Source: Candidatus Multivoradales bacterium
GTDB taxonomy: Bacteria; Acidobacteriota; Thermoanaerobaculia; Multivoradales; JAHEKO01
Length of the DNA: 64,000 nt
Direction: 5' to 3'
Assembly: GCA_965223155.1 (NCBI GenBank)
Contig: CBDCVR010000015.1
Coordinates: forward strand, 416,001-480,000
The translations under genes and the position numbers were made by a program. Below the pieces are notes generated by a model. The model did not search any database, had not been told where the DNA came from, and saw nothing but the letters and a program-made list of their open reading frames with translations. Of this stretch, positions 1-64,000 are shown piece after piece; the stretch's first letter is position 1, and the number at the start of each line of letters is the position of its first letter.

Positions 1-2
1 CC

Positions 3-1238
3 GCACGGAGCGTGCTTCCAGCGCTCGCCGGCGCGGGTGGCTCCCTCGGCACAGCGAGCGCGACGGGCTGGATTGGCCTCGTCGCCGTGCCGGCCATCGT
101 CGGGCGCCTGCTCGGGGACACGGGCCGAGCCCGTAGCTCGTCCTGGCTGCCGGGAGCGGTCTTGCTCATCGCTGCCGCGCTCCTTCTTGGCCATCGAGAC
201 GGCATCGCCGTGACCGGAGCACTCGCGGGAATCCTGGCCTTGGCTCTCCCCGCCAGCCTTCTCGGCGCCATCGCCTCCTTGCCCACGCGCTCGGGGCCCG
301 GCGAGCGCGCGCGGCGGGCTCTAGCCGGGACCGGCCTGGTACTTGCCTCAGCGCCCCTGATACCGGCCGAGCCCGCGCTTCTGGCCGGCTTCCTGGCTCT
401 GGCGAGCGCCCCAGGACTCTCGTCGAGTGCGGTTCGCATGCAGGCGGTCTGGGCGACAGCTCTGATAGGCGTAGCCGGCCTCGCGGCAGGCTTGCCATGG
501 CTCAACCCCCAACCGCTCGAAGCAGCGCTGGGCGTCTTCGGGCTGACTTTCGGCTGGAAGGCAATTTCGGCCGTTGCCGCGACGCTGGCAGCTCTGGTCC
601 TGGCCGAGCACAGCATGCGCCGGACCAGCCTCGGCTCGCGTCCCGGCTGGGCGCCGGCCTTGGCTCCGGGCCTAGCCGCCGTGGCCATTCTGGCCGCGGC
701 TCTGACGCCGTCCATTCTTCGGCCGACCGAGCCGCTCCTGACCGACGCCATCGTGCTTGGATCCGACGAGCCCGAGCACGAGATCTTGCTCGACGTCGGA
801 GCGCGCGGCTCCCTGGCCGTGGTCGATGCCTATCTGGGAGGTGAACCGCTTGCGGTCGGAACGCCAGCCCTGGCGATCACCTTCTTCGCGGGCAACGCGC
901 AGATCGAGCGAATGACTCTGGACGCCGGCATCGACATCGCCAATTGGGCCGCCGATCGACCTTCGGCCGGTCAGGGCGTAGCGCCCGCACCGGCAGCGTC
1001 CGCCGGTCTGAATCTCGTTCCCGACGGAGTCGCTCGCCGGAGCTTCATCCGGCAAGCCCGGAGGGCGGCGGTGCCCTGGATCGCTCGGCCGGCGCCGGAC
1101 GGTCCCTACTTCGCGCGCCGCTACCGGTCGCGGCACCCGGTCGCTCTCGAGCTACCCGCCGATCGCGTGCGCCTGGAGGTCACCGACGAGGCCCGGGGCT
1201 CGGTCGAGGTCGCGCTCTTCTATCTGGGAGTCCGTTGA
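3..1238 (+). CDS. Polytopic membrane protein with C-terminal soluble domain, 5'-truncated by the window edge; hypothetical envelope protein
   Basis: Frame is open to the window start; many hydrophobic segments; stop TGA overlaps the ATG of the next gene (TGATG at 1236-1240). Confidence 0.7.
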   Translation, partial: ARSVLPALAGAGGSLGTASATGWIGLVAVPAIVGRLLGDTGRARSSSWLPGAVLLIAAALLLGHRDGIAVTGALAGILALALPASLLGAIASLPTRSGPGERARRALAGTGLVLASAPLIPAEPALLAGFLALASAPGLSSSAVRMQAVWATALIGVAGLAAGLPWLNPQPLEAALGVFGLTFGWKAISAVAATLAALVLAEHSMRRTSLGSRPGWAPALAPGLAAVAILAAALTPSILRPTEPLLTDAIVLGSDEPEHEILLDVGARGSLAVVDAYLGGEPLAVGTPALAITFFAGNAQIERMTLDAGIDIANWAADRPSAGQGVAPAPAASAGLNLVPDGVARRSFIRQARRAAVPWIARPAPDGPYFARRYRSRHPVALELPADRVRLEVTDEARGSVEVALFYLGVR

Positions 1239-3550
1239 TGAGCGGCCGACCCAGACCCGCACCCCGACCCGAAAGCGGAAGCGAGTCGCGTAGTTCCAGA
1301 CTCCGGCCAGAGCCTGGATCGGCGCTCGAACCCACGCAGCGACCGCTGTTCTGGCTTGCCGCGGGCATTCTGGCATCGGTCCTCTTCGCCCGGCTTCTGG
1401 AATGGAACGGGGAGACGTTCGCCGCAATCGCCGGCAGCCGGCCCCTTACGGGCACCCTGGTCGCCTTGCCCCTGGCGGCCGGCCTCTTCGCCGCGGCCGC
1501 GGCCCTGGCCCAGAGCGGCCCCTCCGGAGGGTGGATCCGTCTGGGCGCGGCCGTCTCCTGCGGAATTCTGGCGCTCCGCTCGCACGAGCTGGGCCTACGC
1601 TGGAGCGAAGCCCTGCTCTCGGGAGTGGTGATGGCGGCCATCACGGCGCTTGCCCTGGGGCACGCCATCGCGCAAACCGCCGTGCTGAGCCGGCTCGACG
1701 CTGGTCTGAAGCGGACCGGAGCGCTGGTGCTGACGGTTCTTGCCGTCTATGCCCTGGCTCTGCCATGGACGCACCGGATGCGCCCGCCGAACGGAGACGA
1801 GCCCTACTACCTGCTTCTGACCCACAGCCTGGCCTACGATCACGACACCGATCTCGCCAACAACTACGAGGCCGGCGATTCGTTGCGGTACATGGGCCGG
1901 AAGATCGGTCCGCAGTACAAGGATCCGGTCGGGCCCGAGGGCCAGATGTACTCCCGGCACAACGCCACGCTGTCGCTGGTTCTGGCCCCCATCTACCGCT
2001 GGCTCGGTCCTCTGGGCGTGCTCGCGGCGATGGCCCTCATGACCGCCGCGTTCGCGGGAGGGGCCTCGCTTCTGACCGAGCGCTACTACCCGGACCGGCC
2101 CCGGGAAGCGCTTTGGGCCGGCGCCGTGACCGGCCTGGCGCCGCCGCTCTTACTCTACAGCTACCAGGTCTGGGTGGAGGTGCCCGCGGCCCTGGTCGCC
2201 ATCGGAGTTACTCTCGCCATCCATCACATCCGAGCGCGGACCGGCCCTGGCGAGACCGGCTTTCCTGTCTTGGCTGCTGGCTCGGGCCTCGCCGGCCTGC
2301 TCTTGCTGTCCACGCTCAAGCTCCGCTTCCTCGCTCTGGCGGCGGGTCTCACCATGCTGGCGTGGTCCTACTGTCCGCCTCATCTGAAACGCTGGGTCGT
2401 CCGCCTCGGGCTGGGGTTGGGGCTCGTCTTCGCGACGACTCTCCTTTTCAACACCGCGGTTTTCGGAGCCGGCCTCAAGCACCACAGTTGGGGCTCCCTT
2501 CTGGGCTACGCCACCTCGCCGCTGTCCTACGCTCGCGGCCTCGGCGGTATCTTCTTCGACGCCTCTTTCGGGCTCTTCGCCACCGGACCGATCTGGATCC
2601 TGCTGCTGCCGGGTGCAGTGCTCACTGCCCGCTCGCGGCCCAGGATCCTGGTGGATCTGGCTCTGGCCACGAGCCTCTACTGCGCTCTCCTCGCTCCGCG
2701 GCTGGAGTGGTACGGAGGCTGGAGTCCCCCGTTCCGCTATGCCCTCGTACTGCTGCCGTTTCTCGCGCCCCTCCTGGTTCCGACGCTAGGTCCGGCCCTT
2801 GGACGCCGGGGCTCGACGCGCCAGCGGACGGCCCTTGCCGCCCTGGGCGCGGCGACCGTGGCCCTGAGCCTCGTCTGGGTCGTGCTGCCCGGCTGGACCT
2901 ACAATTTCGCCGACGGCCGCTCGCTGCTCCTCGACCACCTGGGCATCGCCTTCGGCGGCGACCTGGCCCGATTCTTCCCGAGCTTCGTGCGACCGCGGCC
3001 GGCAAACCTGGTCTGGGTCGCGGCCTTGGGCCTCAGCGCCGGCGTCTTCGCAGCCCGGGCGGGAAGGCGGGCTCGGGGCACGGGCGTCGCGGCCGGCGTC
3101 GTCCTTTTCGTCCTGGCGCTGGCCTGTCTTCCACTCGTTGCCGGCACACCCCATCGGGTAGTCCAGTTCGAGGACCCGTATGTCACCAAGAACGGTGGCG
3201 CCCTCTATCCCGAGCGCTGGCGCCGGAGCCGCGTCACCGTCCGGGGAGCTTGGGAGCTCGAGCCTGGTGATTCGGTGTCGATTCCGATCCGGCCGGCCGG
3301 AACCTCGCTCGCGATCGAGCTCGAGGTCATGCATCGCGTAATCCGCAAGCGAGCGGCAATCGAGGTGCTGGAGAACGGCGCCGTCATCCATGCGCAGGCC
3401 TTGCCGCCGGCCAAGGGATGGCTCAGCCTCCGTCTCGGACCGATTCCGTGGAGCGGCGCCTCCGAGTTGACGTTCCGGCTGCGCGGCCCCAAGCGCTCCG
3501 TCGCCTTCCTGGACCGAGCGGTCCTGCGCTGGCACGGGACGGCACCCTAG
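1238..3550 (+). CDS. GT-C fold-like (ArnT/PMT-like) polytopic membrane glycosyltransferase
   Basis: Multiple TM helices; DE dyad in first outer loop (PPNGDEPYYLLLTHSL); later WYGGWSPPFRY motif; start coupled to upstream stop. Confidence 0.65.
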   Translation: MSGRPRPAPRPESGSESRSSRLRPEPGSALEPTQRPLFWLAAGILASVLFARLLEWNGETFAAIAGSRPLTGTLVALPLAAGLFAAAAALAQSGPSGGWIRLGAAVSCGILALRSHELGLRWSEALLSGVVMAAITALALGHAIAQTAVLSRLDAGLKRTGALVLTVLAVYALALPWTHRMRPPNGDEPYYLLLTHSLAYDHDTDLANNYEAGDSLRYMGRKIGPQYKDPVGPEGQMYSRHNATLSLVLAPIYRWLGPLGVLAAMALMTAAFAGGASLLTERYYPDRPREALWAGAVTGLAPPLLLYSYQVWVEVPAALVAIGVTLAIHHIRARTGPGETGFPVLAAGSGLAGLLLLSTLKLRFLALAAGLTMLAWSYCPPHLKRWVVRLGLGLGLVFATTLLFNTAVFGAGLKHHSWGSLLGYATSPLSYARGLGGIFFDASFGLFATGPIWILLLPGAVLTARSRPRILVDLALATSLYCALLAPRLEWYGGWSPPFRYALVLLPFLAPLLVPTLGPALGRRGSTRQRTALAALGAATVALSLVWVVLPGWTYNFADGRSLLLDHLGIAFGGDLARFFPSFVRPRPANLVWVAALGLSAGVFAARAGRRARGTGVAAGVVLFVLALACLPLVAGTPHRVVQFEDPYVTKNGGALYPERWRRSRVTVRGAWELEPGDSVSIPIRPAGTSLAIELEVMHRVIRKRAAIEVLENGAVIHAQALPPAKGWLSLRLGPIPWSGASELTFRLRGPKRSVAFLDRAVLRWHGTAP

Positions 3551-3580
3551 CGACCGAAGGGCCGAGTCTTCAGCAAGCCC

Positions 3581-6385
3581 CTAGAACGGGTTTCCGAAGC
3601 TCAGAAAGATCACCGGCGAATCCGCGAAGTCGTCGTCCAGGGGCCAACCCACCTCCAGCCGGAGCGGGCCCACCGGCGACAGAAACCGCAGTCCGACGCC
3701 GGCGCCGACCTGCAAGGCGTCCAGATCCAGGCCGTCCCAATCGCCGAAAACGTTGCCGGCGTCCACGAACACGGTCCCGCCCAGGGCGCCGGCGATCGGA
3801 AACCTGTAGTCCAGGTTGGCCAGCACCAGCCCATTGCCGCCGATCGGTACCCGCCGCTCGGTGCCATCTTCATCGACCACGGTCAGGAGAGTCTCGCCCT
3901 CGACGCCCAACAGGTCCCGCCGGTAAGCCCGGTGGGTGCTGCGCCCGCCGGCAAAGAAGCGCTCCGAGATCGGTACCGCCGCCGAAGTCAGCCCGTCCGG
4001 CACCGTCGAATCAACGGCCGGCACATCGCCCCCGGGCTCGATGCCGCCGAGGCGAAAACTGCTGGCCAGTACACCGGCTCGCCCCAGCGGCACGTAGCCC
4101 GTCACCTGGCCGAAGGCCTTGGCGAATTGCGCCGTCGCTCCAACCCAGGGGAACGCGTACTCCAGTTGAAGCGATGACGACCAGCCGGTGGTCGGCACCA
4201 GCGGGTCGTTCCGCCGGTCCACAAACCACCTGGGGGTCAGGCTCAGAATGTCCACGTCGCGCAGCCTGCGATCGATCTCGAGCGCCTTGAGAGCGGGGTC
4301 GGGGTCCTCGACCTCCACCTGCTTTGCGGTCAGGAGCAGACCGTAGCGGGACGAGCCGCGCTCGTACTCGCCGTTGATCTGGAGCCCTCTGCGGTCGGAG
4401 GTGAAGCTCTCCTGCTCTTCGACCACCGTAAAGAGCGAATAGGTGACCGGCAAGCGAACGCGTCCGACGAAGGGCTGGCGCACCAGGAAGCGAGCCTGCT
4501 GCTCGCGCTCGCTGAACCGGAGATCCAGCCGGGCAGCCACGGCACGGCCGAAAAGATTGCCGTGCGAGTAGCCCAAGAGCGTGCGCACGCCGTCCTCGGA
4601 GTCGTAGCCGACGCCAAAGCTGCCCTTCTGCGCCCGCCCCTCCACCACCTCCACCAAGACGTCGCGCTCGGTGGCGAACGGCATCGAGGGGGCCAGGCGC
4701 ACGACGACATTCGAGAAGACGCCCAGGCGGTAGAGGTCGCGCTGCACCGTCAGCAGGCGCCTGCGATTGACCGGCTCGCCGCCGGCGAGATCGATCGACC
4801 GGCGCAGAACGTCCGCCCGGACCCGCCGGTTGCCGCGAATCACGACCCGGTCCACGGTCGCCTGCGGCCCTTCCAAGACTCCGAACTCGACGTCGGCCAG
4901 AAGTCCGGAGTCATCCCAGCGCACCTCGGACGACACCTGCGCGGAAAGGTAACCGGCCTCCTCCAGCCGGGCTCGCAGCTCCGCCGCGGCGTCCTCGACA
5001 CGCCGCTGATGGAAGGGTCCTCCGGCCTCGATCGGCAGGCTGCCGGCTGCCGGCGTCAGGGCCTCGAGGCCCGGGTACGTCACCGAGACGACCCGGCGGC
5101 GACGGCCTTCCTGAATCGAAATCGCCACCCGCAGCTCGTCCCCGGCCTCTTCGACCACGGCGGTGCCCACCTCCGCTTCGAAAAAGCCCTCGAGGGCGTA
5201 GTAGGCCCGCAAGTTCCGCAGATCTTCTTCTAGCTCGCTGTCCACCAAGCGTCCACTACCCCGGAAGAACGCGCGAGAGAGCGTCGTCGCCATCCGAGCC
5301 TCGAGGCTTCGCGTGGTCAGGACCTCGTTGCCCTCGAGATCCAGGCTCGTCAGCGTAAACACCGGCCCCGGTTCGATCGTCAGATCGAGGAGACGCTCGT
5401 GGCCGGCTTCGGTTTGCTCCGCCTCGACCCGGACTCGATAGTGACCGCGCCGCTGAAAGTCGTCGCGAATCCGGTTGACGGTCTGGAGCAGAAGCGCTTC
5501 GTCGAAATGTTCCGATTCGAGCGCGTCGAGAAGTCCCCGCCGGCGGAGCAGGTCGGCATCGAACCCCGAGAACCGGATCCGGAAGACCGGCCCGACGGTC
5601 ACCGGAAACGAGAGCGCCACCGGACCGGCCTCGCCGGGCTCCGACACCGAGGGCTGGCCGACCGACGCGGCCAGGTAACCGCGCTTGATGAGCCAGCGCT
5701 CGAGCCGCTCCGCTTCCTGCGGCAACCGGCCCCGCACGAGACGGTCCCCGACCTTGAGCCGCAGCAGGGCTTCGAGCTCGCTCGCCTCCAGGCCGGCGAG
5801 CTCTCCCGCAACCGCGATCGACGCCACCCTTTGAGGCTCGCGGCAGGTCAGGTGATAGACCACGTCGGCCTGCTGGGTGGCATCGTCCACAGCTACCTCG
5901 AGCCGAACCGCCGCCTCCGGGTAGCCACGCTCGGCCAGCAGGTCCCGGAGGCGGTAGACGCCACGCAGCATCCGGCTCTCGCTCAGGGTCGAGCGGGCGC
6001 GTTGCTCGAGAACGGCGCGGAGCGGCGACTCCTTGAGGCAGACGTCTCCGGCCAAGCGCACCGAACGGACTTGCAGTTTGAGCGCGACCTCGAAGGTCAC
6101 TTGCACCCGGCCGCCGGCATCCGAGTCCGATCCCGCAGGCGAGACCGGGCCGACATAGGCGTGGGCGGTGCGCACGACTCCCGAGGCCTGGAGGTTTCGT
6201 AGGCTTCGACGAACCGCGTCCTCGGACAGAGGCTCGCCGGGCTGGACCACGAGGAGCTCCATTAGCGTCGAGGCTTCGTCGGTCGGTACGCTGCTACGCA
6301 AGACCACGGCATCCACCACCGCGGCCGCGCCGGCGGAGGGGCCCGCCAGGGCCAGGAGCGCCAGGGCTAGAAGGATTCTTCCCAC
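3581..6385 (-). CDS. Omp85-family outer membrane assembly protein (BamA/TamA-like, multiple POTRA domains)
   Basis: Signal-like N-terminus from GTG 6385; POTRA-like repeats; ERFFAGGRSTHRAY loop; GVGLRFLSPVGPLRLEVG; C-terminal F (SFGNPF). Start uncertain (alternative 6457). Confidence 0.9.
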   Translation of the reverse strand: MGRILLALALLALAGPSAGAAAVVDAVVLRSSVPTDEASTLMELLVVQPGEPLSEDAVRRSLRNLQASGVVRTAHAYVGPVSPAGSDSDAGGRVQVTFEVALKLQVRSVRLAGDVCLKESPLRAVLEQRARSTLSESRMLRGVYRLRDLLAERGYPEAAVRLEVAVDDATQQADVVYHLTCREPQRVASIAVAGELAGLEASELEALLRLKVGDRLVRGRLPQEAERLERWLIKRGYLAASVGQPSVSEPGEAGPVALSFPVTVGPVFRIRFSGFDADLLRRRGLLDALESEHFDEALLLQTVNRIRDDFQRRGHYRVRVEAEQTEAGHERLLDLTIEPGPVFTLTSLDLEGNEVLTTRSLEARMATTLSRAFFRGSGRLVDSELEEDLRNLRAYYALEGFFEAEVGTAVVEEAGDELRVAISIQEGRRRRVVSVTYPGLEALTPAAGSLPIEAGGPFHQRRVEDAAAELRARLEEAGYLSAQVSSEVRWDDSGLLADVEFGVLEGPQATVDRVVIRGNRRVRADVLRRSIDLAGGEPVNRRRLLTVQRDLYRLGVFSNVVVRLAPSMPFATERDVLVEVVEGRAQKGSFGVGYDSEDGVRTLLGYSHGNLFGRAVAARLDLRFSEREQQARFLVRQPFVGRVRLPVTYSLFTVVEEQESFTSDRRGLQINGEYERGSSRYGLLLTAKQVEVEDPDPALKALEIDRRLRDVDILSLTPRWFVDRRNDPLVPTTGWSSSLQLEYAFPWVGATAQFAKAFGQVTGYVPLGRAGVLASSFRLGGIEPGGDVPAVDSTVPDGLTSAAVPISERFFAGGRSTHRAYRRDLLGVEGETLLTVVDEDGTERRVPIGGNGLVLANLDYRFPIAGALGGTVFVDAGNVFGDWDGLDLDALQVGAGVGLRFLSPVGPLRLEVGWPLDDDFADSPVIFLSFGNPF

Positions 6386-9300
6386 TTGGCGTCCACGGCG
6401 TAGGTGCCGTCGCCGTTTTGTGTCAAGACCAGGACCACCGAAGAACTGAGGCTCCACTTGAGCTCGAGCACCTGCTCTTCGGTCTGGGAGGGGTCGTAGG
6501 AATAGGTGGCGAAGAGATCTCTCGAAAGCTGCTTGCCGACGGTCACTCGCGCCGACGACAGGCTACCGGTCGAGCTGGTGAGCGGATCGATCCGGAACTG
6601 GTCGAGGCCGAAGAGACGATTGAACCGGCTCGCCACCAGGGAGCCGGCCTGGCCGTACAGGAAACCCTCGGCGGCCGCCTGGTCGTCGGCGCCCGAGCCC
6701 TCGAGCGACGCCTCACCTGGCTGGGTGCCACCGGTCAGAAGCGCCAGGACTTCGAGCTCCGCCAGGGGCGGGTCAGACACGAAGTCGAAGTCCAGCTGAT
6801 CCGGCGTCCCCGACAGATTGAGCTGCAGATCGTAGTCGCGCAGGTCGGCCCGCGCCACCAGATCGATGACCGGCTGCAACCGGTACGGATTCGTAAAACT
6901 CAGCAAACCCCGCTCCAGCCGGTACTCGGTGCCCGAGTAGACCAACTCGCCACCGGGCTCGAGCTCCACCTCGCCGAAGACGATCGGGCGCGCCAGGCTG
7001 CCCCGGATCACCAGATCGGCCGACCCGGTGAGATCGGCAGCGTTGTTGCGGATCCGCAGCGTGTTGTCGGCGACGACGTCCAGATTCAGGAGAGTCGTCG
7101 AGAGCCATTCGTCGGTCTCGCCCACCTCCACCCGCCGCCGGGCGAACATGACGCTCAGCAGCTGGTCCAGGCCGGTCGGCACGTTCCCCAGGTAGAGAGC
7201 TCGATCCAGTGAAACCGTGCCGGTCAACTGCTGCCCGGCTGGATTGGACGCCAGCACCACGTCGGAATCGGCCCGGATCGACCAACCCTCCGGGTAGCGC
7301 AAACTCATGTCCGCGCCCGAGACCTGGAAGGTGTAGGTCGGGGCGTCTCCATCCCAGCGCATGCTGCCGGCACCGCGAATCGCACCGCCCGCCGCCTCCG
7401 CCTCGAGCGTGTCGAGCACCAGCTGATCGGGATAGAAGAGCAAGACCGCGCGTGTGTCGCGCGCGGCCAGGGTCAGCCCCGGAGCCAGGATCCGACCATC
7501 GACCAGCTCGCCGACGCCGTCGAAGTCGATCGCCTCGGACGCACCGCCGACGGATCCAATCACGTCGAACCGACCCTCCGAGAACTCCAGGCCCTCGGGA
7601 ACCCAGGGCTCGAACCAGGCCGCGTCCATCGAAGCCTGCACGTTGAGATCCACCGCGCCGGGCTCGGAGAGAGCGAGGCTTCCGCCTACGAAGAGCTCAC
7701 TGACCCCGGCCGGATCGCCCAGAAAGAGGCTCACCAGCTCGACCGAGCCGTCCTCGATCCTGGCCTCCACCGGCTCGAGGTTGGTCAGAGCGAGATCCCC
7801 ATGCGCGAGCGATAGCCGCTCCAGCGCGAGCGTGGCCACGGGCAGGGACTCGGTTCCCAAGGCTCCAACGACGTCGAGCCGGCCACCAGCGCTGGCGGCA
7901 AGGCCCGGGAGCTCGGCGTCGGTGGCCAGCCGGGCCAGGGCCGCGAGATCGATCGCCTCCACCGCAAAGGACAGGTCTACGGCCTCCCCGGTCACGTCTC
8001 CGCCACCGGCGACCTGCAACAGCTCAGGCAGATCGAGCTCCAGCTCAGCCCGGCCATCGCCCCAGCGGGCCTCGAGCTCACCGCTGCCCGCGCCCAGCGC
8101 CCGGCCTCCCAGGGTCAACTCGTCCAAGCGGGCTTCGAGGGCGAGGTCCGGCAGCGCCGACGAGCCCGTCAGGCGAGCGTCGATCGCGACCGTGCCGGCG
8201 AGCTCGGCTCGCCGCTCGCCGGCTCCTCCGAATCGAGCCAGCAGGTCGGCCGCAGCCAGACCGTCCGACTCAGCCGCGAGGTCCAGCCGGTCGGCCGCCG
8301 TGTCGAAGAGACCCAGCACGCGGATCGCCGCTTCGCCCAGCCGCAGCTCGGCCTCGTGAACCGTCAGCACGCCGGAGGCAAGCGCCAGGTCGGCGTCCAG
8401 TCGATCCAGCTCGATCGACGAGGTCGCGCCCGAGAGCACCAGCGGGACTGACTGTCCCCGCACCGTCGCGGCTAGATCCTCACCCGCGCCGCGCATCGTG
8501 ACAGCGCCCGAAAAGTCCCCATCGGCCGGGAGCTCGAACGGCAGCCACACCGCCGCCTGTCCCAGGGGCCAGCGCTCGGCGTCGATCGCCAGATCCAGGT
8601 CCGGAGCTTCCGGATCCGCGAGATCGATCTCGCCGGCGACGATCATGGCGGCGTCCCGATCCAGCAGCTCGAGGCGCAGATCTCGGATCGCCGCCGGTTC
8701 GACACGCAGCCGGCCGCGAAGCTCTTTCGCGGCGAACCCGGGGGCCTCGACTTCTTCGAGGTCGAGGTCGACCTGGGTCACGACTCGTTCTCCGGCAAGC
8801 TCGACCCGGCCTCCAATCGCGCCCCGGCCTCGCTCCGGCCGCCAGGGGCTCTCGTCTGCGGGCAGGGGCAGGAGCTCGAGGACGCGCTCGACCCGGTCGG
8901 TGGCGACGTCGAAGTCGAAGGCGCCCGACCCGTCCGCGATGTCGTAGCTCCCCTCCGCCTGGATGAGATGTCCATCGCCTTGTAAGCGCACCGCCTCTGT
9001 GGACAGAACGCCCTCGCCGATGTTGAGGACCGCCGAGCCGCTCATCGGGATTCCCGGGCCCTCCGCCGGCCGGATCTCGAGATCGGCCCAGCCGTGCCCA
9101 GCGTCCGGCTGCGACCGCTCGAACTGGTACGTAATGGCGCCATCCGCGCGGCTCGCAAAGCCCGCGAGCGGAATCTTCTGATCGGCCAAGAGAGCGTCCA
9201 GGGCGACTCCCTCGAGACGCAGGTCGATCTCGACGTCCGGCTCGCTCGCGCCGGTCTCGACCCGGGCCGAGTCTTGGCTCTGGCTTGGGCCAGGGCTCGA

Positions 9301-10359
9301 GCGAGAGCCCGAGGCCATCTTCACCGCTCCGCGCAGGTCGCCTCCCGAATAGTCGGCCCGCTCGATCTGCACGCGAAGCCCCTCGGCGTCGGCCACGATC
9401 CGGCCGCGCACGTCGGCCAGATCCCGCTCCAGCACCGTGACCCGGCGCGACTCGAGGTCGCCACTCACCGACCAAGCCGGTCCCGAACGCACGAACGCGC
9501 CGGCGAACTCGAACGGCCCCGCCAGCAGGCCGTTGCCGTACCCAAGCCGATCCAGCACGGCCAGGCGCCCACCGGCATCGATCCGAAATCGCGCCTCGGG
9601 CGCTTGGCCCCAGGTCCACCGGCCGTAGACCTCAGCGCGAACGTCGGGCGCTTCGAGGGTGCCGCTCCGCAGAGTGAAGCCCTTCGCGTCCAGCGCCACC
9701 TGCATCGTCAACGAGCCCAGGTACGGTTCGGCATCGCCATGGCGGAAGCTCACTTCCTCCGCCCGGGCCCGACCCTCGAGGCTCAGACCTTCGCCGGCCT
9801 CCGATCCTTCGGCTCCTTGGAGAAGGGCCACCACGTTCCGCGCCGACAGGTCCAGGTCGTAGCGACGGTGGTCCAGCTCGAAGATACCGTCCCGGATCTC
9901 GACCCAGCCCAGGAGGAGTCCCAGGCGCCGGTCGCCTCCCGTCCGGGTCCAGCGCGGAGTGTCCGGATTCCCGTCTTCGTCGAATTCGATGCGCACTTCG
10001 GGACGGATGATCTCCAACCGGCGGAGAGTAATCTGCCGCCGCCAGAAGGAGTCTATGTAGGCCTCGACGCGCAGGCGTTCGAGCCGGGCAAAAGGCGGTT
10101 CGGCCGTGTCTTTGCCCGCAATGACCACGTCTTCCAGGGTGGCCGACAGCGGAATCAAGTCCAGATCCACCGAACCGACCTCGACCGGGCGGTCCAGGCC
10201 CGCCGAGACCCGGCTCTCGACCTGGCCCGCCAGCCAGGACGACACCCAGCGCCCTTCGATGAACTTGAGCGCCAGAAACAGGACCAGAACCAGGCCGACG
10301 ATCGTCCAGGCGGCGGGACGGATCAGCCAGCGCGCGGTTCGGGAGCGCCGCCAGCCCAT
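6367..10359 (-). CDS. tamB: Translocation and assembly module TamB / AsmA-like protein
   Basis: 1330 aa; N-terminal TM anchor; beta-rich repeats; C-terminal TamB-like region (VTVGKQLSRDLFATYS); adjacent to the Omp85 gene. Confidence 0.85.
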   Translation of the reverse strand: MGWRRSRTARWLIRPAAWTIVGLVLVLFLALKFIEGRWVSSWLAGQVESRVSAGLDRPVEVGSVDLDLIPLSATLEDVVIAGKDTAEPPFARLERLRVEAYIDSFWRRQITLRRLEIIRPEVRIEFDEDGNPDTPRWTRTGGDRRLGLLLGWVEIRDGIFELDHRRYDLDLSARNVVALLQGAEGSEAGEGLSLEGRARAEEVSFRHGDAEPYLGSLTMQVALDAKGFTLRSGTLEAPDVRAEVYGRWTWGQAPEARFRIDAGGRLAVLDRLGYGNGLLAGPFEFAGAFVRSGPAWSVSGDLESRRVTVLERDLADVRGRIVADAEGLRVQIERADYSGGDLRGAVKMASGSRSSPGPSQSQDSARVETGASEPDVEIDLRLEGVALDALLADQKIPLAGFASRADGAITYQFERSQPDAGHGWADLEIRPAEGPGIPMSGSAVLNIGEGVLSTEAVRLQGDGHLIQAEGSYDIADGSGAFDFDVATDRVERVLELLPLPADESPWRPERGRGAIGGRVELAGERVVTQVDLDLEEVEAPGFAAKELRGRLRVEPAAIRDLRLELLDRDAAMIVAGEIDLADPEAPDLDLAIDAERWPLGQAAVWLPFELPADGDFSGAVTMRGAGEDLAATVRGQSVPLVLSGATSSIELDRLDADLALASGVLTVHEAELRLGEAAIRVLGLFDTAADRLDLAAESDGLAAADLLARFGGAGERRAELAGTVAIDARLTGSSALPDLALEARLDELTLGGRALGAGSGELEARWGDGRAELELDLPELLQVAGGGDVTGEAVDLSFAVEAIDLAALARLATDAELPGLAASAGGRLDVVGALGTESLPVATLALERLSLAHGDLALTNLEPVEARIEDGSVELVSLFLGDPAGVSELFVGGSLALSEPGAVDLNVQASMDAAWFEPWVPEGLEFSEGRFDVIGSVGGASEAIDFDGVGELVDGRILAPGLTLAARDTRAVLLFYPDQLVLDTLEAEAAGGAIRGAGSMRWDGDAPTYTFQVSGADMSLRYPEGWSIRADSDVVLASNPAGQQLTGTVSLDRALYLGNVPTGLDQLLSVMFARRRVEVGETDEWLSTTLLNLDVVADNTLRIRNNAADLTGSADLVIRGSLARPIVFGEVELEPGGELVYSGTEYRLERGLLSFTNPYRLQPVIDLVARADLRDYDLQLNLSGTPDQLDFDFVSDPPLAELEVLALLTGGTQPGEASLEGSGADDQAAAEGFLYGQAGSLVASRFNRLFGLDQFRIDPLTSSTGSLSSARVTVGKQLSRDLFATYSYDPSQTEEQVLELKWSLSSSVVLVLTQNGDGTYAVDAKWEESF

Positions 10360-10363
10360 CGCT

Positions 10364-10593
10364 TAGCAGCCCGCGGTGGACGTCAAGACGGTCGCCGTGC
10401 AGCCGCCGTACGGTGTGATGCAAGGCGTCGCGACGAGCCTGATGCGGTGGCCTCGTCGAGGAACGGCGCCGCCGCTACCCACCCCACGCCGCTCGCCATC
10501 CGTGAGGCGACCAACTCGCCTCTTCCTCGCTTCTACAAGCTGCACCGCAAGCCCTTGCCGCGCGACCCTCGGGACTTCGACCACGGACTGCTA
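10364..10593. mobile_element. Degenerate non-autonomous MITE-like element (~230 bp)
   Basis: Imperfect terminal inverted repeats: TAGCAGCCCGCGGTGGACGTC (10364) vs reverse complement TAGCAGTCCGTGGTCGAAGTC (10573-10593), 17/21 identical; TTAG/CTAG at the ends; no transposase. Confidence 0.6.
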
Positions 10594-11469
10594 GCCTCCC
10601 CAGCGGAGCTTGCCCCGGAGGCTGTCGTAGAAGGTGCGCCCGCTGGTCCGCACCAGGTGAATTCCCTGCCCGGACCGGGTGATCCGGACCTTGTCGAGAT
10701 ACCCGAGGGTCAAGCCCTCCTGGCCGTCGAGCGTCAAGTACACCTCGGCACTTTGAGTCTCGAGGGTGACCTCGATCGCGCTGTCCGCCGGCACCACGAT
10801 GGGCCGCAGCGAGAACGTGTGCGGACAGATCGGGGTCAGCAGAGCCACCGGCAGCTCCGGATGGACGATGGGCCCGCCGGCGGAGAGGTTGTAGGCCGTC
10901 GATCCCGTGGGGGTCGACAGGATCAAGCCGTCGGAACGATACGTCGTCACCAAGCGCTCATCGACTCTGAGCGTCAGCTGGATGATCCGCGACAGCGCGC
11001 TCTTGGCGATGACGGCGTCGTTGAGGACGCGAAAGCGTTCTCCCTTACCTTCGGCCCGCTGGATCTCTACGTCCAACAGGGCGCGCTCCTCGAGGCGGTA
11101 GCGGCCGGAGAAGACGTCGACGAGACTGGGATAGAGCTCGGCTCGGCCCACTTCGGTCAGGAAGCCCAGCGTGCCCAGGTTGACGCCCAGGATCGGCACC
11201 CCCGCCGGTGCCGCCCTTGCCGCGCCCAGGAGCGTTCCATCCCCGCCCAGAACCACCACCAGGTCGTAGCGCTCGCCGGGCTGATAGAAGGGGCCGTCCG
11301 CGCCCGCGCCGCTTGGCGCCGCGCGCGCGACGGTTTCCTCCAGATGCACCTCGAGTCCCCGCCGGACCAGCCACTCGGCCAGCTCGCGCGCCGTGCGCAC
11401 GGCCTCTCGGCTCGACCGTTTGGCGATGACGCCGACGGTCCGGACGTCGCCGTTCTTCGCCGCCGTCAC
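10591..11469 (-). CDS. nadK: NAD(+) kinase
   Basis: GGDGT, NLGTLGFL, NDAVI and DGLILSTPTGSTAYNLSAGGP motifs. Confidence 0.97.
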   Translation of the reverse strand: MTAAKNGDVRTVGVIAKRSSREAVRTARELAEWLVRRGLEVHLEETVARAAPSGAGADGPFYQPGERYDLVVVLGGDGTLLGAARAAPAGVPILGVNLGTLGFLTEVGRAELYPSLVDVFSGRYRLEERALLDVEIQRAEGKGERFRVLNDAVIAKSALSRIIQLTLRVDERLVTTYRSDGLILSTPTGSTAYNLSAGGPIVHPELPVALLTPICPHTFSLRPIVVPADSAIEVTLETQSAEVYLTLDGQEGLTLGYLDKVRITRSGQGIHLVRTSGRTFYDSLRGKLRWGG

Positions 11470-12203
11470 TGCCGCTCTCCCAGACGAAACAGCGCGAACG
11501 TCTCGCGGTTGCCCTTGGCACCGGCAACCGGCGACTCGACCGTGCCCTCGCAGACGAGCCCCAGCCTCTCGAGACTCAAGACCACCTCAGCGACCACCCG
11601 ACGCCGGATCTCGGGGTCGCGCACGATGCCGCCCTTGCCGACCAGCTCGCGGCCGGCCTCGAATTGGGGCTTGACCAGCGCCAGCACCCGGGCCTCGGGG
11701 GCGAGCACGCCCAGAACCGCCGGGACCACCTTGGCCAGCGAGATGAACGAGAGGTCAAGCGTCGCCAGCCGGCAAGGCTCGGGAATCGCGTCGGACTCGA
11801 GATAGCGGGCGTTGACACGCTCGAGGGCCACCACCCGCGAGTCCTGGCGGAGGGTGTAGTCGAGCTGACCGTAGCCCACGTCGACAGCGTACACCCGCCG
11901 GGCACCGCGCTCGAGCAGGCAGTGAGTGAACCCACCGGTGGAGGCTCCGACGTCGGCACAGACCCAGCCTGTAGGGTCGAGTTCCAGGGCGTCCAGGGCC
12001 GCTTCGAGCTTGCGCCCGCCACGGGAAACGTAGGGCTCGGCGGCGGCGCGCACGAGCACGTCGGCACCGGACTGAACGCCGGTTCCGGGCTTATCGACGC
12101 GACGGCCGTCTACCTCCACCAGGCCGGCCATGATCGCGCGCCGAGCGCGCTCGCGGGACGGAAAATCCCCTCGCCGGTGCAGCAACTGGTCGAGCCGTTC
12201 CAT
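11466..12203 (-). CDS. tlyA: TlyA family rRNA methyltransferase
   Basis: S4 domain; YVSRGGRKL, DVGASTGGFT, DVGYGQL, DLSFISL, LVKPQFE. Confidence 0.97.
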   Translation of the reverse strand: MERLDQLLHRRGDFPSRERARRAIMAGLVEVDGRRVDKPGTGVQSGADVLVRAAAEPYVSRGGRKLEAALDALELDPTGWVCADVGASTGGFTHCLLERGARRVYAVDVGYGQLDYTLRQDSRVVALERVNARYLESDAIPEPCRLATLDLSFISLAKVVPAVLGVLAPEARVLALVKPQFEAGRELVGKGGIVRDPEIRRRVVAEVVLSLERLGLVCEGTVESPVAGAKGNRETFALFRLGERQ

Positions 12204-12209
12204 GCGGCC

Positions 12210-13439
12210 CTATTCTCCCACGCGCGAAGCGCTCGCTGGGATTGGCTGCCGAGCGTCAGACTCGGTTTGGATCGGCCGAAGCGCGAAGGGAATCGCCATC
12301 AGGAACAGGGCGATTCTCTGGACCTCGGTATCCAGCCAGTTGGCCTCGAACAGACCGGCCACCGCGAAGCACACGAGCCCCAAGAAGCTGGCCAGGCACA
12401 GCTCGTCCGCGGCCGGATCCCGCCCCCGAGCCTCAGCGCCTCTCGCCTGCCCACGAAAGGCGGCTCCCAGAGCCACGGCCAAGAGCCACAGCAACGCGGC
12501 CAGGCCCACCAGTCCCTGCTCGGCGGCTACGTGCAGAAAGGAGTTGTGCAGATGCTCGGCCGAGTGCCGGGGAGCGGACAGCGGCCGGTAGATGGGATAG
12601 AGCTCGCGCACCATGCCCGGACCGATCCCGAAGAAGGGCCGCTCGCGCAGCATCTCGGCTCCGGCTTCGAGCATCGACAACCGGTCGTAGTTCGACGGAT
12701 TCTGAAGATCGAAAATCGAGGCCATCCGGCCCCGTACGGGCGCCGGCAGCAGCACCGCCGCGATCGCCAGCACCGGCAGCCCTGCCAGGAGCCACCTGGG
12801 CTTGCGCACGACCGCCAGGGTGACGAGCCCGGCGGCCAGGGCCACCCAGGCGCTCCGGGTCAAGCTGCCCAGGAGACCGGCGATGAGAACCAGCAGAGCG
12901 GCCCAGCGCCATTGCCGAACCTCGAACTTGCGGCAAGCGAGCTGGGCCAGGCAGACGGCCACGGCCAGGAGCAGAACGCCTGCGAAGGTCATGTAGTGCG
13001 AGAACGGACCCCGGATGCGGTTCTCGAGGCCGCCGAAGCCGGCTCCAAACTGCGCCAGTCCCCACACCGAGCAGAGCGTGGCCACGATGACGAATCCGTC
13101 TACAACGACCCCGATGTCGCGCGCGCTGCGCAGCCAGATCGCGGCCATTGGCAGGCTCACCAGGGCCAGGATCTCACCGGCTTCCCGGACGCTGACGCGG
13201 GTATCGAATGAGAACGTGACCGACACCGCGAGCGCGGCGCCGTACAGAACAAGCGGCGTCAGGATCGGCCGGAACCGAACCAGTCGCGCCTTTGCGTCAG
13301 GCGCCCAGCGCGCCAGGATGAGCGCCACCGCCAGCGCGATGTTGGAAGCCGCCAGGCCGAAGATCGCCCAGACGTGGACAATGAAGGCCCAGCGCCCGGT
13401 CCGTTCCGGAGACCAGCTGGGACGGGAGGTTCTAGCCAC
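12210..13439 (-). CDS. O-antigen ligase (WaaL/Wzy_C) family protein
   Basis: Polytopic membrane protein; RIRGPFSH, SLTRSAW, RPFFGIGPG, HLHNSFLHVAAEQGLVG. Confidence 0.9.
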   Translation of the reverse strand: MARTSRPSWSPERTGRWAFIVHVWAIFGLAASNIALAVALILARWAPDAKARLVRFRPILTPLVLYGAALAVSVTFSFDTRVSVREAGEILALVSLPMAAIWLRSARDIGVVVDGFVIVATLCSVWGLAQFGAGFGGLENRIRGPFSHYMTFAGVLLLAVAVCLAQLACRKFEVRQWRWAALLVLIAGLLGSLTRSAWVALAAGLVTLAVVRKPRWLLAGLPVLAIAAVLLPAPVRGRMASIFDLQNPSNYDRLSMLEAGAEMLRERPFFGIGPGMVRELYPIYRPLSAPRHSAEHLHNSFLHVAAEQGLVGLAALLWLLAVALGAAFRGQARGAEARGRDPAADELCLASFLGLVCFAVAGLFEANWLDTEVQRIALFLMAIPFALRPIQTESDARQPIPASASRVGE

Positions 13440-13480
13440 GATTGGCGGCCTCGGGCACCGGGTTCTGAAGAGGCCGGTAG

Positions 13481-13729
13481 CTAGCCGAGGATCGACGCCG
13501 GCAGCGCCTCATCGACCAGCATCACCGGAATGTCCGAGACGACCGGATAGACCAGCTCGGACTCGGCGCAAAGCAGCCCCTGCTCGACCACGGGAGGAGT
13601 TTCCCGGAAGTGCTCCTTGTACTTCTCGACCAGCTCCGACCGGACCGACTCGGGCAAGTCCACGAGCTCGAGACTGCCCTTCGTCTTGGGACAGACCAGA
13701 ATCTCGAGAAGCTCCGGATCGACGGCCAT
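13481..13729 (-). CDS. Trm112-like (YcaR/UPF0434) protein
   Basis: LLEILVCP...[15 protein letters not shown]. Confidence 0.9.
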
Positions 13730-13873
13730 TCGTTGCGCGCTCCAAGTCTCAGAGTATCACGCTGTCCGAGGCGGCGCGGACGGCCCGACGGGCGCAGCAG
13801 CGTGCTACGATCCGGCGTCGCCGGCGCTCGCAACGCCGCCGGCAGGCGCCGATCCACCCCCCCACGAAAGATC

Positions 13874-14965
13874 ATGGATAGAGCGTTCTGGCAAGGCCGC
13901 CGCGTCGTGCTGACTGGCCACACCGGATTCAAGGGCAGCTGGCTGGCCCTGTGGCTGGCAGAGCTGGGCGCCGAGGTCACCGGCTATTCGCTCGAACCGC
14001 CCTCCGAACCGAACCTCTTCGAGGAAGCCGGCGTTGCCGGACGCATCGCCGAGTCGATCCACGGCGACGTGCGCGAACTGGACGGCGTCGCCCGGACCCT
14101 GGAGCGGGCGCGGCCGCAGACGATCTTCCATCTGGCGGCGCAGTCCCTGGTCCGGCGGGGATACGCCGACCCTCTCGAAACCTATTCGACCAACGTCCTG
14201 GGCACGGCGGTCGTCCTGGAAGCCGGCCGCCAGGTCCCAGAGCTCGAGTCCGTCGTCGTCGTCACCAGCGACAAGTGCTACGACAATCTCGAGACCTCGC
14301 GCGGATACCGTGAAACCGACGCCCTTGGGGGGCGAGATCCCTACTCCGGCAGCAAGGGCGCGGCCGAGATCGTCACCGCGGCCTACCGTGCGTCCTTCTT
14401 CTCAGGGCCGTCGAGCTCCGTCCCTTCACCGGCCGCCGGAGCCGGTCTGGCCAGCGTCCGAGCCGGCAACGTCCTGGGCGGCGGCGACTGGGCGGAGGAT
14501 CGGCTCGTGCCCGACCTCTTGCGGGGCTTCGCCGCCGGCGCGCCGGTGCCGATCCGCAATCCGGCGGCGATCCGGCCATGGCAGCACGTGCTCGAGCCGC
14601 TGAGCGGCTATCTCGAAGTGGCCGAGCGGGCCGCGGCCGAGCCCCAGGTGGGCGCCCAAGCCTGGAACTTCGGTCCGGACGCCGAGGATGAACGGCCGGT
14701 CCGCTGGGTGGCTGAGCGCCTAGTCGCCGCCTGGGGAGAGGGCGCGGCTTGGCGGCACGACGGCGGCGAGCATCCCCACGAGGCCGGCTACCTCAAGCTG
14801 GACTCCACCAAGGCCCGCGCCGAGCTGGGCTGGCGGCCCAGGCTGCCCCTGCCCGAGGCCCTAGGCTGGGTGGTCGACTGGCACCGCTCGATAGCGGCCG
14901 GCGCCGATGCCGCCGAGCTGACGGTGGCTCAGATCCGAGACTTCGAGAAGCGGATGGCCTCGTGA
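13874..14965 (+). CDS. rfbG: CDP-glucose 4,6-dehydratase
   Basis: FWQGRRVVLTGHTGFKGSWL, HLAAQSLV, TSDKCY, DPYSGSK, RAGNVLGGGDW, RPWQHVLEPL. Confidence 0.97.
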   Translation: MDRAFWQGRRVVLTGHTGFKGSWLALWLAELGAEVTGYSLEPPSEPNLFEEAGVAGRIAESIHGDVRELDGVARTLERARPQTIFHLAAQSLVRRGYADPLETYSTNVLGTAVVLEAGRQVPELESVVVVTSDKCYDNLETSRGYRETDALGGRDPYSGSKGAAEIVTAAYRASFFSGPSSSVPSPAAGAGLASVRAGNVLGGGDWAEDRLVPDLLRGFAAGAPVPIRNPAAIRPWQHVLEPLSGYLEVAERAAAEPQVGAQAWNFGPDAEDERPVRWVAERLVAAWGEGAAWRHDGGEHPHEAGYLKLDSTKARAELGWRPRLPLPEALGWVVDWHRSIAAGADAAELTVAQIRDFEKRMAS

Positions 14966-16233
14966 GCGGCCTTTCTTGCCGGTTCTGCGGCGCGAACGTG
15001 ACCCGCACGTTCCTGGACCTCGGAAGCTCGCCGCTCGCCAACAGTTACGTCTCTCCCGAGAGCGCGGGTGAACCTGACCGCTTCTACCCGCTCCACGTCT
15101 CGATCTGCGACCGCTGTCTCCTGGTGCAGCTGCCGGAGTTCGAGAGTCCGGCCGAGATCTTCGGCGACTACGCCTACTTCTCGTCCTACTCGCCTTCGTG
15201 GGTCGCCCACGCCCAGCGCTACGTCGAAGACATGACCGAACGCTTCGGGCTCCGGGCCGACTCCCAGGTGGTGGAGGTGGCCTCGAATGACGGCTATCTC
15301 TTGCAGTTCTTTCGCCAGGGCGGGATCCCGGTCCTGGGCATCGAGCCAGCGGCCAACGTTGCCGAAGTGGCCGAGGCCTCGGGAATTCCCACAATGGTTC
15401 GTTTCTTCGGTGAGGAGCTGGCCGGGGAGCTGGCCGACCAGGGCCGGCGCGCCGATCTCTTGCTCGGAAACAACGTCCTCGCCCACGTACCGGACCTCAA
15501 CGACTTCGTGCGCGGGCTTGCGACCCTGCTCGCCCCGGAAGGCGTCATCACCATGGAGTTCCCGCACGTCCTGAGGATGATCGAGGGCAACCAGTTCGAC
15601 ACCATCTACCACGAGCACTTCTCCTACTTCTCCCTCGGCACCGTGCGCCGCGTCTTCGAGGCTCACGGCTTGCGCGTCTTCGACGTCACCGAGCTGCCGA
15701 CCCATGGTGGATCGCTCCGGGTATTCGCCTGCCATCGGGACGCGTGCGGCCACGACACAGTCGACTCGGTCGAACGGGTGCTAAGCGCCGAAGCCGAACG
15801 GAGCCTCGATCGTGTCGATGGATACGCAGGGTTCGCCGCGAGCGTCGAAGCCACGCGGACTGCGCTCGCGGCCTTTCTGGAGCGACTCGAGAGCGAGGGT
15901 CACACGATCGCCGGCTACGGAGCGCCGGCCAAGGGCAACACGCTTCTCAACTACTGCGGTATCGGGCCAGACGTCCTGCCCTACACGGTGGATAAGAACC
16001 CGCACAAGCAAGACACGCTCTTGCCCGGAAGCCGGATCCCGATCTTCACTCCGGAGCGGATTTTCGAGACGCGCCCGGACTACGTCTTCATCCTGCCCTG
16101 GAACATCCGCGACGAGATCCTGGGCGAGATGGCGCCGATCGCGGCCTGGGGCGGACGTTTCTTCGTCGCGATCCCCGAGATCCAGATCGCCGTGCCCGGG
16201 TCAGCCCGGTTCGTCCCCGTCCGAAGCCTCTGA
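14962..16233 (+). CDS. NDP-hexose C3-methyltransferase (SAM-dependent, Zn-binding N-terminus)
   Basis: CRFC...CDRC; EVASNDGYLL, NNVLAHVPD, FDTIYHEHFSYF, THGGSLR, YGAPAKGNTLL; GTG overlaps the rfbG stop. Confidence 0.93.
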   Translation: MSGLSCRFCGANVTRTFLDLGSSPLANSYVSPESAGEPDRFYPLHVSICDRCLLVQLPEFESPAEIFGDYAYFSSYSPSWVAHAQRYVEDMTERFGLRADSQVVEVASNDGYLLQFFRQGGIPVLGIEPAANVAEVAEASGIPTMVRFFGEELAGELADQGRRADLLLGNNVLAHVPDLNDFVRGLATLLAPEGVITMEFPHVLRMIEGNQFDTIYHEHFSYFSLGTVRRVFEAHGLRVFDVTELPTHGGSLRVFACHRDACGHDTVDSVERVLSAEAERSLDRVDGYAGFAASVEATRTALAAFLERLESEGHTIAGYGAPAKGNTLLNYCGIGPDVLPYTVDKNPHKQDTLLPGSRIPIFTPERIFETRPDYVFILPWNIRDEILGEMAPIAAWGGRFFVAIPEIQIAVPGSARFVPVRSL

Positions 16234-16788
16234 CGGGATCGCCGGTCCGTCCTCCGCCCGGTAGGTCGAACGGCGCAGCACCCGCTTCCTGGCTTCGCTG
16301 ATGACCCTGGTGTCGTGCTCGACGTCTTCGGTGATCGTGGTGTTGGTTCCGATGACCGCCCGATCCCCGACCTGGATCCGGCCGATGAGCGAAGCTCCGG
16401 CGCCGATTGTGACGTCGTCACCGACGTCGGGCATGTCCTCCAGGCGTTGGGCGTCGGGAGCCCCCAGGGTCACCTGATGGAGAAGAATTGCGCGGGCTCC
16501 GATCCGTGTGTGGCTTCCGACCACGAGGCCGGTGCCGTGGCTGATGATGAGACCGGGCCCGATGCTGGCGCCGGGAGCGATGTCAGCGCCGGTCAGAAAC
16601 AGACCCCAGCGGGCCAGAAGCGCGGGCAGAATCGGAACTCCGGCGCGCTTGCACGCGCTCGCCATCCGGTAGAACACTACCGCCTGGTAGCCGTTGTCGA
16701 AGAGTAGCGCCTCGAGGACGTACCAGGGAAATCGGGTGGTCCGGTTGAGCCGCAGACGGCGCGTGTCGGCGGTGAGGTTCGGAAACAT
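16201..16788 (-). CDS. Hexapeptide-repeat O-acetyltransferase (CysE/WcaB-like)
   Basis: TGADIAPGASIGPGLIISHGTGLVVG...QVTLG...VGDDVTIGAGA left-handed beta-helix repeats. Confidence 0.9.
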   Translation of the reverse strand: MFPNLTADTRRLRLNRTTRFPWYVLEALLFDNGYQAVVFYRMASACKRAGVPILPALLARWGLFLTGADIAPGASIGPGLIISHGTGLVVGSHTRIGARAILLHQVTLGAPDAQRLEDMPDVGDDVTIGAGASLIGRIQVGDRAVIGTNTTITEDVEHDTRVISEARKRVLRRSTYRAEDGPAIPSEASDGDEPG

Positions 16789-16805
16789 CGCCCGATCCTA
16801 CTGTG

Positions 16806-17711
16806 TTATCGGAGCTGCGGAAGTTTCGGAGGTGGTTCGAGTCGGGCGAAGATACCGCCCAAGGCTCCGACCGCTTCCGCCAGCAGCAGCCGGCGGCCCC
16901 GGAGCGCCTCGACCCCGCCGACCCCAAGGCGAGCGAATGTCCCCAGCACCAAGCGTATCCAGGCCAGGAGATCGCCGTGGCGGCGGGTTAGGAGCGCGGC
17001 GGAACGACCCGCCGAGCGCATCCGCTCCGGCCGCTCCACCGGGCCCGACGTCACGATCCGCCAAGCTGCGGCTTTGCCGACCGCGTAGCATGCGAGACCG
17101 GCCTGGGAGGCTCGCAAGCACCAGTCCACGTCCTCATAGCGGTCGAGCTGCCGGTCGAACAGACCCACCCTGCGTAGCGCCCACGTCGGCAGCAGCATGG
17201 CGGCCCCGCTCAAGCAATCGACGCGATCCTCGCCTTCGAAGCTCCCGGCATCGGTGCTCCCGGCTCCGCGCCACGTGACCGGACGCGATCCAAGGGCAGC
17301 CCTCCCTCCCACCGAGAGCAGGCGATCGCGGTGCCAGTAGTCGTGGATCTTGGGCCCCAGCGCCGCCCCGTCCGGATGCCGGGCCGCCGCCGCCAGCAGA
17401 TCGCGCAACAGCCAGGAGTCCGGCTCGACATCCTGATGCAAGCACAGAGCGTGAGTCCACTTTCCCTTCAAGACCTCCCGCAGTCCCGCGTTCAAGCCGC
17501 CGGCCACGCCGGCGTTGGATCGTGTCCTGATGAGGCGCGCGTCCGGAAACTCATGGCGCACCGCGTCCGAGGTGCCATCCGTCGAACCGTTGTCGACGAC
17601 GAACAGGCCGAAGGAGACCTCCCGCATGGCCATCGCCTTCTCCAGACAGACGAGAACCACCTCCCGGCCTTCAAAGGTCGGGACCACGACGGCAATGCGA
17701 GGTGCCTTCAT
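16806..17711 (-). CDS. Glycosyltransferase family 2
   Basis: IAVVVPTF, VVDNGSTDGT, NAGVAGGLNAG, SGAAML, YEDVDWCLRA; start placed at MKAPRI (alternative 17804). Confidence 0.9.
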   Translation of the reverse strand: MKAPRIAVVVPTFEGREVVLVCLEKAMAMREVSFGLFVVDNGSTDGTSDAVRHEFPDARLIRTRSNAGVAGGLNAGLREVLKGKWTHALCLHQDVEPDSWLLRDLLAAAARHPDGAALGPKIHDYWHRDRLLSVGGRAALGSRPVTWRGAGSTDAGSFEGEDRVDCLSGAAMLLPTWALRRVGLFDRQLDRYEDVDWCLRASQAGLACYAVGKAAAWRIVTSGPVERPERMRSAGRSAALLTRRHGDLLAWIRLVLGTFARLGVGGVEALRGRRLLLAEAVGALGGIFARLEPPPKLPQLR

Positions 17712-17803
17712 CTTCGGCTCGATTGTGGTTTCGGCAGCGGACCGCGGCCGGCTCTGAGCAAGCAGAGACCGTTCGAGTCTTGCAGTAAACTCTGCCGGTC
17801 GCA

Positions 17804-19987
17804 ATGAGTGGAACGAAGCGTCTCGCCTTTCTCGCCGCCGCTTTGTTCCTGGTGCTTTTTACCGGCACGGTCGGCAAGCCGGGGTTGCCGCCTACGCTCA
17901 AAGCGGACGAGCCCGCCTACTTCCTGATGGCCGAAAGCCTGGTCCACGATGGCGACCTGCGGGCCGAGGATCGCGACTACCGCCGGCTCATGGAGAGCTA
18001 TCCGTATCTGCCCACCTCCAACCTCATCTTGATGAGCGACGACGGCTGGCAGACCGTCTATTTCGGCAAGCCGTTCATCTACCCGCTCCTGGGCGCTCCG
18101 TTCGTGGCCGTCTTCGGCGCCAACGGACTGGTCGTCCTCAACGCCCTGCTCTTTCTGGCCATGATCTGGCTGGGCGCCGGCTACCTCGAGCGGTTCAACC
18201 CGACGGCGCTGGCGCTCGTCTTCTCCGCGGCCTTCTTTTTCTTGAGCCCGACTTTCTCGTACGTCTTCTGGCTGCAACCCGAGATCTTGAACGCCGCCTC
18301 GGTCGCGGTGGCCTACGCGATTCTCTTGGGCCGGCCGCAGAACTCCCCGCCCTCGTTCTGGCGGATCCTGGCTTCGGCCGCCGTGCTGGCGGTGGGCGCC
18401 TACAACAAACCGGTTCTCCTGGCCTTCGGCCTGCCGCTCGCGGCGCTGCTCTTCCGGCGCGAGGGACTCCGCGGGGCCTGGAACTGGTGCGCGGCCGCCG
18501 CCGTCACCCTGGGTTTGCTGGCCGGGGGCTCATTCCTCTTGACCGGGCACCCCAGCTCGTACCTGGGGGTATCGCGCGGCGGCGTCAACGTCACCAGCCC
18601 CGAGCAGGTCGCCCATGACCTGTCCGAGCTCTCGGCCAAGCTCGAAGCCGGGTCGACCACGGCCAACTCCTGGTCGTGGGTCTTTCGCAAGCCCCCGACC
18701 ACGCTGCGCGAGATCGGTCAGAGCACCAAGTACTTCTTCATCGGCCGCCATACCGGTCTCGTCGTCTATTTCCCGTTCGCGGTGATCAGCTTCACGCTCT
18801 TTCTCCTCCACTGGCGAAGGCGGCCCGAGGGCTGGCTGACGCTCTTGGCCATCGGAGTCATCGCGGCGTTTTTCATCTGCGTCATCCCGCTCAACTGGCA
18901 CGGCGGAGGCGGCTTCATCGGCAACCGCTACTTCCTGATGGTCTACCCGGCGTTCCTCTTCCTGGTCTCGACCATCCGGCCCGCCTGGCTGATCGCCCCG
19001 GGCGCCGCCTGGGCCGGTCTCTTCCTGGGAGTCATCCTGTTTACCCCCTTTGGAGCGCCGGTGCCCGAGCCGACTCTTCAGGCCCACACCCGCTCCCGCC
19101 CCTTCCAGTTCTTCCCGCTCGAGATCACGTTGCGCAAGCGAGTCCCCGGCTACAGCGTCTTCGGCTACTCGCACCTGGCGCTCATCGGGCGCAAGGACCT
19201 CTTCCTGCCGGACCGGAAGATCGGGGGCGCGCCCCTGATCCATACCGGACAACGAATCGAAGTCGTGGTCATGACGGATCGCCCGATCACGGGGCTGTTC
19301 TTCGAGGTCATGAGCTTCACGCCCGACAACGAGGTCCGCCTGGAGCTGGCCGGAGACTCGGAGACGGTCGTGTTCGAAGGCGCCGGCCGGCGGCGCCAGC
19401 GCCGGCAGGTCGTAGAGCTCAATCCCGTCGACCCGCCACGCGAGCATCTCGAGCTCGAGAACCTCTTCTACATCTACGACATGGAAGTCGAGGCCGCCAA
19501 TGGGCGCAGAATCCACGTGCCCAAGGACTCGGCCAAGACCTACTACGCCGGCGCCCGGCTCGAGTTCCTGGGCCGGCGCGATCAGCTCGGCCGGAGCGAG
19601 CACTACCGCGCCGAATGGCTGGGCGAGGAGCTACCGCAGAGGATCGAAGCCGGCGAGCCGTTTGCGATGACCGTGCGCCTGCGCAACGACAGCAAGAGCG
19701 CCTTCGACTCGAGCGGGCCCTTGCCGGTTACGCTCCGCTACCGCTGGCGCCGTCCCGACGGCGAAGCCCTGGGCGTCGAGCACCGGCAGCGCTTCCCGGA
19801 GCCGGTCGAGCCCGGAACCGCCACCGCTCTCGAAGTCCAGGTCGCTCCGCCCCCAGGGGCCGGCGTCTACCGGCTGGAGCTGGATCTGGCGCGCGAGCAC
19901 GTCGGGCACTTCTCGGAGGTCGCGTCCGAGAAGCGCGTGCTCGAGATCCGGGTCTCGGCGCCTACTGCAGATAGCCCAGCGCCTTGA
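17804..19987 (+). CDS. GT-C fold-like polytopic membrane glycosyltransferase with C-terminal Ig-like domain
   Basis: KADEPAYFLMAESLVHDGDL loop resembling the gene at 1238; WHGGGGFIGNRY motif; many TM segments. Confidence 0.65.
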   Translation: MSGTKRLAFLAAALFLVLFTGTVGKPGLPPTLKADEPAYFLMAESLVHDGDLRAEDRDYRRLMESYPYLPTSNLILMSDDGWQTVYFGKPFIYPLLGAPFVAVFGANGLVVLNALLFLAMIWLGAGYLERFNPTALALVFSAAFFFLSPTFSYVFWLQPEILNAASVAVAYAILLGRPQNSPPSFWRILASAAVLAVGAYNKPVLLAFGLPLAALLFRREGLRGAWNWCAAAAVTLGLLAGGSFLLTGHPSSYLGVSRGGVNVTSPEQVAHDLSELSAKLEAGSTTANSWSWVFRKPPTTLREIGQSTKYFFIGRHTGLVVYFPFAVISFTLFLLHWRRRPEGWLTLLAIGVIAAFFICVIPLNWHGGGGFIGNRYFLMVYPAFLFLVSTIRPAWLIAPGAAWAGLFLGVILFTPFGAPVPEPTLQAHTRSRPFQFFPLEITLRKRVPGYSVFGYSHLALIGRKDLFLPDRKIGGAPLIHTGQRIEVVVMTDRPITGLFFEVMSFTPDNEVRLELAGDSETVVFEGAGRRRQRRQVVELNPVDPPREHLELENLFYIYDMEVEAANGRRIHVPKDSAKTYYAGARLEFLGRRDQLGRSEHYRAEWLGEELPQRIEAGEPFAMTVRLRNDSKSAFDSSGPLPVTLRYRWRRPDGEALGVEHRQRFPEPVEPGTATALEVQVAPPPGAGVYRLELDLAREHVGHFSEVASEKRVLEIRVSAPTADSPAP

Positions 19988-21533
19988 GCTGCTCGCGCGT
20001 CGACTGATCCATCTCGCCGACCTCGCCCTCCACGCCGGCGATCGCGTCGAAGGGCTGATCGTACCAGCGGCCGAGCACCTGCCGCAGACTCGCCGCGACC
20101 TCGGGACGCTCGTCGAAGAGATTCCGGGTCTCGGCGGGATCCTCGACGAGGTCGAAGAGGGCAAATTGCTTGCCCACCTCACCGGCGACGATCCTCTGAG
20201 CGTGCCCCTCGGCGGCGTCAATCAGCTTGTAGCGACGATCGCGAACGACACGCTGCCACAGGTGCTGGCGCCCGTAGCCGGCTTCCGAGAAAGCGTACGC
20301 CGGGCGGGTGGGGTCCAGACGCCGGCCCACGAGGCGTCCGGCGAGCGACCGACCCTGCATCCAGCGGCCGCCGTCCAGCTCGACCCCGGCGAACTCGAGT
20401 AGCGTCGGCGCCAAGTCGATGAGCTGGACCGGATCCGGATCCACGCCGGCGGCGATACGGCCCGGGAAATGAACGATGAAGGGAACCCGCAGGCAGGTTT
20501 GAAAAGCGAACCGGCCGTGGTCGAAGTAGTACCCGTGCTCGCCCAGCGACTCGCCGTGATCCGAGGTCACCACGGTCACGACGTTCTCCAGCAGTCCCCG
20601 TCCACGCATGGTGTCGAGGAGCTTGCCGATCTCGGCGTCGGCATAGGCGATCTCGGCGTCGTAGCGAGCCAGATAGAAGGCCAAGTCATCCCGTCCGTCT
20701 TCGGCTTGCTCGGTGCCGATACCGCCCATCTCCCGCCGCTCCCGCGTGGCATCGACCAAGACCTTCTGGGACGGGTCGAAGTGCTCGTCGTCCTGGAACC
20801 GGTCCCGGTAGGCTGGCGGCGGCCGGTAGGGCGCGTGCGGATCCAGGTAATGGACCCAGAAGAAGTAGGGTCGCCGGCGGCCGTTCTCGCCGGATCCGTC
20901 TCCGACGATCCGGTCCAGGAGTCCGGTGGCCCAGGCGGTCACCGCGGCGGCGCCGTTGGCATCGCCTCCGGGTTCGGGTGGGTCCCGCTTCCAGGTCTCG
21001 ACGTAGCTCTCAAAGCCCTGATCGAACTGAAAGTCGGCGCCCAGGGCGCCGTTCGAGACCACAGCGTGGGTCTGGTACCCGCGGGCCGCCATCTCCTCGG
21101 CGAGCAGGTGAAAGTCGTTCGGGACCTGGATGCCGACCTTGCGCACGATGCCGTTGTTCTTGGGATAGGTCGCGGTCAGCATCGAAGCGAACGAGGGACC
21201 GGTCTTGGGCCACTGCACCGCGGCCTGGTCGAATCGAACGCCCTCGGCGGCCAAGCGGTCGAGCACCGGAGAGGTGGCCCGCGGGTAGCCATAGCTCGAC
21301 AGATGATCGGCGCGCAGGGTGTCGATGGTCAGAAACAGAATGTCCGGCCGCGACGGTTCGTCTTCCGAGGTGCAGGCCCCGGCCGCCGCCAGCAGGGCCA
21401 CGACCGCGATCGAGCCGGCGGCGGTGGCCGTCCACCGGCCAAGGTGGGAGGGTCCGCCTCCCGGCCGGGAGTTCGACACCTCGGCATGCCGGTCGGAAGC
21501 CGAAGAGCGTGCTTTTCGGATGGGTCGTCTCAT
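19962..21533 (-). CDS. Sulfatase-like hydrolase/transferase (alkaline phosphatase superfamily), exported, possible lipoprotein
   Basis: TIDTLRADHLSSYGY, HYLDPHAPY, YDAEI, TSDHGESLGEHG, C-terminal LKALGY; AAGAC lipobox-like segment. Confidence 0.9.
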   Translation of the reverse strand: MRRPIRKARSSASDRHAEVSNSRPGGGPSHLGRWTATAAGSIAVVALLAAAGACTSEDEPSRPDILFLTIDTLRADHLSSYGYPRATSPVLDRLAAEGVRFDQAAVQWPKTGPSFASMLTATYPKNNGIVRKVGIQVPNDFHLLAEEMAARGYQTHAVVSNGALGADFQFDQGFESYVETWKRDPPEPGGDANGAAAVTAWATGLLDRIVGDGSGENGRRRPYFFWVHYLDPHAPYRPPPAYRDRFQDDEHFDPSQKVLVDATRERREMGGIGTEQAEDGRDDLAFYLARYDAEIAYADAEIGKLLDTMRGRGLLENVVTVVTSDHGESLGEHGYYFDHGRFAFQTCLRVPFIVHFPGRIAAGVDPDPVQLIDLAPTLLEFAGVELDGGRWMQGRSLAGRLVGRRLDPTRPAYAFSEAGYGRQHLWQRVVRDRRYKLIDAAEGHAQRIVAGEVGKQFALFDLVEDPAETRNLFDERPEVAASLRQVLGRWYDQPFDAIAGVEGEVGEMDQSTREQLKALGYLQ

Positions 21534-21734
21534 GCCGCGCGTTCCGCGAGGCACGCATGATATCCGGATTCCCGAGCCCGGCTCGGCGCTTCGCGGATCC
21601 GGGATTCAGGCCCGCGACTCACTCGCGATTGGGCCTGTACAATCGGCGCTACCGGGCGCGAGCCCGGTTCATCACCCGAATCGCACAACTGGCCGGAGGG
21701 CGCCGCCAGCGCCGTCCGACCGCAAAGGAGCGCA

Positions 21735-22544
21735 ATGGCTGCAAATACCAACCCGGCGGAGCTGCCGGTCGTCATTCTGTGCGGCGGCAAGGGCACCCGG
21801 CTGCGCGAGGAAACCGAGGTCAAGCCCAAGCCGATGGTCGAGATCGGCGGCATGCCCATCCTCTGGCACATCATGAAGATCTACGGCCACTACGAGGTCG
21901 AGAGGTTCCTGCTCTGCCTGGGCTACAAGGGCTGGGCCATCAAGCAGTACTTCCTGCGCTACCACGAGATGATGCGGGATTTCACGATCTCGATGGGCGA
22001 TCCCGAGCACCCCGAGTTCCACAACCGGCGCGGGCAAGAGCGCTGGCGCGTGACCTGCGCCGAGACCGGCGAGGAGACCGGCACCGGCGGCCGGCTGTGG
22101 CGGGTACGCGACTACATCGACACCGACACTTTCTTTTTCACCTACGGCGACGCCGTCGGCAACGTGGACATCAACCGGCTGCTCGCCTACCACCACGAGC
22201 AAGGCCGGGTGGCGACGGTCACCGGCATTCACCCGACGTCACGGTACGGCGAGATGGAGGTCCACGACGGAATCGCGGTCGAGTTCAACGAGAAGCCCAC
22301 GGTCTCGGAAGGCCTCGTCAGCGGCGGCTACTTCGTCTTTCAACGTGAGGTGTTCGACTATCTCTCGGAGGATCCCGAGCTGCTGCTGGAGTTCGAGCCG
22401 CTCCAGACGCTGGCGCGCGACGGCCAGCTCGCGGTGTACGCCCACGGTGGCTACTGGGAGCCCATGGACACGTATCGCGACTACCTGCACCTCAACCGCA
22501 CCTGGCGGGACGGGAATCCCGAATGGAAGATCTGGAGCGACTAG
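21735..22544 (+). CDS. rfbF: Glucose-1-phosphate cytidylyltransferase
   Basis: ILCGGKGTRLREETEVKPKPMVEIGGMPILWHIMKIY, TYGD, GYWEPMDT; SD AAGGAG upstream. Confidence 0.95.
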   Translation: MAANTNPAELPVVILCGGKGTRLREETEVKPKPMVEIGGMPILWHIMKIYGHYEVERFLLCLGYKGWAIKQYFLRYHEMMRDFTISMGDPEHPEFHNRRGQERWRVTCAETGEETGTGGRLWRVRDYIDTDTFFFTYGDAVGNVDINRLLAYHHEQGRVATVTGIHPTSRYGEMEVHDGIAVEFNEKPTVSEGLVSGGYFVFQREVFDYLSEDPELLLEFEPLQTLARDGQLAVYAHGGYWEPMDTYRDYLHLNRTWRDGNPEWKIWSD

Positions 22545-22555
22545 TCGGCTAGCTG

Positions 22556-23056
22556 CTAGCGCCGGAAGGTGGCGACGAGCACGACCGAATTGCTTCCCGG
22601 GTTCCGATCGTAAAGGCCCGCGTTCGACAGGTGGTAGAAGAGCAGCCCCAACCGCAGTCGCTCGCTGGCCTCGAAGGCAAGCTCGATGCTGCTCCGGAAC
22701 TCGACCAGCCCGCCCAGGTCCTTGCCGTCGCCCCGCTCCCACAAGCCGACGGCGAACCCCGGACGCACGTGCCACCGCCCTCGAAGCCAATCGTAGGCGG
22801 TGCCCGCATAGGCCCAATAGGCGCCGTCGTCGGTACCCGCCAACCCGCCCACCCACTCGAGCGGCCAACCCAGGGGCGGCCGGCTCATCGGCAGGCGCAC
22901 CTCGAAGCCGGCCTCTCCGGCTTCATGATTCCGGTCGAGATCGAACTGGCCGGCGTAGACCGCCCAATCGGCCCCGGCCGCGGGTACCGGAAGCGCAACG
23001 AAGAGGCCGGCGGCGACACCCAGAGCACGAACGGTAGCGGTCCATGACGCGGGCAT
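22556..23056 (-). CDS. Acyloxyacyl hydrolase / lipid A 3-O-deacylase PagL-like outer membrane protein
   Basis: Signal peptide; KDLGGLVEFRS; YHLSNAGLYDRNPG catalytic HxSNA motif. Confidence 0.85.
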   Translation of the reverse strand: MPASWTATVRALGVAAGLFVALPVPAAGADWAVYAGQFDLDRNHEAGEAGFEVRLPMSRPPLGWPLEWVGGLAGTDDGAYWAYAGTAYDWLRGRWHVRPGFAVGLWERGDGKDLGGLVEFRSSIELAFEASERLRLGLLFYHLSNAGLYDRNPGSNSVVLVATFRR

Positions 23057-26000
23057 CGGCGGATCATACTCCAGCCCAAAGCAGCGCCCCGGAGCCGCGG
23101 CCGCCGCTCTATCTGGTCGCCACCTCCCACCTCGACACCCAGTGGCGCTGGTCGATCCGCACCACCATCCGGCACTTTCTGAAGAAGACTCTGCTCGACA
23201 ACCTCGAGCGCATGCGCACGCATCCGGGCTACGTGCTGAGCTTCGAAGGCGCCTTCCGCTACCAGCTGGCCCAGGAGTACTACCCCGATCTCTTTCTTCG
23301 TGTGCGGCAGGCGGCCGCATCCGGGCGCTGGCGCGTCGCCGGCAGCATGCTCGACGCCCCGGACACGATCCTGCCGGCACCCGAAGCGCTCATCCGCCAC
23401 ATCCTCTACGGCAACGGGTACTTCGAGGCCACCTTCGGCCGGCGCAGCGTCGACGTCTTCCTGCCCGACTGTTTCGGCTTCCCGTGGAGCCTGCCGACCC
23501 TTGCCAGGCATTGCGGCCTCCTGGGTTTCTCGTCCCAGAAGTTCATCAAGTGGTTCGCTCCCAAGAAGCTGCCTTTCGACATCGGACGCTGGCGCGGCCC
23601 GGACGGCAGCGACATCGTCGCCGTGCTCCATCCCGGCGGCTACGGCGAGCCCCTCCGCGACCTCGAGGATCCGGCCGGCCCCGACTCGTTCCCCGAGCTC
23701 GACCGCGACCCCGAGCTTCCTACCTATCGCTACTTCGGCGTCGGCGACCGTGGCGGCGCTCCGGACGCCGCCTCGCTTGACCGAATCGAGCGAGCCCGGC
23801 GCGGCAGGCTCCGAACCGGCGCCCGGCCGCTCGTTCACACCGGCTCGGACCAGTTCTTCCGGGATCTGGATCCAGGCGTCCGGGAGCGCCTGCCGGTCCA
23901 CGACGGCGAGCTCCTACTGCCGACCCACGGCACCGGCTGCTGGACGTCGCACGCCATCTTGAAAACCTGGAACCGCCGCTGCGAGGGGCTGGCGCTGGCG
24001 GCAGAGCGCTCGGCCCTCCTCGCCTCCTGGCTGGGCGGCCCGGGCTATCCGGACACGGAGCTCCGTTCGGAGTGGACACGCTTCCTCTGGCACCAGATGC
24101 ACGACGATCTGACCGGCACCAGCGCCCCCGAGGCCTACCGGTTCTCGTGGAACGATCTCCTGGTCGCCCAGAACCGTCTGGGGCGCATCCTCGCGGACTC
24201 GGTCCGAGCCGTGGCCCGCGGCCTCGACACGCGGACCGCCGGCATTCCGGTCGTGGTCTTCAATCCGCTGCCGGTCGAGCGCGACGAGACGCTCGAGCTC
24301 GCGGTCCGAGACCTCGAGGCGGGCGTGGAGTACTCAGCCGTGGATCCAACCGGCGGCACGTGGCCCTGCCAGGTCGAGTCGAGCCCCGAGGGCAAGCCAC
24401 GGCTTGTGGTTCGAGCCCGGCTCGCACCGTTGTCGGTGAGCGTCTTGGAGATTCGGAAGGGCAATCGTCTGGACGGACCAGAGCCGGACCGCGAAGAGCT
24501 CGACGCCGGCAGCGGCCACCTAGAGAACTGGAAGTATCGGATCGAGCTCGACGGCGCCGGCGGCCTCGACGTCTTCGACAAGCAACTGGGTCGCCGGCTT
24601 TTCGAGAGCCCGCTCGATCTCGTCCTCCTTCCCGACCGTTCCCGGCGATGGCCGGCCTGGGAGATCCTGCGTGGAGATCTTGGCGCCCGGGAGCGGCTCC
24701 TGGACGGGCCAGCGACCGCGCGCGTCGTCGCCGCCGGACCGGTTCGGGCGGTTCTCGAGATCGAACGGCCCTCGGGACCGTCTCGCTTTCGCCAGCGGCT
24801 CACTCTCGCCGCAAGCTCGAGCTCCCGGCGCTTCGACCTCGACACCTGGATCGACTGGCGGCACTCCAGCACGCTGCTCAAGGCGCGCTTCGCGCTGGCC
24901 GCCGGCGGCACGAACGGCACCGAACCGGCGGCCACCTACGATCTCGGCGTGGGCGCCATCCAGCGTGGGGTCAACGAGCCAGGCCGTCACGAAGTCCCGG
25001 CCCAGGACTGGGCGGATCTCTCATGCGGCGACGCCGGCGTCTCCATCATCGCTCCGACCCGGTACGGATGGGATCGGCCGGCCGCCAACGTTCTCCGCCT
25101 CAGCCTACTGCGGGCACCGGCGGCGCTGCGCCGCTTCGCCCACCAGGCCACTCAGGACCGGGGCCGGCACCACGTCCCGATCTCGGTCCTCGGCCACGGC
25201 GGCGACTGGCGCCGGGCTGGCACCGTGGCCGAGGCCGAGCGCGTGGCCCAGCCCGCGGTCGCCTTCGTAGCCGAGTCCCATCCTGGCCCGCTCGGGCGCT
25301 CGGTGTCGCTCCTCGAGCTGGAAGGGACCAACGCCGCGCTCATGGCGCTCAAGCAGGCCGAAGACGGCAACGGTTGGACCGCGCGGGTGCGCGAGACCGC
25401 GGGGACCGGCGGCGAGGTCCGGCTCCGGAGCCCGGGCCGGCCGGACCCCGACATCCTGGAGCAACTTTCCGGAGCGGAGACGGCGGTCGCGACCGAGCAA
25501 CCGCCGGCTGCACCAACGACAGAGAGCTCGCGCGGTGCCGAGGACGACGAACCCTCGGCCCAGACCCGAACCGCCGCGCCGATCCGGCTCGGAGCCTTCG
25601 CGCTCGAGACCGTGCGCCTGCGGCCGCCGGCACCCGCCGCCAAGCTCTCCCCGGCGCGTGTGGAGCCGCTGGAGCTGCCCTTCGACCACTGCGTGGCGTC
25701 TTGGCACCAACCTGGGTCCCGCGCCAGCCCATGCGACTTCGACGGCCGCGGCCGCTCCTGGCCGGGCGAGCTCATGCCCGCCGAGATCCGTTGCGGGGAG
25801 ACGCGCTTCGTTCTGGGCCCCTGGGCGCCAGGCGCGCCGGCCGCCCTCGCTTGCCGGGGCCAGAGGCTCGCTCTCCCGGGCGAAGGGTTCCGCACACTGG
25901 CGTTTCTGGCCTGCAGCGTCGATCCCGGCGGCAGCCTCCTCGAGCTGGAGGTCTCGGGAGGCGTCCAACCGTTGCGAGTGCCCTACTACTCAGGCTTCTT

Positions 26001-26358
26001 GGGCCAGTGGAAGCGCTACTCGGGCCGCCTCGGATTCCTGCTGCGCCGGATCCGCCCCGGCTACCTCGAGCGGGCTCCGGTCGCCTGGCTCGCCAGCCAC
26101 CAGCACACAGCGACCGTCCGCGACGAGGTCTACACCTACTGCTATCTGTTTCGCTTCGAGGTGCCCCTCGAAGCGTCGGACAGGGAGATCGTGCTGCCCG
26201 AGGCGCCGGACGTGCGTCTCTTCGCCGCCACCGCCTCCGATATGGCATTCTCGCGCCTCGAAGCCGCCACCGTGGACCCCGCCGACACGCTCCCCGCCGG
26301 CTCGACGCCGGGAGCCGCCCGCGGAGCAAGCCCGGATACCGAACGCGAACCCTCATGA
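23044..26358 (+). CDS. Alpha-mannosidase, glycoside hydrolase family 38
   Basis: SHLDTQWRW, LPDCFGF, GVGDRGG, HQMHDDLTGT, EVPAQDWADL. Confidence 0.93.
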   Translation: MTRASADHTPAQSSAPEPRPPLYLVATSHLDTQWRWSIRTTIRHFLKKTLLDNLERMRTHPGYVLSFEGAFRYQLAQEYYPDLFLRVRQAAASGRWRVAGSMLDAPDTILPAPEALIRHILYGNGYFEATFGRRSVDVFLPDCFGFPWSLPTLARHCGLLGFSSQKFIKWFAPKKLPFDIGRWRGPDGSDIVAVLHPGGYGEPLRDLEDPAGPDSFPELDRDPELPTYRYFGVGDRGGAPDAASLDRIERARRGRLRTGARPLVHTGSDQFFRDLDPGVRERLPVHDGELLLPTHGTGCWTSHAILKTWNRRCEGLALAAERSALLASWLGGPGYPDTELRSEWTRFLWHQMHDDLTGTSAPEAYRFSWNDLLVAQNRLGRILADSVRAVARGLDTRTAGIPVVVFNPLPVERDETLELAVRDLEAGVEYSAVDPTGGTWPCQVESSPEGKPRLVVRARLAPLSVSVLEIRKGNRLDGPEPDREELDAGSGHLENWKYRIELDGAGGLDVFDKQLGRRLFESPLDLVLLPDRSRRWPAWEILRGDLGARERLLDGPATARVVAAGPVRAVLEIERPSGPSRFRQRLTLAASSSSRRFDLDTWIDWRHSSTLLKARFALAAGGTNGTEPAATYDLGVGAIQRGVNEPGRHEVPAQDWADLSCGDAGVSIIAPTRYGWDRPAANVLRLSLLRAPAALRRFAHQATQDRGRHHVPISVLGHGGDWRRAGTVAEAERVAQPAVAFVAESHPGPLGRSVSLLELEGTNAALMALKQAEDGNGWTARVRETAGTGGEVRLRSPGRPDPDILEQLSGAETAVATEQPPAAPTTESSRGAEDDEPSAQTRTAAPIRLGAFALETVRLRPPAPAAKLSPARVEPLELPFDHCVASWHQPGSRASPCDFDGRGRSWPGELMPAEIRCGETRFVLGPWAPGAPAALACRGQRLALPGEGFRTLAFLACSVDPGGSLLELEVSGGVQPLRVPYYSGFLGQWKRYSGRLGFLLRRIRPGYLERAPVAWLASHQHTATVRDEVYTYCYLFRFEVPLEASDREIVLPEAPDVRLFAATASDMAFSRLEAATVDPADTLPAGSTPGAARGASPDTEREPS

Positions 26359-27737
26359 CCTCCGAGCTCCTGGCCCTGTTCGAGTCTTTGGCGGGCGAGC
26401 TCCTGGCCGGCGAAGACGAGCGGCCGGTGGTCGCTCCCAGCCCGCCGGAGGCGCTCGAAGGCGACCTGGATCTGGCCCTGTCCGAACGGGGCCGGCCGGT
26501 ACCGGAGATCGTCGAGTCTCTGCGCCGGGTGCTGGCCGTCACCCCGAGGATCGCCAGCCGGCGCTTCTACCGCCTGCTCTTCAGCGGCCGGGACCCGCTC
26601 GCGACCCTGGGAGACTTGCTGAGCACGCTCGCCAACACACCGATGCACACCTATCGCGGCGGCGGGCCGCACGTGCTGATCGAAAACGAGGTGCTCGGCC
26701 GGATGCTCGAGCTTGCCGGCTTTTCCGAAGGCGAGGCGACCTTGACCGCGGGCGGCTCGCTCTCCAACATGCTGGCGGCGCTTCTGGCCCGGAACGAGGT
26801 CGCGCCGATCCGGGACGACGGGCTGGCCGGTGCGCCGCGCTTGACCGCCTACGCCTCGGAAGAGGCCCACTATTCGATCTCGGGATCCGTGGCCCACGTC
26901 GGCATCGGCCGGAACAACCTGCGCCGGATCGCGGCCGACCGGGGTGGCCGCATGGAACCGGCCGCCCTGGCGGAAGCTCTCGACCGGGACCGCGACGCGG
27001 GCGCGCGTCCGGCTCTGGTCGTGGCGACCGCCGGGACCACCCTGCGAGGAGCGTTCGACCCGCTCGAAGAGATCGCCGCCGTCACCCGCGAGCGCGGCGT
27101 CTGGCTGCACATCGACGCCGCCTTCGGAGCGCCCGTACTCTTCAGCAAGAGCCTGCGCCCGTTGATGGCGGGCTGCGAGCTGGCCGATTCGCTGACCTGG
27201 GACGCCCACAAGATGATGTCGGTCCCGCTGACCTGCTCGGCGCTTCTGGTCCGGCGTGCCGGCCGGCTGGCAGCCAGCCTGAGCGAGCCTGCCGAGTATC
27301 TCTTCGGCGGCGAGTGGCCGGAGGCCGACCCGGGGCGGCGCTCGCTCCAATGCGGCCGCCGCAACGACGCACTCAAGCTCTGGGTCGCCTGGCAGGCTCT
27401 CGGCGACCAAGGCTACGGCGAGCGCGTCGACCGCTACCGGCGGCTGGCCCAATACGCGGCCTCGCGGATCGAAGGGTCTTCGGACCTGCGCCTGGCCGAG
27501 CCTCCGGCCTCGACCATCGTCTGCTTCGAGGCGCCGGGCCGCTCGAGCGCCGAGATCGCCGCCCGGCTGGAGCGCGAAGAGCGCGTCGCTCTGGGCACGG
27601 CCCGCTTCGGCGGCAAGCTGTTCTTGCGGATCGTCTGCGTCAACCCGGAGATCGACGAAGGCGACCTGGACCACCTGATCGACGAGGTCCGTGCCGTCGC
27701 GAAGACGCTCCCCGAAGCCGGGGAGTCCGAGGGCTAG
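26355..27737 (+). CDS. Group II PLP-dependent decarboxylase (GAD/CSAD/DABA-DC-like)
   Basis: GGSLSN, AHYSI, ATAGTT, WLHIDAAFG, DSLTWDAHK (PLP lysine), LQCGRRNDALKLW; ATGA overlap with the GH38 stop. Confidence 0.93.
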   Translation: MTSELLALFESLAGELLAGEDERPVVAPSPPEALEGDLDLALSERGRPVPEIVESLRRVLAVTPRIASRRFYRLLFSGRDPLATLGDLLSTLANTPMHTYRGGGPHVLIENEVLGRMLELAGFSEGEATLTAGGSLSNMLAALLARNEVAPIRDDGLAGAPRLTAYASEEAHYSISGSVAHVGIGRNNLRRIAADRGGRMEPAALAEALDRDRDAGARPALVVATAGTTLRGAFDPLEEIAAVTRERGVWLHIDAAFGAPVLFSKSLRPLMAGCELADSLTWDAHKMMSVPLTCSALLVRRAGRLAASLSEPAEYLFGGEWPEADPGRRSLQCGRRNDALKLWVAWQALGDQGYGERVDRYRRLAQYAASRIEGSSDLRLAEPPASTIVCFEAPGRSSAEIAARLEREERVALGTARFGGKLFLRIVCVNPEIDEGDLDHLIDEVRAVAKTLPEAGESEG

Positions 27738-27742
27738 CCGCC

Positions 27743-28693
27743 ATGGCCGACGTCACCTTTCTCGTTCATCTCGGCAAGGAGTACACGGTGCGCGGCTATC
27801 TCAAGAGCTGGGCACCAGGCTCCGGGCACCGGATCGGCATCAGGCACTATCCCGGCCTCGCCCCGACCGCGACCGCGCCGGCCAAGCGGCTGCGCCAATC
27901 CTGGAGCCGGTACCGGTTCGCCGCCGCTCGGCCCGCGGACGCCGAGCTCGCGCGTCAAGACGTCATCGTCTTCTCGGACCTGGATCGCCTGCGCGACGGC
28001 GAGCGCGACCAGGCAGTCGATCTCTACGACGAGCTCGGCGGAAACCCCGCCGGGCCGAAGCTCCTCAACCATCCCCGGCGCTCGCTCGGCCGCTTCGAGC
28101 TCCTGGACGCGCTGTACCGCCAAGGCTCGAATCGCTTCGCCATCTACCGTCTGGAGACCCACCGGACACCGGCCCGCTTTCCGGTCTTCGTTCGCGCCGA
28201 GAGCGGACATGGAGGCATGTCGCCACTGCTCCACTCGCAAGCCGAGCTGGATCGCGTTCTCACGGAGTTGGAAGGTCGCCACGGCACCCTCGAAGGATTC
28301 TTGATGCTCGAGTACTGCGACGTCACCGGCAAGGACGGCGTCGCGCGCAAGTACGGCGCCTTTCGGGTCGGTGACGCCTTGATCGCCCGCCACATCCACT
28401 TCAGCCGCGACTGGGCGATCCGCGTTCCGGACATCAAAACCGAGCACTCAGCCCGGGAGGAGCTCGAGTACGTCCGGACCAATCCCCTCGCCGAGGAGCT
28501 CATGGCCGTTTTCCGCCTGGCCGGAGTCGAGTACGGGCGGGTGGATTTCGGCCTCCTCGACGGGGTCCCGCAGATCTGGGAGATCAACACCAACCCGATG
28601 ATCCTGGTCCCGGACGACGCCCGGGATCCGCTTCGGTTCGAAGCGCACGACTACTTCGCCCGCGACTTCGCGCGCGCGTTCGACACCCTGTGA
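27743..28693 (+). CDS. ATP-grasp-like protein
   Basis: FPVFVR, YGRVDFGLLDGVPQIWEINTNP (D...ExN ATP-grasp motif). Confidence 0.7.
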   Translation: MADVTFLVHLGKEYTVRGYLKSWAPGSGHRIGIRHYPGLAPTATAPAKRLRQSWSRYRFAAARPADAELARQDVIVFSDLDRLRDGERDQAVDLYDELGGNPAGPKLLNHPRRSLGRFELLDALYRQGSNRFAIYRLETHRTPARFPVFVRAESGHGGMSPLLHSQAELDRVLTELEGRHGTLEGFLMLEYCDVTGKDGVARKYGAFRVGDALIARHIHFSRDWAIRVPDIKTEHSAREELEYVRTNPLAEELMAVFRLAGVEYGRVDFGLLDGVPQIWEINTNPMILVPDDARDPLRFEAHDYFARDFARAFDTL

Positions 28694-29940
28694 CCCGCCC
28701 GAGCGTCCCCGATCCGCCCGCTTCGGCGCCACCGTCGCCGCCGAGCCGGTATTCGCGGCGAACGCTTCTCGCTCTCGCCGGCGCTCTGGGCGGGCTCTGG
28801 GGCCTCGACCTCGTAACGATGGGGGCGCCGCTTTCGGCCCAGCGCCGGCGGCGCAAGCCGGGTCGGCCCAAGCCGGGTCGATCTAGAACGGGTCGGTCCC
28901 AGACGTCCAAGAAGCGCCGGCGCCGGCCAGTTGCGGTGCCTCGCGTCTCGGGCGGCATCAACGTCCAGCCGATCCGCCGCTTCGGGCCCGACCAGGTGCC
29001 GGTCGACATCGACATCATCCCGGAGATCGTGGACCTTCAGCTCCAGGCTCTCTACGAGCTCGGTTTCGAGCAGATCCGGCTCACGTTGTCCTTCAGCGGC
29101 GACCACGGTGTGGACCTCCTGGCCGCCGTTCCCTACGTACGGGCGGCCAGAGCGCTCGGCATCGACGTCCTCGGCATCATCGGCCAGTTCGGCCACACGC
29201 ACGAGCTGGCGCGGACCCTCGCCGATTCGAGAAAGCGGCGAGTAGTGCTCGACGGCTATCTCGAGCTCTTCGCGGCGCCGGTCGAGTCCGCCGCCGCCGA
29301 TGGCAGCTCCGGGGCTCTAGCCTTCCAGATCTTGAACGAGCCGACCGCCTTCCACGGAATTCCGCCGGTCACTTACGTACGGTCCTTTCTGGCACCCTGC
29401 TTCGACCATCTCAAGATTCGGGACCCCGGGATCACTCTCGTCTCGGCCGCGCCCATCGGGCAGCAGGCGGGGGTGCTGCGCTTCCACGAGATGCTGGCCG
29501 CCGGTGTCGAGGCGGCCGCGGACGTCGTCGGCCTCCACGTCTACGACCGGCGCGTCCTGGCCGAGCTCGCCGGGCTGACCGCCAGGCCCGTCTGGATCAC
29601 CGAGTCCGGGGTCTTCGGCACGGACCTCCACCTGCCCTGGGTTCGCGACACCTTCCCGGAGATCCGGGAGCTCCTGCCGACGGCCGAGCGGATCTTCTTC
29701 TTCGAGCTCTTCGACCTCTTTCCTGGCGCCTACCGGATCCTCGACCTCGTCCAGGAGCCCGGTGGCGCCATCGTCGCCCGCATCGAGTCCCAGGCACTCT
29801 ACGACTACTACCGGAGTGAGGTCCAAGCGGCCAGCTCAGACCTCCGAACCCTGCCCTACCGATCCCTCATTCCCGACATCACGGCCTACTTTCCGTCGGA
29901 ACGGGACGCCGAAGTGGCCTCCCGGATGATCCGGGCGTGA
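28690..29940 (+). CDS. Tat-exported putative clan GH-A glycoside hydrolase
   Basis: SRRTLL twin-arginine signal; QILNEP acid/base; GLHVY; PVWITESG nucleophile-like motif. Confidence 0.7.
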   Translation: MTRPSVPDPPASAPPSPPSRYSRRTLLALAGALGGLWGLDLVTMGAPLSAQRRRRKPGRPKPGRSRTGRSQTSKKRRRRPVAVPRVSGGINVQPIRRFGPDQVPVDIDIIPEIVDLQLQALYELGFEQIRLTLSFSGDHGVDLLAAVPYVRAARALGIDVLGIIGQFGHTHELARTLADSRKRRVVLDGYLELFAAPVESAAADGSSGALAFQILNEPTAFHGIPPVTYVRSFLAPCFDHLKIRDPGITLVSAAPIGQQAGVLRFHEMLAAGVEAAADVVGLHVYDRRVLAELAGLTARPVWITESGVFGTDLHLPWVRDTFPEIRELLPTAERIFFFELFDLFPGAYRILDLVQEPGGAIVARIESQALYDYYRSEVQAASSDLRTLPYRSLIPDITAYFPSERDAEVASRMIRA

Positions 29941-31568
29941 GCCGATCCCCAACCGGAGGGAACCGGAACCGAGCCGGCGTTCTGACCCGCTTCGCGGGCC
30001 CGGACCGGGGCTCGACCTGGTACCGGACCGGGTTTCTGGCATGGGTCCTCACACTGGCCGCGGCGCCTGTCGCGGCCGCTGGGCCGGGCCGTTGCCCCAC
30101 TCCCGAGCCAGGCGCCCCAGATGTCGGGCAAGAAGCGCCACGGGCGCCGGAGAAGGACCGTCCGGAGCCGACGTATCCCTGGGTTCCCGGCCGGCCCTGC
30201 CTAGGCAACGACTGCGGCAGCCGTCTGGTGGATCTGGAGTTCGAGCTCGAAGTGCCGACCGAGGAGACCGAAACCCGGCTCCGGGCCCTGGTGCGCGATC
30301 GCCTCTACCTGAGCCTCGATCGGGCTCCGGGCCGGCGTGGCGCCTCTCTCATGACCGCGCGCTGGCACCTGGCCTGGACCGACGCCGACCGAGCCGATTT
30401 CGCCACCGCCTCCTACCGCGCCGGCCGCGTCCGCCTCGCGGCCCGGGCCACCCGGTTCGGCACGACGGGGAATGCCCGACCGAGCTGGGTTTCGCCGGCG
30501 CGGTCCGGCACCAAGGCGGGCTGGGGAACCGGGGCCGAGCTGGCGTGGAGGTTGAGCCCGGATCTGGAGCTTCTCTTCGACGTCTCCGACGACGAGCCCG
30601 ACCCGCTCTCGGATTCCGCCGAAGCGCTCGCCTCCAGGGCGTCGGGTGGGGGCATCGGCTTCGCCTGGCAGCGGGGGGCGAGCTTCGACCTCGAAGGGCG
30701 CTTGAGCCGGCACCGGGTTCGGACTCAAGCCGGATTCGTCTTGGACCGGGAGGACCTCGGCCTCGCGGCCCGGCTTCAGCGCCGGCGCTGGTATCTCGCT
30801 GGAGACGCTGGACTCGAATCGGTGGAAGGCCGGCTCCGGCGGCGGCAGGCCCGGATCGGCGCCGCGCTGGAGCACCGCGTCACCACCTACCTCGTCGCCG
30901 GAGCCGAGCTTCGCGGTTGGCACGACCTCGACCTCGGCACGGTCGAGCGCGCCATGGGGATGCGTCTCGTCCTCCACGCCCGGCCCTTCCGCTTCGCCCG
31001 GGGCGGCGAAGCCGCCGAGGCCACCACCGGGCTGGCGCGCGAGGCCTACAGGCTGGGGTTCAACGAGCGGCGGCGGCACGATCTGGAAGGGCGCCGGCTG
31101 CTGCGCGAACGGCTCTTGCTCGCCGCCCAGGCCTCCGGCTCTGCCGAGCTCAGCCGGCTTTCCCGAGAGCTCTACCGCGCTCAGGTCGCGGAGCGCAACG
31201 TCGAGATCGCCGGTCTGGCCTGGCGCCTCCACGCCGACAGGATCCAGGGCGGCAGGAGCTGGACGGTGGAAGGCTTCGTCGCGGTTCCGTGGATCGGCAG
31301 AACCCGTCCGGACGGGGCGGACCGGCGGCGGTTGCGGCACCCCGAGGCGGTCGACTTTCTGCGTCTCACGGTCGCTCGCACCCGGCGCCACATCTCGGCC
31401 GGCCTCACGACCGAAGGCACCAGCGCTCGACTCGCTCTGGCGCTCCACCGCGAGCTGGCGCTGACGCTGGATTGGGAGGAGCCGGCGCTTGCCGGCGTCG
31501 ATCTCGCCTTCGGCGCCGAGAGCTCAAGGCGGCTCTCGATCGGAGCCGTCTACCGGCAGGGGATCTGA
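29937..31568 (+). CDS. Hypothetical exported protein, possible beta-barrel
   Basis: Signal-like segment; alternating amphipathic strands; GTGA overlap with the upstream stop. Confidence 0.55.
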   Translation: MSRSPTGGNRNRAGVLTRFAGPDRGSTWYRTGFLAWVLTLAAAPVAAAGPGRCPTPEPGAPDVGQEAPRAPEKDRPEPTYPWVPGRPCLGNDCGSRLVDLEFELEVPTEETETRLRALVRDRLYLSLDRAPGRRGASLMTARWHLAWTDADRADFATASYRAGRVRLAARATRFGTTGNARPSWVSPARSGTKAGWGTGAELAWRLSPDLELLFDVSDDEPDPLSDSAEALASRASGGGIGFAWQRGASFDLEGRLSRHRVRTQAGFVLDREDLGLAARLQRRRWYLAGDAGLESVEGRLRRRQARIGAALEHRVTTYLVAGAELRGWHDLDLGTVERAMGMRLVLHARPFRFARGGEAAEATTGLAREAYRLGFNERRRHDLEGRRLLRERLLLAAQASGSAELSRLSRELYRAQVAERNVEIAGLAWRLHADRIQGGRSWTVEGFVAVPWIGRTRPDGADRRRLRHPEAVDFLRLTVARTRRHISAGLTTEGTSARLALALHRELALTLDWEEPALAGVDLAFGAESSRRLSIGAVYRQGI

Positions 31569-31616
31569 CGCCGATAAGCCCCCAAGAGGCCGGGCGCAGC
31601 TGGCCTCTTCCGCCGC

Positions 31617-32465
31617 CTAGCCGTCCGGCCGTTCCCAGGTCTCGCTGCTGTCGTCGAAGGCGGGCAAGTTGATTTCCTGGCCCATGCGCGAGCGCACCCC
31701 GTACTCCCAGAGGCGGGCATACTTCAGAAACACCGCGGTCGCCTGGAGCCCGCAAACCACGAGCCCGTGGAGCCCGTCCAAGAAGCCCAACTGAAGAAAG
31801 TAGGTGCGCAGGAAGCGCCAGAGCGGGCGCGCCCCGATCTCGAGCAAGCCGGCGCTGCGCCCTTCCCGGAAGCCCTGGGCCGCGCCCCACTCGGCGTAGT
31901 TGAGCGTCTTCTGAAAGTACTGCTCGAACGAGCGGTAGGTGAAGTGCTCGAGCGACGACTTGAGGGTCGGCACCGGCCCTTCGATGTCCAGATCCGCGTG
32001 CACCCGCCGGTTGGGATACCGGCCCTTGGCCCGATCGAAGAGCCGGATGACCTTGTCCGTCGACCAGCCGGAGTGCCGGATGACCTTGTCCAGCATCACG
32101 TTCTCGCGCCGGATGTAGTAGCCGTTGAACTGCCGGGGCCGTTCCAGCAAGGTCCGGATCTCCTGGGCGAGCTCCTCGGTCACCCGCTCGTCGGCATCCA
32201 GGATGAGCACCCACTGGTGGGCCACCCGATCCAGCGACCAGTTCTTCTGCGCCGCCGAACCAAAGTATTCGCGCTGCAGAAGCGTGACCGGGTACTGCTT
32301 GACGATCTCCACTGTCCGATCGGTGGAGTAGGAATCCACCACCAGGATCTCGTCCGCCCACAGCACGGACTCGATGCACGCCGCGATGTTCGCGTCTTCG
32401 TTGAAGGTGGTGATTACCACCGAAAGCGGGCGCGGCTCGACCGGTTCCTGCTTCTTAGGCGACAT
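31617..32465 (-). CDS. Glycosyltransferase family 2 (WaaE/KdtX-like)
   Basis: LSVVITTFNE, VVDSYSTDRT, WVLILDADE, GFLDGLHG. Confidence 0.93.
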   Translation of the reverse strand: MSPKKQEPVEPRPLSVVITTFNEDANIAACIESVLWADEILVVDSYSTDRTVEIVKQYPVTLLQREYFGSAAQKNWSLDRVAHQWVLILDADERVTEELAQEIRTLLERPRQFNGYYIRRENVMLDKVIRHSGWSTDKVIRLFDRAKGRYPNRRVHADLDIEGPVPTLKSSLEHFTYRSFEQYFQKTLNYAEWGAAQGFREGRSAGLLEIGARPLWRFLRTYFLQLGFLDGLHGLVVCGLQATAVFLKYARLWEYGVRSRMGQEINLPAFDDSSETWERPDG

Positions 32466-33237
32466 GCACCATGATCCTTTCTATCGCTTCCGCGCGGCCG
32501 GTGGCCTCGTCCACGGTCACGACACAGCCGGCCACGCGCACGTCCCTCTTGGCGATGTCGAAGGGAGTCGGCGTTTGCATGAGGAACCGCTCGATGATCT
32601 TGTCCCGGCGCACGCCGATCACCGACTCATAGGGACCGGTCATGCCGGCGTCGGTTTGAAAGGCGGTGCCCTCGGGCAAGATGCGCTCGTCGGCCGTCGG
32701 GATATGGGTGTGGGTCCCGACAACCGCGCTGACCCGGCCGTCGAGATAGAACCCGAAGGCCTGCTTCTCGCTGGTGGCCTCGGCGTGGAAGTCCACGAAG
32801 ATGACCTGCACTTCGCCCTCGAGCGACGCCAGCAGGCGATCCGCGGTTCGGAAAGGACATTCCAGCGAGGCCATGAAGACCCGTCCCTGGAGGTTCAGGG
32901 TCGCGACCCGGATCCCGGCTGCCGTCTCGCCGACGTAGAGGCCGGAGCCCGGATTGCCTTCTGGGAAGTTAGCCGGCCGCAGCAGGCGGGGTTCCTCCTC
33001 GAGCAGATCCTTCACCTCGCGCTTGTCCCAGACGTGATTGCCGGTCGAAAAGCAGTCGATGGGGAGCTCGGCCAGCTCTTCGAATACCGCGCGCGTCACT
33101 CCGAAGCCGCCGGCCGCGTTCTCGACGTTGACGATGACGTAGTCGGCGCGGTGGCGGTCGATGAGTCCGGCAAGCTCGCCCGCCAGAGCCCGCCTGCCGG
33201 GCTTGCCCACCACGTCGCCAACAAACAGGATCTTCAT
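32455..33237 (-). CDS. ymdB: YmdB-family metallophosphoesterase (TIGR00282-like)
   Basis: [47 protein letters not shown]. Confidence 0.96.
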
Positions 33238-34793
33238 TTTGCGTACTCGATGGACCGGGTCTCGCGGATCACCGTGACCTTGATCTGACCCGGGTAGGTG
33301 AGCTCGGATTCGACCTTCTTGGCGATGTCCCGGGACAGCCAGATGGCCTCCTCGTCGCCGATCTTCTCGCTGTCCACGATCACGCGAATCTCCCGGCCGG
33401 CTTGAATCGCGTAGCTCTTCTGCACTCCCTTGAAGCCCGAAGCCAGCTCCTCGAGCGACTCCAGCCGCTTGACGTAGGTCTCTAGAATCTCCCGGCGGGC
33501 GCCCGGCCGCGCCGCCGACAGCGCGTCGGCGGCGGTTACCAGAACCGCCTCCACGGTTTCCGGATCGTAGTCGCCGTGGTGACAGGCCATGGCATGAACG
33601 ACGTCTTCGCGCTCGCCGTGCTTGCGCAGGAGGTCGATGCCGATTTCGAGATGGGTGCCCTCCATCTCGCGGTCCACCGCCTTGCCGATGTCGTGCAGCA
33701 GGCCGGCCCGCTTGGCAACCGGCACGTTGGCCTTGAGCTCGCCCGCCATGTTCCCGGCCAGGAAGGCAACTTCCTTCGAGTGCTGGAGCACGTTCTGGCC
33801 GTACGAGGTCCGGTAGCGCAACCGGCCCAGGAGCTTCACCAGCTCCGGGTGGACGGTCGGGATGTTGAGCTCCAGCAGCGCCGCCTCGCCCTCCTGCTTG
33901 ATCTTCTCGTCGAACTCGGCCTTGACCTTGCCGACCACTTCTTCGATGCGGGCGGGATGGATGCGGCCATCGGCGACCAGCCGCTCCAGAGCGACCCGCG
34001 CCATCTCCCGGCGGTAGGGATCAAAGCCCGAGATGATGACCGCCTCGGGGGTGTCGTCCACGATCAGATCGACTCCGGTGGCGGCCTCGATGGCCCGGAT
34101 GTTCCGGCCTTCCCGCCCGATAATCCGGCCCTTCATCTCGTCGGACGGCAGCATGACCACCGAGACCGTGGTCTCGGAGACGTAGTCGGACGCCGCCCGT
34201 TGCACCGCCATGCCGACGATGCGCTGGGCCTCGGCGCTGGCCTTCTCACGAGCTTCGTCCTCGATGCGCTTGACCATGTGGGCCGCCTCCATGCGGGCTT
34301 CGGTCTCGAGCCCCTGGATCAGCTCGTCCTTGGCCTGCTGCGCCGTCAGGCCGGCCACCTGCTCCAACTTGCCGCGTTGAACAGCGACCAGCTCCTCGAG
34401 CTCAGTGTGCCGGTCTTCCACCGAACGCTCGCGCCTCGAGAGCTTCTTTTCACGCCGGCCGAACTGCTTTTCGCGCTGCCGCAGCTCCTGGCCGGTGGCT
34501 TGGAGCGTGTCTTCTTTTTGGAGGAGGCGGTTCTCGAGCTGTTCGAGCTCCTTACGCTGCTTGCGCGAGGCCTTCTCGAACTCGCCACGGGCCTGGAGGA
34601 GCTTCTCGCGGGCGGCCAGCTCGGCTTCCTTCAGCTTGGCCTCGCTGTCGCGCTCGGCCGCGTCCTGAAGGCGCTTGGCGTCTCCCTTGGCTCGAGCGAT
34701 CACTCCGCTCGCCGCCCGCCGCACGAAGAGCCACCACAGGACCGCCGTGAGGAGAATCGCGCCGCCCAGTCCGATCAGGACTTGTTCCGTCAT
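33234..34793 (-). CDS. rny: Ribonuclease Y
   Basis: N-terminal TM, coiled coil, KH domain ([14 protein letters not shown]), HD domain (LLHDIGK), [14 protein letters not shown]. Confidence 0.98.
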
Positions 34794-34861
34794 GTTGCCC
34801 CCCTATCTCAGAACAGGTGGGCCGGGTAACTAGAGGAGTGGCGTTCGCCGGAAAAAACCGG

Positions 34862-35050
34862 GCATCCCCCGCGCGGCCGTGTGGGTTGCTACTTAGAACC
34901 TGATTTCCACCAGGTGGGTGTCCGCTCCCAGGGCCGTTAGCGTCCCCGTACGAGCGGGGCTGGCACAGGCCACAGGGATGAAAGACTCCCGAAAACGAAC
35001 TGTTGGTTCTACAACTGCTAAGCCCATCACGAATACCACACAGGGGATGC
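34862..35050 (-). ncRNA. ssrS: 6S RNA
   Basis: ~189 nt between zapA and rny (typical synteny); ends pair (5' GCATCCCC / 3' GGGGATGC); 6S-like elements GAACC...CCCACC...GGTTC around a central bubble. Confidence 0.88.
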
Positions 35051-35101
35051 CAAGTTCGGTGTTTTCTTCACGAAGCGAAGCGCGCTAACCGGAGTTTGCG
35101 G

Positions 35102-35398
35102 TTACGTATCAAGAGCCTTTTCGAGTTTCCTGGTCAGCGTCGCCACCCTCTCCTGGATATCTACCCGTTCCCCTTCCTGCTGCTGTCGACACCGATGCAG
35201 ATCATCGGCAAGATTGAGCGCCGCCAGGATCGCTATCTTCGCCGTGTCCACCGTGGCGACTTGCTGCGCCACTTCGCGCATGCGCCGGTCCACAACGTCG
35301 GCAACTTCCTGAAGGTGCTCCGGATTATCGTTTCCCCGGACGTGGTAGACGGTCCCGAAAATCTCGACCTGAGTTGTGGTCTGCGCTTTCGATTCCAT
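35102..35398 (-). CDS. zapA: Cell division protein ZapA
   Basis: VEIFGTVYHV...VADVVDRRMRE...KIAILAALNLADDL. Confidence 0.95.
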   Translation of the reverse strand: MESKAQTTTQVEIFGTVYHVRGNDNPEHLQEVADVVDRRMREVAQQVATVDTAKIAILAALNLADDLHRCRQQQEGERVDIQERVATLTRKLEKALDT

Positions 35399-35468
35399 AC
35401 CGACCTCGCCGGACCTAATTCTCCTCTCGAACTTTGTTACGTGTCCGAGAGCAGCCTTGGCGCGGCGA

Positions 35469-35477
35469 ACTATAGCA
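35469..35477 (-). promoter_or_regulatory. Putative extended -10 promoter (TGcTATAGT) for zapA-ssrS-rny-ymdB
   Basis: TGnTATAGT on the minus strand ~70 bp upstream of zapA in an intergenic region. Confidence 0.5.
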
Positions 35478-35540
35478 CAGCGCCATGGGCCGAAAGAGCA
35501 GTCCGGAATTGCGGAAACGCCGTCTTTCGGGGGCGCCGGA

Positions 35541-36029
35541 CTAGGACGAGACGAGGCGCCGGTAGTCGCGATTCCAGTAGATCAAGGGCTCGTCGTCGGG
35601 CCGCCCGATCCCGGAAGCCTGCACTTCACCGACGTAGACCGTGTGGGTGCCGGCGGGGAACCGATCGTGAATCGTGCAGTCCAGCCAAGCCAGGCCGTCG
35701 ACCAGAACCGGAGCCCCGGTCGCCGCCGTCGACCAGTTGCCCACGGCGAAGCGATCCTCGGTCTTGACCCAGGCGAACCGGTTGGACAGCTCGTCCTGGT
35801 CGGCGGCCAGGATGTTGACGGCAAAGGTCGCACCCTCCCGCTCCAGAAGACCGTAGGCCCGATGCCGGTGGTCGATCATGACCGCCACCAGCGGCGGCTC
35901 CGGGGACACCGAGGCAAACGCCGACACGGTAAGCCCGTGGACGTCGTCCCCGACCTTGACCGTGACGATGGTGACGCCCGAAGGAAAGTGCCGCAGGGCG
36001 TCACGGTAGGCCTCGGAGCTGACCGGCAT
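35541..36029 (-). CDS. Flavin reductase family protein
   Basis: FPSGVTIVT, GLTVSAFASVSPEPPLV, FAVNIL, AGTHTVYVGEV. Confidence 0.95.
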   Translation of the reverse strand: MPVSSEAYRDALRHFPSGVTIVTVKVGDDVHGLTVSAFASVSPEPPLVAVMIDHRHRAYGLLEREGATFAVNILAADQDELSNRFAWVKTEDRFAVGNWSTAATGAPVLVDGLAWLDCTIHDRFPAGTHTVYVGEVQASGIGRPDDEPLIYWNRDYRRLVSS

Positions 36030-36101
36030 CACCGGATCTTAGCAAGAGCTCTCCGCGTCAGAATTCGCGCTGTCAATCCGTCTCCAGGTTCGAGGGCACG
36101 C

Positions 36102-36455
36102 ATGATCGAGATCGCACCAACAGCCACACCCGCGCCGAACGCGCACAGCAAGACGGCCCCGGCCTCCTTCGGGGAGCCGGCCGGGCCGGACCGCCGCCGG
36201 AGCTCCCGGCGGCCGGCATCTTCGGCCGGCGAGCTCGTGCCCGGCACCGCGTGCCGACTGGTCAACGTCGGTCTCGGCGGAGTCGCGATCACGACCGAGT
36301 GGGCGCTCCGGGTGGGCGGGACCTACCGGCTCCGCTGGGCGAAAGGCGAGACCGAAGGCGAGGTCCGCTGGAGCCGCTTGACGGCGACCCGCCGCGGCCA
36401 GGGAGGCGACGTCGTGCCGATCTTCGTCTCGGGCATCCGGTTCGGGGCTAATTGA
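36102..36455 (+). CDS. Small PilZ-like domain protein
   Basis: DRRRSSR (RxxxR), NVGLGG, GEVRWS, GIRF; start uncertain. Confidence 0.6.
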   Translation: MIEIAPTATPAPNAHSKTAPASFGEPAGPDRRRSSRRPASSAGELVPGTACRLVNVGLGGVAITTEWALRVGGTYRLRWAKGETEGEVRWSRLTATRRGQGGDVVPIFVSGIRFGAN

Positions 36456-36504
36456 GCCAGCGGAGGCAGCGGGCCTGCGCCCAGCCTCGACGAGATGCGC
36501 GGGC

Positions 36505-38325
36505 TCAGTCGCCGGGCGCCAGATGCGCCCGATCCGAGTCGCCCATCTCGACCCCCGAGGGGAAGTACTCGCGCCAGCGGCGGGTGACCCGCTCGGCAAT
36601 CTCCTCGGCGCAGAAGAGCTCGTCCGGGAAGTCCGGCTTGCGCCGGGCGTCGATCAGGATCGGAGCCCGGTAGGCGACGTGGTTGCGCTCGATCGCGGTC
36701 GCGCGGGCGTAGACGTCGCGCGCGGGCTCGAACTTGGTGAACGTCGACCAGAGGAAGTTCATCGACGACGCCAGGGTGCGCTCGGGCTCATCGGTCAGGA
36801 CCAGGAGAGGCCAATCCGAGAAGGCCGCCGCGGCCACGATCCGCTCCGGCAGACCCGCATCGTCGGCGGCGCCGCCCACGACCAGGCAGCCGCGGCAGAA
36901 CGGCTCGGCGTGCGTCGCCCCCGCCGGCAGCTCGGCCGGAGCCAAGGCCGACGGCAGCTCGCGCACCGGGTCGCCCAAGCCCAGCCAGATGCCCTTCGAG
37001 CCCTCGTTGACCACCGGACCGGTGTAGTCCAGTGTATCCATCGCCAGATTGGCAAGGACGAACAGGTCGGTCTCGGTCCGCGTGCGCTCGAGCACGTGCT
37101 CCAGGGTCGTCCGAAAGTCGGTGAGATCCACCGGCCGATCGGTCACCAGCAGGAACTTGGTGAGGGACAGTTGACCCTCACCCAGAATGCGGAAGGCGCT
37201 GGCCATGGCCTCGCGCTTGTAGCGCTCCTGGACGACCGCGGCCGCCAGCGAGTGATAGCCGGTCTCCCCATACGACCACAGGCTCCGGACGCCCGGCATG
37301 ACCAACGGAAACAACGGCGACAGGAGCTCCTGGAGCAGATCGCCGATGTAGAAGTCCTCCTGCCTGGGCTTGCCCACCACTGTCGCCGGGTAGATGGCGC
37401 CGTCACGGTGCGCCAAGGCGTCGATCTCGAACACCGGGTAGTCGTGGCGCAGTGAATAGTAGCCGTAGTGATCCCCGAACGGTCCCTCGGGACGGCGCTC
37501 GCCCGGCGGCACCTTGCCGATCAGGGCGAACTCGGCTTCGGCCAGCAGAGGATGGGCCCCGGGGCCGGCACACAGCGGCAGCCGGCCGCCGGTCAAGAGC
37601 GAGGCCAGGAGCAACTCGGGCACGTTCTCCGGCAGCGGCGCGATCGCCGCCAGGATCGCGGCAGGCGGCCCGCCGAGAAAGACCGTCGCCGGCAGGGCTT
37701 GCCCGCGCTCTTCGGCCACCGCGTAGTGGTACCCGCCACCCTTGCCGATCTGCCAGTGCATGCCGGTGGTGCGCCGATCGTGGACGTGCAGCCGGTACAT
37801 CCCCAGGTTATGCCGCCGCCGCTCACCCTCCGCCGTGGCCGGCTCCTCGGTATAGACGAGGGGCAAGGTCACGAACGGCCCGCCGTCTTCCGGCCAGGTC
37901 GTCAGAACCGGCAGCCGGTCCAGGCGCACGTCGGTCGTGACATTGGCGGTCACCGGTCCGCGCGCACGCCGCTTGAGACCCACACGCGCGAGCTGTCCGA
38001 GAGCGCCACGCGCCTGCCACAGCCGCGCGGCGCTCGGCGGCAGCAAGGTCTCGGCCAGCTCCACCGCTTGCTGGAGGAGCTCGAAGGGGCGGCTGCCAAA
38101 GGCCATCTCCGCCCGAGACCGGGTGCCGAAGAAATTCGTGGCGCAGCGAAATCGGCTTCCCCGAACCTTGTTGAAAACCAGGGCCGGACCACCGGCGGCG
38201 ATAACGCGGCGATGGATCTCCGCGATCTCCTGATCGGCATCGACCTCGACGTCGATCTCGACCAGATCGCCACGGCGGCGAAGCTCCGCTAGAAAGCTGC
38301 CCAGGTTTGGGAAGGTGACCGCCAT
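36505..38325 (-). CDS. UbiD-family prenyl-FMN-dependent decarboxylase
   Basis: EIAEIHRR, WPEDGGPFVTLP, NLGMYR, EGPFGDHYGYY, TVVGKPRQED. Confidence 0.93.
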   Translation of the reverse strand: MAVTFPNLGSFLAELRRRGDLVEIDVEVDADQEIAEIHRRVIAAGGPALVFNKVRGSRFRCATNFFGTRSRAEMAFGSRPFELLQQAVELAETLLPPSAARLWQARGALGQLARVGLKRRARGPVTANVTTDVRLDRLPVLTTWPEDGGPFVTLPLVYTEEPATAEGERRRHNLGMYRLHVHDRRTTGMHWQIGKGGGYHYAVAEERGQALPATVFLGGPPAAILAAIAPLPENVPELLLASLLTGGRLPLCAGPGAHPLLAEAEFALIGKVPPGERRPEGPFGDHYGYYSLRHDYPVFEIDALAHRDGAIYPATVVGKPRQEDFYIGDLLQELLSPLFPLVMPGVRSLWSYGETGYHSLAAAVVQERYKREAMASAFRILGEGQLSLTKFLLVTDRPVDLTDFRTTLEHVLERTRTETDLFVLANLAMDTLDYTGPVVNEGSKGIWLGLGDPVRELPSALAPAELPAGATHAEPFCRGCLVVGGAADDAGLPERIVAAAAFSDWPLLVLTDEPERTLASSMNFLWSTFTKFEPARDVYARATAIERNHVAYRAPILIDARRKPDFPDELFCAEEIAERVTRRWREYFPSGVEMGDSDRAHLAPGD

Positions 38326-38333
38326 GGTGACGA

Positions 38334-39353
38334 CTAGCCGGCCGCGCGCTCGAGTACCGGACGTCCCTTCGCGATGCGCGAATGGATGTCGTGGTAGATG
38401 GCGAAGACCCGGGCGCGGGAGATCTTGGAGCCCGGCCCCTTGGCCTCGACCCGATCCAGCGTCGCCCAAGCCAGCTCCACCGGCAGGGCGGTAAAGGCGA
38501 TCACTCCGGGGGGTCCTCCCGCGGCCTGAATCGCCCGTGAATACTCGGCGGCCGAGCGAAGGTCGGCCCGGGCCAACGCGAACACCTCGTCCCGATCGAC
38601 CCCGGGCGGAAGGAAGTTTCGTCCCTCGTCGGCGTCCTCGACGCTGTCCTTGAGGATGTTGACGAGCTGTAGCCCCTCGCCGAACGCCGAGGCGCGCTCA
38701 CGCAGGTAGTCCGCGGCGGGCGTCAGCGCCTCGCTGCCCAGAAGAAACAAGTCCGTCAGCATCTCGCCCACGATCCCGGCAACCGCGTAGCAGTAGGCCC
38801 TCAGATCGTCCAGGTCCTCCAGGCGAAGGACGCCGCCGTCGTCGGTCTTGGTCACGAACTCGGCCATCAGACGCGTGGTCCGCCGGGTGTGCTTCCGGAT
38901 GGCCTCGGCCGCGGCCGGATCGAGGTCCAGCAGAGCTCCAAAAACCGCGGGAGTCTCCGTCAGCAACTCGAGATAGCCCGGATGCTCGGTCGGCGGCTCG
39001 GCAAGCCAGACCGCGACGCGGCTTTCGACTTCGCTCCGCGACGGCTCGGCCAGCAGGCGGTCGAACTCGTCCAGGGCCCGCAGGCGCTGCGGGCGGCGCC
39101 ACAACACGCTCGCGTCCTCGAAAGTGTCCGCGATCCGGAACAGCAGATAGGAGATCGTGACCTCGCCCCGCGTCGGGTCTGGCAACTGAGGGATGGCCAG
39201 CGCGAAGGTGCGGCTGGTCTTGACCAGGAGATCCTGGAGGCGCTCGCCCCGAGCGGTGGCAAAGAGCTCGACGGCTCGGTCTCCCCCGCTTCTTCCGTTT
39301 CCCCCGTTTCCCCTGTTTCCGAAACCTCCGGATGGTGTCGCGACGTCCTTCAT
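38334..39353 (-). CDS. Squalene synthase (single-enzyme FDFT1-type)
   Basis: TSRTF flap, YLLFRIADTFED, YCYAVAGIVG, GLQLVNILKD..ED...GRNFLP. Confidence 0.85.
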   Translation of the reverse strand: MKDVATPSGGFGNRGNGGNGRSGGDRAVELFATARGERLQDLLVKTSRTFALAIPQLPDPTRGEVTISYLLFRIADTFEDASVLWRRPQRLRALDEFDRLLAEPSRSEVESRVAVWLAEPPTEHPGYLELLTETPAVFGALLDLDPAAAEAIRKHTRRTTRLMAEFVTKTDDGGVLRLEDLDDLRAYCYAVAGIVGEMLTDLFLLGSEALTPAADYLRERASAFGEGLQLVNILKDSVEDADEGRNFLPPGVDRDEVFALARADLRSAAEYSRAIQAAGGPPGVIAFTALPVELAWATLDRVEAKGPGSKISRARVFAIYHDIHSRIAKGRPVLERAAG

Positions 39354-39390
39354 ACCCGACGCCGATCCTAGCCTGGATCGGCGCAAGCGC

Positions 39391-40272
39391 TCACCCGTCG
39401 CGGCCGTCCCGCGACCGGGTCGAGTCCAAGCCGGCCGGGACCCGAGTCGCCCCGGCTTCCGCGCCCGCTGTCGCCGCGACTCTCGCCGCTTCCTCTGGCT
39501 CCGCGCAGCCGGAGGCCTCGAGAGCCGCCACCGCGGCCGCCAGGGCTCCGGCGCGATCCCCGTTTCCGATCCATGAAGGCACGCCGAACCGACTCAGTTC
39601 GAGGGCAGTTTCCAGCCGCAGCCGCATGCCGCCGGTGACGTCGCCGGCCGAGCCCACCGCGGCCGCCCGGACCGCGTCCAGGTTCGCCGCCGTGACCCGA
39701 TCCACCGGCGCGCCGGCGCCGTCCAGAATGCCCTCCGACCGGCCCAGCCAGATCGCTCCGGCAACCCCATGCCCCCGAGCCAGCAACCCCGGCAGCAGCG
39801 ACCTCAGCACGGTCTCGGTCGAGACGATACGAGGCTCGCCTTCTTCGGTCAGCGCCACGTCACCGTAGAGAACCGGCAGGTGGCCCGCGTCCAAAGCCGC
39901 CGCCACGGTCACCGCGCCGGCTCCACCCGCGGCCGGGCCGGTCATGAAGCTGCCCGGCGCCAGCGAGAACGGCTCGAGACCGGCTTCCAGAAGCGCGGCG
40001 ACGACGACGCGATGGAGCCGCGCCGCCGCGTCCTGGGTTCGCGAGACCGCCGAGATCTGCTGCGGCCGGCTCCGGCCGTCCCAGCCCGACTCGAGGGCGG
40101 CCCGGTGGCCGAACGAACCGCTGCCATGACCTAGAACGAAGCGTGCGGACGCGCCGGCCAGCTCAACCGCGAGCCGGTCCACGACCTCCCGGCGCACGGC
40201 CTCGTTTCCGGCCTTGTCGGTAATCAGGCTCCCGCCCCACTTGACCAGGAAGACCGGCGGACGCGGGCTCAT
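39391..40272 (-). CDS. Isopentenyl phosphate kinase (amino acid kinase fold)
   Basis: VKWGGSLITDK, HGSGSFGH (IPK signature His), PVLYGDV, DVTGGM; ATGA overlap with the upstream decarboxylase. Confidence 0.92.
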   Translation of the reverse strand: MSPRPPVFLVKWGGSLITDKAGNEAVRREVVDRLAVELAGASARFVLGHGSGSFGHRAALESGWDGRSRPQQISAVSRTQDAAARLHRVVVAALLEAGLEPFSLAPGSFMTGPAAGGAGAVTVAAALDAGHLPVLYGDVALTEEGEPRIVSTETVLRSLLPGLLARGHGVAGAIWLGRSEGILDGAGAPVDRVTAANLDAVRAAAVGSAGDVTGGMRLRLETALELSRFGVPSWIGNGDRAGALAAAVAALEASGCAEPEEAARVAATAGAEAGATRVPAGLDSTRSRDGRDG

Positions 40273-41306
40273 TGCCGCCCCTCCCGGCCGGGCTCGCCGT
40301 CGCGCTCCAGATGGCGCTCGCTTGCGCGCGGCCCGGTGCCCACCCGGTCGGCCAGCACCCGGACGACGCCGTCCAGCTCCGCAAGAGCGGCGCTCACCCG
40401 GACTTCGACGTCCGCCGGACAAAGAGCGTGGACGTTTGGCCCGGCATCGATCGTGGCGTAGACCGGGACGCCTTCCGCGCGCAGCTCGCGAATCCGCCAC
40501 AACACTTCGAGTGTGCCACCCTTCCAATAGTAGGTGGGCGGAGTCGAGGACATGGCAACGCGATGCAGATCCACCGCCTCGTCTTCGACCACCGCGCCCA
40601 GCTTCTGAATGTCGCGCTCGCGGATGGCTTCTTCGACGGCCCGGAGCCGATCCGGCAGCTCGGCCAGCCGCGGCTCGAACCTGGGACTGGTCGGCGCCCG
40701 CCGGTGGCCCTCGCGCGATGGCACGTCCTTGGCCGACTCGTCCACGATCGCGACCAAATCGCACAGAGCCCAATGATCGGCACCTGCCAGGACCTCGATA
40801 CCGTCGCCGCCGGCCGCCGCCGGCCAGCGCACGTAACCTCCAGCGACCGAGCGGGCCGCCGAGCCCGAACCGCTGAGCCGGGCCCAGCGGGACGCCTCGT
40901 TCAGATCCTCGGGCGGCGTTCCCAGAGCCTCGAGCGCCGCCAGGGTCAGGGCCGCGAACCCCGAGGCCGACGAGGCGATGCCGGCACCGGTCGGGAACGA
41001 GTTCTCGGTCAGGACCTCGAAGGAGCCGGCGCGGCCCGCCCGATCCCGCAGTCTGTTCAGATGGCGACGAACAGGGGCCACGAAACCCTCCGACGCCGGC
41101 TCGAAACCACCGCCCTCGCGCCGGAACCAGACCCGGTCCCGGCCGCCACCCCCGGGGTGGAAGGTCGCGGTACACGTCGAAACACAGCGGTCCAGGGTCA
41201 TCGAGATTGAAGGGTTGAACGGCTCGACGGTCTCGGCGTCGCGTGTGCCCCAGTACTTGATGAAGGCGATGTTCGACGGAGCGATGACGGTCGCTTGGGT
41301 AGGCAT
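40269..41306 (-). CDS. mvaD: MvaD-family GHMP decarboxylase, probably mevalonate 5-phosphate decarboxylase
   Basis: NIAFIKYWG, ENSFPTGAGIASSASGFAAL, ARLSGSGSAARS, TIDAGPNVH; adjacent to IPK with no PMK in the cluster. Confidence 0.9.
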   Translation of the reverse strand: MPTQATVIAPSNIAFIKYWGTRDAETVEPFNPSISMTLDRCVSTCTATFHPGGGGRDRVWFRREGGGFEPASEGFVAPVRRHLNRLRDRAGRAGSFEVLTENSFPTGAGIASSASGFAALTLAALEALGTPPEDLNEASRWARLSGSGSAARSVAGGYVRWPAAAGGDGIEVLAGADHWALCDLVAIVDESAKDVPSREGHRRAPTSPRFEPRLAELPDRLRAVEEAIRERDIQKLGAVVEDEAVDLHRVAMSSTPPTYYWKGGTLEVLWRIRELRAEGVPVYATIDAGPNVHALCPADVEVRVSAALAELDGVVRVLADRVGTGPRASERHLERDGEPGREGRQ

Positions 41307-41309
41307 CGG

Positions 41310-42452
41310 TCAGGTTTCCCAGCGCAGTCCGGGGCCGCCGAAGCCGCCCGGCACGGGAACGGTACCAGCCGGAAGAAGAGAGTCGGGATCGGGAAGGTCC
41401 CGGTAGCGGGGCCGAAAGACGATCAACATGCCGGCCGCCGCGCCGCTCAGGGCGCCGGCGCCCGAGATCTTGGCCGCGGCACCGGCCGCCTCGATCTCGA
41501 CGATGGCACGGGCCACCGGCTCCGGCACCACTCCGATCCGCTCCAAACATCGCTCGAAGCGCTTGACCGCGTCGAGCAGGTCCGGCCACCGGGACTCGCC
41601 TGCGGCGAGCGCCTCGGCGGCGGCGAGCGTCGCCTCGCCCATCCGGTCAAGCAAGGCGTCGAATTCCGAATCCTGGTCCTTGCGTGCGCGTACAGCCGCC
41701 ACCACCTCCCCAGTGGTCTCCACCGGCGTTCCCGTGTTGAAAGCCGCCAGACAGCCGTCGAGCCAGGAGGGCACTTCGAGCCGGGTCGACACCTCGAGAT
41801 AACTCGCCTCAGAGGCTCCGGAGCCGCCGGTCTCCATCCGACCGGCCGAGGCAGCCCCGGGCCGAAAGAGCTGCCAGCCGCCCTTCAAGACCGTTCGATG
41901 ATCCACGCCCGACGGCGTGCCGTGCTGGCGGCGCTCGGCTTCCTCCGCGATCACGGCCACCAGGTCGGGGTCGGGCCGGCCATCGGTCGCCACCACGAAG
42001 GCTCCGGCTACCGCCACCGCGACCGAGGCCGAGCTTCCCAGGCCGGCACCCACCGGTAGCTCCGAGCCGAGGTGCACGTCAAGGGACGGCAGCTCGGCGG
42101 CGGGCCTCTCGGTCGCCTGGACCGACTCGGCTAGAACGATCTTGACCACGCTCGCCGGATCGGTCGTGCGCAAGGCCTCGAACCGCTCCGGGCTGGGATC
42201 GGCTCGGTACCGGCGCCAGCATTCACGCCGCTCGGCGCCGAAGCGCAAGATCTCGGCCCAGGCCACGGTTTCCTCGTGGCCGAAGGTCTCCAGGCAAAGC
42301 CGCACTGCAGCATCGGTCCCGCTCTTGTCCCCGCGCCTCGCGATCCGGCACCGGGTACGCAGATCCAGCGCCGCCACCAGGGCCGGCCGGCCGTAGACCG
42401 CCGCGTGCTCGCCCATCACGATGAGCTTGCCGGGTGCGCTGGCGACGGTCAT
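41310..42452 (-). CDS. mvk: Mevalonate kinase
   Basis: SAPGKLIVMGEHAAVYG, PVGAGLGSSAS, HGTPSGVD, KISGAG. Confidence 0.95.
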   Translation of the reverse strand: MTVASAPGKLIVMGEHAAVYGRPALVAALDLRTRCRIARRGDKSGTDAAVRLCLETFGHEETVAWAEILRFGAERRECWRRYRADPSPERFEALRTTDPASVVKIVLAESVQATERPAAELPSLDVHLGSELPVGAGLGSSASVAVAVAGAFVVATDGRPDPDLVAVIAEEAERRQHGTPSGVDHRTVLKGGWQLFRPGAASAGRMETGGSGASEASYLEVSTRLEVPSWLDGCLAAFNTGTPVETTGEVVAAVRARKDQDSEFDALLDRMGEATLAAAEALAAGESRWPDLLDAVKRFERCLERIGVVPEPVARAIVEIEAAGAAAKISGAGALSGAAAGMLIVFRPRYRDLPDPDSLLPAGTVPVPGGFGGPGLRWET

Positions 42453-42461
42453 CGCTGGCAG

Positions 42462-43733
42462 CTAGCGCTCGACGGAACCGCGCCCGAGCTCCTGATGGGC
42501 CCTCGCCAGATCTCGCGTGGTGAAGGCGGCCATCAGCGAGAGTTCGCCCGCCAGCACCGCGGCCCCGAGAATCTCGGCCAGACGCATCACCGCCTCGCCC
42601 GGACGTTTGGGCACGGCCGGGATGCCGAGCAGGTCCAGCGCCTCGCGCTGGGTATCGAGCGAGGTTCCGCCGCCGACGGCCCCCAGGGGCAAGTCGGGCA
42701 AGAACACCGACGCCCGCACCCCGTCCTCGCCGTGCGGCTCGATGCTGGTGACGCCCATGGCTCCTTCCACGACCTGCGCCGGATCCTGGCCGGTGGCGAT
42801 GAAGAAGGCGGCCAGCACATTGGCGAAGTGGGCGTTGAATCCCATCGACCCGGCGGCGATCGAGCCCATCAGGTTCTTCCGGTATTGCACCTCGCGCAGC
42901 GCGGCCGCCGTCGTCTTGAGCCGCTCCCGAAGCACTTCGGCTTCCAGAACCACGTCGGCGTGAACCCGCTTGCCCCGGCCCTCCAGGAAGTTGACCGCCG
43001 AGGGCTTCTTGTCGACGCAAAAATTTCCGGAGAGCGCAATGCACGGCAGGCCGGTCTCGGGCTCGATCAGATCCGAGACCACCCGATCGCAGGCCACCGT
43101 GGCCATGTTCATGCCCATGGCGTCGCCGCAGCGAAAGCGGAAGCGCAGATAGATCGACGAACCGATGACCTGCGGCCGCAGATCTTGGAGCTTCAGGAAG
43201 CGGCTGGTGCTCTCGGCTACCTCCCGAATCCGGTCTTCGTGCTCCGCCACCCAACTCAGGAATCCCTGGGTCGCGTCGAGCCCCTCGGAACGGAACACCG
43301 GTGCCCTCGTGATGCCCACGTCCTCGACGGCGACGGTCGCGCCGCCGGCATCGCGGATCGCACGGCAGCCGCGGTTGGCGCTTGCCAGGAGCGCGCCTTC
43401 GGTGGTCGCCATCGGCACGTAGATCGACTCCTCGGGCGAGACGAAGCGCCCGCGCACAGAGAGTGGGCCGATCACGCCGATCGGCACCTGCGCCGCCCCG
43501 ATGAAGTTCTCGCAATGGCGGGCCGCCGCGCGAGCCGCGTCCAGGCCGTAGCCGCCGGTAGCCTCGAGCGACGTTCCGGTCAGCCGCTCGAGCGCGGTGC
43601 GGCGGACCCAGGCAGCATCGTCGGGCTCGAGATCTCCCGGCAGCTCGTGGAGCCGGCGGGAGCCCTCCACCACCTCAGTGACCAGGGATTCCAAGTGTTC
43701 CGTTGCGCTCGCGCCAGCTCGCTTCCCAGCCAT
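42462..43733 (-). CDS. hmgA: HMG-CoA reductase, class I (NADPH)
   Basis: CENFIG, VPMATTEGALLAS, GDAMGMNM, SGNFCVDKK, TGQD, GELSL, C-terminal His. Confidence 0.97.
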   Translation of the reverse strand: MAGKRAGASATEHLESLVTEVVEGSRRLHELPGDLEPDDAAWVRRTALERLTGTSLEATGGYGLDAARAAARHCENFIGAAQVPIGVIGPLSVRGRFVSPEESIYVPMATTEGALLASANRGCRAIRDAGGATVAVEDVGITRAPVFRSEGLDATQGFLSWVAEHEDRIREVAESTSRFLKLQDLRPQVIGSSIYLRFRFRCGDAMGMNMATVACDRVVSDLIEPETGLPCIALSGNFCVDKKPSAVNFLEGRGKRVHADVVLEAEVLRERLKTTAAALREVQYRKNLMGSIAAGSMGFNAHFANVLAAFFIATGQDPAQVVEGAMGVTSIEPHGEDGVRASVFLPDLPLGAVGGGTSLDTQREALDLLGIPAVPKRPGEAVMRLAEILGAAVLAGELSLMAAFTTRDLARAHQELGRGSVER

Positions 43734-44761
43734 CAGTCCCAGCCCTCCACCAGCGGCGTCTCTTGGAGCTCGCTCACCGAGCCGGCGCCGGCGCAGAACA
43801 TCGCGATTCTGAGCTCCCGCACGAAGGCCCGCGCCCGCGCCACCGTTTCCTCGGCGGAGACGTCGGCGCCCTGCAGAAAGGGCTTGGCGGCGCCGACGAG
43901 ATCGGCGCCGAGGGCGATCGCTTTGGCCGCGTCGATGCCGTTACGTACCCCGCCGCTGCCAATCACGGTCAGGCCGCCGAGGGCACGCAGCTCACGAATC
44001 GACCGCGGCGTGGGCACGCCCCAGCCGGCGAAAAGCTCGCCGAGCGCGAAGTCGTCGGCCCGGCTCGCCTCGATCCGGGCCCAGCTCGTACCTCCCAGTC
44101 CCGACGTGTCCAGAATCGTGAACCCGGCCTCCCGCAAACGCCGGCCGACGTCGCGCGACAGGCCGCAGCCCACTTCCTTGACGATCACCGGCGCGTCGAG
44201 CGCCGCGGCCACCTCCGCCATCTGGGCCAGCAGACTCGAGAAGTCGCACTGCCCCTCCGGCTGAATGGCTTCTTGGAGGGGATTCAAGTGAAAGACGAGG
44301 GCGTCGGCCTCGATCATGTCGACCGCCCGCCGGCACTCGTCGAGACCGAATCCGTAGTTGAGCTGCACCGCGCCCAGATTGGCCAGGAGGGGCACGCTCG
44401 GGACGAGCTCGCGAATCCGGAAGCTCTCGGCCTGGGAGGGATCCTCGATCGCCTTGCGCTGCGATCCCACGCCGATCGCGATGCCCACCTCCTCGGCGGC
44501 CAGCGCCAGATTGCGATTGATGCGGCCGGCTTCTTCGGTCCCGCCGGTCATGCACGAGATCAGAAGCGGAGCTGCGAGCTCGCGCTCCAGGAAGCGCACG
44601 CCGAGATCGATCGCCCCCATGTCCAGCTCGGGCAGGGCATCGTGCTCGAAACGCAGGCCATCGAAGAAGTGCCCGTCGAGCTGCATGCGATCGTCGAGCG
44701 CAAGCTGGATGTGCTCCTGCTTGCGGTCGCGCTCGCCGGCGTCGCCTCGGTGCCCGGTCAA
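43733..44761 (-). CDS. fni: Type 2 (FMN-dependent) isopentenyl-diphosphate delta-isomerase
   Basis: RKQEHI, MTGG, GVGSQR, HLNPLQEAIQPEG, KEVGCG, GGTSW; TTG start overlaps the upstream stop. Confidence 0.96.
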   Translation of the reverse strand: MTGHRGDAGERDRKQEHIQLALDDRMQLDGHFFDGLRFEHDALPELDMGAIDLGVRFLERELAAPLLISCMTGGTEEAGRINRNLALAAEEVGIAIGVGSQRKAIEDPSQAESFRIRELVPSVPLLANLGAVQLNYGFGLDECRRAVDMIEADALVFHLNPLQEAIQPEGQCDFSSLLAQMAEVAAALDAPVIVKEVGCGLSRDVGRRLREAGFTILDTSGLGGTSWARIEASRADDFALGELFAGWGVPTPRSIRELRALGGLTVIGSGGVRNGIDAAKAIALGADLVGAAKPFLQGADVSAEETVARARAFVRELRIAMFCAGAGSVSELQETPLVEGWD

Positions 44762-45858
44762 TAGTCGCGGTCTCCGAGAAAATCGACCAGCGCCTCCAGA
44801 AAGGCCCGACCCTGAGCCTCCAGGGTCAACGCCACCAGAGCCTCGCGGGCGATGTCGAGCCGTTCGGCGACCATCATCTCCACCGCCAGCTTGGCGCCGC
44901 TCGAGGCCACGACGGCGCGCACGCGATCCAGCGTCTCGGCCGTCACCTCGGGGTCCCCGAGGGCCTCGAGCACCACCTGCCGTTCGGGCCCCGCTGTCCG
45001 TTCCAAAGTCTGCTGAATCAAGACCGTGTGTTTGCCCTCGGCGATGTCCGAGTCGACCGACTTGCCCACGGTCTCGCTGCTGCCAAAGACACCGAGCAGG
45101 TCGTCGCGGAGCTGGAAGGCCTCGCCCAAGACCCGCCCGTAGCGGGCCAGGCCCTGGCGGTTCTCCGGTGAAGCGCCCGCGGCCAGAACACCCAGCTCCA
45201 GCGGCCGCTCGACCGAGTAGCGGCCGGACTTGAGTCGCAGGATTTGAAGTAGGGCATCGCGATCGAGCGCGCCGCGAAACGGCGCCGTCATCTCCAGATA
45301 CTGTCCCAGCACCACTTCCTGGCACATCGCGGCGAAGGTGCGGCCGAGCTCGGGAACCGCAAAGGGCCGGGAACCCTCCAGAAAGAGCTCCACGGCGTAG
45401 GCGTGCGCCAGATCCCCAAGCAGAATCGCGACCGATTCGCCATGCCTGGCGGCGTCTCCCGGCCAGCCCCGATCCCGATGGTCCTGCTCGAAGGCCCGGT
45501 GAGCGGTGGGCTTGCCGCGCCGCACCTCGGCATCGTCCATGATGTCGTCGTGCATCAGCAAGTACGCTTGGAGGAGTTCGGTGGAAAGCGCCAGCGGCAG
45601 GATCGCCTCTTCGTCTTCGCCGCCGGTCGCCCGGTAGCCGAAAGAGACCAGCGCCGGTCGCAGTCGCTTGCCGCCCCGCCCCACGAATTCCCTGAGCCTC
45701 GAAGTCAGCTCCAGGACGTCTTGGTTGGACTCCGCCAGCGCCCTCTGCTCGCGCTCGGCGAGCCAGGCGTCAATCCGCTGGGTAGCCGTGTCCCGGAAGT
45801 CCGCCAGCAGGGGCTCCAGAGCGGGCGCTACGTTGGCCTTGAGGGTTGGGCTCGACAA
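44758..45858 (-). CDS. Short-chain polyprenyl diphosphate synthase (FPP/GGPP, IdsA-like)
   Basis: GGKRLRP, FARM HDDIMDDAEVRRG, GQYLE, FQLRDDLLGVFG, DIAEGK. Confidence 0.95.
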   Translation of the reverse strand: MSSPTLKANVAPALEPLLADFRDTATQRIDAWLAEREQRALAESNQDVLELTSRLREFVGRGGKRLRPALVSFGYRATGGEDEEAILPLALSTELLQAYLLMHDDIMDDAEVRRGKPTAHRAFEQDHRDRGWPGDAARHGESVAILLGDLAHAYAVELFLEGSRPFAVPELGRTFAAMCQEVVLGQYLEMTAPFRGALDRDALLQILRLKSGRYSVERPLELGVLAAGASPENRQGLARYGRVLGEAFQLRDDLLGVFGSSETVGKSVDSDIAEGKHTVLIQQTLERTAGPERQVVLEALGDPEVTAETLDRVRAVVASSGAKLAVEMMVAERLDIAREALVALTLEAQGRAFLEALVDFLGDRDY

Positions 45859-45989
45859 GTCTCAGTCCTGGTTGCAATCCCCGGCGACGGTCTTCTTCGG
45901 AGACGGCCCGGTGCCGGGCTCACACCGGCAGGAACGCCGGACTGGCCGGCTCGACCCGGTCCGGATCCGTCCGATCCGCTGCGAACTCA

Positions 45990-47549
45990 TCATTTTATCT
46001 TCTGGCCGCTCTCTGGGCTCGGCGTGGATGGCGGCCCCAGTCCAGACCCCAGTCCAAGCCCGACCCCGGCCGTCGCCGAACCCGCCGCCAGGAACATCTC
46101 CGACAAGCGCACCGGCAGGCCTTCCGACGGTTGCCCTCTCGGGACAGCCAGGCCGGCTGGATCGGCCAGGACGGCCAGATCGGAAAGCAGAAAGCCGACC
46201 GAGGCCTCGCGCGATAGGGCCCCGTGCGTCCAGCGCAGGCGGCCGCCGGTCAGCCGCGCCGCCCGCTCGGTCGCGCGCGCGCCGTACATGTAGCCGGTCG
46301 CCGTCGAGCACACCACGGTCGCCGGATTCTCGACCCGCTCGAAGCTGGAGTGAATCCGCGCAAGGCCGTCCGGGAACGCCGCCGCGGTCGTCTCGCGGAG
46401 CCAGTCCCGGTCCGCGAACCAACCCGGACGCTCCAGGTCGTCCTTCGAGCCACCACGACCCAAGCGCTCGAGCACGACCCGGTAGCCCAGGGGGTCTCCG
46501 GCAACCGGCACGTAGGACCAGGCGGCCGCCGATTTCCGGATCGTGGCGAGACCGCCGCTGCTGACGACCCGCACCGCATCGTTCCCATCGTCCTTATCGT
46601 CCTCATCGTTGGCCGAGCGGTGAGCGCAGAGCTCTACGCCCTCAACCGAAGCCAGGATGGTCGCCAGCTTGGCGCCCAACTCGGGCGCCGAGTAGGCCTC
46701 GAAGCTCGAGACCAGGCCGTACGGAGTGAGCACGACGTCTCCGCGCGCCAGGCTCTCGCCGGCCCGGAGGCCGTGCTCCACGAAGGCGCGACGGACACCC
46801 GGCAGCACGTTGACCAGGGGCCGCCCCCCGGACATACCGTGATCCGAAAAGACAACAAATCGGAGCCGGCGGCCGCTGTCGCTCCGGGCCTTCGCGATCG
46901 CCCGCCCCAGCCGGATGAAGGTCTCGTCCAAGGACTCCGGACCCTTCAAGTGCGCCGCGGTGTCGGTGGTCTCGACGTACGCGAAGTAGCGCGGTTGGGT
47001 GGAGGCCACGAAGTCCCGCACGGCTCGCTCGACCCGGCGCTCGCTGGCCTTGACCGGCCTCAGGCTGGCCACGGCGCTCCGCGCCACGCCCTTCTTGCTC
47101 CAGTCGAAGAAGTCCCGCCAAGGAAACGCAATCTTGAAATAGCTGACCGGCCCGCCGCCCCGAGCCTTGCGCCGGCGCCAGTCGAAGAAGCGAGCCTCAT
47201 AACCCGGTGAGCGCTCGAGGCCCAGAGGTTCGAAGGCCGCCGCCAGGGCGACGCTGGTGGTCGAGGGAAAGGTGCTGACCAGCGGTCGGGGGCCGCCCAG
47301 CTCGGCAAAAAGCTCGGCGGCGACGCCACGCCGCTCGAGATCGACGACATACGAGTAGGGCACGGCGTCGAGGGTCAGGTACAGGACCGCGGGCGGAGCG
47401 GCGGGTTCCGGTCCGGGCGATCCGCGACCTTCGACCTCCGACGACGAGGCGGCTACCGCCATCCAGACCGAGACCAGGATGGCGATCGCGGCAACCCGGG
47501 TCCCGGCCAGCGCCCACGGTGGCCTCCCGTCTCGGATCGGCCGGATCAC
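45990..47549 (-). CDS. Alkaline phosphatase/NPP-superfamily protein with N-terminal signal or TM segment
   Basis: LTLDAV, STFPSTT (Thr nucleophile), TDTAAHLKG, FSDHGM, THGAL; GTGA overlap with the hpnG stop. Confidence 0.75.
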   Translation of the reverse strand: MIRPIRDGRPPWALAGTRVAAIAILVSVWMAVAASSSEVEGRGSPGPEPAAPPAVLYLTLDAVPYSYVVDLERRGVAAELFAELGGPRPLVSTFPSTTSVALAAAFEPLGLERSPGYEARFFDWRRRKARGGGPVSYFKIAFPWRDFFDWSKKGVARSAVASLRPVKASERRVERAVRDFVASTQPRYFAYVETTDTAAHLKGPESLDETFIRLGRAIAKARSDSGRRLRFVVFSDHGMSGGRPLVNVLPGVRRAFVEHGLRAGESLARGDVVLTPYGLVSSFEAYSAPELGAKLATILASVEGVELCAHRSANDEDDKDDGNDAVRVVSSGGLATIRKSAAAWSYVPVAGDPLGYRVVLERLGRGGSKDDLERPGWFADRDWLRETTAAAFPDGLARIHSSFERVENPATVVCSTATGYMYGARATERAARLTGGRLRWTHGALSREASVGFLLSDLAVLADPAGLAVPRGQPSEGLPVRLSEMFLAAGSATAGVGLGLGSGLGPPSTPSPESGQKIK

Positions 47550-48283
47550 GCCCAGACCTCGTCGATCGTGCGGGCCAGGCCCGCCATCAGGCCTCGAGCC
47601 CTCGCCCGGAACTCGACGAGAGCCGGCACGGTCCAGGGCCGGGCCAGAGCCGCCGCCAGTACCCGGCCACGCGAGAGCCGCCCCCGTCGATCGACCGCCC
47701 GGGCCACGGGTCCGGGCAGCGACTCGTCGAGTGTGTCGCTCACGACTCGGAGAACAACGTAGGGCACTTCCGCCCGATTCGCCAGAGCCGCCCAGCGACC
47801 GCTCTCCATGTCCACGACCGCTGTCTCGCCGGCACCGAATCTCGCTCCCAGCTCGCGCTTGTCGCGGGCGCGGGCGACGATCGTCGGAGAGGTCACGAAG
47901 ACCCCTTCGCGGGCACCGGCCGCCAGAAGCGCCTGCCGGCGCTCGGGCCGCGGATCCGCGAGCTCGTGGCCTCCGACTCGGGGCAGGGCGGCTCCCGCCA
48001 GGGCGGCGGCGAGGACCCGGTCGCCGGTGGCAAGATCGGGAGTCAGAGCACCGGCCAAGCCGGTGAAGAGCACTTCCGAAGCCGAGGCCAGCGCCCGATC
48101 CAGACCCTGGGGCGCGGCCGCGGCTCCCGCCCCGGCCCGCACCATGAGCACGCTTCCCCCGGGGCACTCGCCCCGCCAGGCCGGCAAGCCCTCGATCCGA
48201 GCCGGCCTCAGGCCCCAATGCCCGACCAACGGCCCGGCCTCCTCAGGAAGGGCACAGACCACAGCCAGGTCCGCCGAGCTCAT
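47546..48283 (-). CDS. hpnG: Hopanoid-associated nucleoside phosphorylase/nucleosidase
   Basis: PNP/MTAN fold: ALPEEA, TGLAGAL, VDMES, LRVVSD; located within the hpn cluster. Confidence 0.85.
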   Translation of the reverse strand: MSSADLAVVCALPEEAGPLVGHWGLRPARIEGLPAWRGECPGGSVLMVRAGAGAAAAPQGLDRALASASEVLFTGLAGALTPDLATGDRVLAAALAGAALPRVGGHELADPRPERRQALLAAGAREGVFVTSPTIVARARDKRELGARFGAGETAVVDMESGRWAALANRAEVPYVVLRVVSDTLDESLPGPVARAVDRRGRLSRGRVLAAALARPWTVPALVEFRARARGLMAGLARTIDEVWA

Positions 48284-49284
48284 CGCTGCCCCGCGCCGGC
48301 CGTGACGTAGCCGTTCTCACGAAACCAGGCTACCGCCCGCCCGAGCGCTTCCCGGACCGGCGTTTGCGGCAGGCCCAGCTCCCGCACCGCCTTGCCGGCG
48401 TCGAAGTACATCCTGTGCCGGGCCATGCGCGCGGCCTCCAGCGAGACCCGCGGCTCGCCGCCGAAGACCCGCGCGCGGGCAGTGTCGAGGGCGCCGGCGG
48501 CGATCGCCACCGCGTGAGGCAAGCGCAAGCTCGGCGCCCGCAAGCCGGTGAGCTCTTCCAGCCGTCCGAAGAGCTCGGCCAGGGACAGGTTCTCGTTGCC
48601 CAGAATGTACTTCTCTCCGATCTCGCCCCTCTCCGCCGCGAGCAGATGCCCGGCAGCCACGTCTCGAACGTCCACGAAGTTGAGTCCGGTATCCACATAG
48701 GCGGGAGTCTTCCGGTTCAAGAAGTCAAGAACAATCCTCCCGGTCGCGGTCGGCTTGAGGTCGCCCTCGCCCACCGGCGTCGAAGGGTTGACGATGACCA
48801 CGGGCAGACCGCGGCCGGCCAGCTCCTCGGCGACGCGCTCGGCCAGGAACTTCGAGCGTTTGTAATGGCCGATCATGTCCTGAAACCGTACCGGAGTCGT
48901 CTCGCGGGCGGGAGAGCCGTCGGCGTGGAGCCCGAGGGCCCCCACCGAGCTCGTGTACACCACCCGCGAGACCGAAGCGTCGAGGGCCGCTTCCAGGAGC
49001 CGGCGGGTACCTTCCACGTTCGCCCGGTAAATGGCCTCCGGACGCTGGGCGAAGAGCCGGTAGTCGGCGGCGCAGTGATAGACCTCATCGACCTCCGACA
49101 GCGCCGGCCGGTAGCCCTCCGGCCTGAGCAGGTCGCCGACCACGACCTGGGCGGCGCTCGCGCCCAAGTTGCGCCGGTCGCTCGAAGGACGCACCAGACA
49201 GGTCACGTCCCTGCCCGCGCGCTCGAGCGCGCGCAAGAGGTGGCCGCCCACGAACCCGGTGGCTCCGGTCAGGAAGGCCTTCAT
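48280..49284 (-). CDS. hpnA: Hopanoid-associated sugar epimerase/dehydratase
   Basis: TGATGFVG, HCAADYRL, YTSSV, GHYKRSK, VNPSTPVGEGDLKPTATG, YVDTGLN. Confidence 0.93.
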   Translation of the reverse strand: MKAFLTGATGFVGGHLLRALERAGRDVTCLVRPSSDRRNLGASAAQVVVGDLLRPEGYRPALSEVDEVYHCAADYRLFAQRPEAIYRANVEGTRRLLEAALDASVSRVVYTSSVGALGLHADGSPARETTPVRFQDMIGHYKRSKFLAERVAEELAGRGLPVVIVNPSTPVGEGDLKPTATGRIVLDFLNRKTPAYVDTGLNFVDVRDVAAGHLLAAERGEIGEKYILGNENLSLAELFGRLEELTGLRAPSLRLPHAVAIAAGALDTARARVFGGEPRVSLEAARMARHRMYFDAGKAVRELGLPQTPVREALGRAVAWFRENGYVTAGAGQR

Positions 49285-49318
49285 CCGCCGGCGCTCGCCT
49301 TCGTCGAGACCTGCGGCC

Positions 49319-50320
49319 TCAGCCCAACAGGTTCCAGGCGGCCATGCGCACCAAGTCGGCCGGCCGCCGCTTGAGGTCCGTCACCACCGAGGCTTCGAAG
49401 CCCGAATGCATGGCGCAGTTCTGGCAAAGCCGGTCGCTTCGGGACTCCCAGTAGCTCCAATCGGTCCCATTCCAGAACTCGTCCCAACTGTCGTAGTACT
49501 GCTTGCCGATGAGATAGCACGGCCCCTTCCAGCCCAAAGGCGTGAAGGTCACCGTACTCCAAGGAGAGCAGTCATAGTCGCGCAGGCCGGCCGCGAACTC
49601 CAGAAACATGGGCGTTGAGTGCAAACGGTACTTCTTCGAGATCCCGAGCACCTTGCGGAACTTCTCCTGGATGTCCCGCCGGGTCATGAAGATGTCCCGA
49701 TCCACCGACTCGTATTGGTAGCCGGGCGAGATCAGCATGCCGTCGACGCCCATCGCCGCCAGCTTCGCGCACAGCTCTTCGACCTCTTCGATGTCGGTCT
49801 CCTTGAAGACGGTCGTGTTGGTGACGACGTGGTACCCGCGCTTCTTCGACTCCCGAATCATCTCGATCGCCTTGTCGAAGACCCCGTCCCGAGCGCAGAC
49901 GTAGTCGTGAGTCTCGCGCATGCCGTCCAGGTGGACGTTGATCGACAGGCGCTTGTGCGGAGGGACCAAGTCGAAGACCTTCTCATCCAGAAGCAGCGCG
50001 TTGGTGCACAGGTAGATGTGCCGTCGGCGCTCGATGATGCCAGCGAGCAACTCGGGTAGCTCCGGATAGATCGTGGGCTCGCCGCCACAAATCGAAACCG
50101 CCGGCGCCCCGCACAGATCGACCGCCTCGAGGCAGGTAGCCACCGGCAGGCGATCCTTGAGCTTGCCGGTGTGGCGCTCCGTGGCACAGCCCAGGCACGC
50201 CAGATTGCAGGTATAGAGAGGCTCGAGCATGAGCACGAACGGATAGCGGCTCGTGCCCCGCCAGGCCTGCTTGGCCTGATGCCGGACCATGTCGGTGGTG
50301 ATGTGGAGCGGGAAGCGCAC
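49319..50320 (-). CDS. hpnH: Adenosyl-hopene transferase (radical SAM)
   Basis: YPFVLMLEPLYTCNLACLGC (CxxxCxxC), GGEP, YLCTNA, PCYL, CQNCAMHSGFEAS. Confidence 0.95.
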   Translation of the reverse strand: MRFPLHITTDMVRHQAKQAWRGTSRYPFVLMLEPLYTCNLACLGCATERHTGKLKDRLPVATCLEAVDLCGAPAVSICGGEPTIYPELPELLAGIIERRRHIYLCTNALLLDEKVFDLVPPHKRLSINVHLDGMRETHDYVCARDGVFDKAIEMIRESKKRGYHVVTNTTVFKETDIEEVEELCAKLAAMGVDGMLISPGYQYESVDRDIFMTRRDIQEKFRKVLGISKKYRLHSTPMFLEFAAGLRDYDCSPWSTVTFTPLGWKGPCYLIGKQYYDSWDEFWNGTDWSYWESRSDRLCQNCAMHSGFEASVVTDLKRRPADLVRMAAWNLLG

Positions 50321-50345
50321 GGGTCGGAGTTAGCGGGTCGGAGTT
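50321..50345. repeat. Perfect 11-bp direct repeat GGGTCGGAGTT x2 between shc and hpnH
   Basis: Copies at 50321-50331 and 50335-50345. Confidence 0.8.
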
Positions 50346-50377
50346 CGTGGATCAGAGCAATCGGTCAGGGTTGCCGG

Positions 50378-52468
50378 TCAGGACACTCCCGCGCCGGAGC
50401 GGTTCCCGGCCCGGTCCAGCCGGCGGAACTCCGCCAGCGCCTGCAGCGGAAAGTAGACGGGGTAGTTGTGGTACTTCAAGTAGAAGACCTTCGGAAATCC
50501 GGTTCCGGTCCAGGCCTCGTCGGTCCAGGTGCCGTCCGGGAGCTGCCGTTCGAGCAGGTAGGCGATGCCCAGCTCAATCTCGGACCCGCGGTGGCCGGCG
50601 GCCAGCAGGCCCAGGAGCGCCCACGCGGTCTGGCTGGGCGTGCTCGTCCCCCTGCCTTTGAGCTCCGGATCCTCGTACGAGGCAAGCGTCTCACCCCATC
50701 CCCCATCGGGGTTTTGCCGAGACCGGATCCAGTCACGGGCGGCCACACCCCAGGGCTCGGCCACCAGGTCCACGCCGGCCGCCGCCAGGCCGGTCAGCGC
50801 CAGCCAGGTGCCGTAGAGGTAGTTGCAGCCCCAACGGCCGTACCAGGAGCCGTCGGGTTCCTGCATCGAGCGCACGAACCCGATCGCCCGTTCCATCCTC
50901 GCCTCGCTCGAATCGGCGCCCAGCGCGGCCAGCGCCTCCAGAGCCCGGCCGGTGATATCGACCGTCGACGGATCAATCATGGCATTGTGATCTGCAAAGG
51001 GAATGTAGGTCAGGATTTCCCGGTCACAGCCCCGATCGAACGAGGCCCAGCCGCCGTCCCGGTTCTGCATCGAGACCAGCCAGGCCCTGCCCCGATCGAT
51101 CGCGGCGGCCACCCCGTCTCCGCGACTCGAAGGCGCCGTCAACGCTAACGCCTTGAGCACTTCGGCGGTGTCGTCGCAATCGGGATAGAACTCGTTGGCG
51201 TATTCGAAGTACCAGCCACCCACCGGACCCTTCGGGTTGTTGTTGCGCCAATCGCCCGGACGCCGCACTTCGCGCGCCAGGAGCCACTCGGCCGCCCGCT
51301 CCAGAGCCCGGACCTCCGGATCGCCGTCGCCACCCGCGGGCGTCGAGCTGGCGAGCGCCGTCATCGCCAGAGCCGTGTCCCAGACCGGCGACTTGCATGG
51401 TTGGACCCGAAGGGTCTCGTCGTCCTCTATCTCGAGCTTCTCGAGCTCGCGGATCTGGGCGGCCAGCACCGGATGGCCCTGCGCGTAGCCCAAGCTCTCG
51501 AGAGCGATGATGGTGTTGACGATCGGCGGGAAGATCGCCCCCAGGCCGTCGCTCGCCTCGAGCCGCTCCAAGATCCAGCGCTCGGCGGCCTCGACCGCGC
51601 CTTGGCGGAGCGGATGGAACGGGACCGCCTGATAGGCCTTGATGAACCGGTCGATGGTGGTGAACAAACGGCCCCAGGCACGAGAGCGAAAACCTCCCAA
51701 GGCCGGATGGCGGATCGCCGCGGGACCGGCATCCAGCTCGTCCAAGGTGACCGGAAGCTCGCGGCGTGGCTTCCGTGCCCAGATGATGCTGAGGGGCACC
51801 ACGATCGCGCGCGACCAGGACGACATCTCGTACAGGTTGCACGGGAACCATCCGGGCAAGAGCACTAGCTCGGGCGGAACCGCCGGAGCCGCGTCCCACC
51901 GGTACAGGCCAAAGATCGAAAGGTAGATCTTGGTGAAGGAGTTCGCCGCTTCGAGCCCCCCGCCGTCGAGGATCGCTTCGCGAGCGCGGGTCATCGGCTC
52001 GGCGGCGGGATCGTCACCCATGAGCTTGAGGACCAGGTAGGCCTTGATCGAAGCGCTGACGTCGGCGGGGCCGTCCGGATAGAGGCTCCAGCCGCCTTCG
52101 GGCCGTTGCGCCCGGCGCAACGCCTCCGCCGCCTTGCCGACCTTGGGATCCTCACCGCGTCCCAGATAGACCTTGGTCAGGACGTACTCCGACTCCAAGA
52201 TAGAGTCGCCTTCCAGCCTGGCGCACCAATGCCCGTCCGGTTGCTGCTGGTCCAGGAGCGCTTGGCGGGCGGCGGCGATTGCGCGGTCGATCCGCGTCCA
52301 GAGGGCGTCGGCAGGCGGGACTTCGGTGGGGCTCGGCGCCGGCGTCACCGGAGCCGCCGGTACCGCCGGAGCAGACGGTCCGATGGCCGCAGCGCCGGCG
52401 GTACCCGTAGTGCCAGTGGCGCCAGCCGGGCCAGCGAACGACTTGGGTGGGCGAGGAAATCGCGACAT
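50378..52468 (-). CDS. shc: Squalene-hopene cyclase
   Basis: QW repeats (QQPDGHW, QNRDGGW, QEPDGSW), QPCKSPVWDT, YPDCDDTA (DxDD), TGTGFPKVFYLKY; start uncertain (52468/52480). Confidence 0.97.
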   Translation of the reverse strand: MSRFPRPPKSFAGPAGATGTTGTAGAAAIGPSAPAVPAAPVTPAPSPTEVPPADALWTRIDRAIAAARQALLDQQQPDGHWCARLEGDSILESEYVLTKVYLGRGEDPKVGKAAEALRRAQRPEGGWSLYPDGPADVSASIKAYLVLKLMGDDPAAEPMTRAREAILDGGGLEAANSFTKIYLSIFGLYRWDAAPAVPPELVLLPGWFPCNLYEMSSWSRAIVVPLSIIWARKPRRELPVTLDELDAGPAAIRHPALGGFRSRAWGRLFTTIDRFIKAYQAVPFHPLRQGAVEAAERWILERLEASDGLGAIFPPIVNTIIALESLGYAQGHPVLAAQIRELEKLEIEDDETLRVQPCKSPVWDTALAMTALASSTPAGGDGDPEVRALERAAEWLLAREVRRPGDWRNNNPKGPVGGWYFEYANEFYPDCDDTAEVLKALALTAPSSRGDGVAAAIDRGRAWLVSMQNRDGGWASFDRGCDREILTYIPFADHNAMIDPSTVDITGRALEALAALGADSSEARMERAIGFVRSMQEPDGSWYGRWGCNYLYGTWLALTGLAAAGVDLVAEPWGVAARDWIRSRQNPDGGWGETLASYEDPELKGRGTSTPSQTAWALLGLLAAGHRGSEIELGIAYLLERQLPDGTWTDEAWTGTGFPKVFYLKYHNYPVYFPLQALAEFRRLDRAGNRSGAGVS

Positions 52469-52641
52469 CGAACGGCGCATTCTATGCAAGGTTCTCCGAA
52501 CGGTACGAAAGTCCTTCCTGCTTGCATGGTACGGACCAGGCTGGGGCCGAGATTCGAGGCGTCGGCCCGGGCTTCGAACCGGTCCGCGCCGCACCTTCCA
52601 CACACCGTCCCCCTCGTGTCCATTCAACATAGAATGGCCCG

Positions 52642-53520
52642 ATGCAGCGTCGTTTGGGAGCCTTCCTCGGGATTCTGGGCCTTTGCCTCGCTCCGATGCC
52701 GGCACCGCTTCACGCCGCCGAGGTAGAGGAGTTTCTGGCGGCCGGCCGCGAGGCCTTTGCAGCCCGAGCCTTGGGCCGGCAGGACATCCGAGCCGTCGCC
52801 GGCCCGATCGACACGGCGATCGAGTCCTTCGAAGCGGCGCTCGACCTCGATCCGGCGAGCTTTGAAGCCCGCGTCGCTCTGCTGAAGGCGCTCTTCTTCA
52901 AGGGCGAGCATGTCTTGACCGACCGGGACGCCAAGCTGGCTGTCTTCGAACGCGGCCGCGCCCTGGCGGAAGAGGGCATTCAGATCCTGACCCGCAACAC
53001 GGACCTCGATCCGACCGGCGCCAAGAACCGCGACTCTTTGGTCGCACACCTCGGGCACGAGCCGGACGCGGTCGGGGTCTATTTCTTCGCCGCCGTTCAC
53101 TGGGGCCTTTGGGGCCGGTACCGGGGCAAGATCGCGGCCGCGCGCAAGGGCGTCGCGGGCAAGATCCGGGACTACGCCGCGGTCGTTCTGGCCCTGGATC
53201 CAGACTACGAGTCCGGCGGCGGGCATCGCATCCTGGGCCGGCTGCACGCCGAGGCTCCCAAGCTGCCGTTCGTAACGTCGTGGATCGACCGCGACATCGC
53301 GATCCGGGAGCTCGAGCTGGCCCACCGCGCCGACCCTGAAGACGCCCTGTCACTCCTCTACCTCGCCGAGGCTCTGCTCGAGCACGACTCCTCGCGCCGG
53401 GCCGAGGCCCGGACGCTGCTCGAGAAGCTCGTCGGCAAGGCACCCAATCCCGAGTATCTGGTCGAAGAGCTCCAGGCCATCGCCGATGGCCGCGAAGTCC
53501 TGGCCAGAATCGGCTCCTGA
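52642..53520 (+). CDS. Exported TPR-like protein, TAtT/BstC-like
   Basis: Signal peptide; helical repeats; LDPDYESGGGHRILGRLH..AP segment recalled from TAtT/BstC-like proteins. Confidence 0.6.
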   Translation: MQRRLGAFLGILGLCLAPMPAPLHAAEVEEFLAAGREAFAARALGRQDIRAVAGPIDTAIESFEAALDLDPASFEARVALLKALFFKGEHVLTDRDAKLAVFERGRALAEEGIQILTRNTDLDPTGAKNRDSLVAHLGHEPDAVGVYFFAAVHWGLWGRYRGKIAAARKGVAGKIRDYAAVVLALDPDYESGGGHRILGRLHAEAPKLPFVTSWIDRDIAIRELELAHRADPEDALSLLYLAEALLEHDSSRRAEARTLLEKLVGKAPNPEYLVEELQAIADGREVLARIGS

Positions 53521-53522
53521 TC

Positions 53523-54506
53523 TTGCCGCTGCCGATCTCGCGAGCCTGGATCGAGGCTGAGATCGAGGCCGCCGCAAGGCGCCTGGCGGGAGTGGCGCAC
53601 CGAACGCCGGTCCATACCTCGAGCTCGCTCGACCGCCATCTGGGCGCCGAGGTCTTCTTGAAGTGCGAGTCCTTTCAGCGAATCGGCGCCTTCAAGCTCC
53701 GGGGTGCCTACAACGCCATCGCCAAGCGCCACGCAGACGCAGGCTCGATCGGCGCCGCGGGAGTCCTCACCTATTCCTCCGGCAACCACGCCCAGGCAGT
53801 CGCGCTGGTGGGCAAGCTCCTCGACGTTCCGACCACGATCGTCATGCCCACCGACGCTCCCCGGGTCAAACGAGCCGCCACCGAGGGCTACGGCGCCCGG
53901 GTCGTCGCCTACGACCCCCAAACCACCTCGCGCAAGGAGATCGCCGAAGGATTGGCGCGAGACGGCGACTACACGATGATTCCACCGTTCGATCACCCGG
54001 ACGTCATCGCCGGGCAGGCCACCGTGGCCGTGGAGCTGCACGAATCCGTCGAGAACCTGGACACCTTGCTGGTTCCCTGCGGCGGTGGCGGATTGCTCTC
54101 GGGCTGCGCCGCGGCCACCCGGGCTCGAGCCCCGACCTGCCGGGTGGTCGGTGTCGAGCCCGAGTTGGCGGACGACGCGGTCCGCTCCTTTCGGACCGGC
54201 ACCCTCCAGACGGTTCGAAACCCGCCCACGATCGCCGACGGCACCCGCACCGCGTCCCTCGGCGAGTACACCTTCCCGCTGATCCTGGAAACGGTCGATG
54301 ACATGGTCACGGTCAGCGAAGCGGCGATCCGTACGGCGATGCGCTACCTCTTCGAGCGCCTGAAGTTGGTGATCGAGCCCTCGGGAGCCCTCGGCGTCGC
54401 CGCCCTGCTTTCCGGCGCGATCCAGCCGGACGGACGGATCGGTGTGGTCTTGAGCGGCGGCAATGTGGACCCGAGCACCTTCGCCGAACTCGTGGCCGCC
54501 GATTGA
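53523..54506 (+). CDS. PLP-dependent serine/threonine dehydratase family (threo-3-hydroxyaspartate ammonia-lyase-like)
   Basis: KCESFQRIGAFKLRGA, SSGNHAQ, PCGGGGL, EPSGA, SGGNVD. Confidence 0.93.
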   Translation: MPLPISRAWIEAEIEAAARRLAGVAHRTPVHTSSSLDRHLGAEVFLKCESFQRIGAFKLRGAYNAIAKRHADAGSIGAAGVLTYSSGNHAQAVALVGKLLDVPTTIVMPTDAPRVKRAATEGYGARVVAYDPQTTSRKEIAEGLARDGDYTMIPPFDHPDVIAGQATVAVELHESVENLDTLLVPCGGGGLLSGCAAATRARAPTCRVVGVEPELADDAVRSFRTGTLQTVRNPPTIADGTRTASLGEYTFPLILETVDDMVTVSEAAIRTAMRYLFERLKLVIEPSGALGVAALLSGAIQPDGRIGVVLSGGNVDPSTFAELVAAD

Positions 54507-54516
54507 CCCCAGCCGC

Positions 54517-55125
54517 TTACAGGTCCGTCTCGGAAGGATCCCCGCCCGCGCCTCTCTCCTGCCAGCCCTTGAAGGCAAGGTAGGCGCCGAAGACGACGAG
54601 CGCCAGCGGCCACCAGTCCTCGATCCAGTCGAGCGACACGCCGAAGCGGGTGTGAGCCAAGAGCACGGAGCCCACCGCCGCCAGGATCGCTCCCCCCAGG
54701 ACCGATCCCCGGAATCCGGGCTCGCCGAAGTCCGCGGGCAGCTGGATCTCCTGGCCGCCGGCCAGAGCCTGGTTGTAGAGGGCGGCCCGGCGCCCGGCAT
54801 CGACCATGTTGTAGAGCCAGAAGAACGCCAGAAAGACCGACGCCAGCGGCGTCAGCGGTCCGAGCGCGCCCGCCGTGGACAGAAGCGTCAGCAGCGTCGC
54901 CACCACCAGCGCATGGATGAAGGCCCGCTTGTAGTAGCCGACGTAGACCTGGCCGAGGCCGGGCATCGCCGAGAGAACCACGGCGAGTAGCGGAGCCTTC
55001 CGGCGCGGATCCCGCAGCAGAGGCGCCCGGCGAGGGTGCGGCGGCGCTGCGTGGTCCTGGGACTCGTGGACGGATTCGTAGTGAGCTCGCGAGCTCTCTT
55101 CGGCGGCTGGGATCTCTACGGTCAT
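54517..55125 (-). CDS. Membrane protein, LiaF/LiaI-like envelope-stress accessory protein
   Basis: AMPGLGQVYVG, several TM segments, WWPLALVVFG; third gene of the ECF operon. Confidence 0.65.
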   Translation of the reverse strand: MTVEIPAAEESSRAHYESVHESQDHAAPPHPRRAPLLRDPRRKAPLLAVVLSAMPGLGQVYVGYYKRAFIHALVVATLLTLLSTAGALGPLTPLASVFLAFFWLYNMVDAGRRAALYNQALAGGQEIQLPADFGEPGFRGSVLGGAILAAVGSVLLAHTRFGVSLDWIEDWWPLALVVFGAYLAFKGWQERGAGGDPSETDL

Positions 55126-55991
55126 GGTGTCTCCTTCGCGTCTTCTCTGGTCTCGTCTTCCGGAACGGAGGCGGGTTCGGAATCGTCTCCGTCCGTGAAG
55201 AAGGACGCAGTTCCGGCAGCGACGGTTCCCGCGAGCTCGACGCTTTCGGCCAGACCGGCCGCAACCTGCTCGCCCACGGCCTCAGCGACACGGCCGGCGC
55301 GACTCGAAAACTCGACAGCCAGCTCGCCCTCCTCGACCTTCGCCAGAGTCTCGAGCCGTACCGACTCCAAGGCCTCGATGGGATTCGTGCCGACCGCAGT
55401 AAGGGCCGTGCTCGACATGGCGGCCAGCGGCGAGCCCGGAAGCGACGCCAGGAGCACCAGCACCAGGGTCGCGGCGAAGGCCAGCTCGGAAGCAAGGCGA
55501 GGCCGCGCCAGCCACCGCCCTCGCAGCTCCTGCCATCGGCGACGGAGGCGAAGATCCCAAGGGAGCGTCGCCCGCAACACCTCGGGCGCCAGACTCGGTA
55601 CCGGCGCGAGCTCAGCCAGATCCGGCAGCTCGCGAAGGAAGTCCTCGAGCCGCGCCCGGAACGCGGCGCATCCTGGACACGCCTTGACGTGCTCCTCGAT
55701 CCTGCGAAGCCCACCGGCGTCCAGGTCGGCTCGCGTCTCGGGTTCGGCGGCACGGGCGATCTGGAGCTTGACTCTCTGGCAGTCCGAGCCCACCGTCTGC
55801 GAGAGCACTCCGGCCTTGAGCTCGAACGGAACCTCTGCCGACTCATGCGAGGCCAGCGCGAAGAGCTCGGCACAGGCCGCGCATCCGCCAGCGTGCCGCT
55901 CGAGCGCGGTCACGCTCTCGGCCTCGAAGCGCCCGTCCAGGTAGACGTCGAGCGCGGCTTCGAAGTCTTGGCAAGCCTGGGGACGAGTCAT
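55122..55991 (-). CDS. Zinc-binding (zf-HC2) transmembrane anti-sigma factor
   Basis: Two HxxxCxxC motifs (HAGGCAAC, HVKACPGC), a TM segment; coupled to the ECF sigma gene. Confidence 0.85.
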   Translation of the reverse strand: MTRPQACQDFEAALDVYLDGRFEAESVTALERHAGGCAACAELFALASHESAEVPFELKAGVLSQTVGSDCQRVKLQIARAAEPETRADLDAGGLRRIEEHVKACPGCAAFRARLEDFLRELPDLAELAPVPSLAPEVLRATLPWDLRLRRRWQELRGRWLARPRLASELAFAATLVLVLLASLPGSPLAAMSSTALTAVGTNPIEALESVRLETLAKVEEGELAVEFSSRAGRVAEAVGEQVAAGLAESVELAGTVAAGTASFFTDGDDSEPASVPEDETREDAKETP

Positions 55992-56569
55992 GACGCCCCT
56001 CCCGCGGAGCTGGCCGCCTCGATGCGGCCCAGTACCCGGCCCAGCTCGGCACGGGCTCTGCTGGTCCGAGACTTCACCGTGCCCAGCGGCAAGTCCAGCA
56101 TGCTCGCGATCTCCTCAAGCTTGAGTTCCTGAATGTCCTTGAGCAGGATCATCTCGCGGTTGACCTCGGTCAGAGCTCCTAGGGCCCGGTACAGCAATCG
56201 CTGCCGGGCGGTGCGCAAGCAGTCCTCTTCGGGCGTCGTCACCGGGTCGGCGAGATCCTGAGCCCCTTCGACCGGGACCGACTCCGGAGGAGTCCGGACC
56301 TTGAGCCGCCGCAATCGATCGATCGAGCAATTACGGGCCAGACGCAGGAACCAGGCCATGAAAGGCACGTCGTCGCGTACGGTGTGCAGCTTCTGGAAGA
56401 CCCGCACAAAAATCTCCTGAGCGGCGTCGCGGGCTTCTTCCCGGTCCCGCAGGTAGTGGAACGCGATCGCGAAGACCCTGCCCTGGAGGCGCTCGACCAG
56501 CGCTTCCCACGCCAGATCATCGCCCAGCCGGCAGCGCGCCACGAGCTCGGAAAGTTCTAGCTCCCGCAT
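55988..56569 (-). CDS. ECF RNA polymerase sigma factor
   Basis: ARDAAQEIF, WFLRLARNCSIDRLR, EEIASMLDLPLGTVKSRTSRAR. Confidence 0.95.
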   Translation of the reverse strand: MRELELSELVARCRLGDDLAWEALVERLQGRVFAIAFHYLRDREEARDAAQEIFVRVFQKLHTVRDDVPFMAWFLRLARNCSIDRLRRLKVRTPPESVPVEGAQDLADPVTTPEEDCLRTARQRLLYRALGALTEVNREMILLKDIQELKLEEIASMLDLPLGTVKSRTSRARAELGRVLGRIEAASSAGGAS

Positions 56570-56583
56570 CGCCCTACGACACA

Positions 56584-56610
56584 AGACGCAGCGGCGGCGA
56601 GAAGGGTTCC
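56584..56610 (-). promoter_or_regulatory. Putative autoregulatory ECF-sigma promoter GGAACC-N16-CGTCT
   Basis: -35 GGAACC (56610-56605) and -10 CGTCT (56588-56584) just upstream of the sigma ATG. Confidence 0.7.
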
Positions 56611-56619
56611 ATCGGCCGG

Positions 56620-58218
56620 TCAGTCGAGCTTGCCGAGTCCGCGCAGCCGGATGAGGTGGGCCTCGAGCTGCCGGGCGGCGAGCGGCCAGGCGCGCCGGTC
56701 CACGTCGCCGTAGGCGGCCTCCAAGAGCGACTCGGTATCACGTGCTCCCGTCAGAGCCGCGGCCAGAATCTTGCCTTCGCGCCAGGCACGGTGGTCCAGG
56801 TATTCCTGGAGCTTGGCGCGAGCGTTGACCGTGGGCGGCCCGTGCCCCGGGAAGAGTGCGGCGACTCCCAGATCCCGGACCCGAGCAAGCGAAGTCAAGT
56901 AGTCGTCCATGTCGCCATCCGAGGGGTCCACCACGATCGTGCCGATGCCGGCCGTTAGATCGCCACTGACCAGGGAGCCCAGATCCTCGTCCAGGAAGGC
57001 GAGGTGGCCGCCAGCGTGGCCCGGCGTATGGAGAACGCGAAAGCGCATCCGGGGCGACCCCTCGAGGGTCAGCAGGTCGCCGTCCTCGAGGCGGCGATCC
57101 ACCCGCAGTCCCCGCGGCCGGAGCAGGCGCTCGGTCTTCAAGTGCGCCGCTACCGGCACGTCGTGGACCTCCAGGATCCTCCGGACGGCGCCGACGTGGT
57201 CCGAGTGGTGATGGGTCAGCCAGATGGCGGTGAGCTTTCGTCCCAGGCCTTGGAGCCCGGCAATACCCTCGAGCAGAGCTTCCTGCATCTTGGGATAGGG
57301 TGAGCCCGGATCGACCAGGGCCATCTCGCCATGTCCCAGGAGATAGGCATTGGTGTAGGCCGCGGGCGGCAGCGTGGGGGTGCGCAACGGGAACATAAGG
57401 ACCCCCGGCCGGAACTCGATCTTGCGAAAGGGGCCGGCGTTGGCTTCGGCCGGGGCCCGCAGCCGGTCGAGACCGGAGGGCAAGCCCTCCTCGGCCAGCA
57501 CCTCGAGGATATGGAGGATGGGGGGCGCGGTCGTAACCTCGCCCGAGCGCCACCGTTCGAGCCCCGCTCCGGGATCGATCCACTCCCCGGCGACCAGCTC
57601 ACCCGGCACGACCGACGGCTGGAAGGGCCGATCCGCGGGCCATTCGAGGGCAAAGAACCGGTTGTCGAAACGAACGGGCCCCAGAGGCGGGGTGAGCCAG
57701 CGGCCGGCGTAGACCAGCTCGGACAGGTCGAGATCGAGCTCCAACTCGGCCAGAACCTCCGTGAAATCCAGCGGATCGTCTGGATCCACGAGCCGCGCCC
57801 TCAGCCCGTCCACGACCGCCGGATCGCAAGAGACATCCGATCCCGCCAGCAGGACTCCGGTTTCCTCGAAGAGCTCGCGCGCGGCGCAGACCGCCAGACC
57901 GGGCTCCAGGATGGGCTGCAGATCGACCCCGTCCAGAACCGTGGCGGGCATAGCCGCCCGGGGATCGGCGCCCTTGACGCCGCCTGGCCGGTCCCCGCTG
58001 GCCAGCCGCTCGAGCTCGGCGTCGCTTCTTGCCAGACCGCCTCCCGGGAAGGCATGGAATCCCGCCATGAAGGCCAGCCGGCGGGAACGCTCGACCCAGT
58101 AGGTCTCGAGAGACGAGCCCGTCCGGCGCCAGAGGACCACGCCGGCCGAGGCTCGGACCCGAGGTCTCGGCGCCTCAAGGCCCATCTCCAGAACCCGTTC
58201 GTACAGACCGCTACTCAC
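56620..58218 (-). CDS. NUDIX hydrolase / metallo-beta-lactamase-fold fusion protein
   Basis: FPGG...AARELFEETG NUDIX box; THHHSDH, HTPGH, GD, PGHG MBL motifs. Confidence 0.92.
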   Translation of the reverse strand: MSSGLYERVLEMGLEAPRPRVRASAGVVLWRRTGSSLETYWVERSRRLAFMAGFHAFPGGGLARSDAELERLASGDRPGGVKGADPRAAMPATVLDGVDLQPILEPGLAVCAARELFEETGVLLAGSDVSCDPAVVDGLRARLVDPDDPLDFTEVLAELELDLDLSELVYAGRWLTPPLGPVRFDNRFFALEWPADRPFQPSVVPGELVAGEWIDPGAGLERWRSGEVTTAPPILHILEVLAEEGLPSGLDRLRAPAEANAGPFRKIEFRPGVLMFPLRTPTLPPAAYTNAYLLGHGEMALVDPGSPYPKMQEALLEGIAGLQGLGRKLTAIWLTHHHSDHVGAVRRILEVHDVPVAAHLKTERLLRPRGLRVDRRLEDGDLLTLEGSPRMRFRVLHTPGHAGGHLAFLDEDLGSLVSGDLTAGIGTIVVDPSDGDMDDYLTSLARVRDLGVAALFPGHGPPTVNARAKLQEYLDHRAWREGKILAAALTGARDTESLLEAAYGDVDRRAWPLAARQLEAHLIRLRGLGKLD

Positions 58219-58288
58219 GAGGCGTGCTTATAGCACACCGCGCTGGCGCGCCGGCCGGCAACGCGATAGCTTCGACGCCACCCTCTCG

Positions 58289-59440
58289 ATGCCCCGGTAT
58301 CCCGACATCGCGCCTTCGATCGAAGCCATGACCGGCTCGGTGTACTCGTCGCTCGCACACCGGCTTCGCGAAGTCGCCGGGGAAGTCTATCCGTTTCACA
58401 TCGGCGACACCTGGATGGAGCCGGCCGAGGAGACGCGCATGGAGAGCCTGTCGGTCGCCGACTACCCCGGCATGCATCGCTACGCTCCCGTCCAGGGGCG
58501 GGCCGATCTGCTGGAAGCGATCGCTCACCGAGTGGAGGGCCGGACCGGCGTCGCCACCTCGCCGGCCAACGTCCTGGTCGCCGCCGGCGCGACCGGTGCC
58601 CTGGGCGCCGTCGTTGGGGCACTTGTCGAGCCCGGGGACGAGGTGCTCTTGATCGCACCGTACTGGCCGCTCATCGCCGGCATCGTCCGGGCTTTTCGGG
58701 CGGCTCCAGTGGACGTGCCGATCCTGGGCCAAGTCGACAACGTCGAAACCCTCATGGACGAGGTCACCCGGGCTCTGAGCCCGCGCACGGTGGCGATCTA
58801 CTGGAGCTCGCCCAACAATCCCACCGGCCAGACCTTGCCTAGGGAGTGGATCGAGGCGCTGTGCGCGTTCGCTCGTTCCCACGATCTCTGGGTGCTGGCC
58901 GATGAGGTCTACGAGGACTACGTCTTCGAGGGCGACCAGCCGTACGCTTTGCCGCTCGCCTCTGAACGGACGTTCTCGGTGCACTCGTTCTCCAAGGCCT
59001 TCGGCATGGCCGGCAACCGCTGCGGCTACGTAGTCGGTCCCGAGGACCGGCTGGGCCAGGTGCGGAAGGTCGCAACTCACACCTTCTATGCAACCCCCAC
59101 CGCGGCCCAGATCGCCGCCCGGCGCGCCCTGGAGGGCCCAGGCGACCGCTGGGTAGCCGAGGCGCTCCCTCTCTACCGCGATCTCGGCTACCAGGTCGCC
59201 GAACGGCTCGGCACCGAGCCCCCAGGCGGATCCACTTTCCTCTTTCTGGACGTCACCGAACATCTCGACGGCGGCGACTTGCTGGGGTTTCTCACCCGTT
59301 GCGTCGAGAACGGCCTGCTCTTGGCCCCCGGACCCAGCTTCGGTCCCTACCCCCGCCACGTACGGCTCTGCTACACGGCAACGCCGCCCGAAACCACCCT
59401 GCGGGGCGTCGAGATCCTGGCCGGTCTACTCGGACGCTAG
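58289..59440 (+). CDS. Class I/II PLP-dependent aminotransferase
   Basis: SPNNPTG, DEVY, SFSKAFGMAGNRCGY. Confidence 0.93.
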   Translation: MPRYPDIAPSIEAMTGSVYSSLAHRLREVAGEVYPFHIGDTWMEPAEETRMESLSVADYPGMHRYAPVQGRADLLEAIAHRVEGRTGVATSPANVLVAAGATGALGAVVGALVEPGDEVLLIAPYWPLIAGIVRAFRAAPVDVPILGQVDNVETLMDEVTRALSPRTVAIYWSSPNNPTGQTLPREWIEALCAFARSHDLWVLADEVYEDYVFEGDQPYALPLASERTFSVHSFSKAFGMAGNRCGYVVGPEDRLGQVRKVATHTFYATPTAAQIAARRALEGPGDRWVAEALPLYRDLGYQVAERLGTEPPGGSTFLFLDVTEHLDGGDLLGFLTRCVENGLLLAPGPSFGPYPRHVRLCYTATPPETTLRGVEILAGLLGR

Positions 59441-59455
59441 CCGGAACCGCAGCGG

Positions 59456-60304
59456 CTAGGCCTCGGGAGCCGGCCGCGGCACCACGTCGAAGCGGCGGTG
59501 CTCCTCGACCGGCATGGAGGCGCGGATCGATCGGAGGCGTTCGAGGTCCAGATCTGCCGCGATCCGGTCCGGCTCCTCGCCCGCCGTCACCACCACCTCG
59601 CCCCAGGGATCCACGATCGCCGAGTGCCCCCAGCTCTCGCGCAGGCCCTCGTCATCGTGGCGGCCGCATTGCGCCGGAGCCACGACCCAGCACTGGGTCT
59701 CGACGGCGCGGGCGCGCAGCAGGGTCTCCCAGTGGACGCGGCCGGTCGTCCGGGTAAACGCCGCCGGCACGAACAGGATCTCGGCACCCAGAGTGCGGAG
59801 ACACCCATAGAGGCCAGGAAACCGCAAGTCGTAGCAGATCGACAGGCCCAGCCGGCCCAGGTCGGTCGCGGCCACGATCGGTTCGGTGCCGGGGATCACG
59901 GTGTCTGACTCCCGGAACCGGACTTCGTCGGAGAGATCCACGTCGAAGAGGTGGATCTTGCGATAGGCCGCCAAACGAGCACCGTCCGGACCGAAAAGCA
60001 CCGAGGTGTTGGCACAGCGACCAGGATCCTCCAAGCGCTCGTTGAACGACCCCAGAAGCATGAAGACGCCGAGCTCCTCCGCCAGGCCCGCGAAACGCTG
60101 GCAGGTCGGACCGTCCAGAGACTCAGCCAGCCGGACCTTGTCCTCGTGCGGCCCCAGAAAATTCGTATTCTCCGGGGTCGCGATGAGCTCCGCGCCGTCC
60201 TCGGCCGCCGCCCGGATCAGGGACTCGGCCGCGGTCCAGTTGCGCTCGGCGTTGCTTCCCGAGTTGAGCTGAATGGCCGCGGCTCGCGGACGGGATCCGG
60301 GCAT
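59456..60304 (-). CDS. Carbon-nitrogen hydrolase (Nit1/deaminated glutathione amidase-like)
   Basis: TPEN, YRKIHLFDV, SICYDLRFP, HWETLLRARAVE, WGHSAIVDPWG. Confidence 0.95.
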   Translation of the reverse strand: MPGSRPRAAAIQLNSGSNAERNWTAAESLIRAAAEDGAELIATPENTNFLGPHEDKVRLAESLDGPTCQRFAGLAEELGVFMLLGSFNERLEDPGRCANTSVLFGPDGARLAAYRKIHLFDVDLSDEVRFRESDTVIPGTEPIVAATDLGRLGLSICYDLRFPGLYGCLRTLGAEILFVPAAFTRTTGRVHWETLLRARAVETQCWVVAPAQCGRHDDEGLRESWGHSAIVDPWGEVVVTAGEEPDRIAADLDLERLRSIRASMPVEEHRRFDVVPRPAPEA

Positions 60305-60369
60305 GCGCCGATTCTACGACCTGCCCAGCCGGCACGGCCCCCCGAGGCGCGAATTCACCCGGGGCTCGG

Positions 60370-60948
60370 CTAGGGCGCGACGAAGATCTGAGTGATCCAG
60401 AACGAGTCGCCGCGGCGGGCAACGCCAACGCCCAGTATCCCGAAGCGGTCGTCCAGGATGTTGGACCGGTGGCTGGGGCTCTGCATGAGCTGCTGATGAG
60501 CCAGGCCGGCGGGCGAGGTCGGATGCTGCACCAGGGCCAGGTTCTCGGCCGCCGCCGTGAAGACGACGCCGCTACCACGCAGCCGCTGGCGCAGGCCGCT
60601 GCTGGTCGGACCGGAATGGCCGAAGAAGTTGCCGTCGCGCATTGCCTCGCTATGCAGGCGAGCGACCCGGCTAAGCTCGGCGTTGAACTCGAGCTCGCCC
60701 AGGCGCTCGTCCTTGCGGGCGCCGTTGACCAGGGCGAAGCTTTCCGCCGCGATCGACGCCTCCGAGATCTGCTTGGGCGCGGTCGGACTGCTGCCGCCGC
60801 CGCTGCAGCCGGCGAGCAGGGTGGCTGCCAAGAGCGTGGCGGTCGCGGCGACCACTTCGACGAGGCCGGGGCGACGCCGCGCCGGCAGCGCCACGGAGGA
60901 CGTCTTCGAAGGCACGCCCAGGACGGATACAGGACGGGTCGAACTCAT
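60370..60948 (-). CDS. CAP (SCP/PR-1) domain lipoprotein
   Basis: LLAGC lipobox; LVNGAR, HSEAM...FFGH, AENLA, SPSHRSNIL, GVGV. Confidence 0.92.
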   Translation of the reverse strand: MSSTRPVSVLGVPSKTSSVALPARRRPGLVEVVAATATLLAATLLAGCSGGGSSPTAPKQISEASIAAESFALVNGARKDERLGELEFNAELSRVARLHSEAMRDGNFFGHSGPTSSGLRQRLRGSGVVFTAAAENLALVQHPTSPAGLAHQQLMQSPSHRSNILDDRFGILGVGVARRGDSFWITQIFVAP

Positions 60949-61121
60949 GGACGGAATGGTACGGACCTACGCTCGCTTTGTCTGTGACGCGGCTCACACG
61001 ATCACGAATCTCACGCGCTGCCCGGGGCGACCGGGGACCTTCCGAATAGCGCCCGAGAACTTCTCGGCCCGCGAGCACCCCGGCCGGCCCGGAGATTCAG
61101 CGTGAATACTGGGCCACGACC

Positions 61122-61796
61122 TCAAAAGGGCCCTCCCGAGTCCGTTACCAGAGGCCGGCGCTTCACGGCCAGGGCCAAGCCGTCTCCCAGCGGCAGCACC
61201 GAGACACCCAACTGCGGGTGGATGACGAGGTAGTCGTTAAATGTCCTCAAGGCTTCGGCCTCGGCATCGACTTGCCGATCGGGATCGTCCAGCCCGGCCA
61301 CCTGGCCGCTCCAAAGCACGTTGTCCGCGACTACCAATCCGCCCACCGGCACCAGGCCGAGGCTGAGATCAAGGAGCCGCCGGTACTGGCTCTTGTCACA
61401 ATCGAGGTAGACGAGATCGAAACCGCCGGCCGGCAGCTCACTCAGCACCTCGCCGGCCTCCCCACAGCGGACCTCGACCCGGTCGTCCAGCCCGGCCCGG
61501 GCGAGGTTCCGGGTCGCCTGTTCGGCGAGCTGCGGGTCCCTCTCGACGGTCACGACCGGAACCTCCGGATTGCCGCGCGCCAACCGGATCGCGCCGTAGC
61601 CGATCGCGGCCCCGATCTCGAGAATCCCGACCCTGGCCGTCGCCGCCAAGACCCCGAGTAATGCTCCGACCTCGGGCTTCGAGATCGGGATGCGCCTCTG
61701 GGCGGCGGTCTCCTCGAGCTCAGCCAGCAGAGGATCGCGCGGGCGCAAGAGGCTCTGGAGATAGACCTGTTGCTCAGGCTGAAGAATGTCGGACAT
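61122..61796 (-). CDS. Class I SAM-dependent O-methyltransferase (CCoAOMT-like)
   Basis: LEIGAAIGYG, FDLVYLDCDK, VVADNVLWSG, PLGDG. Confidence 0.93.
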   Translation of the reverse strand: MSDILQPEQQVYLQSLLRPRDPLLAELEETAAQRRIPISKPEVGALLGVLAATARVGILEIGAAIGYGAIRLARGNPEVPVVTVERDPQLAEQATRNLARAGLDDRVEVRCGEAGEVLSELPAGGFDLVYLDCDKSQYRRLLDLSLGLVPVGGLVVADNVLWSGQVAGLDDPDRQVDAEAEALRTFNDYLVIHPQLGVSVLPLGDGLALAVKRRPLVTDSGGPF

Positions 61797-61940
61797 GGCG
61801 CTTCGGCGCGGCCGAAGCCGGCGCCGGGAGCCGTCCATGGCATCGAACCTGCTTGGAAACTCTCCGGACGGCGGCGGCCGAGCCGGCTGCTAGAGTACGG
61901 CTCGCGAAGGACGCGGATCAAGCCCTTTCGCTGCTCGGTT

Positions 61941-61980
61941 CCGACCAGTTTCGCCCAGTTCCGCCCAGTTCCGCCCAGTT
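61941..61980. repeat. Tandem 10-bp repeat (CCGCCCAGTT consensus) x4
   Basis: ccgaccagtt tcgcccagtt ccgcccagtt ccgcccagtt immediately upstream of SD-like GGAGAA. Confidence 0.85.
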
Positions 61981-61995
61981 CCGGAGAACCACACG

Positions 61996-62586
61996 ATGAG
62001 CACTGACGGATTTCCTCTTCGACCCGCTGCTGCCCGCCCCGGCGCGCCGGACGGTGGCAGCCGGCTTTCGCGGCCTCTGGGCCTGCTCAGCATGCTCGGC
62101 AGACTCGGCTTGCTGGCCTTGCTGGCCCTTGGCAGCGGGCCGCTCCCGGCCCTGGCTCAAGACGGCACTCCGGCCGAGAGCCAACCCACCCTCAAGATCG
62201 CCGAGGTCCGGGTCGAACCCGCCAACCCGGCGGCCGATACCCTGTGCCGGCTTACGGTGGCTCTCGAGAACACCGACGAACGCATCGCCTCCCAGCTCGG
62301 CTTCACGATCACGATCAACGGCCAGGAGCTGCCCGTCTACCGGAACCATCTCTTCATGTTTCGAGCCGACCCGGGCGGCACCAGCGAGCTGCCGCTCTAC
62401 AACTTCTGGAGCACCGAGACGTCCCGGCCGATGCCCGAGTCGGGAAAGCTCGAGATCGAGGTCAGCCTGCGTGAAGCTCGCTGGATGACGATCGAGACCA
62501 TCGACGGCACCGAGACCTGGACGCCGATCGGTGACGTCGAGGGGCTGCCCGTGGCGCGCAGCGTCACCCTCGAAATGACGAAGTAG
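61996..62586 (+). CDS. Hypothetical exported protein (Ig/CARDB-like)
   Basis: Signal peptide ending ALA-Q; beta-rich mature domain; SD-like site upstream. Confidence 0.7.
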   Translation: MSTDGFPLRPAAARPGAPDGGSRLSRPLGLLSMLGRLGLLALLALGSGPLPALAQDGTPAESQPTLKIAEVRVEPANPAADTLCRLTVALENTDERIASQLGFTITINGQELPVYRNHLFMFRADPGGTSELPLYNFWSTETSRPMPESGKLEIEVSLREARWMTIETIDGTETWTPIGDVEGLPVARSVTLEMTK

Positions 62587-62733
62587 CAGCCGGAAAGCAA
62601 GCGGGTTCTCCCGTGGCACGGCTGCGACCGCCGCACCAAAGCCGGCGGCCTACCCGTGCGCGCCCAAGCGCTTGGAAGCCCTGCGGGAGCAGCGCGGCGT
62701 CCCGGTCAGATCGCTTCGTCCCCCTCGACCGGG

Positions 62734-63642
62734 CTACCGGACTACCGGACGGGCGGGAGACCAGGACAGCTCTTCCAAGAGCGCCGTGCGGTGCTCGTCG
62801 CTGTCGAGCGACGGCAAGGTGTAGTTCGAGTCAAACGAGATCTCGCAGGGCTCACCCACCGTGACCGGTTCTAGCGGCAGCAGCACCGTGTGCCGGCCGG
62901 ATCCGGTAACGACGGCTTCAGCGCCGCCGCAGGTGGTCGCGACCGTCACGCTCTGCTGGGTCGCGCCTTCCTCCACGATCGGATTCTGCAGGCGGCCCCC
63001 GCCCTCGACAATGGCCACGACGATTCGCAGAGTCCCCCTGCGGCGCAGCCGGCCGACCCGCAGAGTCGCGTCACCCGACATCCAGCGGCGGGCCAGCACC
63101 TGAAGATCGGTTCCTCCCTCCACCGCCAGCCAGCTTGACGAGAACGAGATCCGTGGCACTCCGCGCACGTTTTCGATGGCGCGCACTTCGGCCACCTGAT
63201 ACTCACCCCCTGCGACCTCCGGACCCTCGGTGGCAAGAGCGAACCGTTCGCCGGCGCTGTCGTAGAGCCCGGCCGTCAGCCGATAGGTGCCCTCCGTCAG
63301 GGGCGGCGCCAAGAGCGACTGAGACAGAGTCAGCGAGTAGCGCTGCTCCGTTCCCGGCTGCCAGGGCTTGGGCAGAGGATGATCGAACGTCCGGACCACC
63401 TTGCCTTCTTGATCCACAAGATGGACGAAGACCAGTGGGGCTCCGGAGAGGGGCTCCAGAGCCTTGTCCATCTGCCAAGCGAATTCGACGCCGGCGTGCG
63501 TCGGGTAGCCCAGCTCGAGCTCGTCAGGAGACACGGTCAGCCGGCCCGCCGGCTCGGGCTTGGCCGCGCAAGCGCCGACGGCCACGAGGGCGAAGAGCGC
63601 TCCGAGGGAGCTCCAGGTGCGCGTAATGGATCGTTGGTTCAT
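62734..63642 (-). CDS. Hypothetical lipoprotein
   Basis: VGAC lipobox; VFVHLVD...DHP...WQPG Ig-like segment; SD GGAGGGG upstream. Confidence 0.75.
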   Translation of the reverse strand: MNQRSITRTWSSLGALFALVAVGACAAKPEPAGRLTVSPDELELGYPTHAGVEFAWQMDKALEPLSGAPLVFVHLVDQEGKVVRTFDHPLPKPWQPGTEQRYSLTLSQSLLAPPLTEGTYRLTAGLYDSAGERFALATEGPEVAGGEYQVAEVRAIENVRGVPRISFSSSWLAVEGGTDLQVLARRWMSGDATLRVGRLRRRGTLRIVVAIVEGGGRLQNPIVEEGATQQSVTVATTCGGAEAVVTGSGRHTVLLPLEPVTVGEPCEISFDSNYTLPSLDSDEHRTALLEELSWSPARPVVR

Positions 63643-63745
63643 GTTCCCCTCCTACGTCGTTCCGAATCGGCGAGCATAATAGACCAAGGTCCGCCTTGCT
63701 ACACTCCAAAGCGCCTTTCGGTTCGGAACCCGACGTCGCGACGCC

Positions 63746-64000
63746 ATGAGTAGTGGAATCCTCATTCTCTCCGGGATCATTGTCTTCGCGGTACTGGCCT
63801 TTGTCCGCGAGTGGTTGCCGATGGACGTGGTCGCCCTGGTCACCCTGGGGCTGCTACTGGTCTTCGATCTGGTCTCGGCCGAGGAGGCGATCTCCGGATT
63901 CAGCAACCCGGCGGTGGTGACCGTGATGATGATGTTCATCCTGAGCGCGGGATTCGTCGATACCGGCCTCGTCACCAAGCTCGCCTACCGCATCTCGGAC
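63746..64000 (+). CDS. SLC13/CitMHS-family permease, 3'-truncated
   Basis: Manual translation MSSGILILSGIIVFAVLAFVREWLPMDVVAL...EEAISGFSNPAVVTVMMMFILSAG; absent from the ORF track because it runs off the edge. Confidence 0.88.
   Translation, partial: MSSGILILSGIIVFAVLAFVREWLPMDVVALVTLGLLLVFDLVSAEEAISGFSNPAVVTVMMMFILSAGFVDTGLVTKLAYRISD

What the first reader, a model, noticed from the sequence alone, without database searches (positions are those of the whole stretch)
36505..52468. Hopanoid super-operon fed by an archaea-style alternative mevalonate pathway
Seen: 13 co-oriented genes, shc-hpnH-hpnA-hpnG-AP-IdsA-fni-hmgA-mvk-mvaD-IPK-SQS-ubiD. Five junctions overlap by 1-4 nt, three gaps are under 10 nt, and the largest gap is 131 nt. 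Known: most hopanoid producers make IPP by the MEP pathway and squalene by HpnCDE. Known: the route mevalonate -> MVA-5-P -> IP -> IPP is characterised in haloarchaea and Chloroflexi such as Roseiflexus. Inference: one locus may encode the path from HMG-CoA to ribosyl-hopanoid through that alternative route in a diderm bacterium. I do not recall this arrangement being described.
Basis: partly seen in the sequence, partly recalled or inferred. Interest (0 to 1): 0.92.

Follow-up and report, generated by a model that had tools for sequence, protein, structure and literature searches.

The report
Hopanoid operon joined to alternative mevalonate pathway
An uncultured acidobacterium carries, in one tight gene row, an archaea-like mevalonate route, a squalene synthase and the hopanoid lipid genes, and appears to have lost the usual bacterial isoprenoid pathway; the layout is real and conserved in relatives, but part of it was already noted in 2017.

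Summary
Thirteen co-oriented minus-strand genes (36505-52468) read shc-hpnH-hpnA-hpnG-NPP-like-ids-fni-hmgr-mvk-mvd-ipk-sqs-ubiD, with five 1-4 nt overlaps and a largest gap of 131 nt.

The genome is 98.66% complete and Thermoanaerobaculia-like. No dxs, dxr, ispG or ispH was found, and no phosphomevalonate kinase. Family relatives do show dxr and ispH with the same searches.

The decarboxylase matches the solved Anaerolinea phosphomevalonate decarboxylase best. It has that enzyme's no-Lys/His pattern, and ipk overlaps it by 4 nt. The haloarchaea/Chloroflexi-type route is therefore the best reading, inferred and not assayed.

The MVA-ipk-sqs core recurs in Acidobacteriota and Gemmatimonadota MAGs; the fused hopanoid form is in a subset.

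Three corrections:
- ubiD is most likely the futalosine menaquinone decarboxylase.
- "AP" is an exported NPP-type phosphoesterase that travels with shc.
- HMG-CoA synthase lies 53 kb away.

Sinninghe Damsté et al. 2017 already reported MVA genes, shc, hpnH and a squalene synthase, without MEP, in an SD22 acidobacterial MAG.

Verdict: new member of a known kind, moderate interest.

The parts
50378..52468 (-). shc, squalene-hopene cyclase (696 aa from ATG 52468; GTG 52348 is an alternative start)
   Evidence: TIGR01507 645 bits, over cut-off 431. PF13243 and PF13249 hits. Start candidates and third-position GC.
49319..50320 (-). hpnH, radical-SAM adenosyl-hopene transferase
   Evidence: TIGR03470 372.8 bits, over cut-off 225. 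Radical_SAM plus DUF3463.
48280..49284 (-). hpnA, hopanoid-associated NAD-dependent sugar epimerase/dehydratase-family protein
   Evidence: TIGR03466 444 bits, over cut-off 368.
47546..48283 (-). hpnG-like nucleosidase/phosphorylase (PNP_UDP_1 family)
   Evidence: PF01048 81.5 bits. Best NCBIfam hit is HpnG TIGR03468 at 101.6 bits, under its cut-off of 187. Overlaps hpnA by 4 nt.
45990..47549 (-).
   Evidence: - Weak PF01663 hit.
- Among 32 aligned homologues D61, D196, H200, D236, H237 and H442 are invariant; T93 is present in 28 of 32.
- N-terminal signal-peptide-like segments in nearly all homologues inspected.
- AF2 model pLDDT 81.3.
- Best folds are ENPP6, Xac NPP, phosphonoacetate hydrolase and ENPP7.
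- Lies about 3 kb downstream of shc in 8 other genomes.
44758..45858 (-). ids, short-chain (E)-polyprenyl diphosphate synthase, presumed FPP synthase
   Evidence: PF00348 178 bits. Best NCBIfam hits are farnesyl/geranyl diphosphate synthase models, all under their cut-offs. Chain length was not tested.
43733..44761 (-). fni, type 2 IPP/DMAPP isomerase (TTG start 44761)
   Evidence: TIGR02151 376 bits, over cut-off 281. Overlaps ids by 4 nt.
42462..43733 (-). hmgA, class I (NADPH) HMG-CoA reductase
   Evidence: PF00368 390 bits. TIGR00533 442.8 bits, cut-off 441.8. Overlaps fni by 1 nt.
41310..42452 (-). mvk, mevalonate kinase
   Evidence: GHMP_kinases_N. Best NCBIfam hit TIGR00549 at 133 bits, under cut-off 163. 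Position conserved in relatives.
40269..41306 (-). mvaD, MVD-family decarboxylase, read here as phosphomevalonate decarboxylase (PMD/MPD)
   Evidence: - Best solved relative is 6N0X, Anaerolinea thermophila PMD, at 229 bits; the best DMD scores 158 (6n0x named AthPMD in PMC9254496).
- Thr replaces the DMD Lys in YWG-x, and the PMD His is kept (rule from PMC11052028).
39391..40272 (-). ipk, isopentenyl phosphate kinase
   Evidence: AA_kinase. Best NCBIfam hit is IPPK_Arch at 105.5 bits, under cut-off 120. The top 7 PDB matches are IPK entries by title, except 3lkk, which is titled gamma-glutamyl-kinase related. Overlaps mvaD by 4 nt.
38334..39386 (-). sqs, single-enzyme squalene synthase type (start TTG 39386 or ATG 39353)
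   Evidence: PF00494 124 bits. Best NCBIfam hit TIGR01559 at 90 bits, under its cut-off; HpnC and HpnD models score lower. No second SQS_PSY gene in the genome by tblastn.
36505..38325 (-). ubiD-family decarboxylase, probably the futalosine-pathway menaquinone decarboxylase; a neighbour rather than a hopanoid or MVA gene
   Evidence: - UbiD N, rift and C domains.
- Best NCBIfam hit TIGR03701 at 445 bits, under cut-off 496.
- Only UbiD gene in the genome.
- One UbiX and two MqnA/D-family genes lie elsewhere.
- No AcnX.
- Starts 8 nt after sqs.

Best explanation
The 16-kb row is a real, probably largely co-transcribed isoprenoid-lipid cluster of an uncultured Thermoanaerobaculia-like acidobacterium. 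It reads as three modules.

1. Precursor module: hmgA-mvk-mvaD-ipk, with fni and ids.
   - HMG-CoA is reduced to mevalonate by a class I HMGR.
   - Mevalonate is phosphorylated to mevalonate 5-phosphate.
   - That is decarboxylated to isopentenyl phosphate by a PMD-type member of the MVD family.
   - Isopentenyl phosphate is phosphorylated to IPP by IPK.
   - This is the haloarchaea/Chloroflexi-type route. IDI-2 and a short-chain prenyl synthase then give FPP.

2. Squalene step: a single SQS-type enzyme makes squalene.

3. Hopanoid module: shc-hpnH-hpnA-hpnG, plus an exported NPP-like enzyme.
   - Squalene is cyclised and the side chain is extended to adenosyl- and then ribosyl-hopane-type C35 hopanoids.

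Because no MEP genes and no PMK were found, this would be the organism's only isoprenoid route. It would feed quinones and carrier lipids as well as hopanoids.

Shown here: gene identities at family level, spacing, genome-wide absences, and conservation.
Inferred: substrate specificity of the decarboxylase and the kinase, co-transcription, and the lipid products.
For: Gene identities and spacing: family hits; junctions.

MEP not found in a 98.66%-complete, 0.24%-contaminated genome:
- dxs: no hit over the cut-off.
- ispH, ispG, dxr: no hit.
- No ispE among the only 4 GHMP-kinase hits.
- The same models do find ispH in 40 of 101 order genomes over the cut-off and dxr in 5 of 5 family relatives. 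The blanks are therefore not a sensitivity problem.

PMK not found:
- TIGR01220 and PF04275 give no hit.
- The 4 GHMP hits are galK, mvk, mvaD and one unassigned kinase.
- The unassigned kinase is present in 11 of 11 genomes of family f6 (ispH present, IPK absent) and in 0 of 11 of f4 (IPK present). It does not track MVA.

Decarboxylase type:
- 229 bits to Anaerolinea PMD 6N0X, against 158 or less to any DMD.
- Non-Lys plus His at the two positions that differ between 6N0X and its variant 6N0Z. PMC11052028 names these same two positions.
- The same pattern occurs in all 50 Acidobacteriota/Gemmatimonadota loci.

IPK: all top PDB matches are IPKs, and ipk overlaps mvaD by 4 nt.

Conservation:
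- mvd plus ipk in 45 of 50 Acidobacteriota/Gemmatimonadota loci.
- mvd, ipk and sqs in 33 of 50.
- hpnH upstream in 7 of 31 loci with enough flank.
- shc and mvd 9-11 kb apart on one contig in G121, G010 and G037.

Other pathway genes:
- HMGS is present at C15:521468-522526.
- sqs is the only SQS_PSY gene found.
Against: - The general DMD model TIGR01240 scores over its cut-off (194 vs 171). The haloarchaeal PMD model NF040704 is far under its own (124 vs 475).
- mvk, ipk, hpnG and sqs all score under their curated cut-offs.
- PMC11052028 says Chloroflexota enzymes of this motif type act on both substrates, so the motif does not exclude DMD activity.
- No enzyme assay, no lipid data and no RNA data exist. 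No RNA run was listed.
- Gaps of 131, 57 and 34 nt could hold internal promoters. The simple promoter and terminator scans were uninformative: 0 found against 0.9 expected, and 8 against 9.0.
- The modules lie apart in several relatives, for example G210, G180 and most of genus g7.
- The control for TIGR01220 rang over its cut-off in 0 of 14 named genomes, so that model is a weak detector.
- Acetoacetyl-CoA thiolase was not searched.
Confidence: 0.75

Rival explanations
1. The pathway is the classical mevalonate route (MVK, PMK, DMD) with an unrecognised, non-homologous or very divergent PMK. IPK only salvages isopentenyl phosphate, as proposed for other IPK-bearing organisms.
For: - TIGR01240 (diphosphomevalonate decarboxylase) is passed: 194 bits against a cut-off of 171. 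The haloarchaeal PMD model is not passed.
- Enzymes of this motif type in Chloroflexota are reported to take both substrates (PMC11052028, passage).
- One GHMP kinase of unknown role exists at C15:579414-580436.
Against: - No PMK of either known type was found.
- The unassigned GHMP kinase does not co-vary with MVA genes: f6 11 of 11 without IPK, f4 0 of 11 with IPK.
- ipk is translationally coupled to mvaD and adjacent to it in 45 of 50 related loci.
- The Lys that marks DMDs is missing.
Confidence: 0.1
2. The row is not one operon. It is two or three adjacent transcription units (hopanoid module, MVA-SQS module, ubiD) that happen to be juxtaposed in this family. This does not conflict with the enzymology above.
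For: - Gaps of 57, 34 and 131 nt occur at and inside the module borders.
- The modules are separated in relatives. AP goes with MVA and lies 526 kb from shc in G210. AP and shc are on a different contig from ipk in G180. shc is far from mvd in G029, G077, G025, G049, G069 and G065.
- ubiD is separated from sqs by unrelated genes, one on the opposite strand, in L011.
Against: - All 13 genes share one strand, with 5 overlaps and further gaps of 3-9 nt.
- The simple scan found no minus-strand terminator-like site in the 131-nt gap.
- The fused order recurs in L001, L011, L017, L041, G121, G010, G196 and G188.
Confidence: 0.3
3. The UbiD-family gene at the end is the anhydromevalonate-phosphate decarboxylase of the archaeal (Aeropyrum-type) mevalonate pathway, so the cluster holds a second archaeal route.
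For: A UbiD-family gene starts 8 nt after the last isoprenoid gene and scores under the cut-off of the menaquinone model (445 vs 496). One UbiX exists in the genome.
Against: - No AcnX-family gene was found (PF04412). I recall this as the family of phosphomevalonate dehydratase.
- The best family is the SCO4490-type menaquinone decarboxylase.
- The genome has two MqnA/MqnD-family genes, and this is its only UbiD.
- A PMD-type decarboxylase is already present.
Confidence: 0.03
4. The arrangement is an assembly chimera that joins a hopanoid cluster and an MVA cluster from different organisms.
For: The genome looks like a metagenome-derived assembly. All 4 holding runs come from one study, and no single laid contig spans the whole stretch.
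Against: - The window shows no GC break across the cluster: 0.67-0.72 in 2-kb bins.
- Contamination is 0.24%.
- A 6665-nt contig covers 41250-47914 and a 4427-nt contig covers 43348-47774, both across the module border.
- The same order is seen in independent assemblies.
Confidence: 0.02

Closest known systems
Haloarchaea-type (MPD/PMD route) mevalonate pathway of Chloroflexota (Roseiflexus castenholzii, Anaerolinea thermophila) and Haloferax volcanii
   Same: - MVK, an MVD-family decarboxylase without the DMD lysine and with the PMD histidine, IPK, IDI-2, and no PMK.
- The decarboxylase's best solved relative is the Anaerolinea enzyme.
- In a rough tree the acidobacterial and Gemmatimonadota sequences sit next to the Chloroflexota ones. 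No support values were inspected and the root is arbitrary.
   Different: - The phylum is Acidobacteriota. Hoshino and Gaucher 2018 call Chloroflexi the only bacterial phylum known with this route and never mention Acidobacteria or Gemmatimonadetes (0 occurrences).
- HMGR here is class I, while that paper lists HMGR-II for Chloroflexi.
- The genes sit in one row with SQS and hopanoid genes.
- Nothing here has been assayed.
Acidobacteria subdivision 22 MAG 'Mor1' as described by Sinninghe Damsté et al. 2017 (PMC5462960)
   Same: No MEP genes, most MVA genes, shc and hpnH, no hpnC/D/E, and a squalene-synthase homologue instead. The authors concluded it may make BHPs 'in a completely different way' (passages read).
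   Different: - The paper does not name IPK or the decarboxylase type.
- I could not see its Figure 7 or supplementary tables, so I cannot say whether the genes are contiguous there.
- It lists only shc and hpnH of the side-chain genes, whereas this cluster also has hpnA, an hpnG-like gene and the NPP-like gene.
- Whether Mor1 belongs to the same order was not tested.
Canonical bacterial hopanoid clusters (hpnCDE-shc-hpnH with hpnA/hpnG, as in SD1 Acidobacteria, Rhodopseudomonas, Zymomonas)
   Same: shc, hpnH and hpnA score over their equivalog cut-offs, and an hpnG-like gene follows directly.
   Different: - Squalene would come from one SQS-type enzyme, not HpnC/D/E.
- Precursors would come from MVA, not MEP.
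- No HpnJ over the cut-off and no HpnN over the cut-off.
- An extra exported NPP-type gene is present. Orthologue-level matches (40% identity or more) were found only in families f1, f20 and f18 of this order.
Streptomyces mevalonate clusters placed beside terpenoid biosynthetic genes (recalled from the literature, not read here)
   Same: A precursor-supply MVA module is physically attached to the genes that consume the isoprenoid. Five family relatives carry the fused cluster in addition to dxr and ispH, as those Streptomyces carry MEP.
   Different: Those clusters use PMK and DMD, as I recall. Here the route is PMD plus IPK, and in this genome MEP genes were not found at all.

Membership tests
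Haloarchaea-type (PMD + IPK) mevalonate pathway | Mevalonate kinase present | tested here: met
   Best NCBIfam hit TIGR00549 at 133 bits, under cut-off 163; GHMP N domain present. Conserved between hmgr and mvd in relatives.
Haloarchaea-type (PMD + IPK) mevalonate pathway | MVD-family decarboxylase of the phosphomevalonate type (lacks the DMD lysine, keeps the PMD histidine) | tested here: met
   Thr at the Lys position and His kept. Best solved relative is Anaerolinea PMD 6N0X at 229 bits, against 158 or less for DMDs. Caveat: NF040704 scores 124, under 475, and TIGR01240 scores 194, over 171.
Haloarchaea-type (PMD + IPK) mevalonate pathway | Isopentenyl phosphate kinase present | tested here: met
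   Best NCBIfam hit NF040647 at 105.5 bits, under cut-off 120. Top PDB matches are IPKs. 4-nt overlap with mvaD.
Haloarchaea-type (PMD + IPK) mevalonate pathway | No phosphomevalonate kinase | tested here: met
   No hit with TIGR01220 or PF04275. Of the 4 GHMP hits, two were identified by NCBIfam (galK and an unassigned kinase) and two lie at the window's mvk and mvaD genes by coordinates (families). The unassigned kinase does not track MVA. Genome 98.66% complete.
Haloarchaea-type (PMD + IPK) mevalonate pathway | Decarboxylase prefers mevalonate 5-phosphate; kinase phosphorylates isopentenyl phosphate | not testable with these tools
   Needs enzyme assays.
Hopanoid biosynthesis cluster | Squalene-hopene cyclase | tested here: met
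   TIGR01507 645 bits, over 431.
Hopanoid biosynthesis cluster | HpnH adenosyl-hopene transferase | tested here: met
   TIGR03470 372.8 bits, over 225.
Hopanoid biosynthesis cluster | HpnG nucleosidase/phosphorylase | tested here: inconclusive
   Best hit is TIGR03468, but 101.6 bits is under 187.1. PNP_UDP_1 domain present. Position after hpnA conserved in L001, L011 and L017.
Hopanoid biosynthesis cluster | Squalene supply by HpnC/HpnD/HpnE | tested here: not met
   HpnC and HpnD models score only 38 and 49 bits on the sqs product. No second SQS_PSY gene by tblastn. HpnE was not searched. An SQS-type enzyme takes this place.
Hopanoid biosynthesis cluster | Hopanoids actually produced | not testable with these tools
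   Needs lipid analysis of biomass or heterologous expression.
Archaeal (Aeropyrum-type) mevalonate pathway | Phosphomevalonate dehydratase (AcnX family, as I recall it) together with a UbiD-type decarboxylase | tested here: not met
   PF04412 gave no hit in the genome. The UbiD gene fits the menaquinone model best.
Futalosine-pathway menaquinone decarboxylase (SCO4490 family), for ubiD | Equivalog score, plus presence of the futalosine pathway and UbiX in the genome | tested here: inconclusive
   TIGR03701 scores 445 bits, under 496. Two PF02621 genes, one UbiX over its cut-off, and this is the only UbiD.
NPP / alkaline-phosphatase superfamily, for 'AP' | Two-metal site ligands and Thr/Ser nucleophile; NPP fold | tested here: met
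   Six ligand-like residues are invariant in 32 of 32 sequences and T93 is present in 28 of 32; assigning them to the metal site rests on recalled NPP motifs. Foldseek top hits are ENPP6, Xac NPP and ENPP7, E about 1e-9, TM 0.43/0.54. The substrate is unknown.

The most novel reading that the evidence does not exclude
A whole order of Thermoanaerobaculia-like Acidobacteriota, and related Gemmatimonadota, runs on the haloarchaea-type mevalonate route. Many of its families have lost MEP altogether. In one family the route has fused with SQS and the hopanoid genes into a single unit. That unit has recruited a new exported NPP-type phosphoesterase as a previously unrecognised hopanoid-associated enzyme. 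Environmental hopanoids from these abundant soil and sediment bacteria would then be MVA-derived. They would come from a biosynthetic source different from that of the model producers.
Probability: 0.35. Interest if true: 0.65.

Novelty: new member of a known kind. Interest (0 to 1): 0.5.

Why it matters
It would extend the PMD + IPK mevalonate route beyond haloarchaea and Chloroflexota.
[quoted passage not shown] The 2024 survey (passages) never mentions Acidobacteria or Gemmatimonadetes.
- In the order sampled here, IPK was found in 77 of 101 genomes and ispH in 41 of 101.
- Six families have ispH in 0 of 54 genomes and IPK in 50 of 54.
- Some relatives hold both routes. The group therefore offers a natural series for studying replacement of MEP by MVA.

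For geobiology, hopanoids made from MVA-derived precursors through a one-enzyme squalene synthase would be a second biosynthetic source of a widely used biomarker class.

The compact row is also a ready-made parts list for engineering: HMG-CoA to a C35 hopanoid in 12 genes.

The exported NPP-type gene that follows the hopanoid genes is a candidate new function that can be tested directly.

Tried and rejected
- RNA evidence: no RNA holder was listed for the stretch, so co-transcription could not be examined.
- Read laying: only short contigs of 4 runs from one study. No piece spans the whole stretch. Many small 'joints' had 20-27-nt sides, which I took as other organisms or repeats and did not use.
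- Promoter and terminator scan: 0 promoter-like sites against 0.9 expected, and 8 terminator-like sites against 9.0 expected. Uninformative.
- PDB sequence search with the NPP-like protein: nothing useful. The only hit was PurH at E 0.47.
- Streptomyces locus L016: checked for a PMK or IPK beside its acidobacterial-type hmgr-mvk-mvd. Pfam found neither in the ORFs I picked. Left open.
- Idea that 'AP' is the cytoplasmic phosphatase proposed, as I recall, to act after a phosphorolytic HpnG: set aside, because nearly all homologues carry signal-peptide-like N-termini.
- Idea that 'AP' equals the unknown gene 'ug1' that follows hpnG in SD1 Acidobacteria (PMC5462960): not supported. In a phylum sample only 11 of 251 genomes matched, and matches outside family f1 had 26-34% identity. 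The identity of ug1 itself was not seen.
- Literature search was too broad (3,033 papers) and gave nothing.
- Searches on which 'not in print' rests: 33, 38, 40, 42 (Thermoanaerobaculia + mevalonate: 0 papers), 66, 75 (Acidobacteri* + isopentenyl phosphate kinase: 2 papers; I opened one, which was irrelevant, and judged the other, PMC7687028, from its title and abstract start only) and 76.
- Supplementary files of papers were closed. Tables S2-S7 of PMC5462960 may list the Mor1 genes and could bear on the prior-art claim.
- Not searched: acetoacetyl-CoA thiolase, hpnE, hpnI, hpnK, hpnO, hpnP, hpnR, ispD and ispF.
- The tree used 40 of the 80 loci, picked by hand to represent taxa, plus the window. 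It is arbitrarily rooted on the two Lys/Gln-type sequences, and no support values were inspected. It is used only as a rough picture.

Full report
THE OBSERVATION

The window has about 69% G+C, so long spurious ORFs abound. Third-codon-position GC picks out one clean row of 13 minus-strand genes from 52468 down to 36505.

Pfam and NCBIfam give the following:
- shc: TIGR01507, 645 bits, cut-off 431.
- hpnH: TIGR03470, 373, cut-off 225.
- hpnA: TIGR03466, 444, cut-off 368.
- An hpnG-like PNP_UDP_1 protein: TIGR03468, 102, under 187.
- A protein with only a weak Phosphodiest hit: 23.8 bits.
- A polyprenyl synthase: PF00348, 178.
- Type 2 IPP isomerase: TIGR02151, 376, cut-off 281.
- Class I HMG-CoA reductase: TIGR00533, 442.8, cut-off 441.8.
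- Mevalonate kinase: TIGR00549, 133, under 163.
- An MVD-family decarboxylase: TIGR01240, 194, cut-off 171.
- An isopentenyl phosphate kinase: NF040647, 105.5, under 120.
- An SQS_PSY protein closest to squalene synthase: PF00494, 124; TIGR01559, 90, under 287.
- A UbiD-family protein: TIGR03701, 445, under 496.

There are five overlaps of 1-4 nt and three or four gaps under 10 nt, depending on the sqs start. The other gaps are 34 and 57 nt, and the largest is 131 nt, between the Phosphodiest-like gene and ids.

The cluster is bounded upstream by divergent plus-strand genes for a TPR protein and a PLP enzyme. Downstream there is a 472-nt gap, then a flavin reductase, a 6S RNA and RNase Y.

THE ORGANISM

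The window is part of a 4.0-Mb assembly with three contigs of about 1.3 Mb and twelve small ones. Completeness is 98.66% and contamination 0.24%.

The best relatives of its decarboxylase are MAGs labelled Thermoanaerobaculia or Acidobacteriota, at 59% identity or less. Next come Gemmatimonadota, then Chloroflexota and Patescibacteria. I did not try to identify the sample.

IS THERE ANOTHER ISOPRENOID ROUTE?

In the window's genome:
- dxs gave only transketolase- or E1-like partial hits, far under the cut-off.
- ispH, ispG and dxr gave no hit.
- The GHMP-kinase domain search found only four genes, none of them ispE.

The same models work in close relatives:
- ispH is over its cut-off in 40 of 101 genomes of the same order.
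- dxr is over its cut-off in 5 of 5 family members tested.

The blanks are therefore real for this assembly.

IS THERE A PMK?
- TIGR01220 and PF04275 found nothing. The TIGR01220 control passed its cut-off in none of 14 named genomes, so I did not rely on it alone.
- The four GHMP genes are galactokinase, mvk, mvaD and one unassigned kinase at C15:579414-580436. Its best hits, fucokinase and MVK models at about 70 bits, are far under their cut-offs.
- That kinase occurs in 75 of 101 order genomes. This includes 11 of 11 in family f6, which has ispH in 11 of 11 and IPK in 0 of 11. It occurs in 0 of 11 in f4, which has IPK in 11 of 11. It does not track the mevalonate genes, so it is not a hidden PMK.

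WHICH DECARBOXYLASE?
- The best solved relative is 6N0X/6N0Y at 229 bits. PMC9254496 names this entry the Anaerolinea thermophila phosphomevalonate decarboxylase with bound mevalonate 5-phosphate (passages). The best true DMD, from the 5V2L entry, scores 158 bits.
- The alignments also show that 6N0Z differs from 6N0X at two places: Asn to Lys after YWG, and His to Met.
- The DMD has Lys and Met there. The window's protein has Thr and His.
[quoted passage not shown] It adds that they have dual activity (passage).
- All 50 Acidobacteriota/Gemmatimonadota homologues I fetched have a non-Lys residue plus His.

The IPK's best solved relatives are all archaeal IPKs, and its start overlaps the decarboxylase stop by 4 nt. 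I therefore read the route as mevalonate, then mevalonate 5-phosphate, then isopentenyl phosphate, then IPP. This is inference from sequence. The haloarchaeal PMD equivalog model is not passed (124 vs 475).

THE REST OF THE PATH
- HMG-CoA synthase is present but lies 53 kb from the cluster, at C15:521468-522526. It scores 241 bits on the bacterial model, under its cut-off. Thiolase was not searched.
- The sqs gene is the only SQS_PSY member found by tblastn. HpnC and HpnD models score lower on it than the squalene synthase model does.
- No HpnJ and no HpnN pass their cut-offs. The predicted products therefore stop at C30 hopenes and at adenosyl- or ribosyl-hopane or tetrol-type C35 hopanoids. 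This is inferred.

THE TWO ODD MEMBERS

(a) ubiD
- It is the only UbiD in the genome.
- Its best family is the SCO4490-type menaquinone decarboxylase.
- The genome has two MqnA/MqnD-family genes and one UbiX elsewhere.
- It has no AcnX-family gene. I recall that family as the one holding the archaeal phosphomevalonate dehydratase.
- In the Multivoradales chromosome L011, ubiD lies 4.7 kb past sqs, behind unrelated genes, one on the other strand.
- I read ubiD as a quinone gene that here sits next to the isoprenoid row.

(b) 'AP'
- It has 231 homologues, all unnamed or called hypothetical, in Acidobacteria-type MAGs.
- In 32 aligned sequences, six residues matching the NPP two-metal site are invariant. 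The site assignment is by recalled motifs. The Thr at the nucleophile position is present in 28 of 32.
- Nearly all of the 60 N-termini I printed look like signal peptides.
- The AF2 model has pLDDT 81.3 and pTM 0.80. It is most like ENPP6, Xanthomonas NPP, phosphonoacetate hydrolase and ENPP7, at E about 1e-9, TM 0.43/0.54 and 11-15% identity.
- In the order it occurs in 15 of 101 genomes: f1 10 of 12, f20 3 of 11, f18 1 of 8.
- Of the 14 other carriers, 13 also have shc. In 8 of them it lies about 3 kb downstream of shc. These include genus g72 (G222, G226), where no IPK was found, and G180, where ipk is on another contig.
- In G210 and L003, however, it sits with the MVA genes and away from shc.
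- In a phylum sample it matched in 11 of 251 genomes, and only f1 members exceeded 45% identity.
- I conclude that it is an exported NPP-type phosphoesterase of unknown substrate, genetically linked to the hopanoid module in this lineage.

CONSERVATION

Among the 50 Acidobacteriota/Gemmatimonadota loci (L001-L053 without L016, L050 and L051), one search gives:
- mvd plus ipk in 45. Of the five without, four end 50 to 900 nt after mvd, and one, L038, has sqs directly after mvd.
- hmgr-mvk-mvd-ipk in 35.
- sqs as well in 33.
- hpnH upstream in the same direction in 7 of the 31 loci with at least 8.6 kb upstream: L001, L011, L017, L041, and the Gemmatimonadota loci L006, L025 and L029.

At genome level:
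- The decarboxylase is in 34 of 36 same-order genomes, against 16 of 114 in the rest of the class sample.
- In a 101-genome order sample, IPK is in 77, ispH in 41 and shc in 25.
- Families f3, f18, f7, f20, f5 and f21 have ispH in 0 of 54 and IPK in 50 of 54.
- f4 has both in 11 of 11.
- f6 has ispH only.

Within the window's family f1 (12 other genomes):
- shc was found in 11 (one a weak 33% match), IPK in 10 and ispH in 7.
- G010, G121, G188, G196 and G204 carry the fused or near-fused cluster and also dxr and ispH.
- The fused cluster therefore predates the loss of MEP seen in this genome and in its genus-mate G015.

CHIMERA CHECK
- GC is even across the row.
- Contigs of public runs cover all 30 bins. 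One 6665-nt contig spans mvk to hpnG.
- Those runs are from one study and may be the source.
- The independent assemblies above are the stronger argument.

COMPARISON WITH WHAT IS KNOWN
- The enzymology is that of the haloarchaea/Chloroflexi-type pathway. For Dellas et al. 2013 I saw the search listing and the start of the abstract only.
[quoted passage not shown] They list HMGR-II for Chloroflexi, whereas this cluster has a class I enzyme.
- Neither that paper nor the 2024 survey mentions Acidobacteria or Gemmatimonadetes (0 occurrences).
- For hopanoids, Sinninghe Damsté et al. 2017 found MEP genes in all cultured Acidobacteria. They singled out one SD22 MAG, Mor1, as having MVA genes, shc, hpnH and a squalene-synthase homologue instead (passages). 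That is the same theme, without recognition of the IPK route.
- I could not see their Figure 7 or their supplements.
- My searches found no paper joining Thermoanaerobaculia with mevalonate (0 papers). They found none usefully joining Acidobacteri* with isopentenyl phosphate kinase: 2 papers, one opened and irrelevant, the other judged by its title and abstract start only.

VERDICT

It is best filed as a new phyletic member, in a new physical arrangement, of two known systems, and it was partly anticipated in print.

The most interesting open points are three: the order-wide switch from MEP to the PMD + IPK route, the coexistence of both routes in some relatives, and the exported NPP-type enzyme that travels with shc.

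Noticed in passing
window 34862-35049 (-): A 6S/SsrS RNA gene (RF00013, 72.7 bits, gathering score 46.4, full length) lies between the flavin reductase and RNase Y, downstream of the cluster.
   Followed up: no
window 35541-36032 (-): A Flavin_Reduct-domain protein (PF01613, 144 bits) lies 472 nt downstream of ubiD on the same strand. Both IDI-2 and UbiD-type enzymes depend on reduced or modified flavin, as I recall, so it may serve the cluster. Its conservation was not tested.
   Followed up: no
window 36102-36455 (+): A 117-aa plus-strand ORF with high third-position GC (0.88) and no Pfam hit sits in the gap between ubiD and the flavin reductase.
   Followed up: no
L016:7702-11000 (Streptomyces sp. 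record): A Streptomyces genome carries hmgr-mvk-mvd of the acidobacterial type: 51% identity for mvd, with the same non-Lys/His pattern. In a rough tree it nests among the acidobacterial sequences, which suggests horizontal transfer. No IPK or PMK was seen in the neighbouring ORFs I scanned.
   Followed up: partly
G000:C15:579414-580436 (outside the window; L089:958-1983 -): An unassigned GHMP kinase next to a peptidoglycan endopeptidase gene. It is conserved in 75 of 101 order genomes, whether or not they hold MVA genes.
   Followed up: partly
L050, L051, L077 (Gammaproteobacteria MAG records); L061 (Patescibacteria); L064 (Anaerolineae): These loci also have an ipk homologue next to mvd. The gammaproteobacterial ones carry non-Lys or Lys plus His patterns. 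PMD+IPK-like pairs may be wider in bacteria than the surveys I read state.
   Followed up: no
G010, G121, G188, G196, G204 (same family as the window's genome): These relatives hold both dxr and ispH as well as ipk. G010 and G121 were also shown to hold mvd; the other three were not in that sample. shc lies within about 12 kb of ipk or mvd in all five. Both isoprenoid routes therefore coexist in them, whereas MEP genes were not found in the window's genome.
   Followed up: partly
G000:C15:188087-190588 (outside the window): The best HpnN-like RND/MMPL transporter in the genome matches the HpnN model end to end in two pieces (154 + 105 bits), far under the cut-off of 752. It is not near the cluster.
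   Followed up: no

Follow-up and report, generated by a model that had tools for sequence, protein, structure and literature searches.

The stretch of DNA analysed here (the window, 64,000 nucleotides from Candidatus Multivoradales bacterium, phylum Acidobacteriota, class Thermoanaerobaculia) carries a run of genes, all on the minus strand, around an MvaD homolog of 345 amino acids (P0001; 40269..41306) that we predict to be an ATP-dependent phosphomevalonate (MVA-5-P) decarboxylase. The first gene of the run encodes a short-chain polyprenyl diphosphate synthase (44758..45858; PF00348, 178.1 bits), for which no NCBIfam model scored above its own cut-off. It is followed by genes for a type 2 IPP isomerase (43733..44761; TIGR02151, 374.4 bits; of the in-frame start codons, TTG at 44761 is the probable one), an NADPH-type HMG-CoA reductase of 423 amino acids (42462..43733; PF00368, 390.3 bits; TIGR00533, 442.8 bits with a cut-off of 441.8) and a mevalonate kinase (MVK) of 380 amino acids (41310..42452), which scored 133.3 bits with TIGR00549, i.e. 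under the cut-off of 163.05, and only 26-27 bits with the PMK models. Downstream of P0001 are the genes for isopentenyl phosphate kinase (IPK; 293 amino acids, 39391..40272), for a squalene/phytoene synthase family protein directly 3' of IPK (38334..39386; PF00494, 124.3 bits; TIGR01559, 89.9 bits and under its cut-off) and, last of the run, for a UbiD-family decarboxylase (36505..38325, ATG at 38325; PF01977, PF20696 and PF20695). For the latter the menaquinone decarboxylase model TIGR03701 is the nearest (445.2 bits vs a cut-off of 495.9), and its tie to the mevalonate steps is putative, by adjacency in the run.

The MVK stop lies 3 nt ahead of the P0001 start and, as put forward in the initial annotation, the P0001 stop overlaps the IPK start. 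Specifically, the minus-strand bases 40272-40269, read from the sequence, are ATGA, with the IPK ATG at 40272-40270 and the P0001 TGA at 40271-40269, and the two genes therefore share 4 nt (40269..40272). A Shine-Dalgarno-like sequence, GGGAGGGG, is present just 5' of the IPK ATG, and the ATGA overlap suggests translational coupling from P0001 to IPK. Gene order and overlap are direct observations. The GHMP-family genes in the cluster are two, MVK and P0001, in keeping with the earlier statement that no PMK is encoded there.

According to Pfam, P0001 has an MDD-like GHMP fold (PF22700, 129.8 bits; PF18376, 49.6 bits). Residues Y18, S147, S149, R152, K193, S197 and D287 are conserved, and the catalytic and ATP-side residues (D287, R152, S147, S149, K193 and S197) are kept in all groups of homologs; D287 is the counterpart of Asp280 in AthPMD (PDB alignment; figure legend in PMC9254496). 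Both sequence signatures on which the initial annotation was built are directly visible in the open reading frame: residues 18-21 read YWGT and residues 197-201 read SREGH, which puts T21 at the Lys position and H201 at the Met position. In the classical diphosphomevalonate decarboxylases (MDDs) this Lys touches the diphosphate, as described in the part of PMC3857490 that uses the Lys21 numbering of S. epidermidis MDD. Lys and Met occupy the two positions in 30/30 of the Lys/Met-type homologs among the 80 named homologs, i.e. the best 80 loci of our contig scan, and a non-Lys residue together with His was found in all 119 close relatives of P0001 (119/119), which speaks against a chance origin of the signature. 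Moreover, P0001 scored 349.6 bits with a profile of 30 non-Lys/His homologs (a motif class defined by us, with the window's own clade excluded) vs 300.6 bits with a profile of 30 Lys/Met homologs, and 8/8 members of the window's clade scored higher with the former.

It had been anticipated that automatic annotation would name the protein diphosphomevalonate decarboxylase, and this is what pipelines do, because P0001 passes the cut-off of the model with that name (TIGR01240; 194.4 bits, cut-off 171.35); NCBI and JGI label all its named relatives in the same way. The NCBIfam PMD model NF040704 (IPP_alt_MvaD equivalog) gave 123.9 bits with a cut-off of 475, and P0001 is for that reason outside this equivalog family as NCBI defines it.

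The best match of P0001 in the PDB is 6n0x (228.8 bits, E 8e-67, residues 4-330), with the best classical MDD, 5v2l, at 157.6 bits. The legend to Fig. 5 in PMC9254496 gives 6n0x as the phosphomevalonate decarboxylase of Anaerolinea thermophila with bound MVA-5-P. This enzyme (6n0x/6n0y) and P0001 share His at the Met position, the lack of Lys in YWGx and the Ser/Ser/Arg/Lys/Asp catalytic set, and the Anaerolineae-type relatives that we checked usually have IPK and lack PMK in their genomes. They differ at the Lys position itself (Asn in 6n0x, Thr in P0001) and six residues past it (Arg and Val, respectively). In addition, the downstream ORF encodes RseP in 10 of the Chloroflexota-labelled loci for which it was scanned, and the IPK match of most genomes with this label is on a different contig, whereas the P0001 stop overlaps the IPK gene. 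The earlier assignment of Lys loss plus His to the Chloroflexi MPDs is borne out by the PDB chains, since 6n0x (YWGN/STQGH) and 6n0z (YWGK/STQGM) differ at exactly these two signature positions; judging from the two chains and the title of Thomas et al. 2019, 6n0z is presumably an engineered N-to-K, H-to-M variant. A "conserved histidine residue of PMD" is also noted in a passage of PMC11052028.

The second reference enzyme is the Roseiflexus castenholzii "MDD", which turned over MVAP and gave no detectable MVAPP turnover (Dellas et al. 2013, PMC3857490, passage on Table 3). Like P0001 it is annotated as "MDD", has a residue other than Lys at the Lys21 position and occurs with IPK and without PMK, as far as described in the relevant passages of PMC3857490. 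Its host belongs to another phylum than that of P0001, and its Arg83, Ala201 and Thr255 correspond to Val27, Ser147 and Ser197 in P0001 (residues tabulated in PMC3857490). The classical MDDs that work with PMK (Enterococcus 5v2l, Staphylococcus 2hk2/3qt5) resemble P0001 in fold, catalytic residues and in passing TIGR01240; they differ from it in that the signature Lys and Met are both replaced in P0001, which has no PMK partner and has IPK downstream where 22 Lys/Met loci have a PMK-like ORF. A third system with the same type of pathway, the haloarchaea-type mevalonate route, is that of Haloferax volcanii, for which VanNice and co-workers reportedly described PMD and IPK in 2014.

Taken together, P0001 is very probably a phosphomevalonate decarboxylase (MPD/PMD, EC 4.1.1.99 type) that acts with IPK. 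Its substrate preference and chemistry are those expected from homology with the assayed Roseiflexus and the solved Anaerolinea enzymes. In the proposed route MVK, encoded just upstream, would form mevalonate 5-phosphate, P0001 would use ATP to phosphorylate the 3-OH of this compound and then eliminate phosphate and CO2, yielding isopentenyl phosphate, and the coupled IPK would convert isopentenyl phosphate to IPP, which the run's own type 2 isomerase and prenyl synthase would carry onward.

In IPK the HGSGSFGH motif, whose histidine was said to be retained, is present at residues 49-56 with His56 as the signature residue, DVTGG is located close to the C-terminus, and K11, G13, G14, K20, G50, H56 and DVTG match the residues listed in Table 2 of PMC3857490. 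The protein has an amino-acid-kinase fold (PF00696, 66.1 bits), and IPK entries make up its seven top matches in the PDB, with FomA last. With the IPK model NF040647 it scored 105.5 bits, which is under the 120-bit cut-off; the IPK of a same-genus relative reached 122.1 bits and those of the other 21 same-phylum relatives 127-166 bits. As a side observation, the IPK entry 3lkk among the PDB matches was deposited as "gamma-glutamyl kinase related protein".

We searched the whole genome (completeness 98.66%) for a PMK, the presence of which would bear on a classical function of P0001, and found none. GHMP_kinases_N gave four matches, a galactokinase, MVK, P0001 and a heptose/sugar-kinase-like protein, none of them a PMK, and the PMK models TIGR01220 and NF040957 gave no match genome-wide. 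The six-frame search with TIGR01220 is weak in that the control genomes never reached its cut-off, and E-values and adjacency were therefore used instead; the bit values that part PMK from MVK cross-matches (43 vs 40 bits) are narrow and were chosen post hoc. PF04275 (animal-type PMK) gave 0 matches both here and in the control genomes and is hence uninformative. IspH and Dxr were not found in the genome, and the contig of the gene run also encodes HMG-CoA synthase. This gene content was observed directly. The decarboxylate-first route appears to be the sole source of isoprenoid precursors in the genome.

These searches also bear on the reading that P0001 is a classical diphosphomevalonate decarboxylase, with a PMK that was missed (a non-homologous kinase or one encoded in the unassembled 1.3%) and an IPK that only salvages isopentenyl phosphate. 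The limited sensitivity of the PMK searches speaks for it together with the passed TIGR01240 cut-off, and the genome does hold a fourth GHMP kinase, whose substrate is only putative (G000 C15:~579.4-580.4 kb); the best matches of that protein are, however, heptose-phosphate and sugar kinases, not PMK. The replacement in P0001 of both the Lys and the Met found in all 30 Lys/Met homologs argues against this reading, and so does the distribution of the partner genes across other genomes, as described below. We consider it improbable.

Among the best 80 loci, 33/40 genomes with the non-Lys/His type have an IPK that exceeds the NF040647 cut-off, and two more (L013 and L026) have one that scores below it, against 0/30 genomes with the Lys/Met type. 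The converse applies to PMK: TIGR01220 matches with E<=1e-6 were present in 29/30 Lys/Met genomes (43-344 bits) and in 5/40 non-Lys/His genomes, where all were at or below 40 bits. In these 80 named loci the partner of the non-Lys/His type is thus IPK and that of the Lys/Met type is PMK, an association that is observed directly. The downstream ORF was PMK-like in 22 of the 57 loci for which it was scanned, all of them Lys/Met loci; the remaining loci of the 80 had no ORF, a distant ORF or a contig end at this place, and the downstream neighbours of L009 and L069 were taken from match coordinates. For one locus, L060, a PMK-like match of 46 bits lies at another place on the contig.

Within the phylum, 22/22 genomes with a homolog of at least 49% identity have IPK above the cut-off 23-413 nt downstream, and a PMK-like match >30 bits was found in none of these 22 Acidobacteriota genomes. 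In five genomes of the same phylum the homolog has 40-43% identity; these lack IPK, and the downstream gene is PMK-like. In the Acidobacteriota genomes that do have PMK, the decarboxylase is of the other type and PMK follows it directly, and the 22 relatives have IPK in the downstream place of PMK, which is not what a classical function of P0001 would lead one to expect. Lys/Arg+His homologs in CPR genomes adjoin PMK-like genes (Lys+His in two, L016 and L019); judging from these neighbours, His by itself is not diagnostic for MPD.

Phylogeny separates the types less clearly. In an unconstrained tree, a quick build of the 80 named homologs, none of them an assayed enzyme, P0001 falls on the His side and the Lys/Met group splits off at SH-aLRT 91, with weak deep branches (SH-aLRT 80-91). 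A tree that unites the window's clade with the Lys/Met group was not rejected by the AU test (lnL difference 18.3, p-AU 0.24), which leaves room for a placement beside the classical enzymes. The tree would thus set P0001 apart from these only weakly, and because of the AU result our functional call is not based on phylogeny.

Alternatively, P0001 might accept both MVA-5-P and MVA-5-PP and be an MPD in practice only because PMK is absent. A passage in PMC11052028, citing Thomas et al. 2019, describes a Chloroflexota enzyme as a DMD with added PMD activity, in line with such dual specificity, but the Roseiflexus enzyme had no detectable MVAPP turnover according to the passage in PMC3857490, and the diphosphate-contacting Lys of the classical enzymes is missing in P0001. 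We regard dual specificity as unlikely, and in physiological terms it would have no other result than a phosphomevalonate decarboxylase.

A different alternative route, either via mevalonate 3,5-bisphosphate as in Thermoplasma or of the archaeal dehydratase (UbiD/AcnX) type, is brought to mind by the UbiD-family gene that ends the run and by IPK being common to all three alternative routes. This appears highly improbable. P0001 scored 30.4 bits with NF040847 (mevalonate 3,5-bisphosphate decarboxylase, Thermoplasma type), the cut-off of which is 560, the single MVD-like gene in the genome leaves no mevalonate 3-kinase paralog, and MVK is present. The dehydratase variant, considered on account of the neighbouring UbiD gene, was discarded, given that AcnX had no match in the genome and that UbiD is closest to the menaquinone model TIGR03701.

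A phosphomevalonate decarboxylase at this place would close the pathway. Under the family label diphosphomevalonate decarboxylase, a metabolic reconstruction of these Acidobacteriota would instead contain a classical pathway that is interrupted for want of PMK, next to an IPK that it leaves unexplained. P0001 and IPK most likely form isoprenoid precursors by the decarboxylate-first, phosphorylate-second mevalonate route. This pathway is already known, and what would be new is its host phylum, Acidobacteriota. In the literature that we searched, Chloroflexi/Chloroflexota is the only bacterial host named in the relevant passages of PMC6107057 (2018) and PMC11052028 (2024), and the haloarchaea/Chloroflexi-type route would hence be extended to a second large bacterial phylum, which bears on the evolution and spread of the late mevalonate steps. 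In practical terms, the compact, high-GC, eight-gene operon could be used for pathway engineering.

Finally, the residue at the position equivalent to Ile27 varies among the non-Lys/His enzymes. Arg or Thr, looked for at this position, is absent in P0001, which has Val27 where the Roseiflexus MPD has Arg83 (Table 4 in PMC3857490). The seven named clade members among the best 80 loci have A (5), G (1) or V (1), and in the 119 close relatives the residue is T (46), A (44), V (28) or G (1), whereas R (21) and N (10) occur in other non-Lys/His homologs of the best 80 loci. The Acidobacteriota enzymes have small residues at the positions equivalent to Lys21 and Arg83, and His-Arg-Arg is conserved after SxxG. 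It is conceivable, although we hold it rather doubtful, that they are MVA-5-P decarboxylases of a lineage of their own, operon-locked to IPK and binding the monophosphate in another way than the Chloroflexi enzymes, with the His types making up most of the family diversity and the decarboxylate-first route, or a third specificity class with Lys+His, being far wider in bacteria than stated in the literature searched. Among 150 representative clusters of the family, 43 have non-Lys+His, 54 Lys+His and 39 Lys+Met.

The contig that carries the window is the longest in the assembly (1.31 Mb; the genome is 4.0 Mb, 98.66% complete and approximately 70% G+C), and between 36.5 and 45.9 kb of the window eight minus-strand genes lie head to tail, with overlaps or intergenic gaps of at most 10 nt. 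These encode a polyprenyl diphosphate synthase (44758-45858), a type 2 IPP isomerase (43733-44761), an NADPH-type HMG-CoA reductase (42462-43733), mevalonate kinase (MVK; 41310-42452), the 345-residue MvaD homolog P0001 (40269-41306), isopentenyl phosphate kinase (IPK; 39391-40272), a squalene/phytoene synthase family protein (38334-39386) and, as the final gene, a UbiD-family decarboxylase (36505-38325). The overlap of the MvaD stop with the IPK start reported in the initial annotation is seen as four bases, ATGA (40272-40269), common to the MvaD TGA and the IPK ATG, with GGGAGGGG immediately upstream. The motifs given there were also recovered, i.e. YWGT (residues 18-21, IKYWGTRD) and SREGH (residues 197-201, PSREGHRR) in P0001 and HGSGSFGH (residues 49-56; VKWGGSLITDK...GHGSGSFGH) in IPK, and all its statements on the sequence hold.

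Among all PDB chains, P0001 matches 6n0x best (228.8 bits, residues 4-330), which according to the Fig. 5 legend in PMC9254496 is the Anaerolinea thermophila phosphomevalonate decarboxylase (MPD) with mevalonate 5-phosphate (MVA-5-P) bound; the best classical mevalonate diphosphate decarboxylase (MDD) is 5v2l (157.6 bits). In the alignments to P0001, 6n0x has YWGN and STQGH and the otherwise identical chain 6n0z YWGK and STQGM; the two positions first flagged in P0001 are hence the two at which these chains differ, and we take 6n0z to be the engineered variant of Thomas et al. Annotations of the two decarboxylases are described in the cited literature as often wrong, and Dellas et al. 2013 (PMC3857490, Tables 3 and 4) showed turnover of MVA-5-P, and none of the diphosphate (MVA-5-PP), by the Roseiflexus 'MDD'. 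The same paper lists Lys21 as one of the residues that bind the diphosphate in classical enzymes.

A search of 5.8 billion proteins gave 119 close relatives, in which position 21 is Ala (52), Thr (44), Ile (19) or another residue (4) and never Lys (0/119), and His201 is present in all 119. Clustering at 50% identity gave 150 representatives (P0122-P0271), which comprise 43 with non-Lys and His at positions 21 and 201, 39 with Lys and Met, 14 with a gap or other residue, and a large class with Lys and His (54 of 150; examples among the named loci are L016, L019, L032, L057, L072 and L025), the substrate of which cannot be read off these two residues. Since Y18, S147, S149, R152, K193, S197 and D287 are conserved across every group, the P0001 enzyme is predicted to be active. 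One reported MPD feature is missing: the position of Arg83 in the Roseiflexus MPD (Table 4 of PMC3857490), which is also Arg in the 6n0x alignment, is Val27 in P0001 and A, T, V or G in its clade.

In a tree of 81 proteins built with IQ-TREE in quick mode, one branch (SH-aLRT 91) has all 30 Lys/Met sequences on the same side. P0001 groups with seven loci (support 99), of which six have titles naming Thermoanaerobaculia or Acidobacteriota and the seventh Gemmatimonadota. The resulting clade of eight lies close to the CPR sequences with Lys or Arg and His and is separate from the Chloroflexota clades; the deep branches are weak, and joining the clade to the Lys/Met group was not rejected by an AU test (difference in lnL 18.3, p-AU 0.24). 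All eight members score higher on the non-Lys/His than on the Lys/Met profile, by 41-53 bits (P0001, 349.6 vs 300.6 bits).

Searching genome contigs with a profile of 40 aligned sequences confirmed 580 relatives, and the best 80 of these were classed by the two residues. IPK (above the NF040647 cut-off) was found in 33 of the 40 non-Lys/His genomes (L080 having a gap at the first position), none of the 30 Lys/Met genomes (best 61.2 bits), one of the six with Lys or Arg and His, and three of the four others (NM, FM, LM, NN), where the classes are groups of related sequences and not independent trials. Matches to the phosphomevalonate kinase (PMK) model TIGR01220 (E≤1e-6) numbered five (28-40 bits), 29 (best stretch 43-344 bits), three and two, respectively, the bit values dividing PMK from MVK cross-matches having been chosen after the data were seen. 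An obvious IPK that scores below the cut-off is present in two further genomes of the non-Lys/His class, in L013 directly downstream (114.7 bits as protein) and in L026 as two adjacent pieces (78.8 and 73.8 bits); no IPK was found in the remaining five (L018, L045, L046, L055 and L080). Of the five weak TIGR01220 matches in this class, three are beside the IPK gene, where an MVK would be expected, and those in L032, L038 and L075 (≤32 bits) are within the MVK cross-match range. The only Lys/Met locus lacking a PMK match, L074, ends at a contig edge, and all 22 PMK-like genes among 57 downstream ORFs scanned are from Lys/Met loci. In the CPR genomes of L016 and L019 the decarboxylase has PMK-like genes next to it and there is no clear IPK, and at some other Lys/His loci neither PMK nor IPK was found. 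The gene directly downstream is IPK at L008-L014, the seven loci that share the clade of P0001, and likewise at L024 and L028.

We also searched 301 genomes drawn evenly across the phylum, the window's own included, with P0001 (29 matches at E≤1e-20). Homologs at 49-65% identity are present in 22 other genomes, i.e. 10 of 11 of the same order and 12 from other classes (families f13, f32 and f47); every one of the 22 has an above-cut-off IPK match 23-413 nt downstream (distance between the ends of the two matches), and no PMK-like match was found in them but one of 29.6 bits in the MVK position. The homologs of five more genomes are 40-43% identical to P0001; each is followed directly by a PMK-like gene, and none of the five has an IPK. 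In G122 the match is partial (46%), the IPK is distant and nothing PMK-like was found. The decarboxylase-IPK arrangement is common to a sizeable Acidobacteriota clade.

As the initial annotation held for the cluster, no PMK was detected elsewhere in the genome: TIGR01220 and NF040957 gave nothing at E≤0.001, and PF04275 gave no match, as in every control genome. The four GHMP_kinases_N matches are a galactokinase (TIGR00131, 274 bits), MVK, the single MVD-like gene (P0001) and a 341-residue protein, with no IspE among them; among PDB entries the latter most resembles heptose-phosphate and sugar kinases (81 and 68 bits), with no PMK among its hits. HMG-CoA synthase is on the same contig, approximately 42 kb beyond the window, and IspH, Dxr and AcnX were not found in the genome; therefore the mevalonate route appears to be its sole source of IPP, and this route has no gap only if the decarboxylase accepts MVA-5-P. 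The two genes form a real, well-supported candidate phosphomevalonate decarboxylase/IPK pair.

By homology, MVK would form MVA-5-P, the decarboxylase would move the ATP gamma-phosphate onto its 3-OH, phosphate and CO2 would then be lost to give isopentenyl phosphate, and IPK would convert this to IPP; the signature residue of the IPK, His56, is the counterpart of His60 in the M. jannaschii enzyme. Thr21 replaces the Lys that contacts the terminal MVA-5-PP phosphate in classical enzymes (PMC3857490), and His201 may act as suggested by the 6n0x/6n0z pair and by PMC11052028.

The pathway is already known, and the host phylum is not credited with it in the accessible literature. In the openly accessible main texts we found nothing on mevalonate in Thermoanaerobaculia, nothing apparently relevant by title and abstract for Acidobacteria with IPK, only an archaeal-lipid review when phosphomevalonate decarboxylase was added, and, among the matches listed, nothing on Acidobacteria by title or start of abstract in work on the decarboxylase since 2019.

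IspH is absent from 13 of the 22 related genomes, as from the window's own, and above cut-off in nine that have the decarboxylase-IPK pair (G199, G085, G266, G276, G286, G316, G376, G243 and G364); some relatives therefore carry both routes, and these nine may run both the MEP and the alternative mevalonate route. The pair is also present in a 1.3-Mb MAG titled Gammaproteobacteria (L024:7998-9814; IPK 202 bits) and one titled Planctomycetota (L028:7983-9769; 137 bits), both with a non-Lys/His decarboxylase. Two Anaerolineaceae homologs within the Chloroflexota His clade (L038:3438-4427 and L075:8001-8972) are exceptions to the His rule, having Phe or Leu in place of the Lys and Met in place of the His; the L075 genome has an IPK (167 bits).

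The gene for the 341-residue orphan GHMP kinase (own contig, ~579.4-580.4 kb; L003:958-1983, minus strand) adjoins an M23 peptidase gene, and its top matches are from capsule or LPS pathways. The UbiD-family protein reached 445.2 bits with TIGR03701, the menaquinone decarboxylase model, slightly under the cut-off of 495.9 bits; the archaeal anhydromevalonate-phosphate decarboxylase belongs to the same superfamily. Upstream of the operon, a 742-residue ORF (45990-48218, minus strand) has as its sole match a weak type I phosphodiesterase (22.7 bits, below cut-off). For RNase Y (33234-34793), all eight named matches among 120 listed are from Thermoanaerobaculia or Acidobacteria(ota) (72-82% identity). 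In several relatives the homologs of RNase Y and MvaD are on contigs of equal length (65,808; 193,828; 100,381; 44,746; 3,986,945 bp), which suggests that the synteny of the two genes is conserved. RIP metalloprotease RseP is conserved directly downstream of the decarboxylase at the Anaerolineae-type loci L020-L022, L027, L029-L031, L038, L054 and L075. Finally, several homologs of 600-880 residues (P0125, P0126, P0157, P0168, P0184, P0185, P0206 and L050:7992-10418) match P0001 over one half only and may represent fusions to a further enzyme of the pathway.
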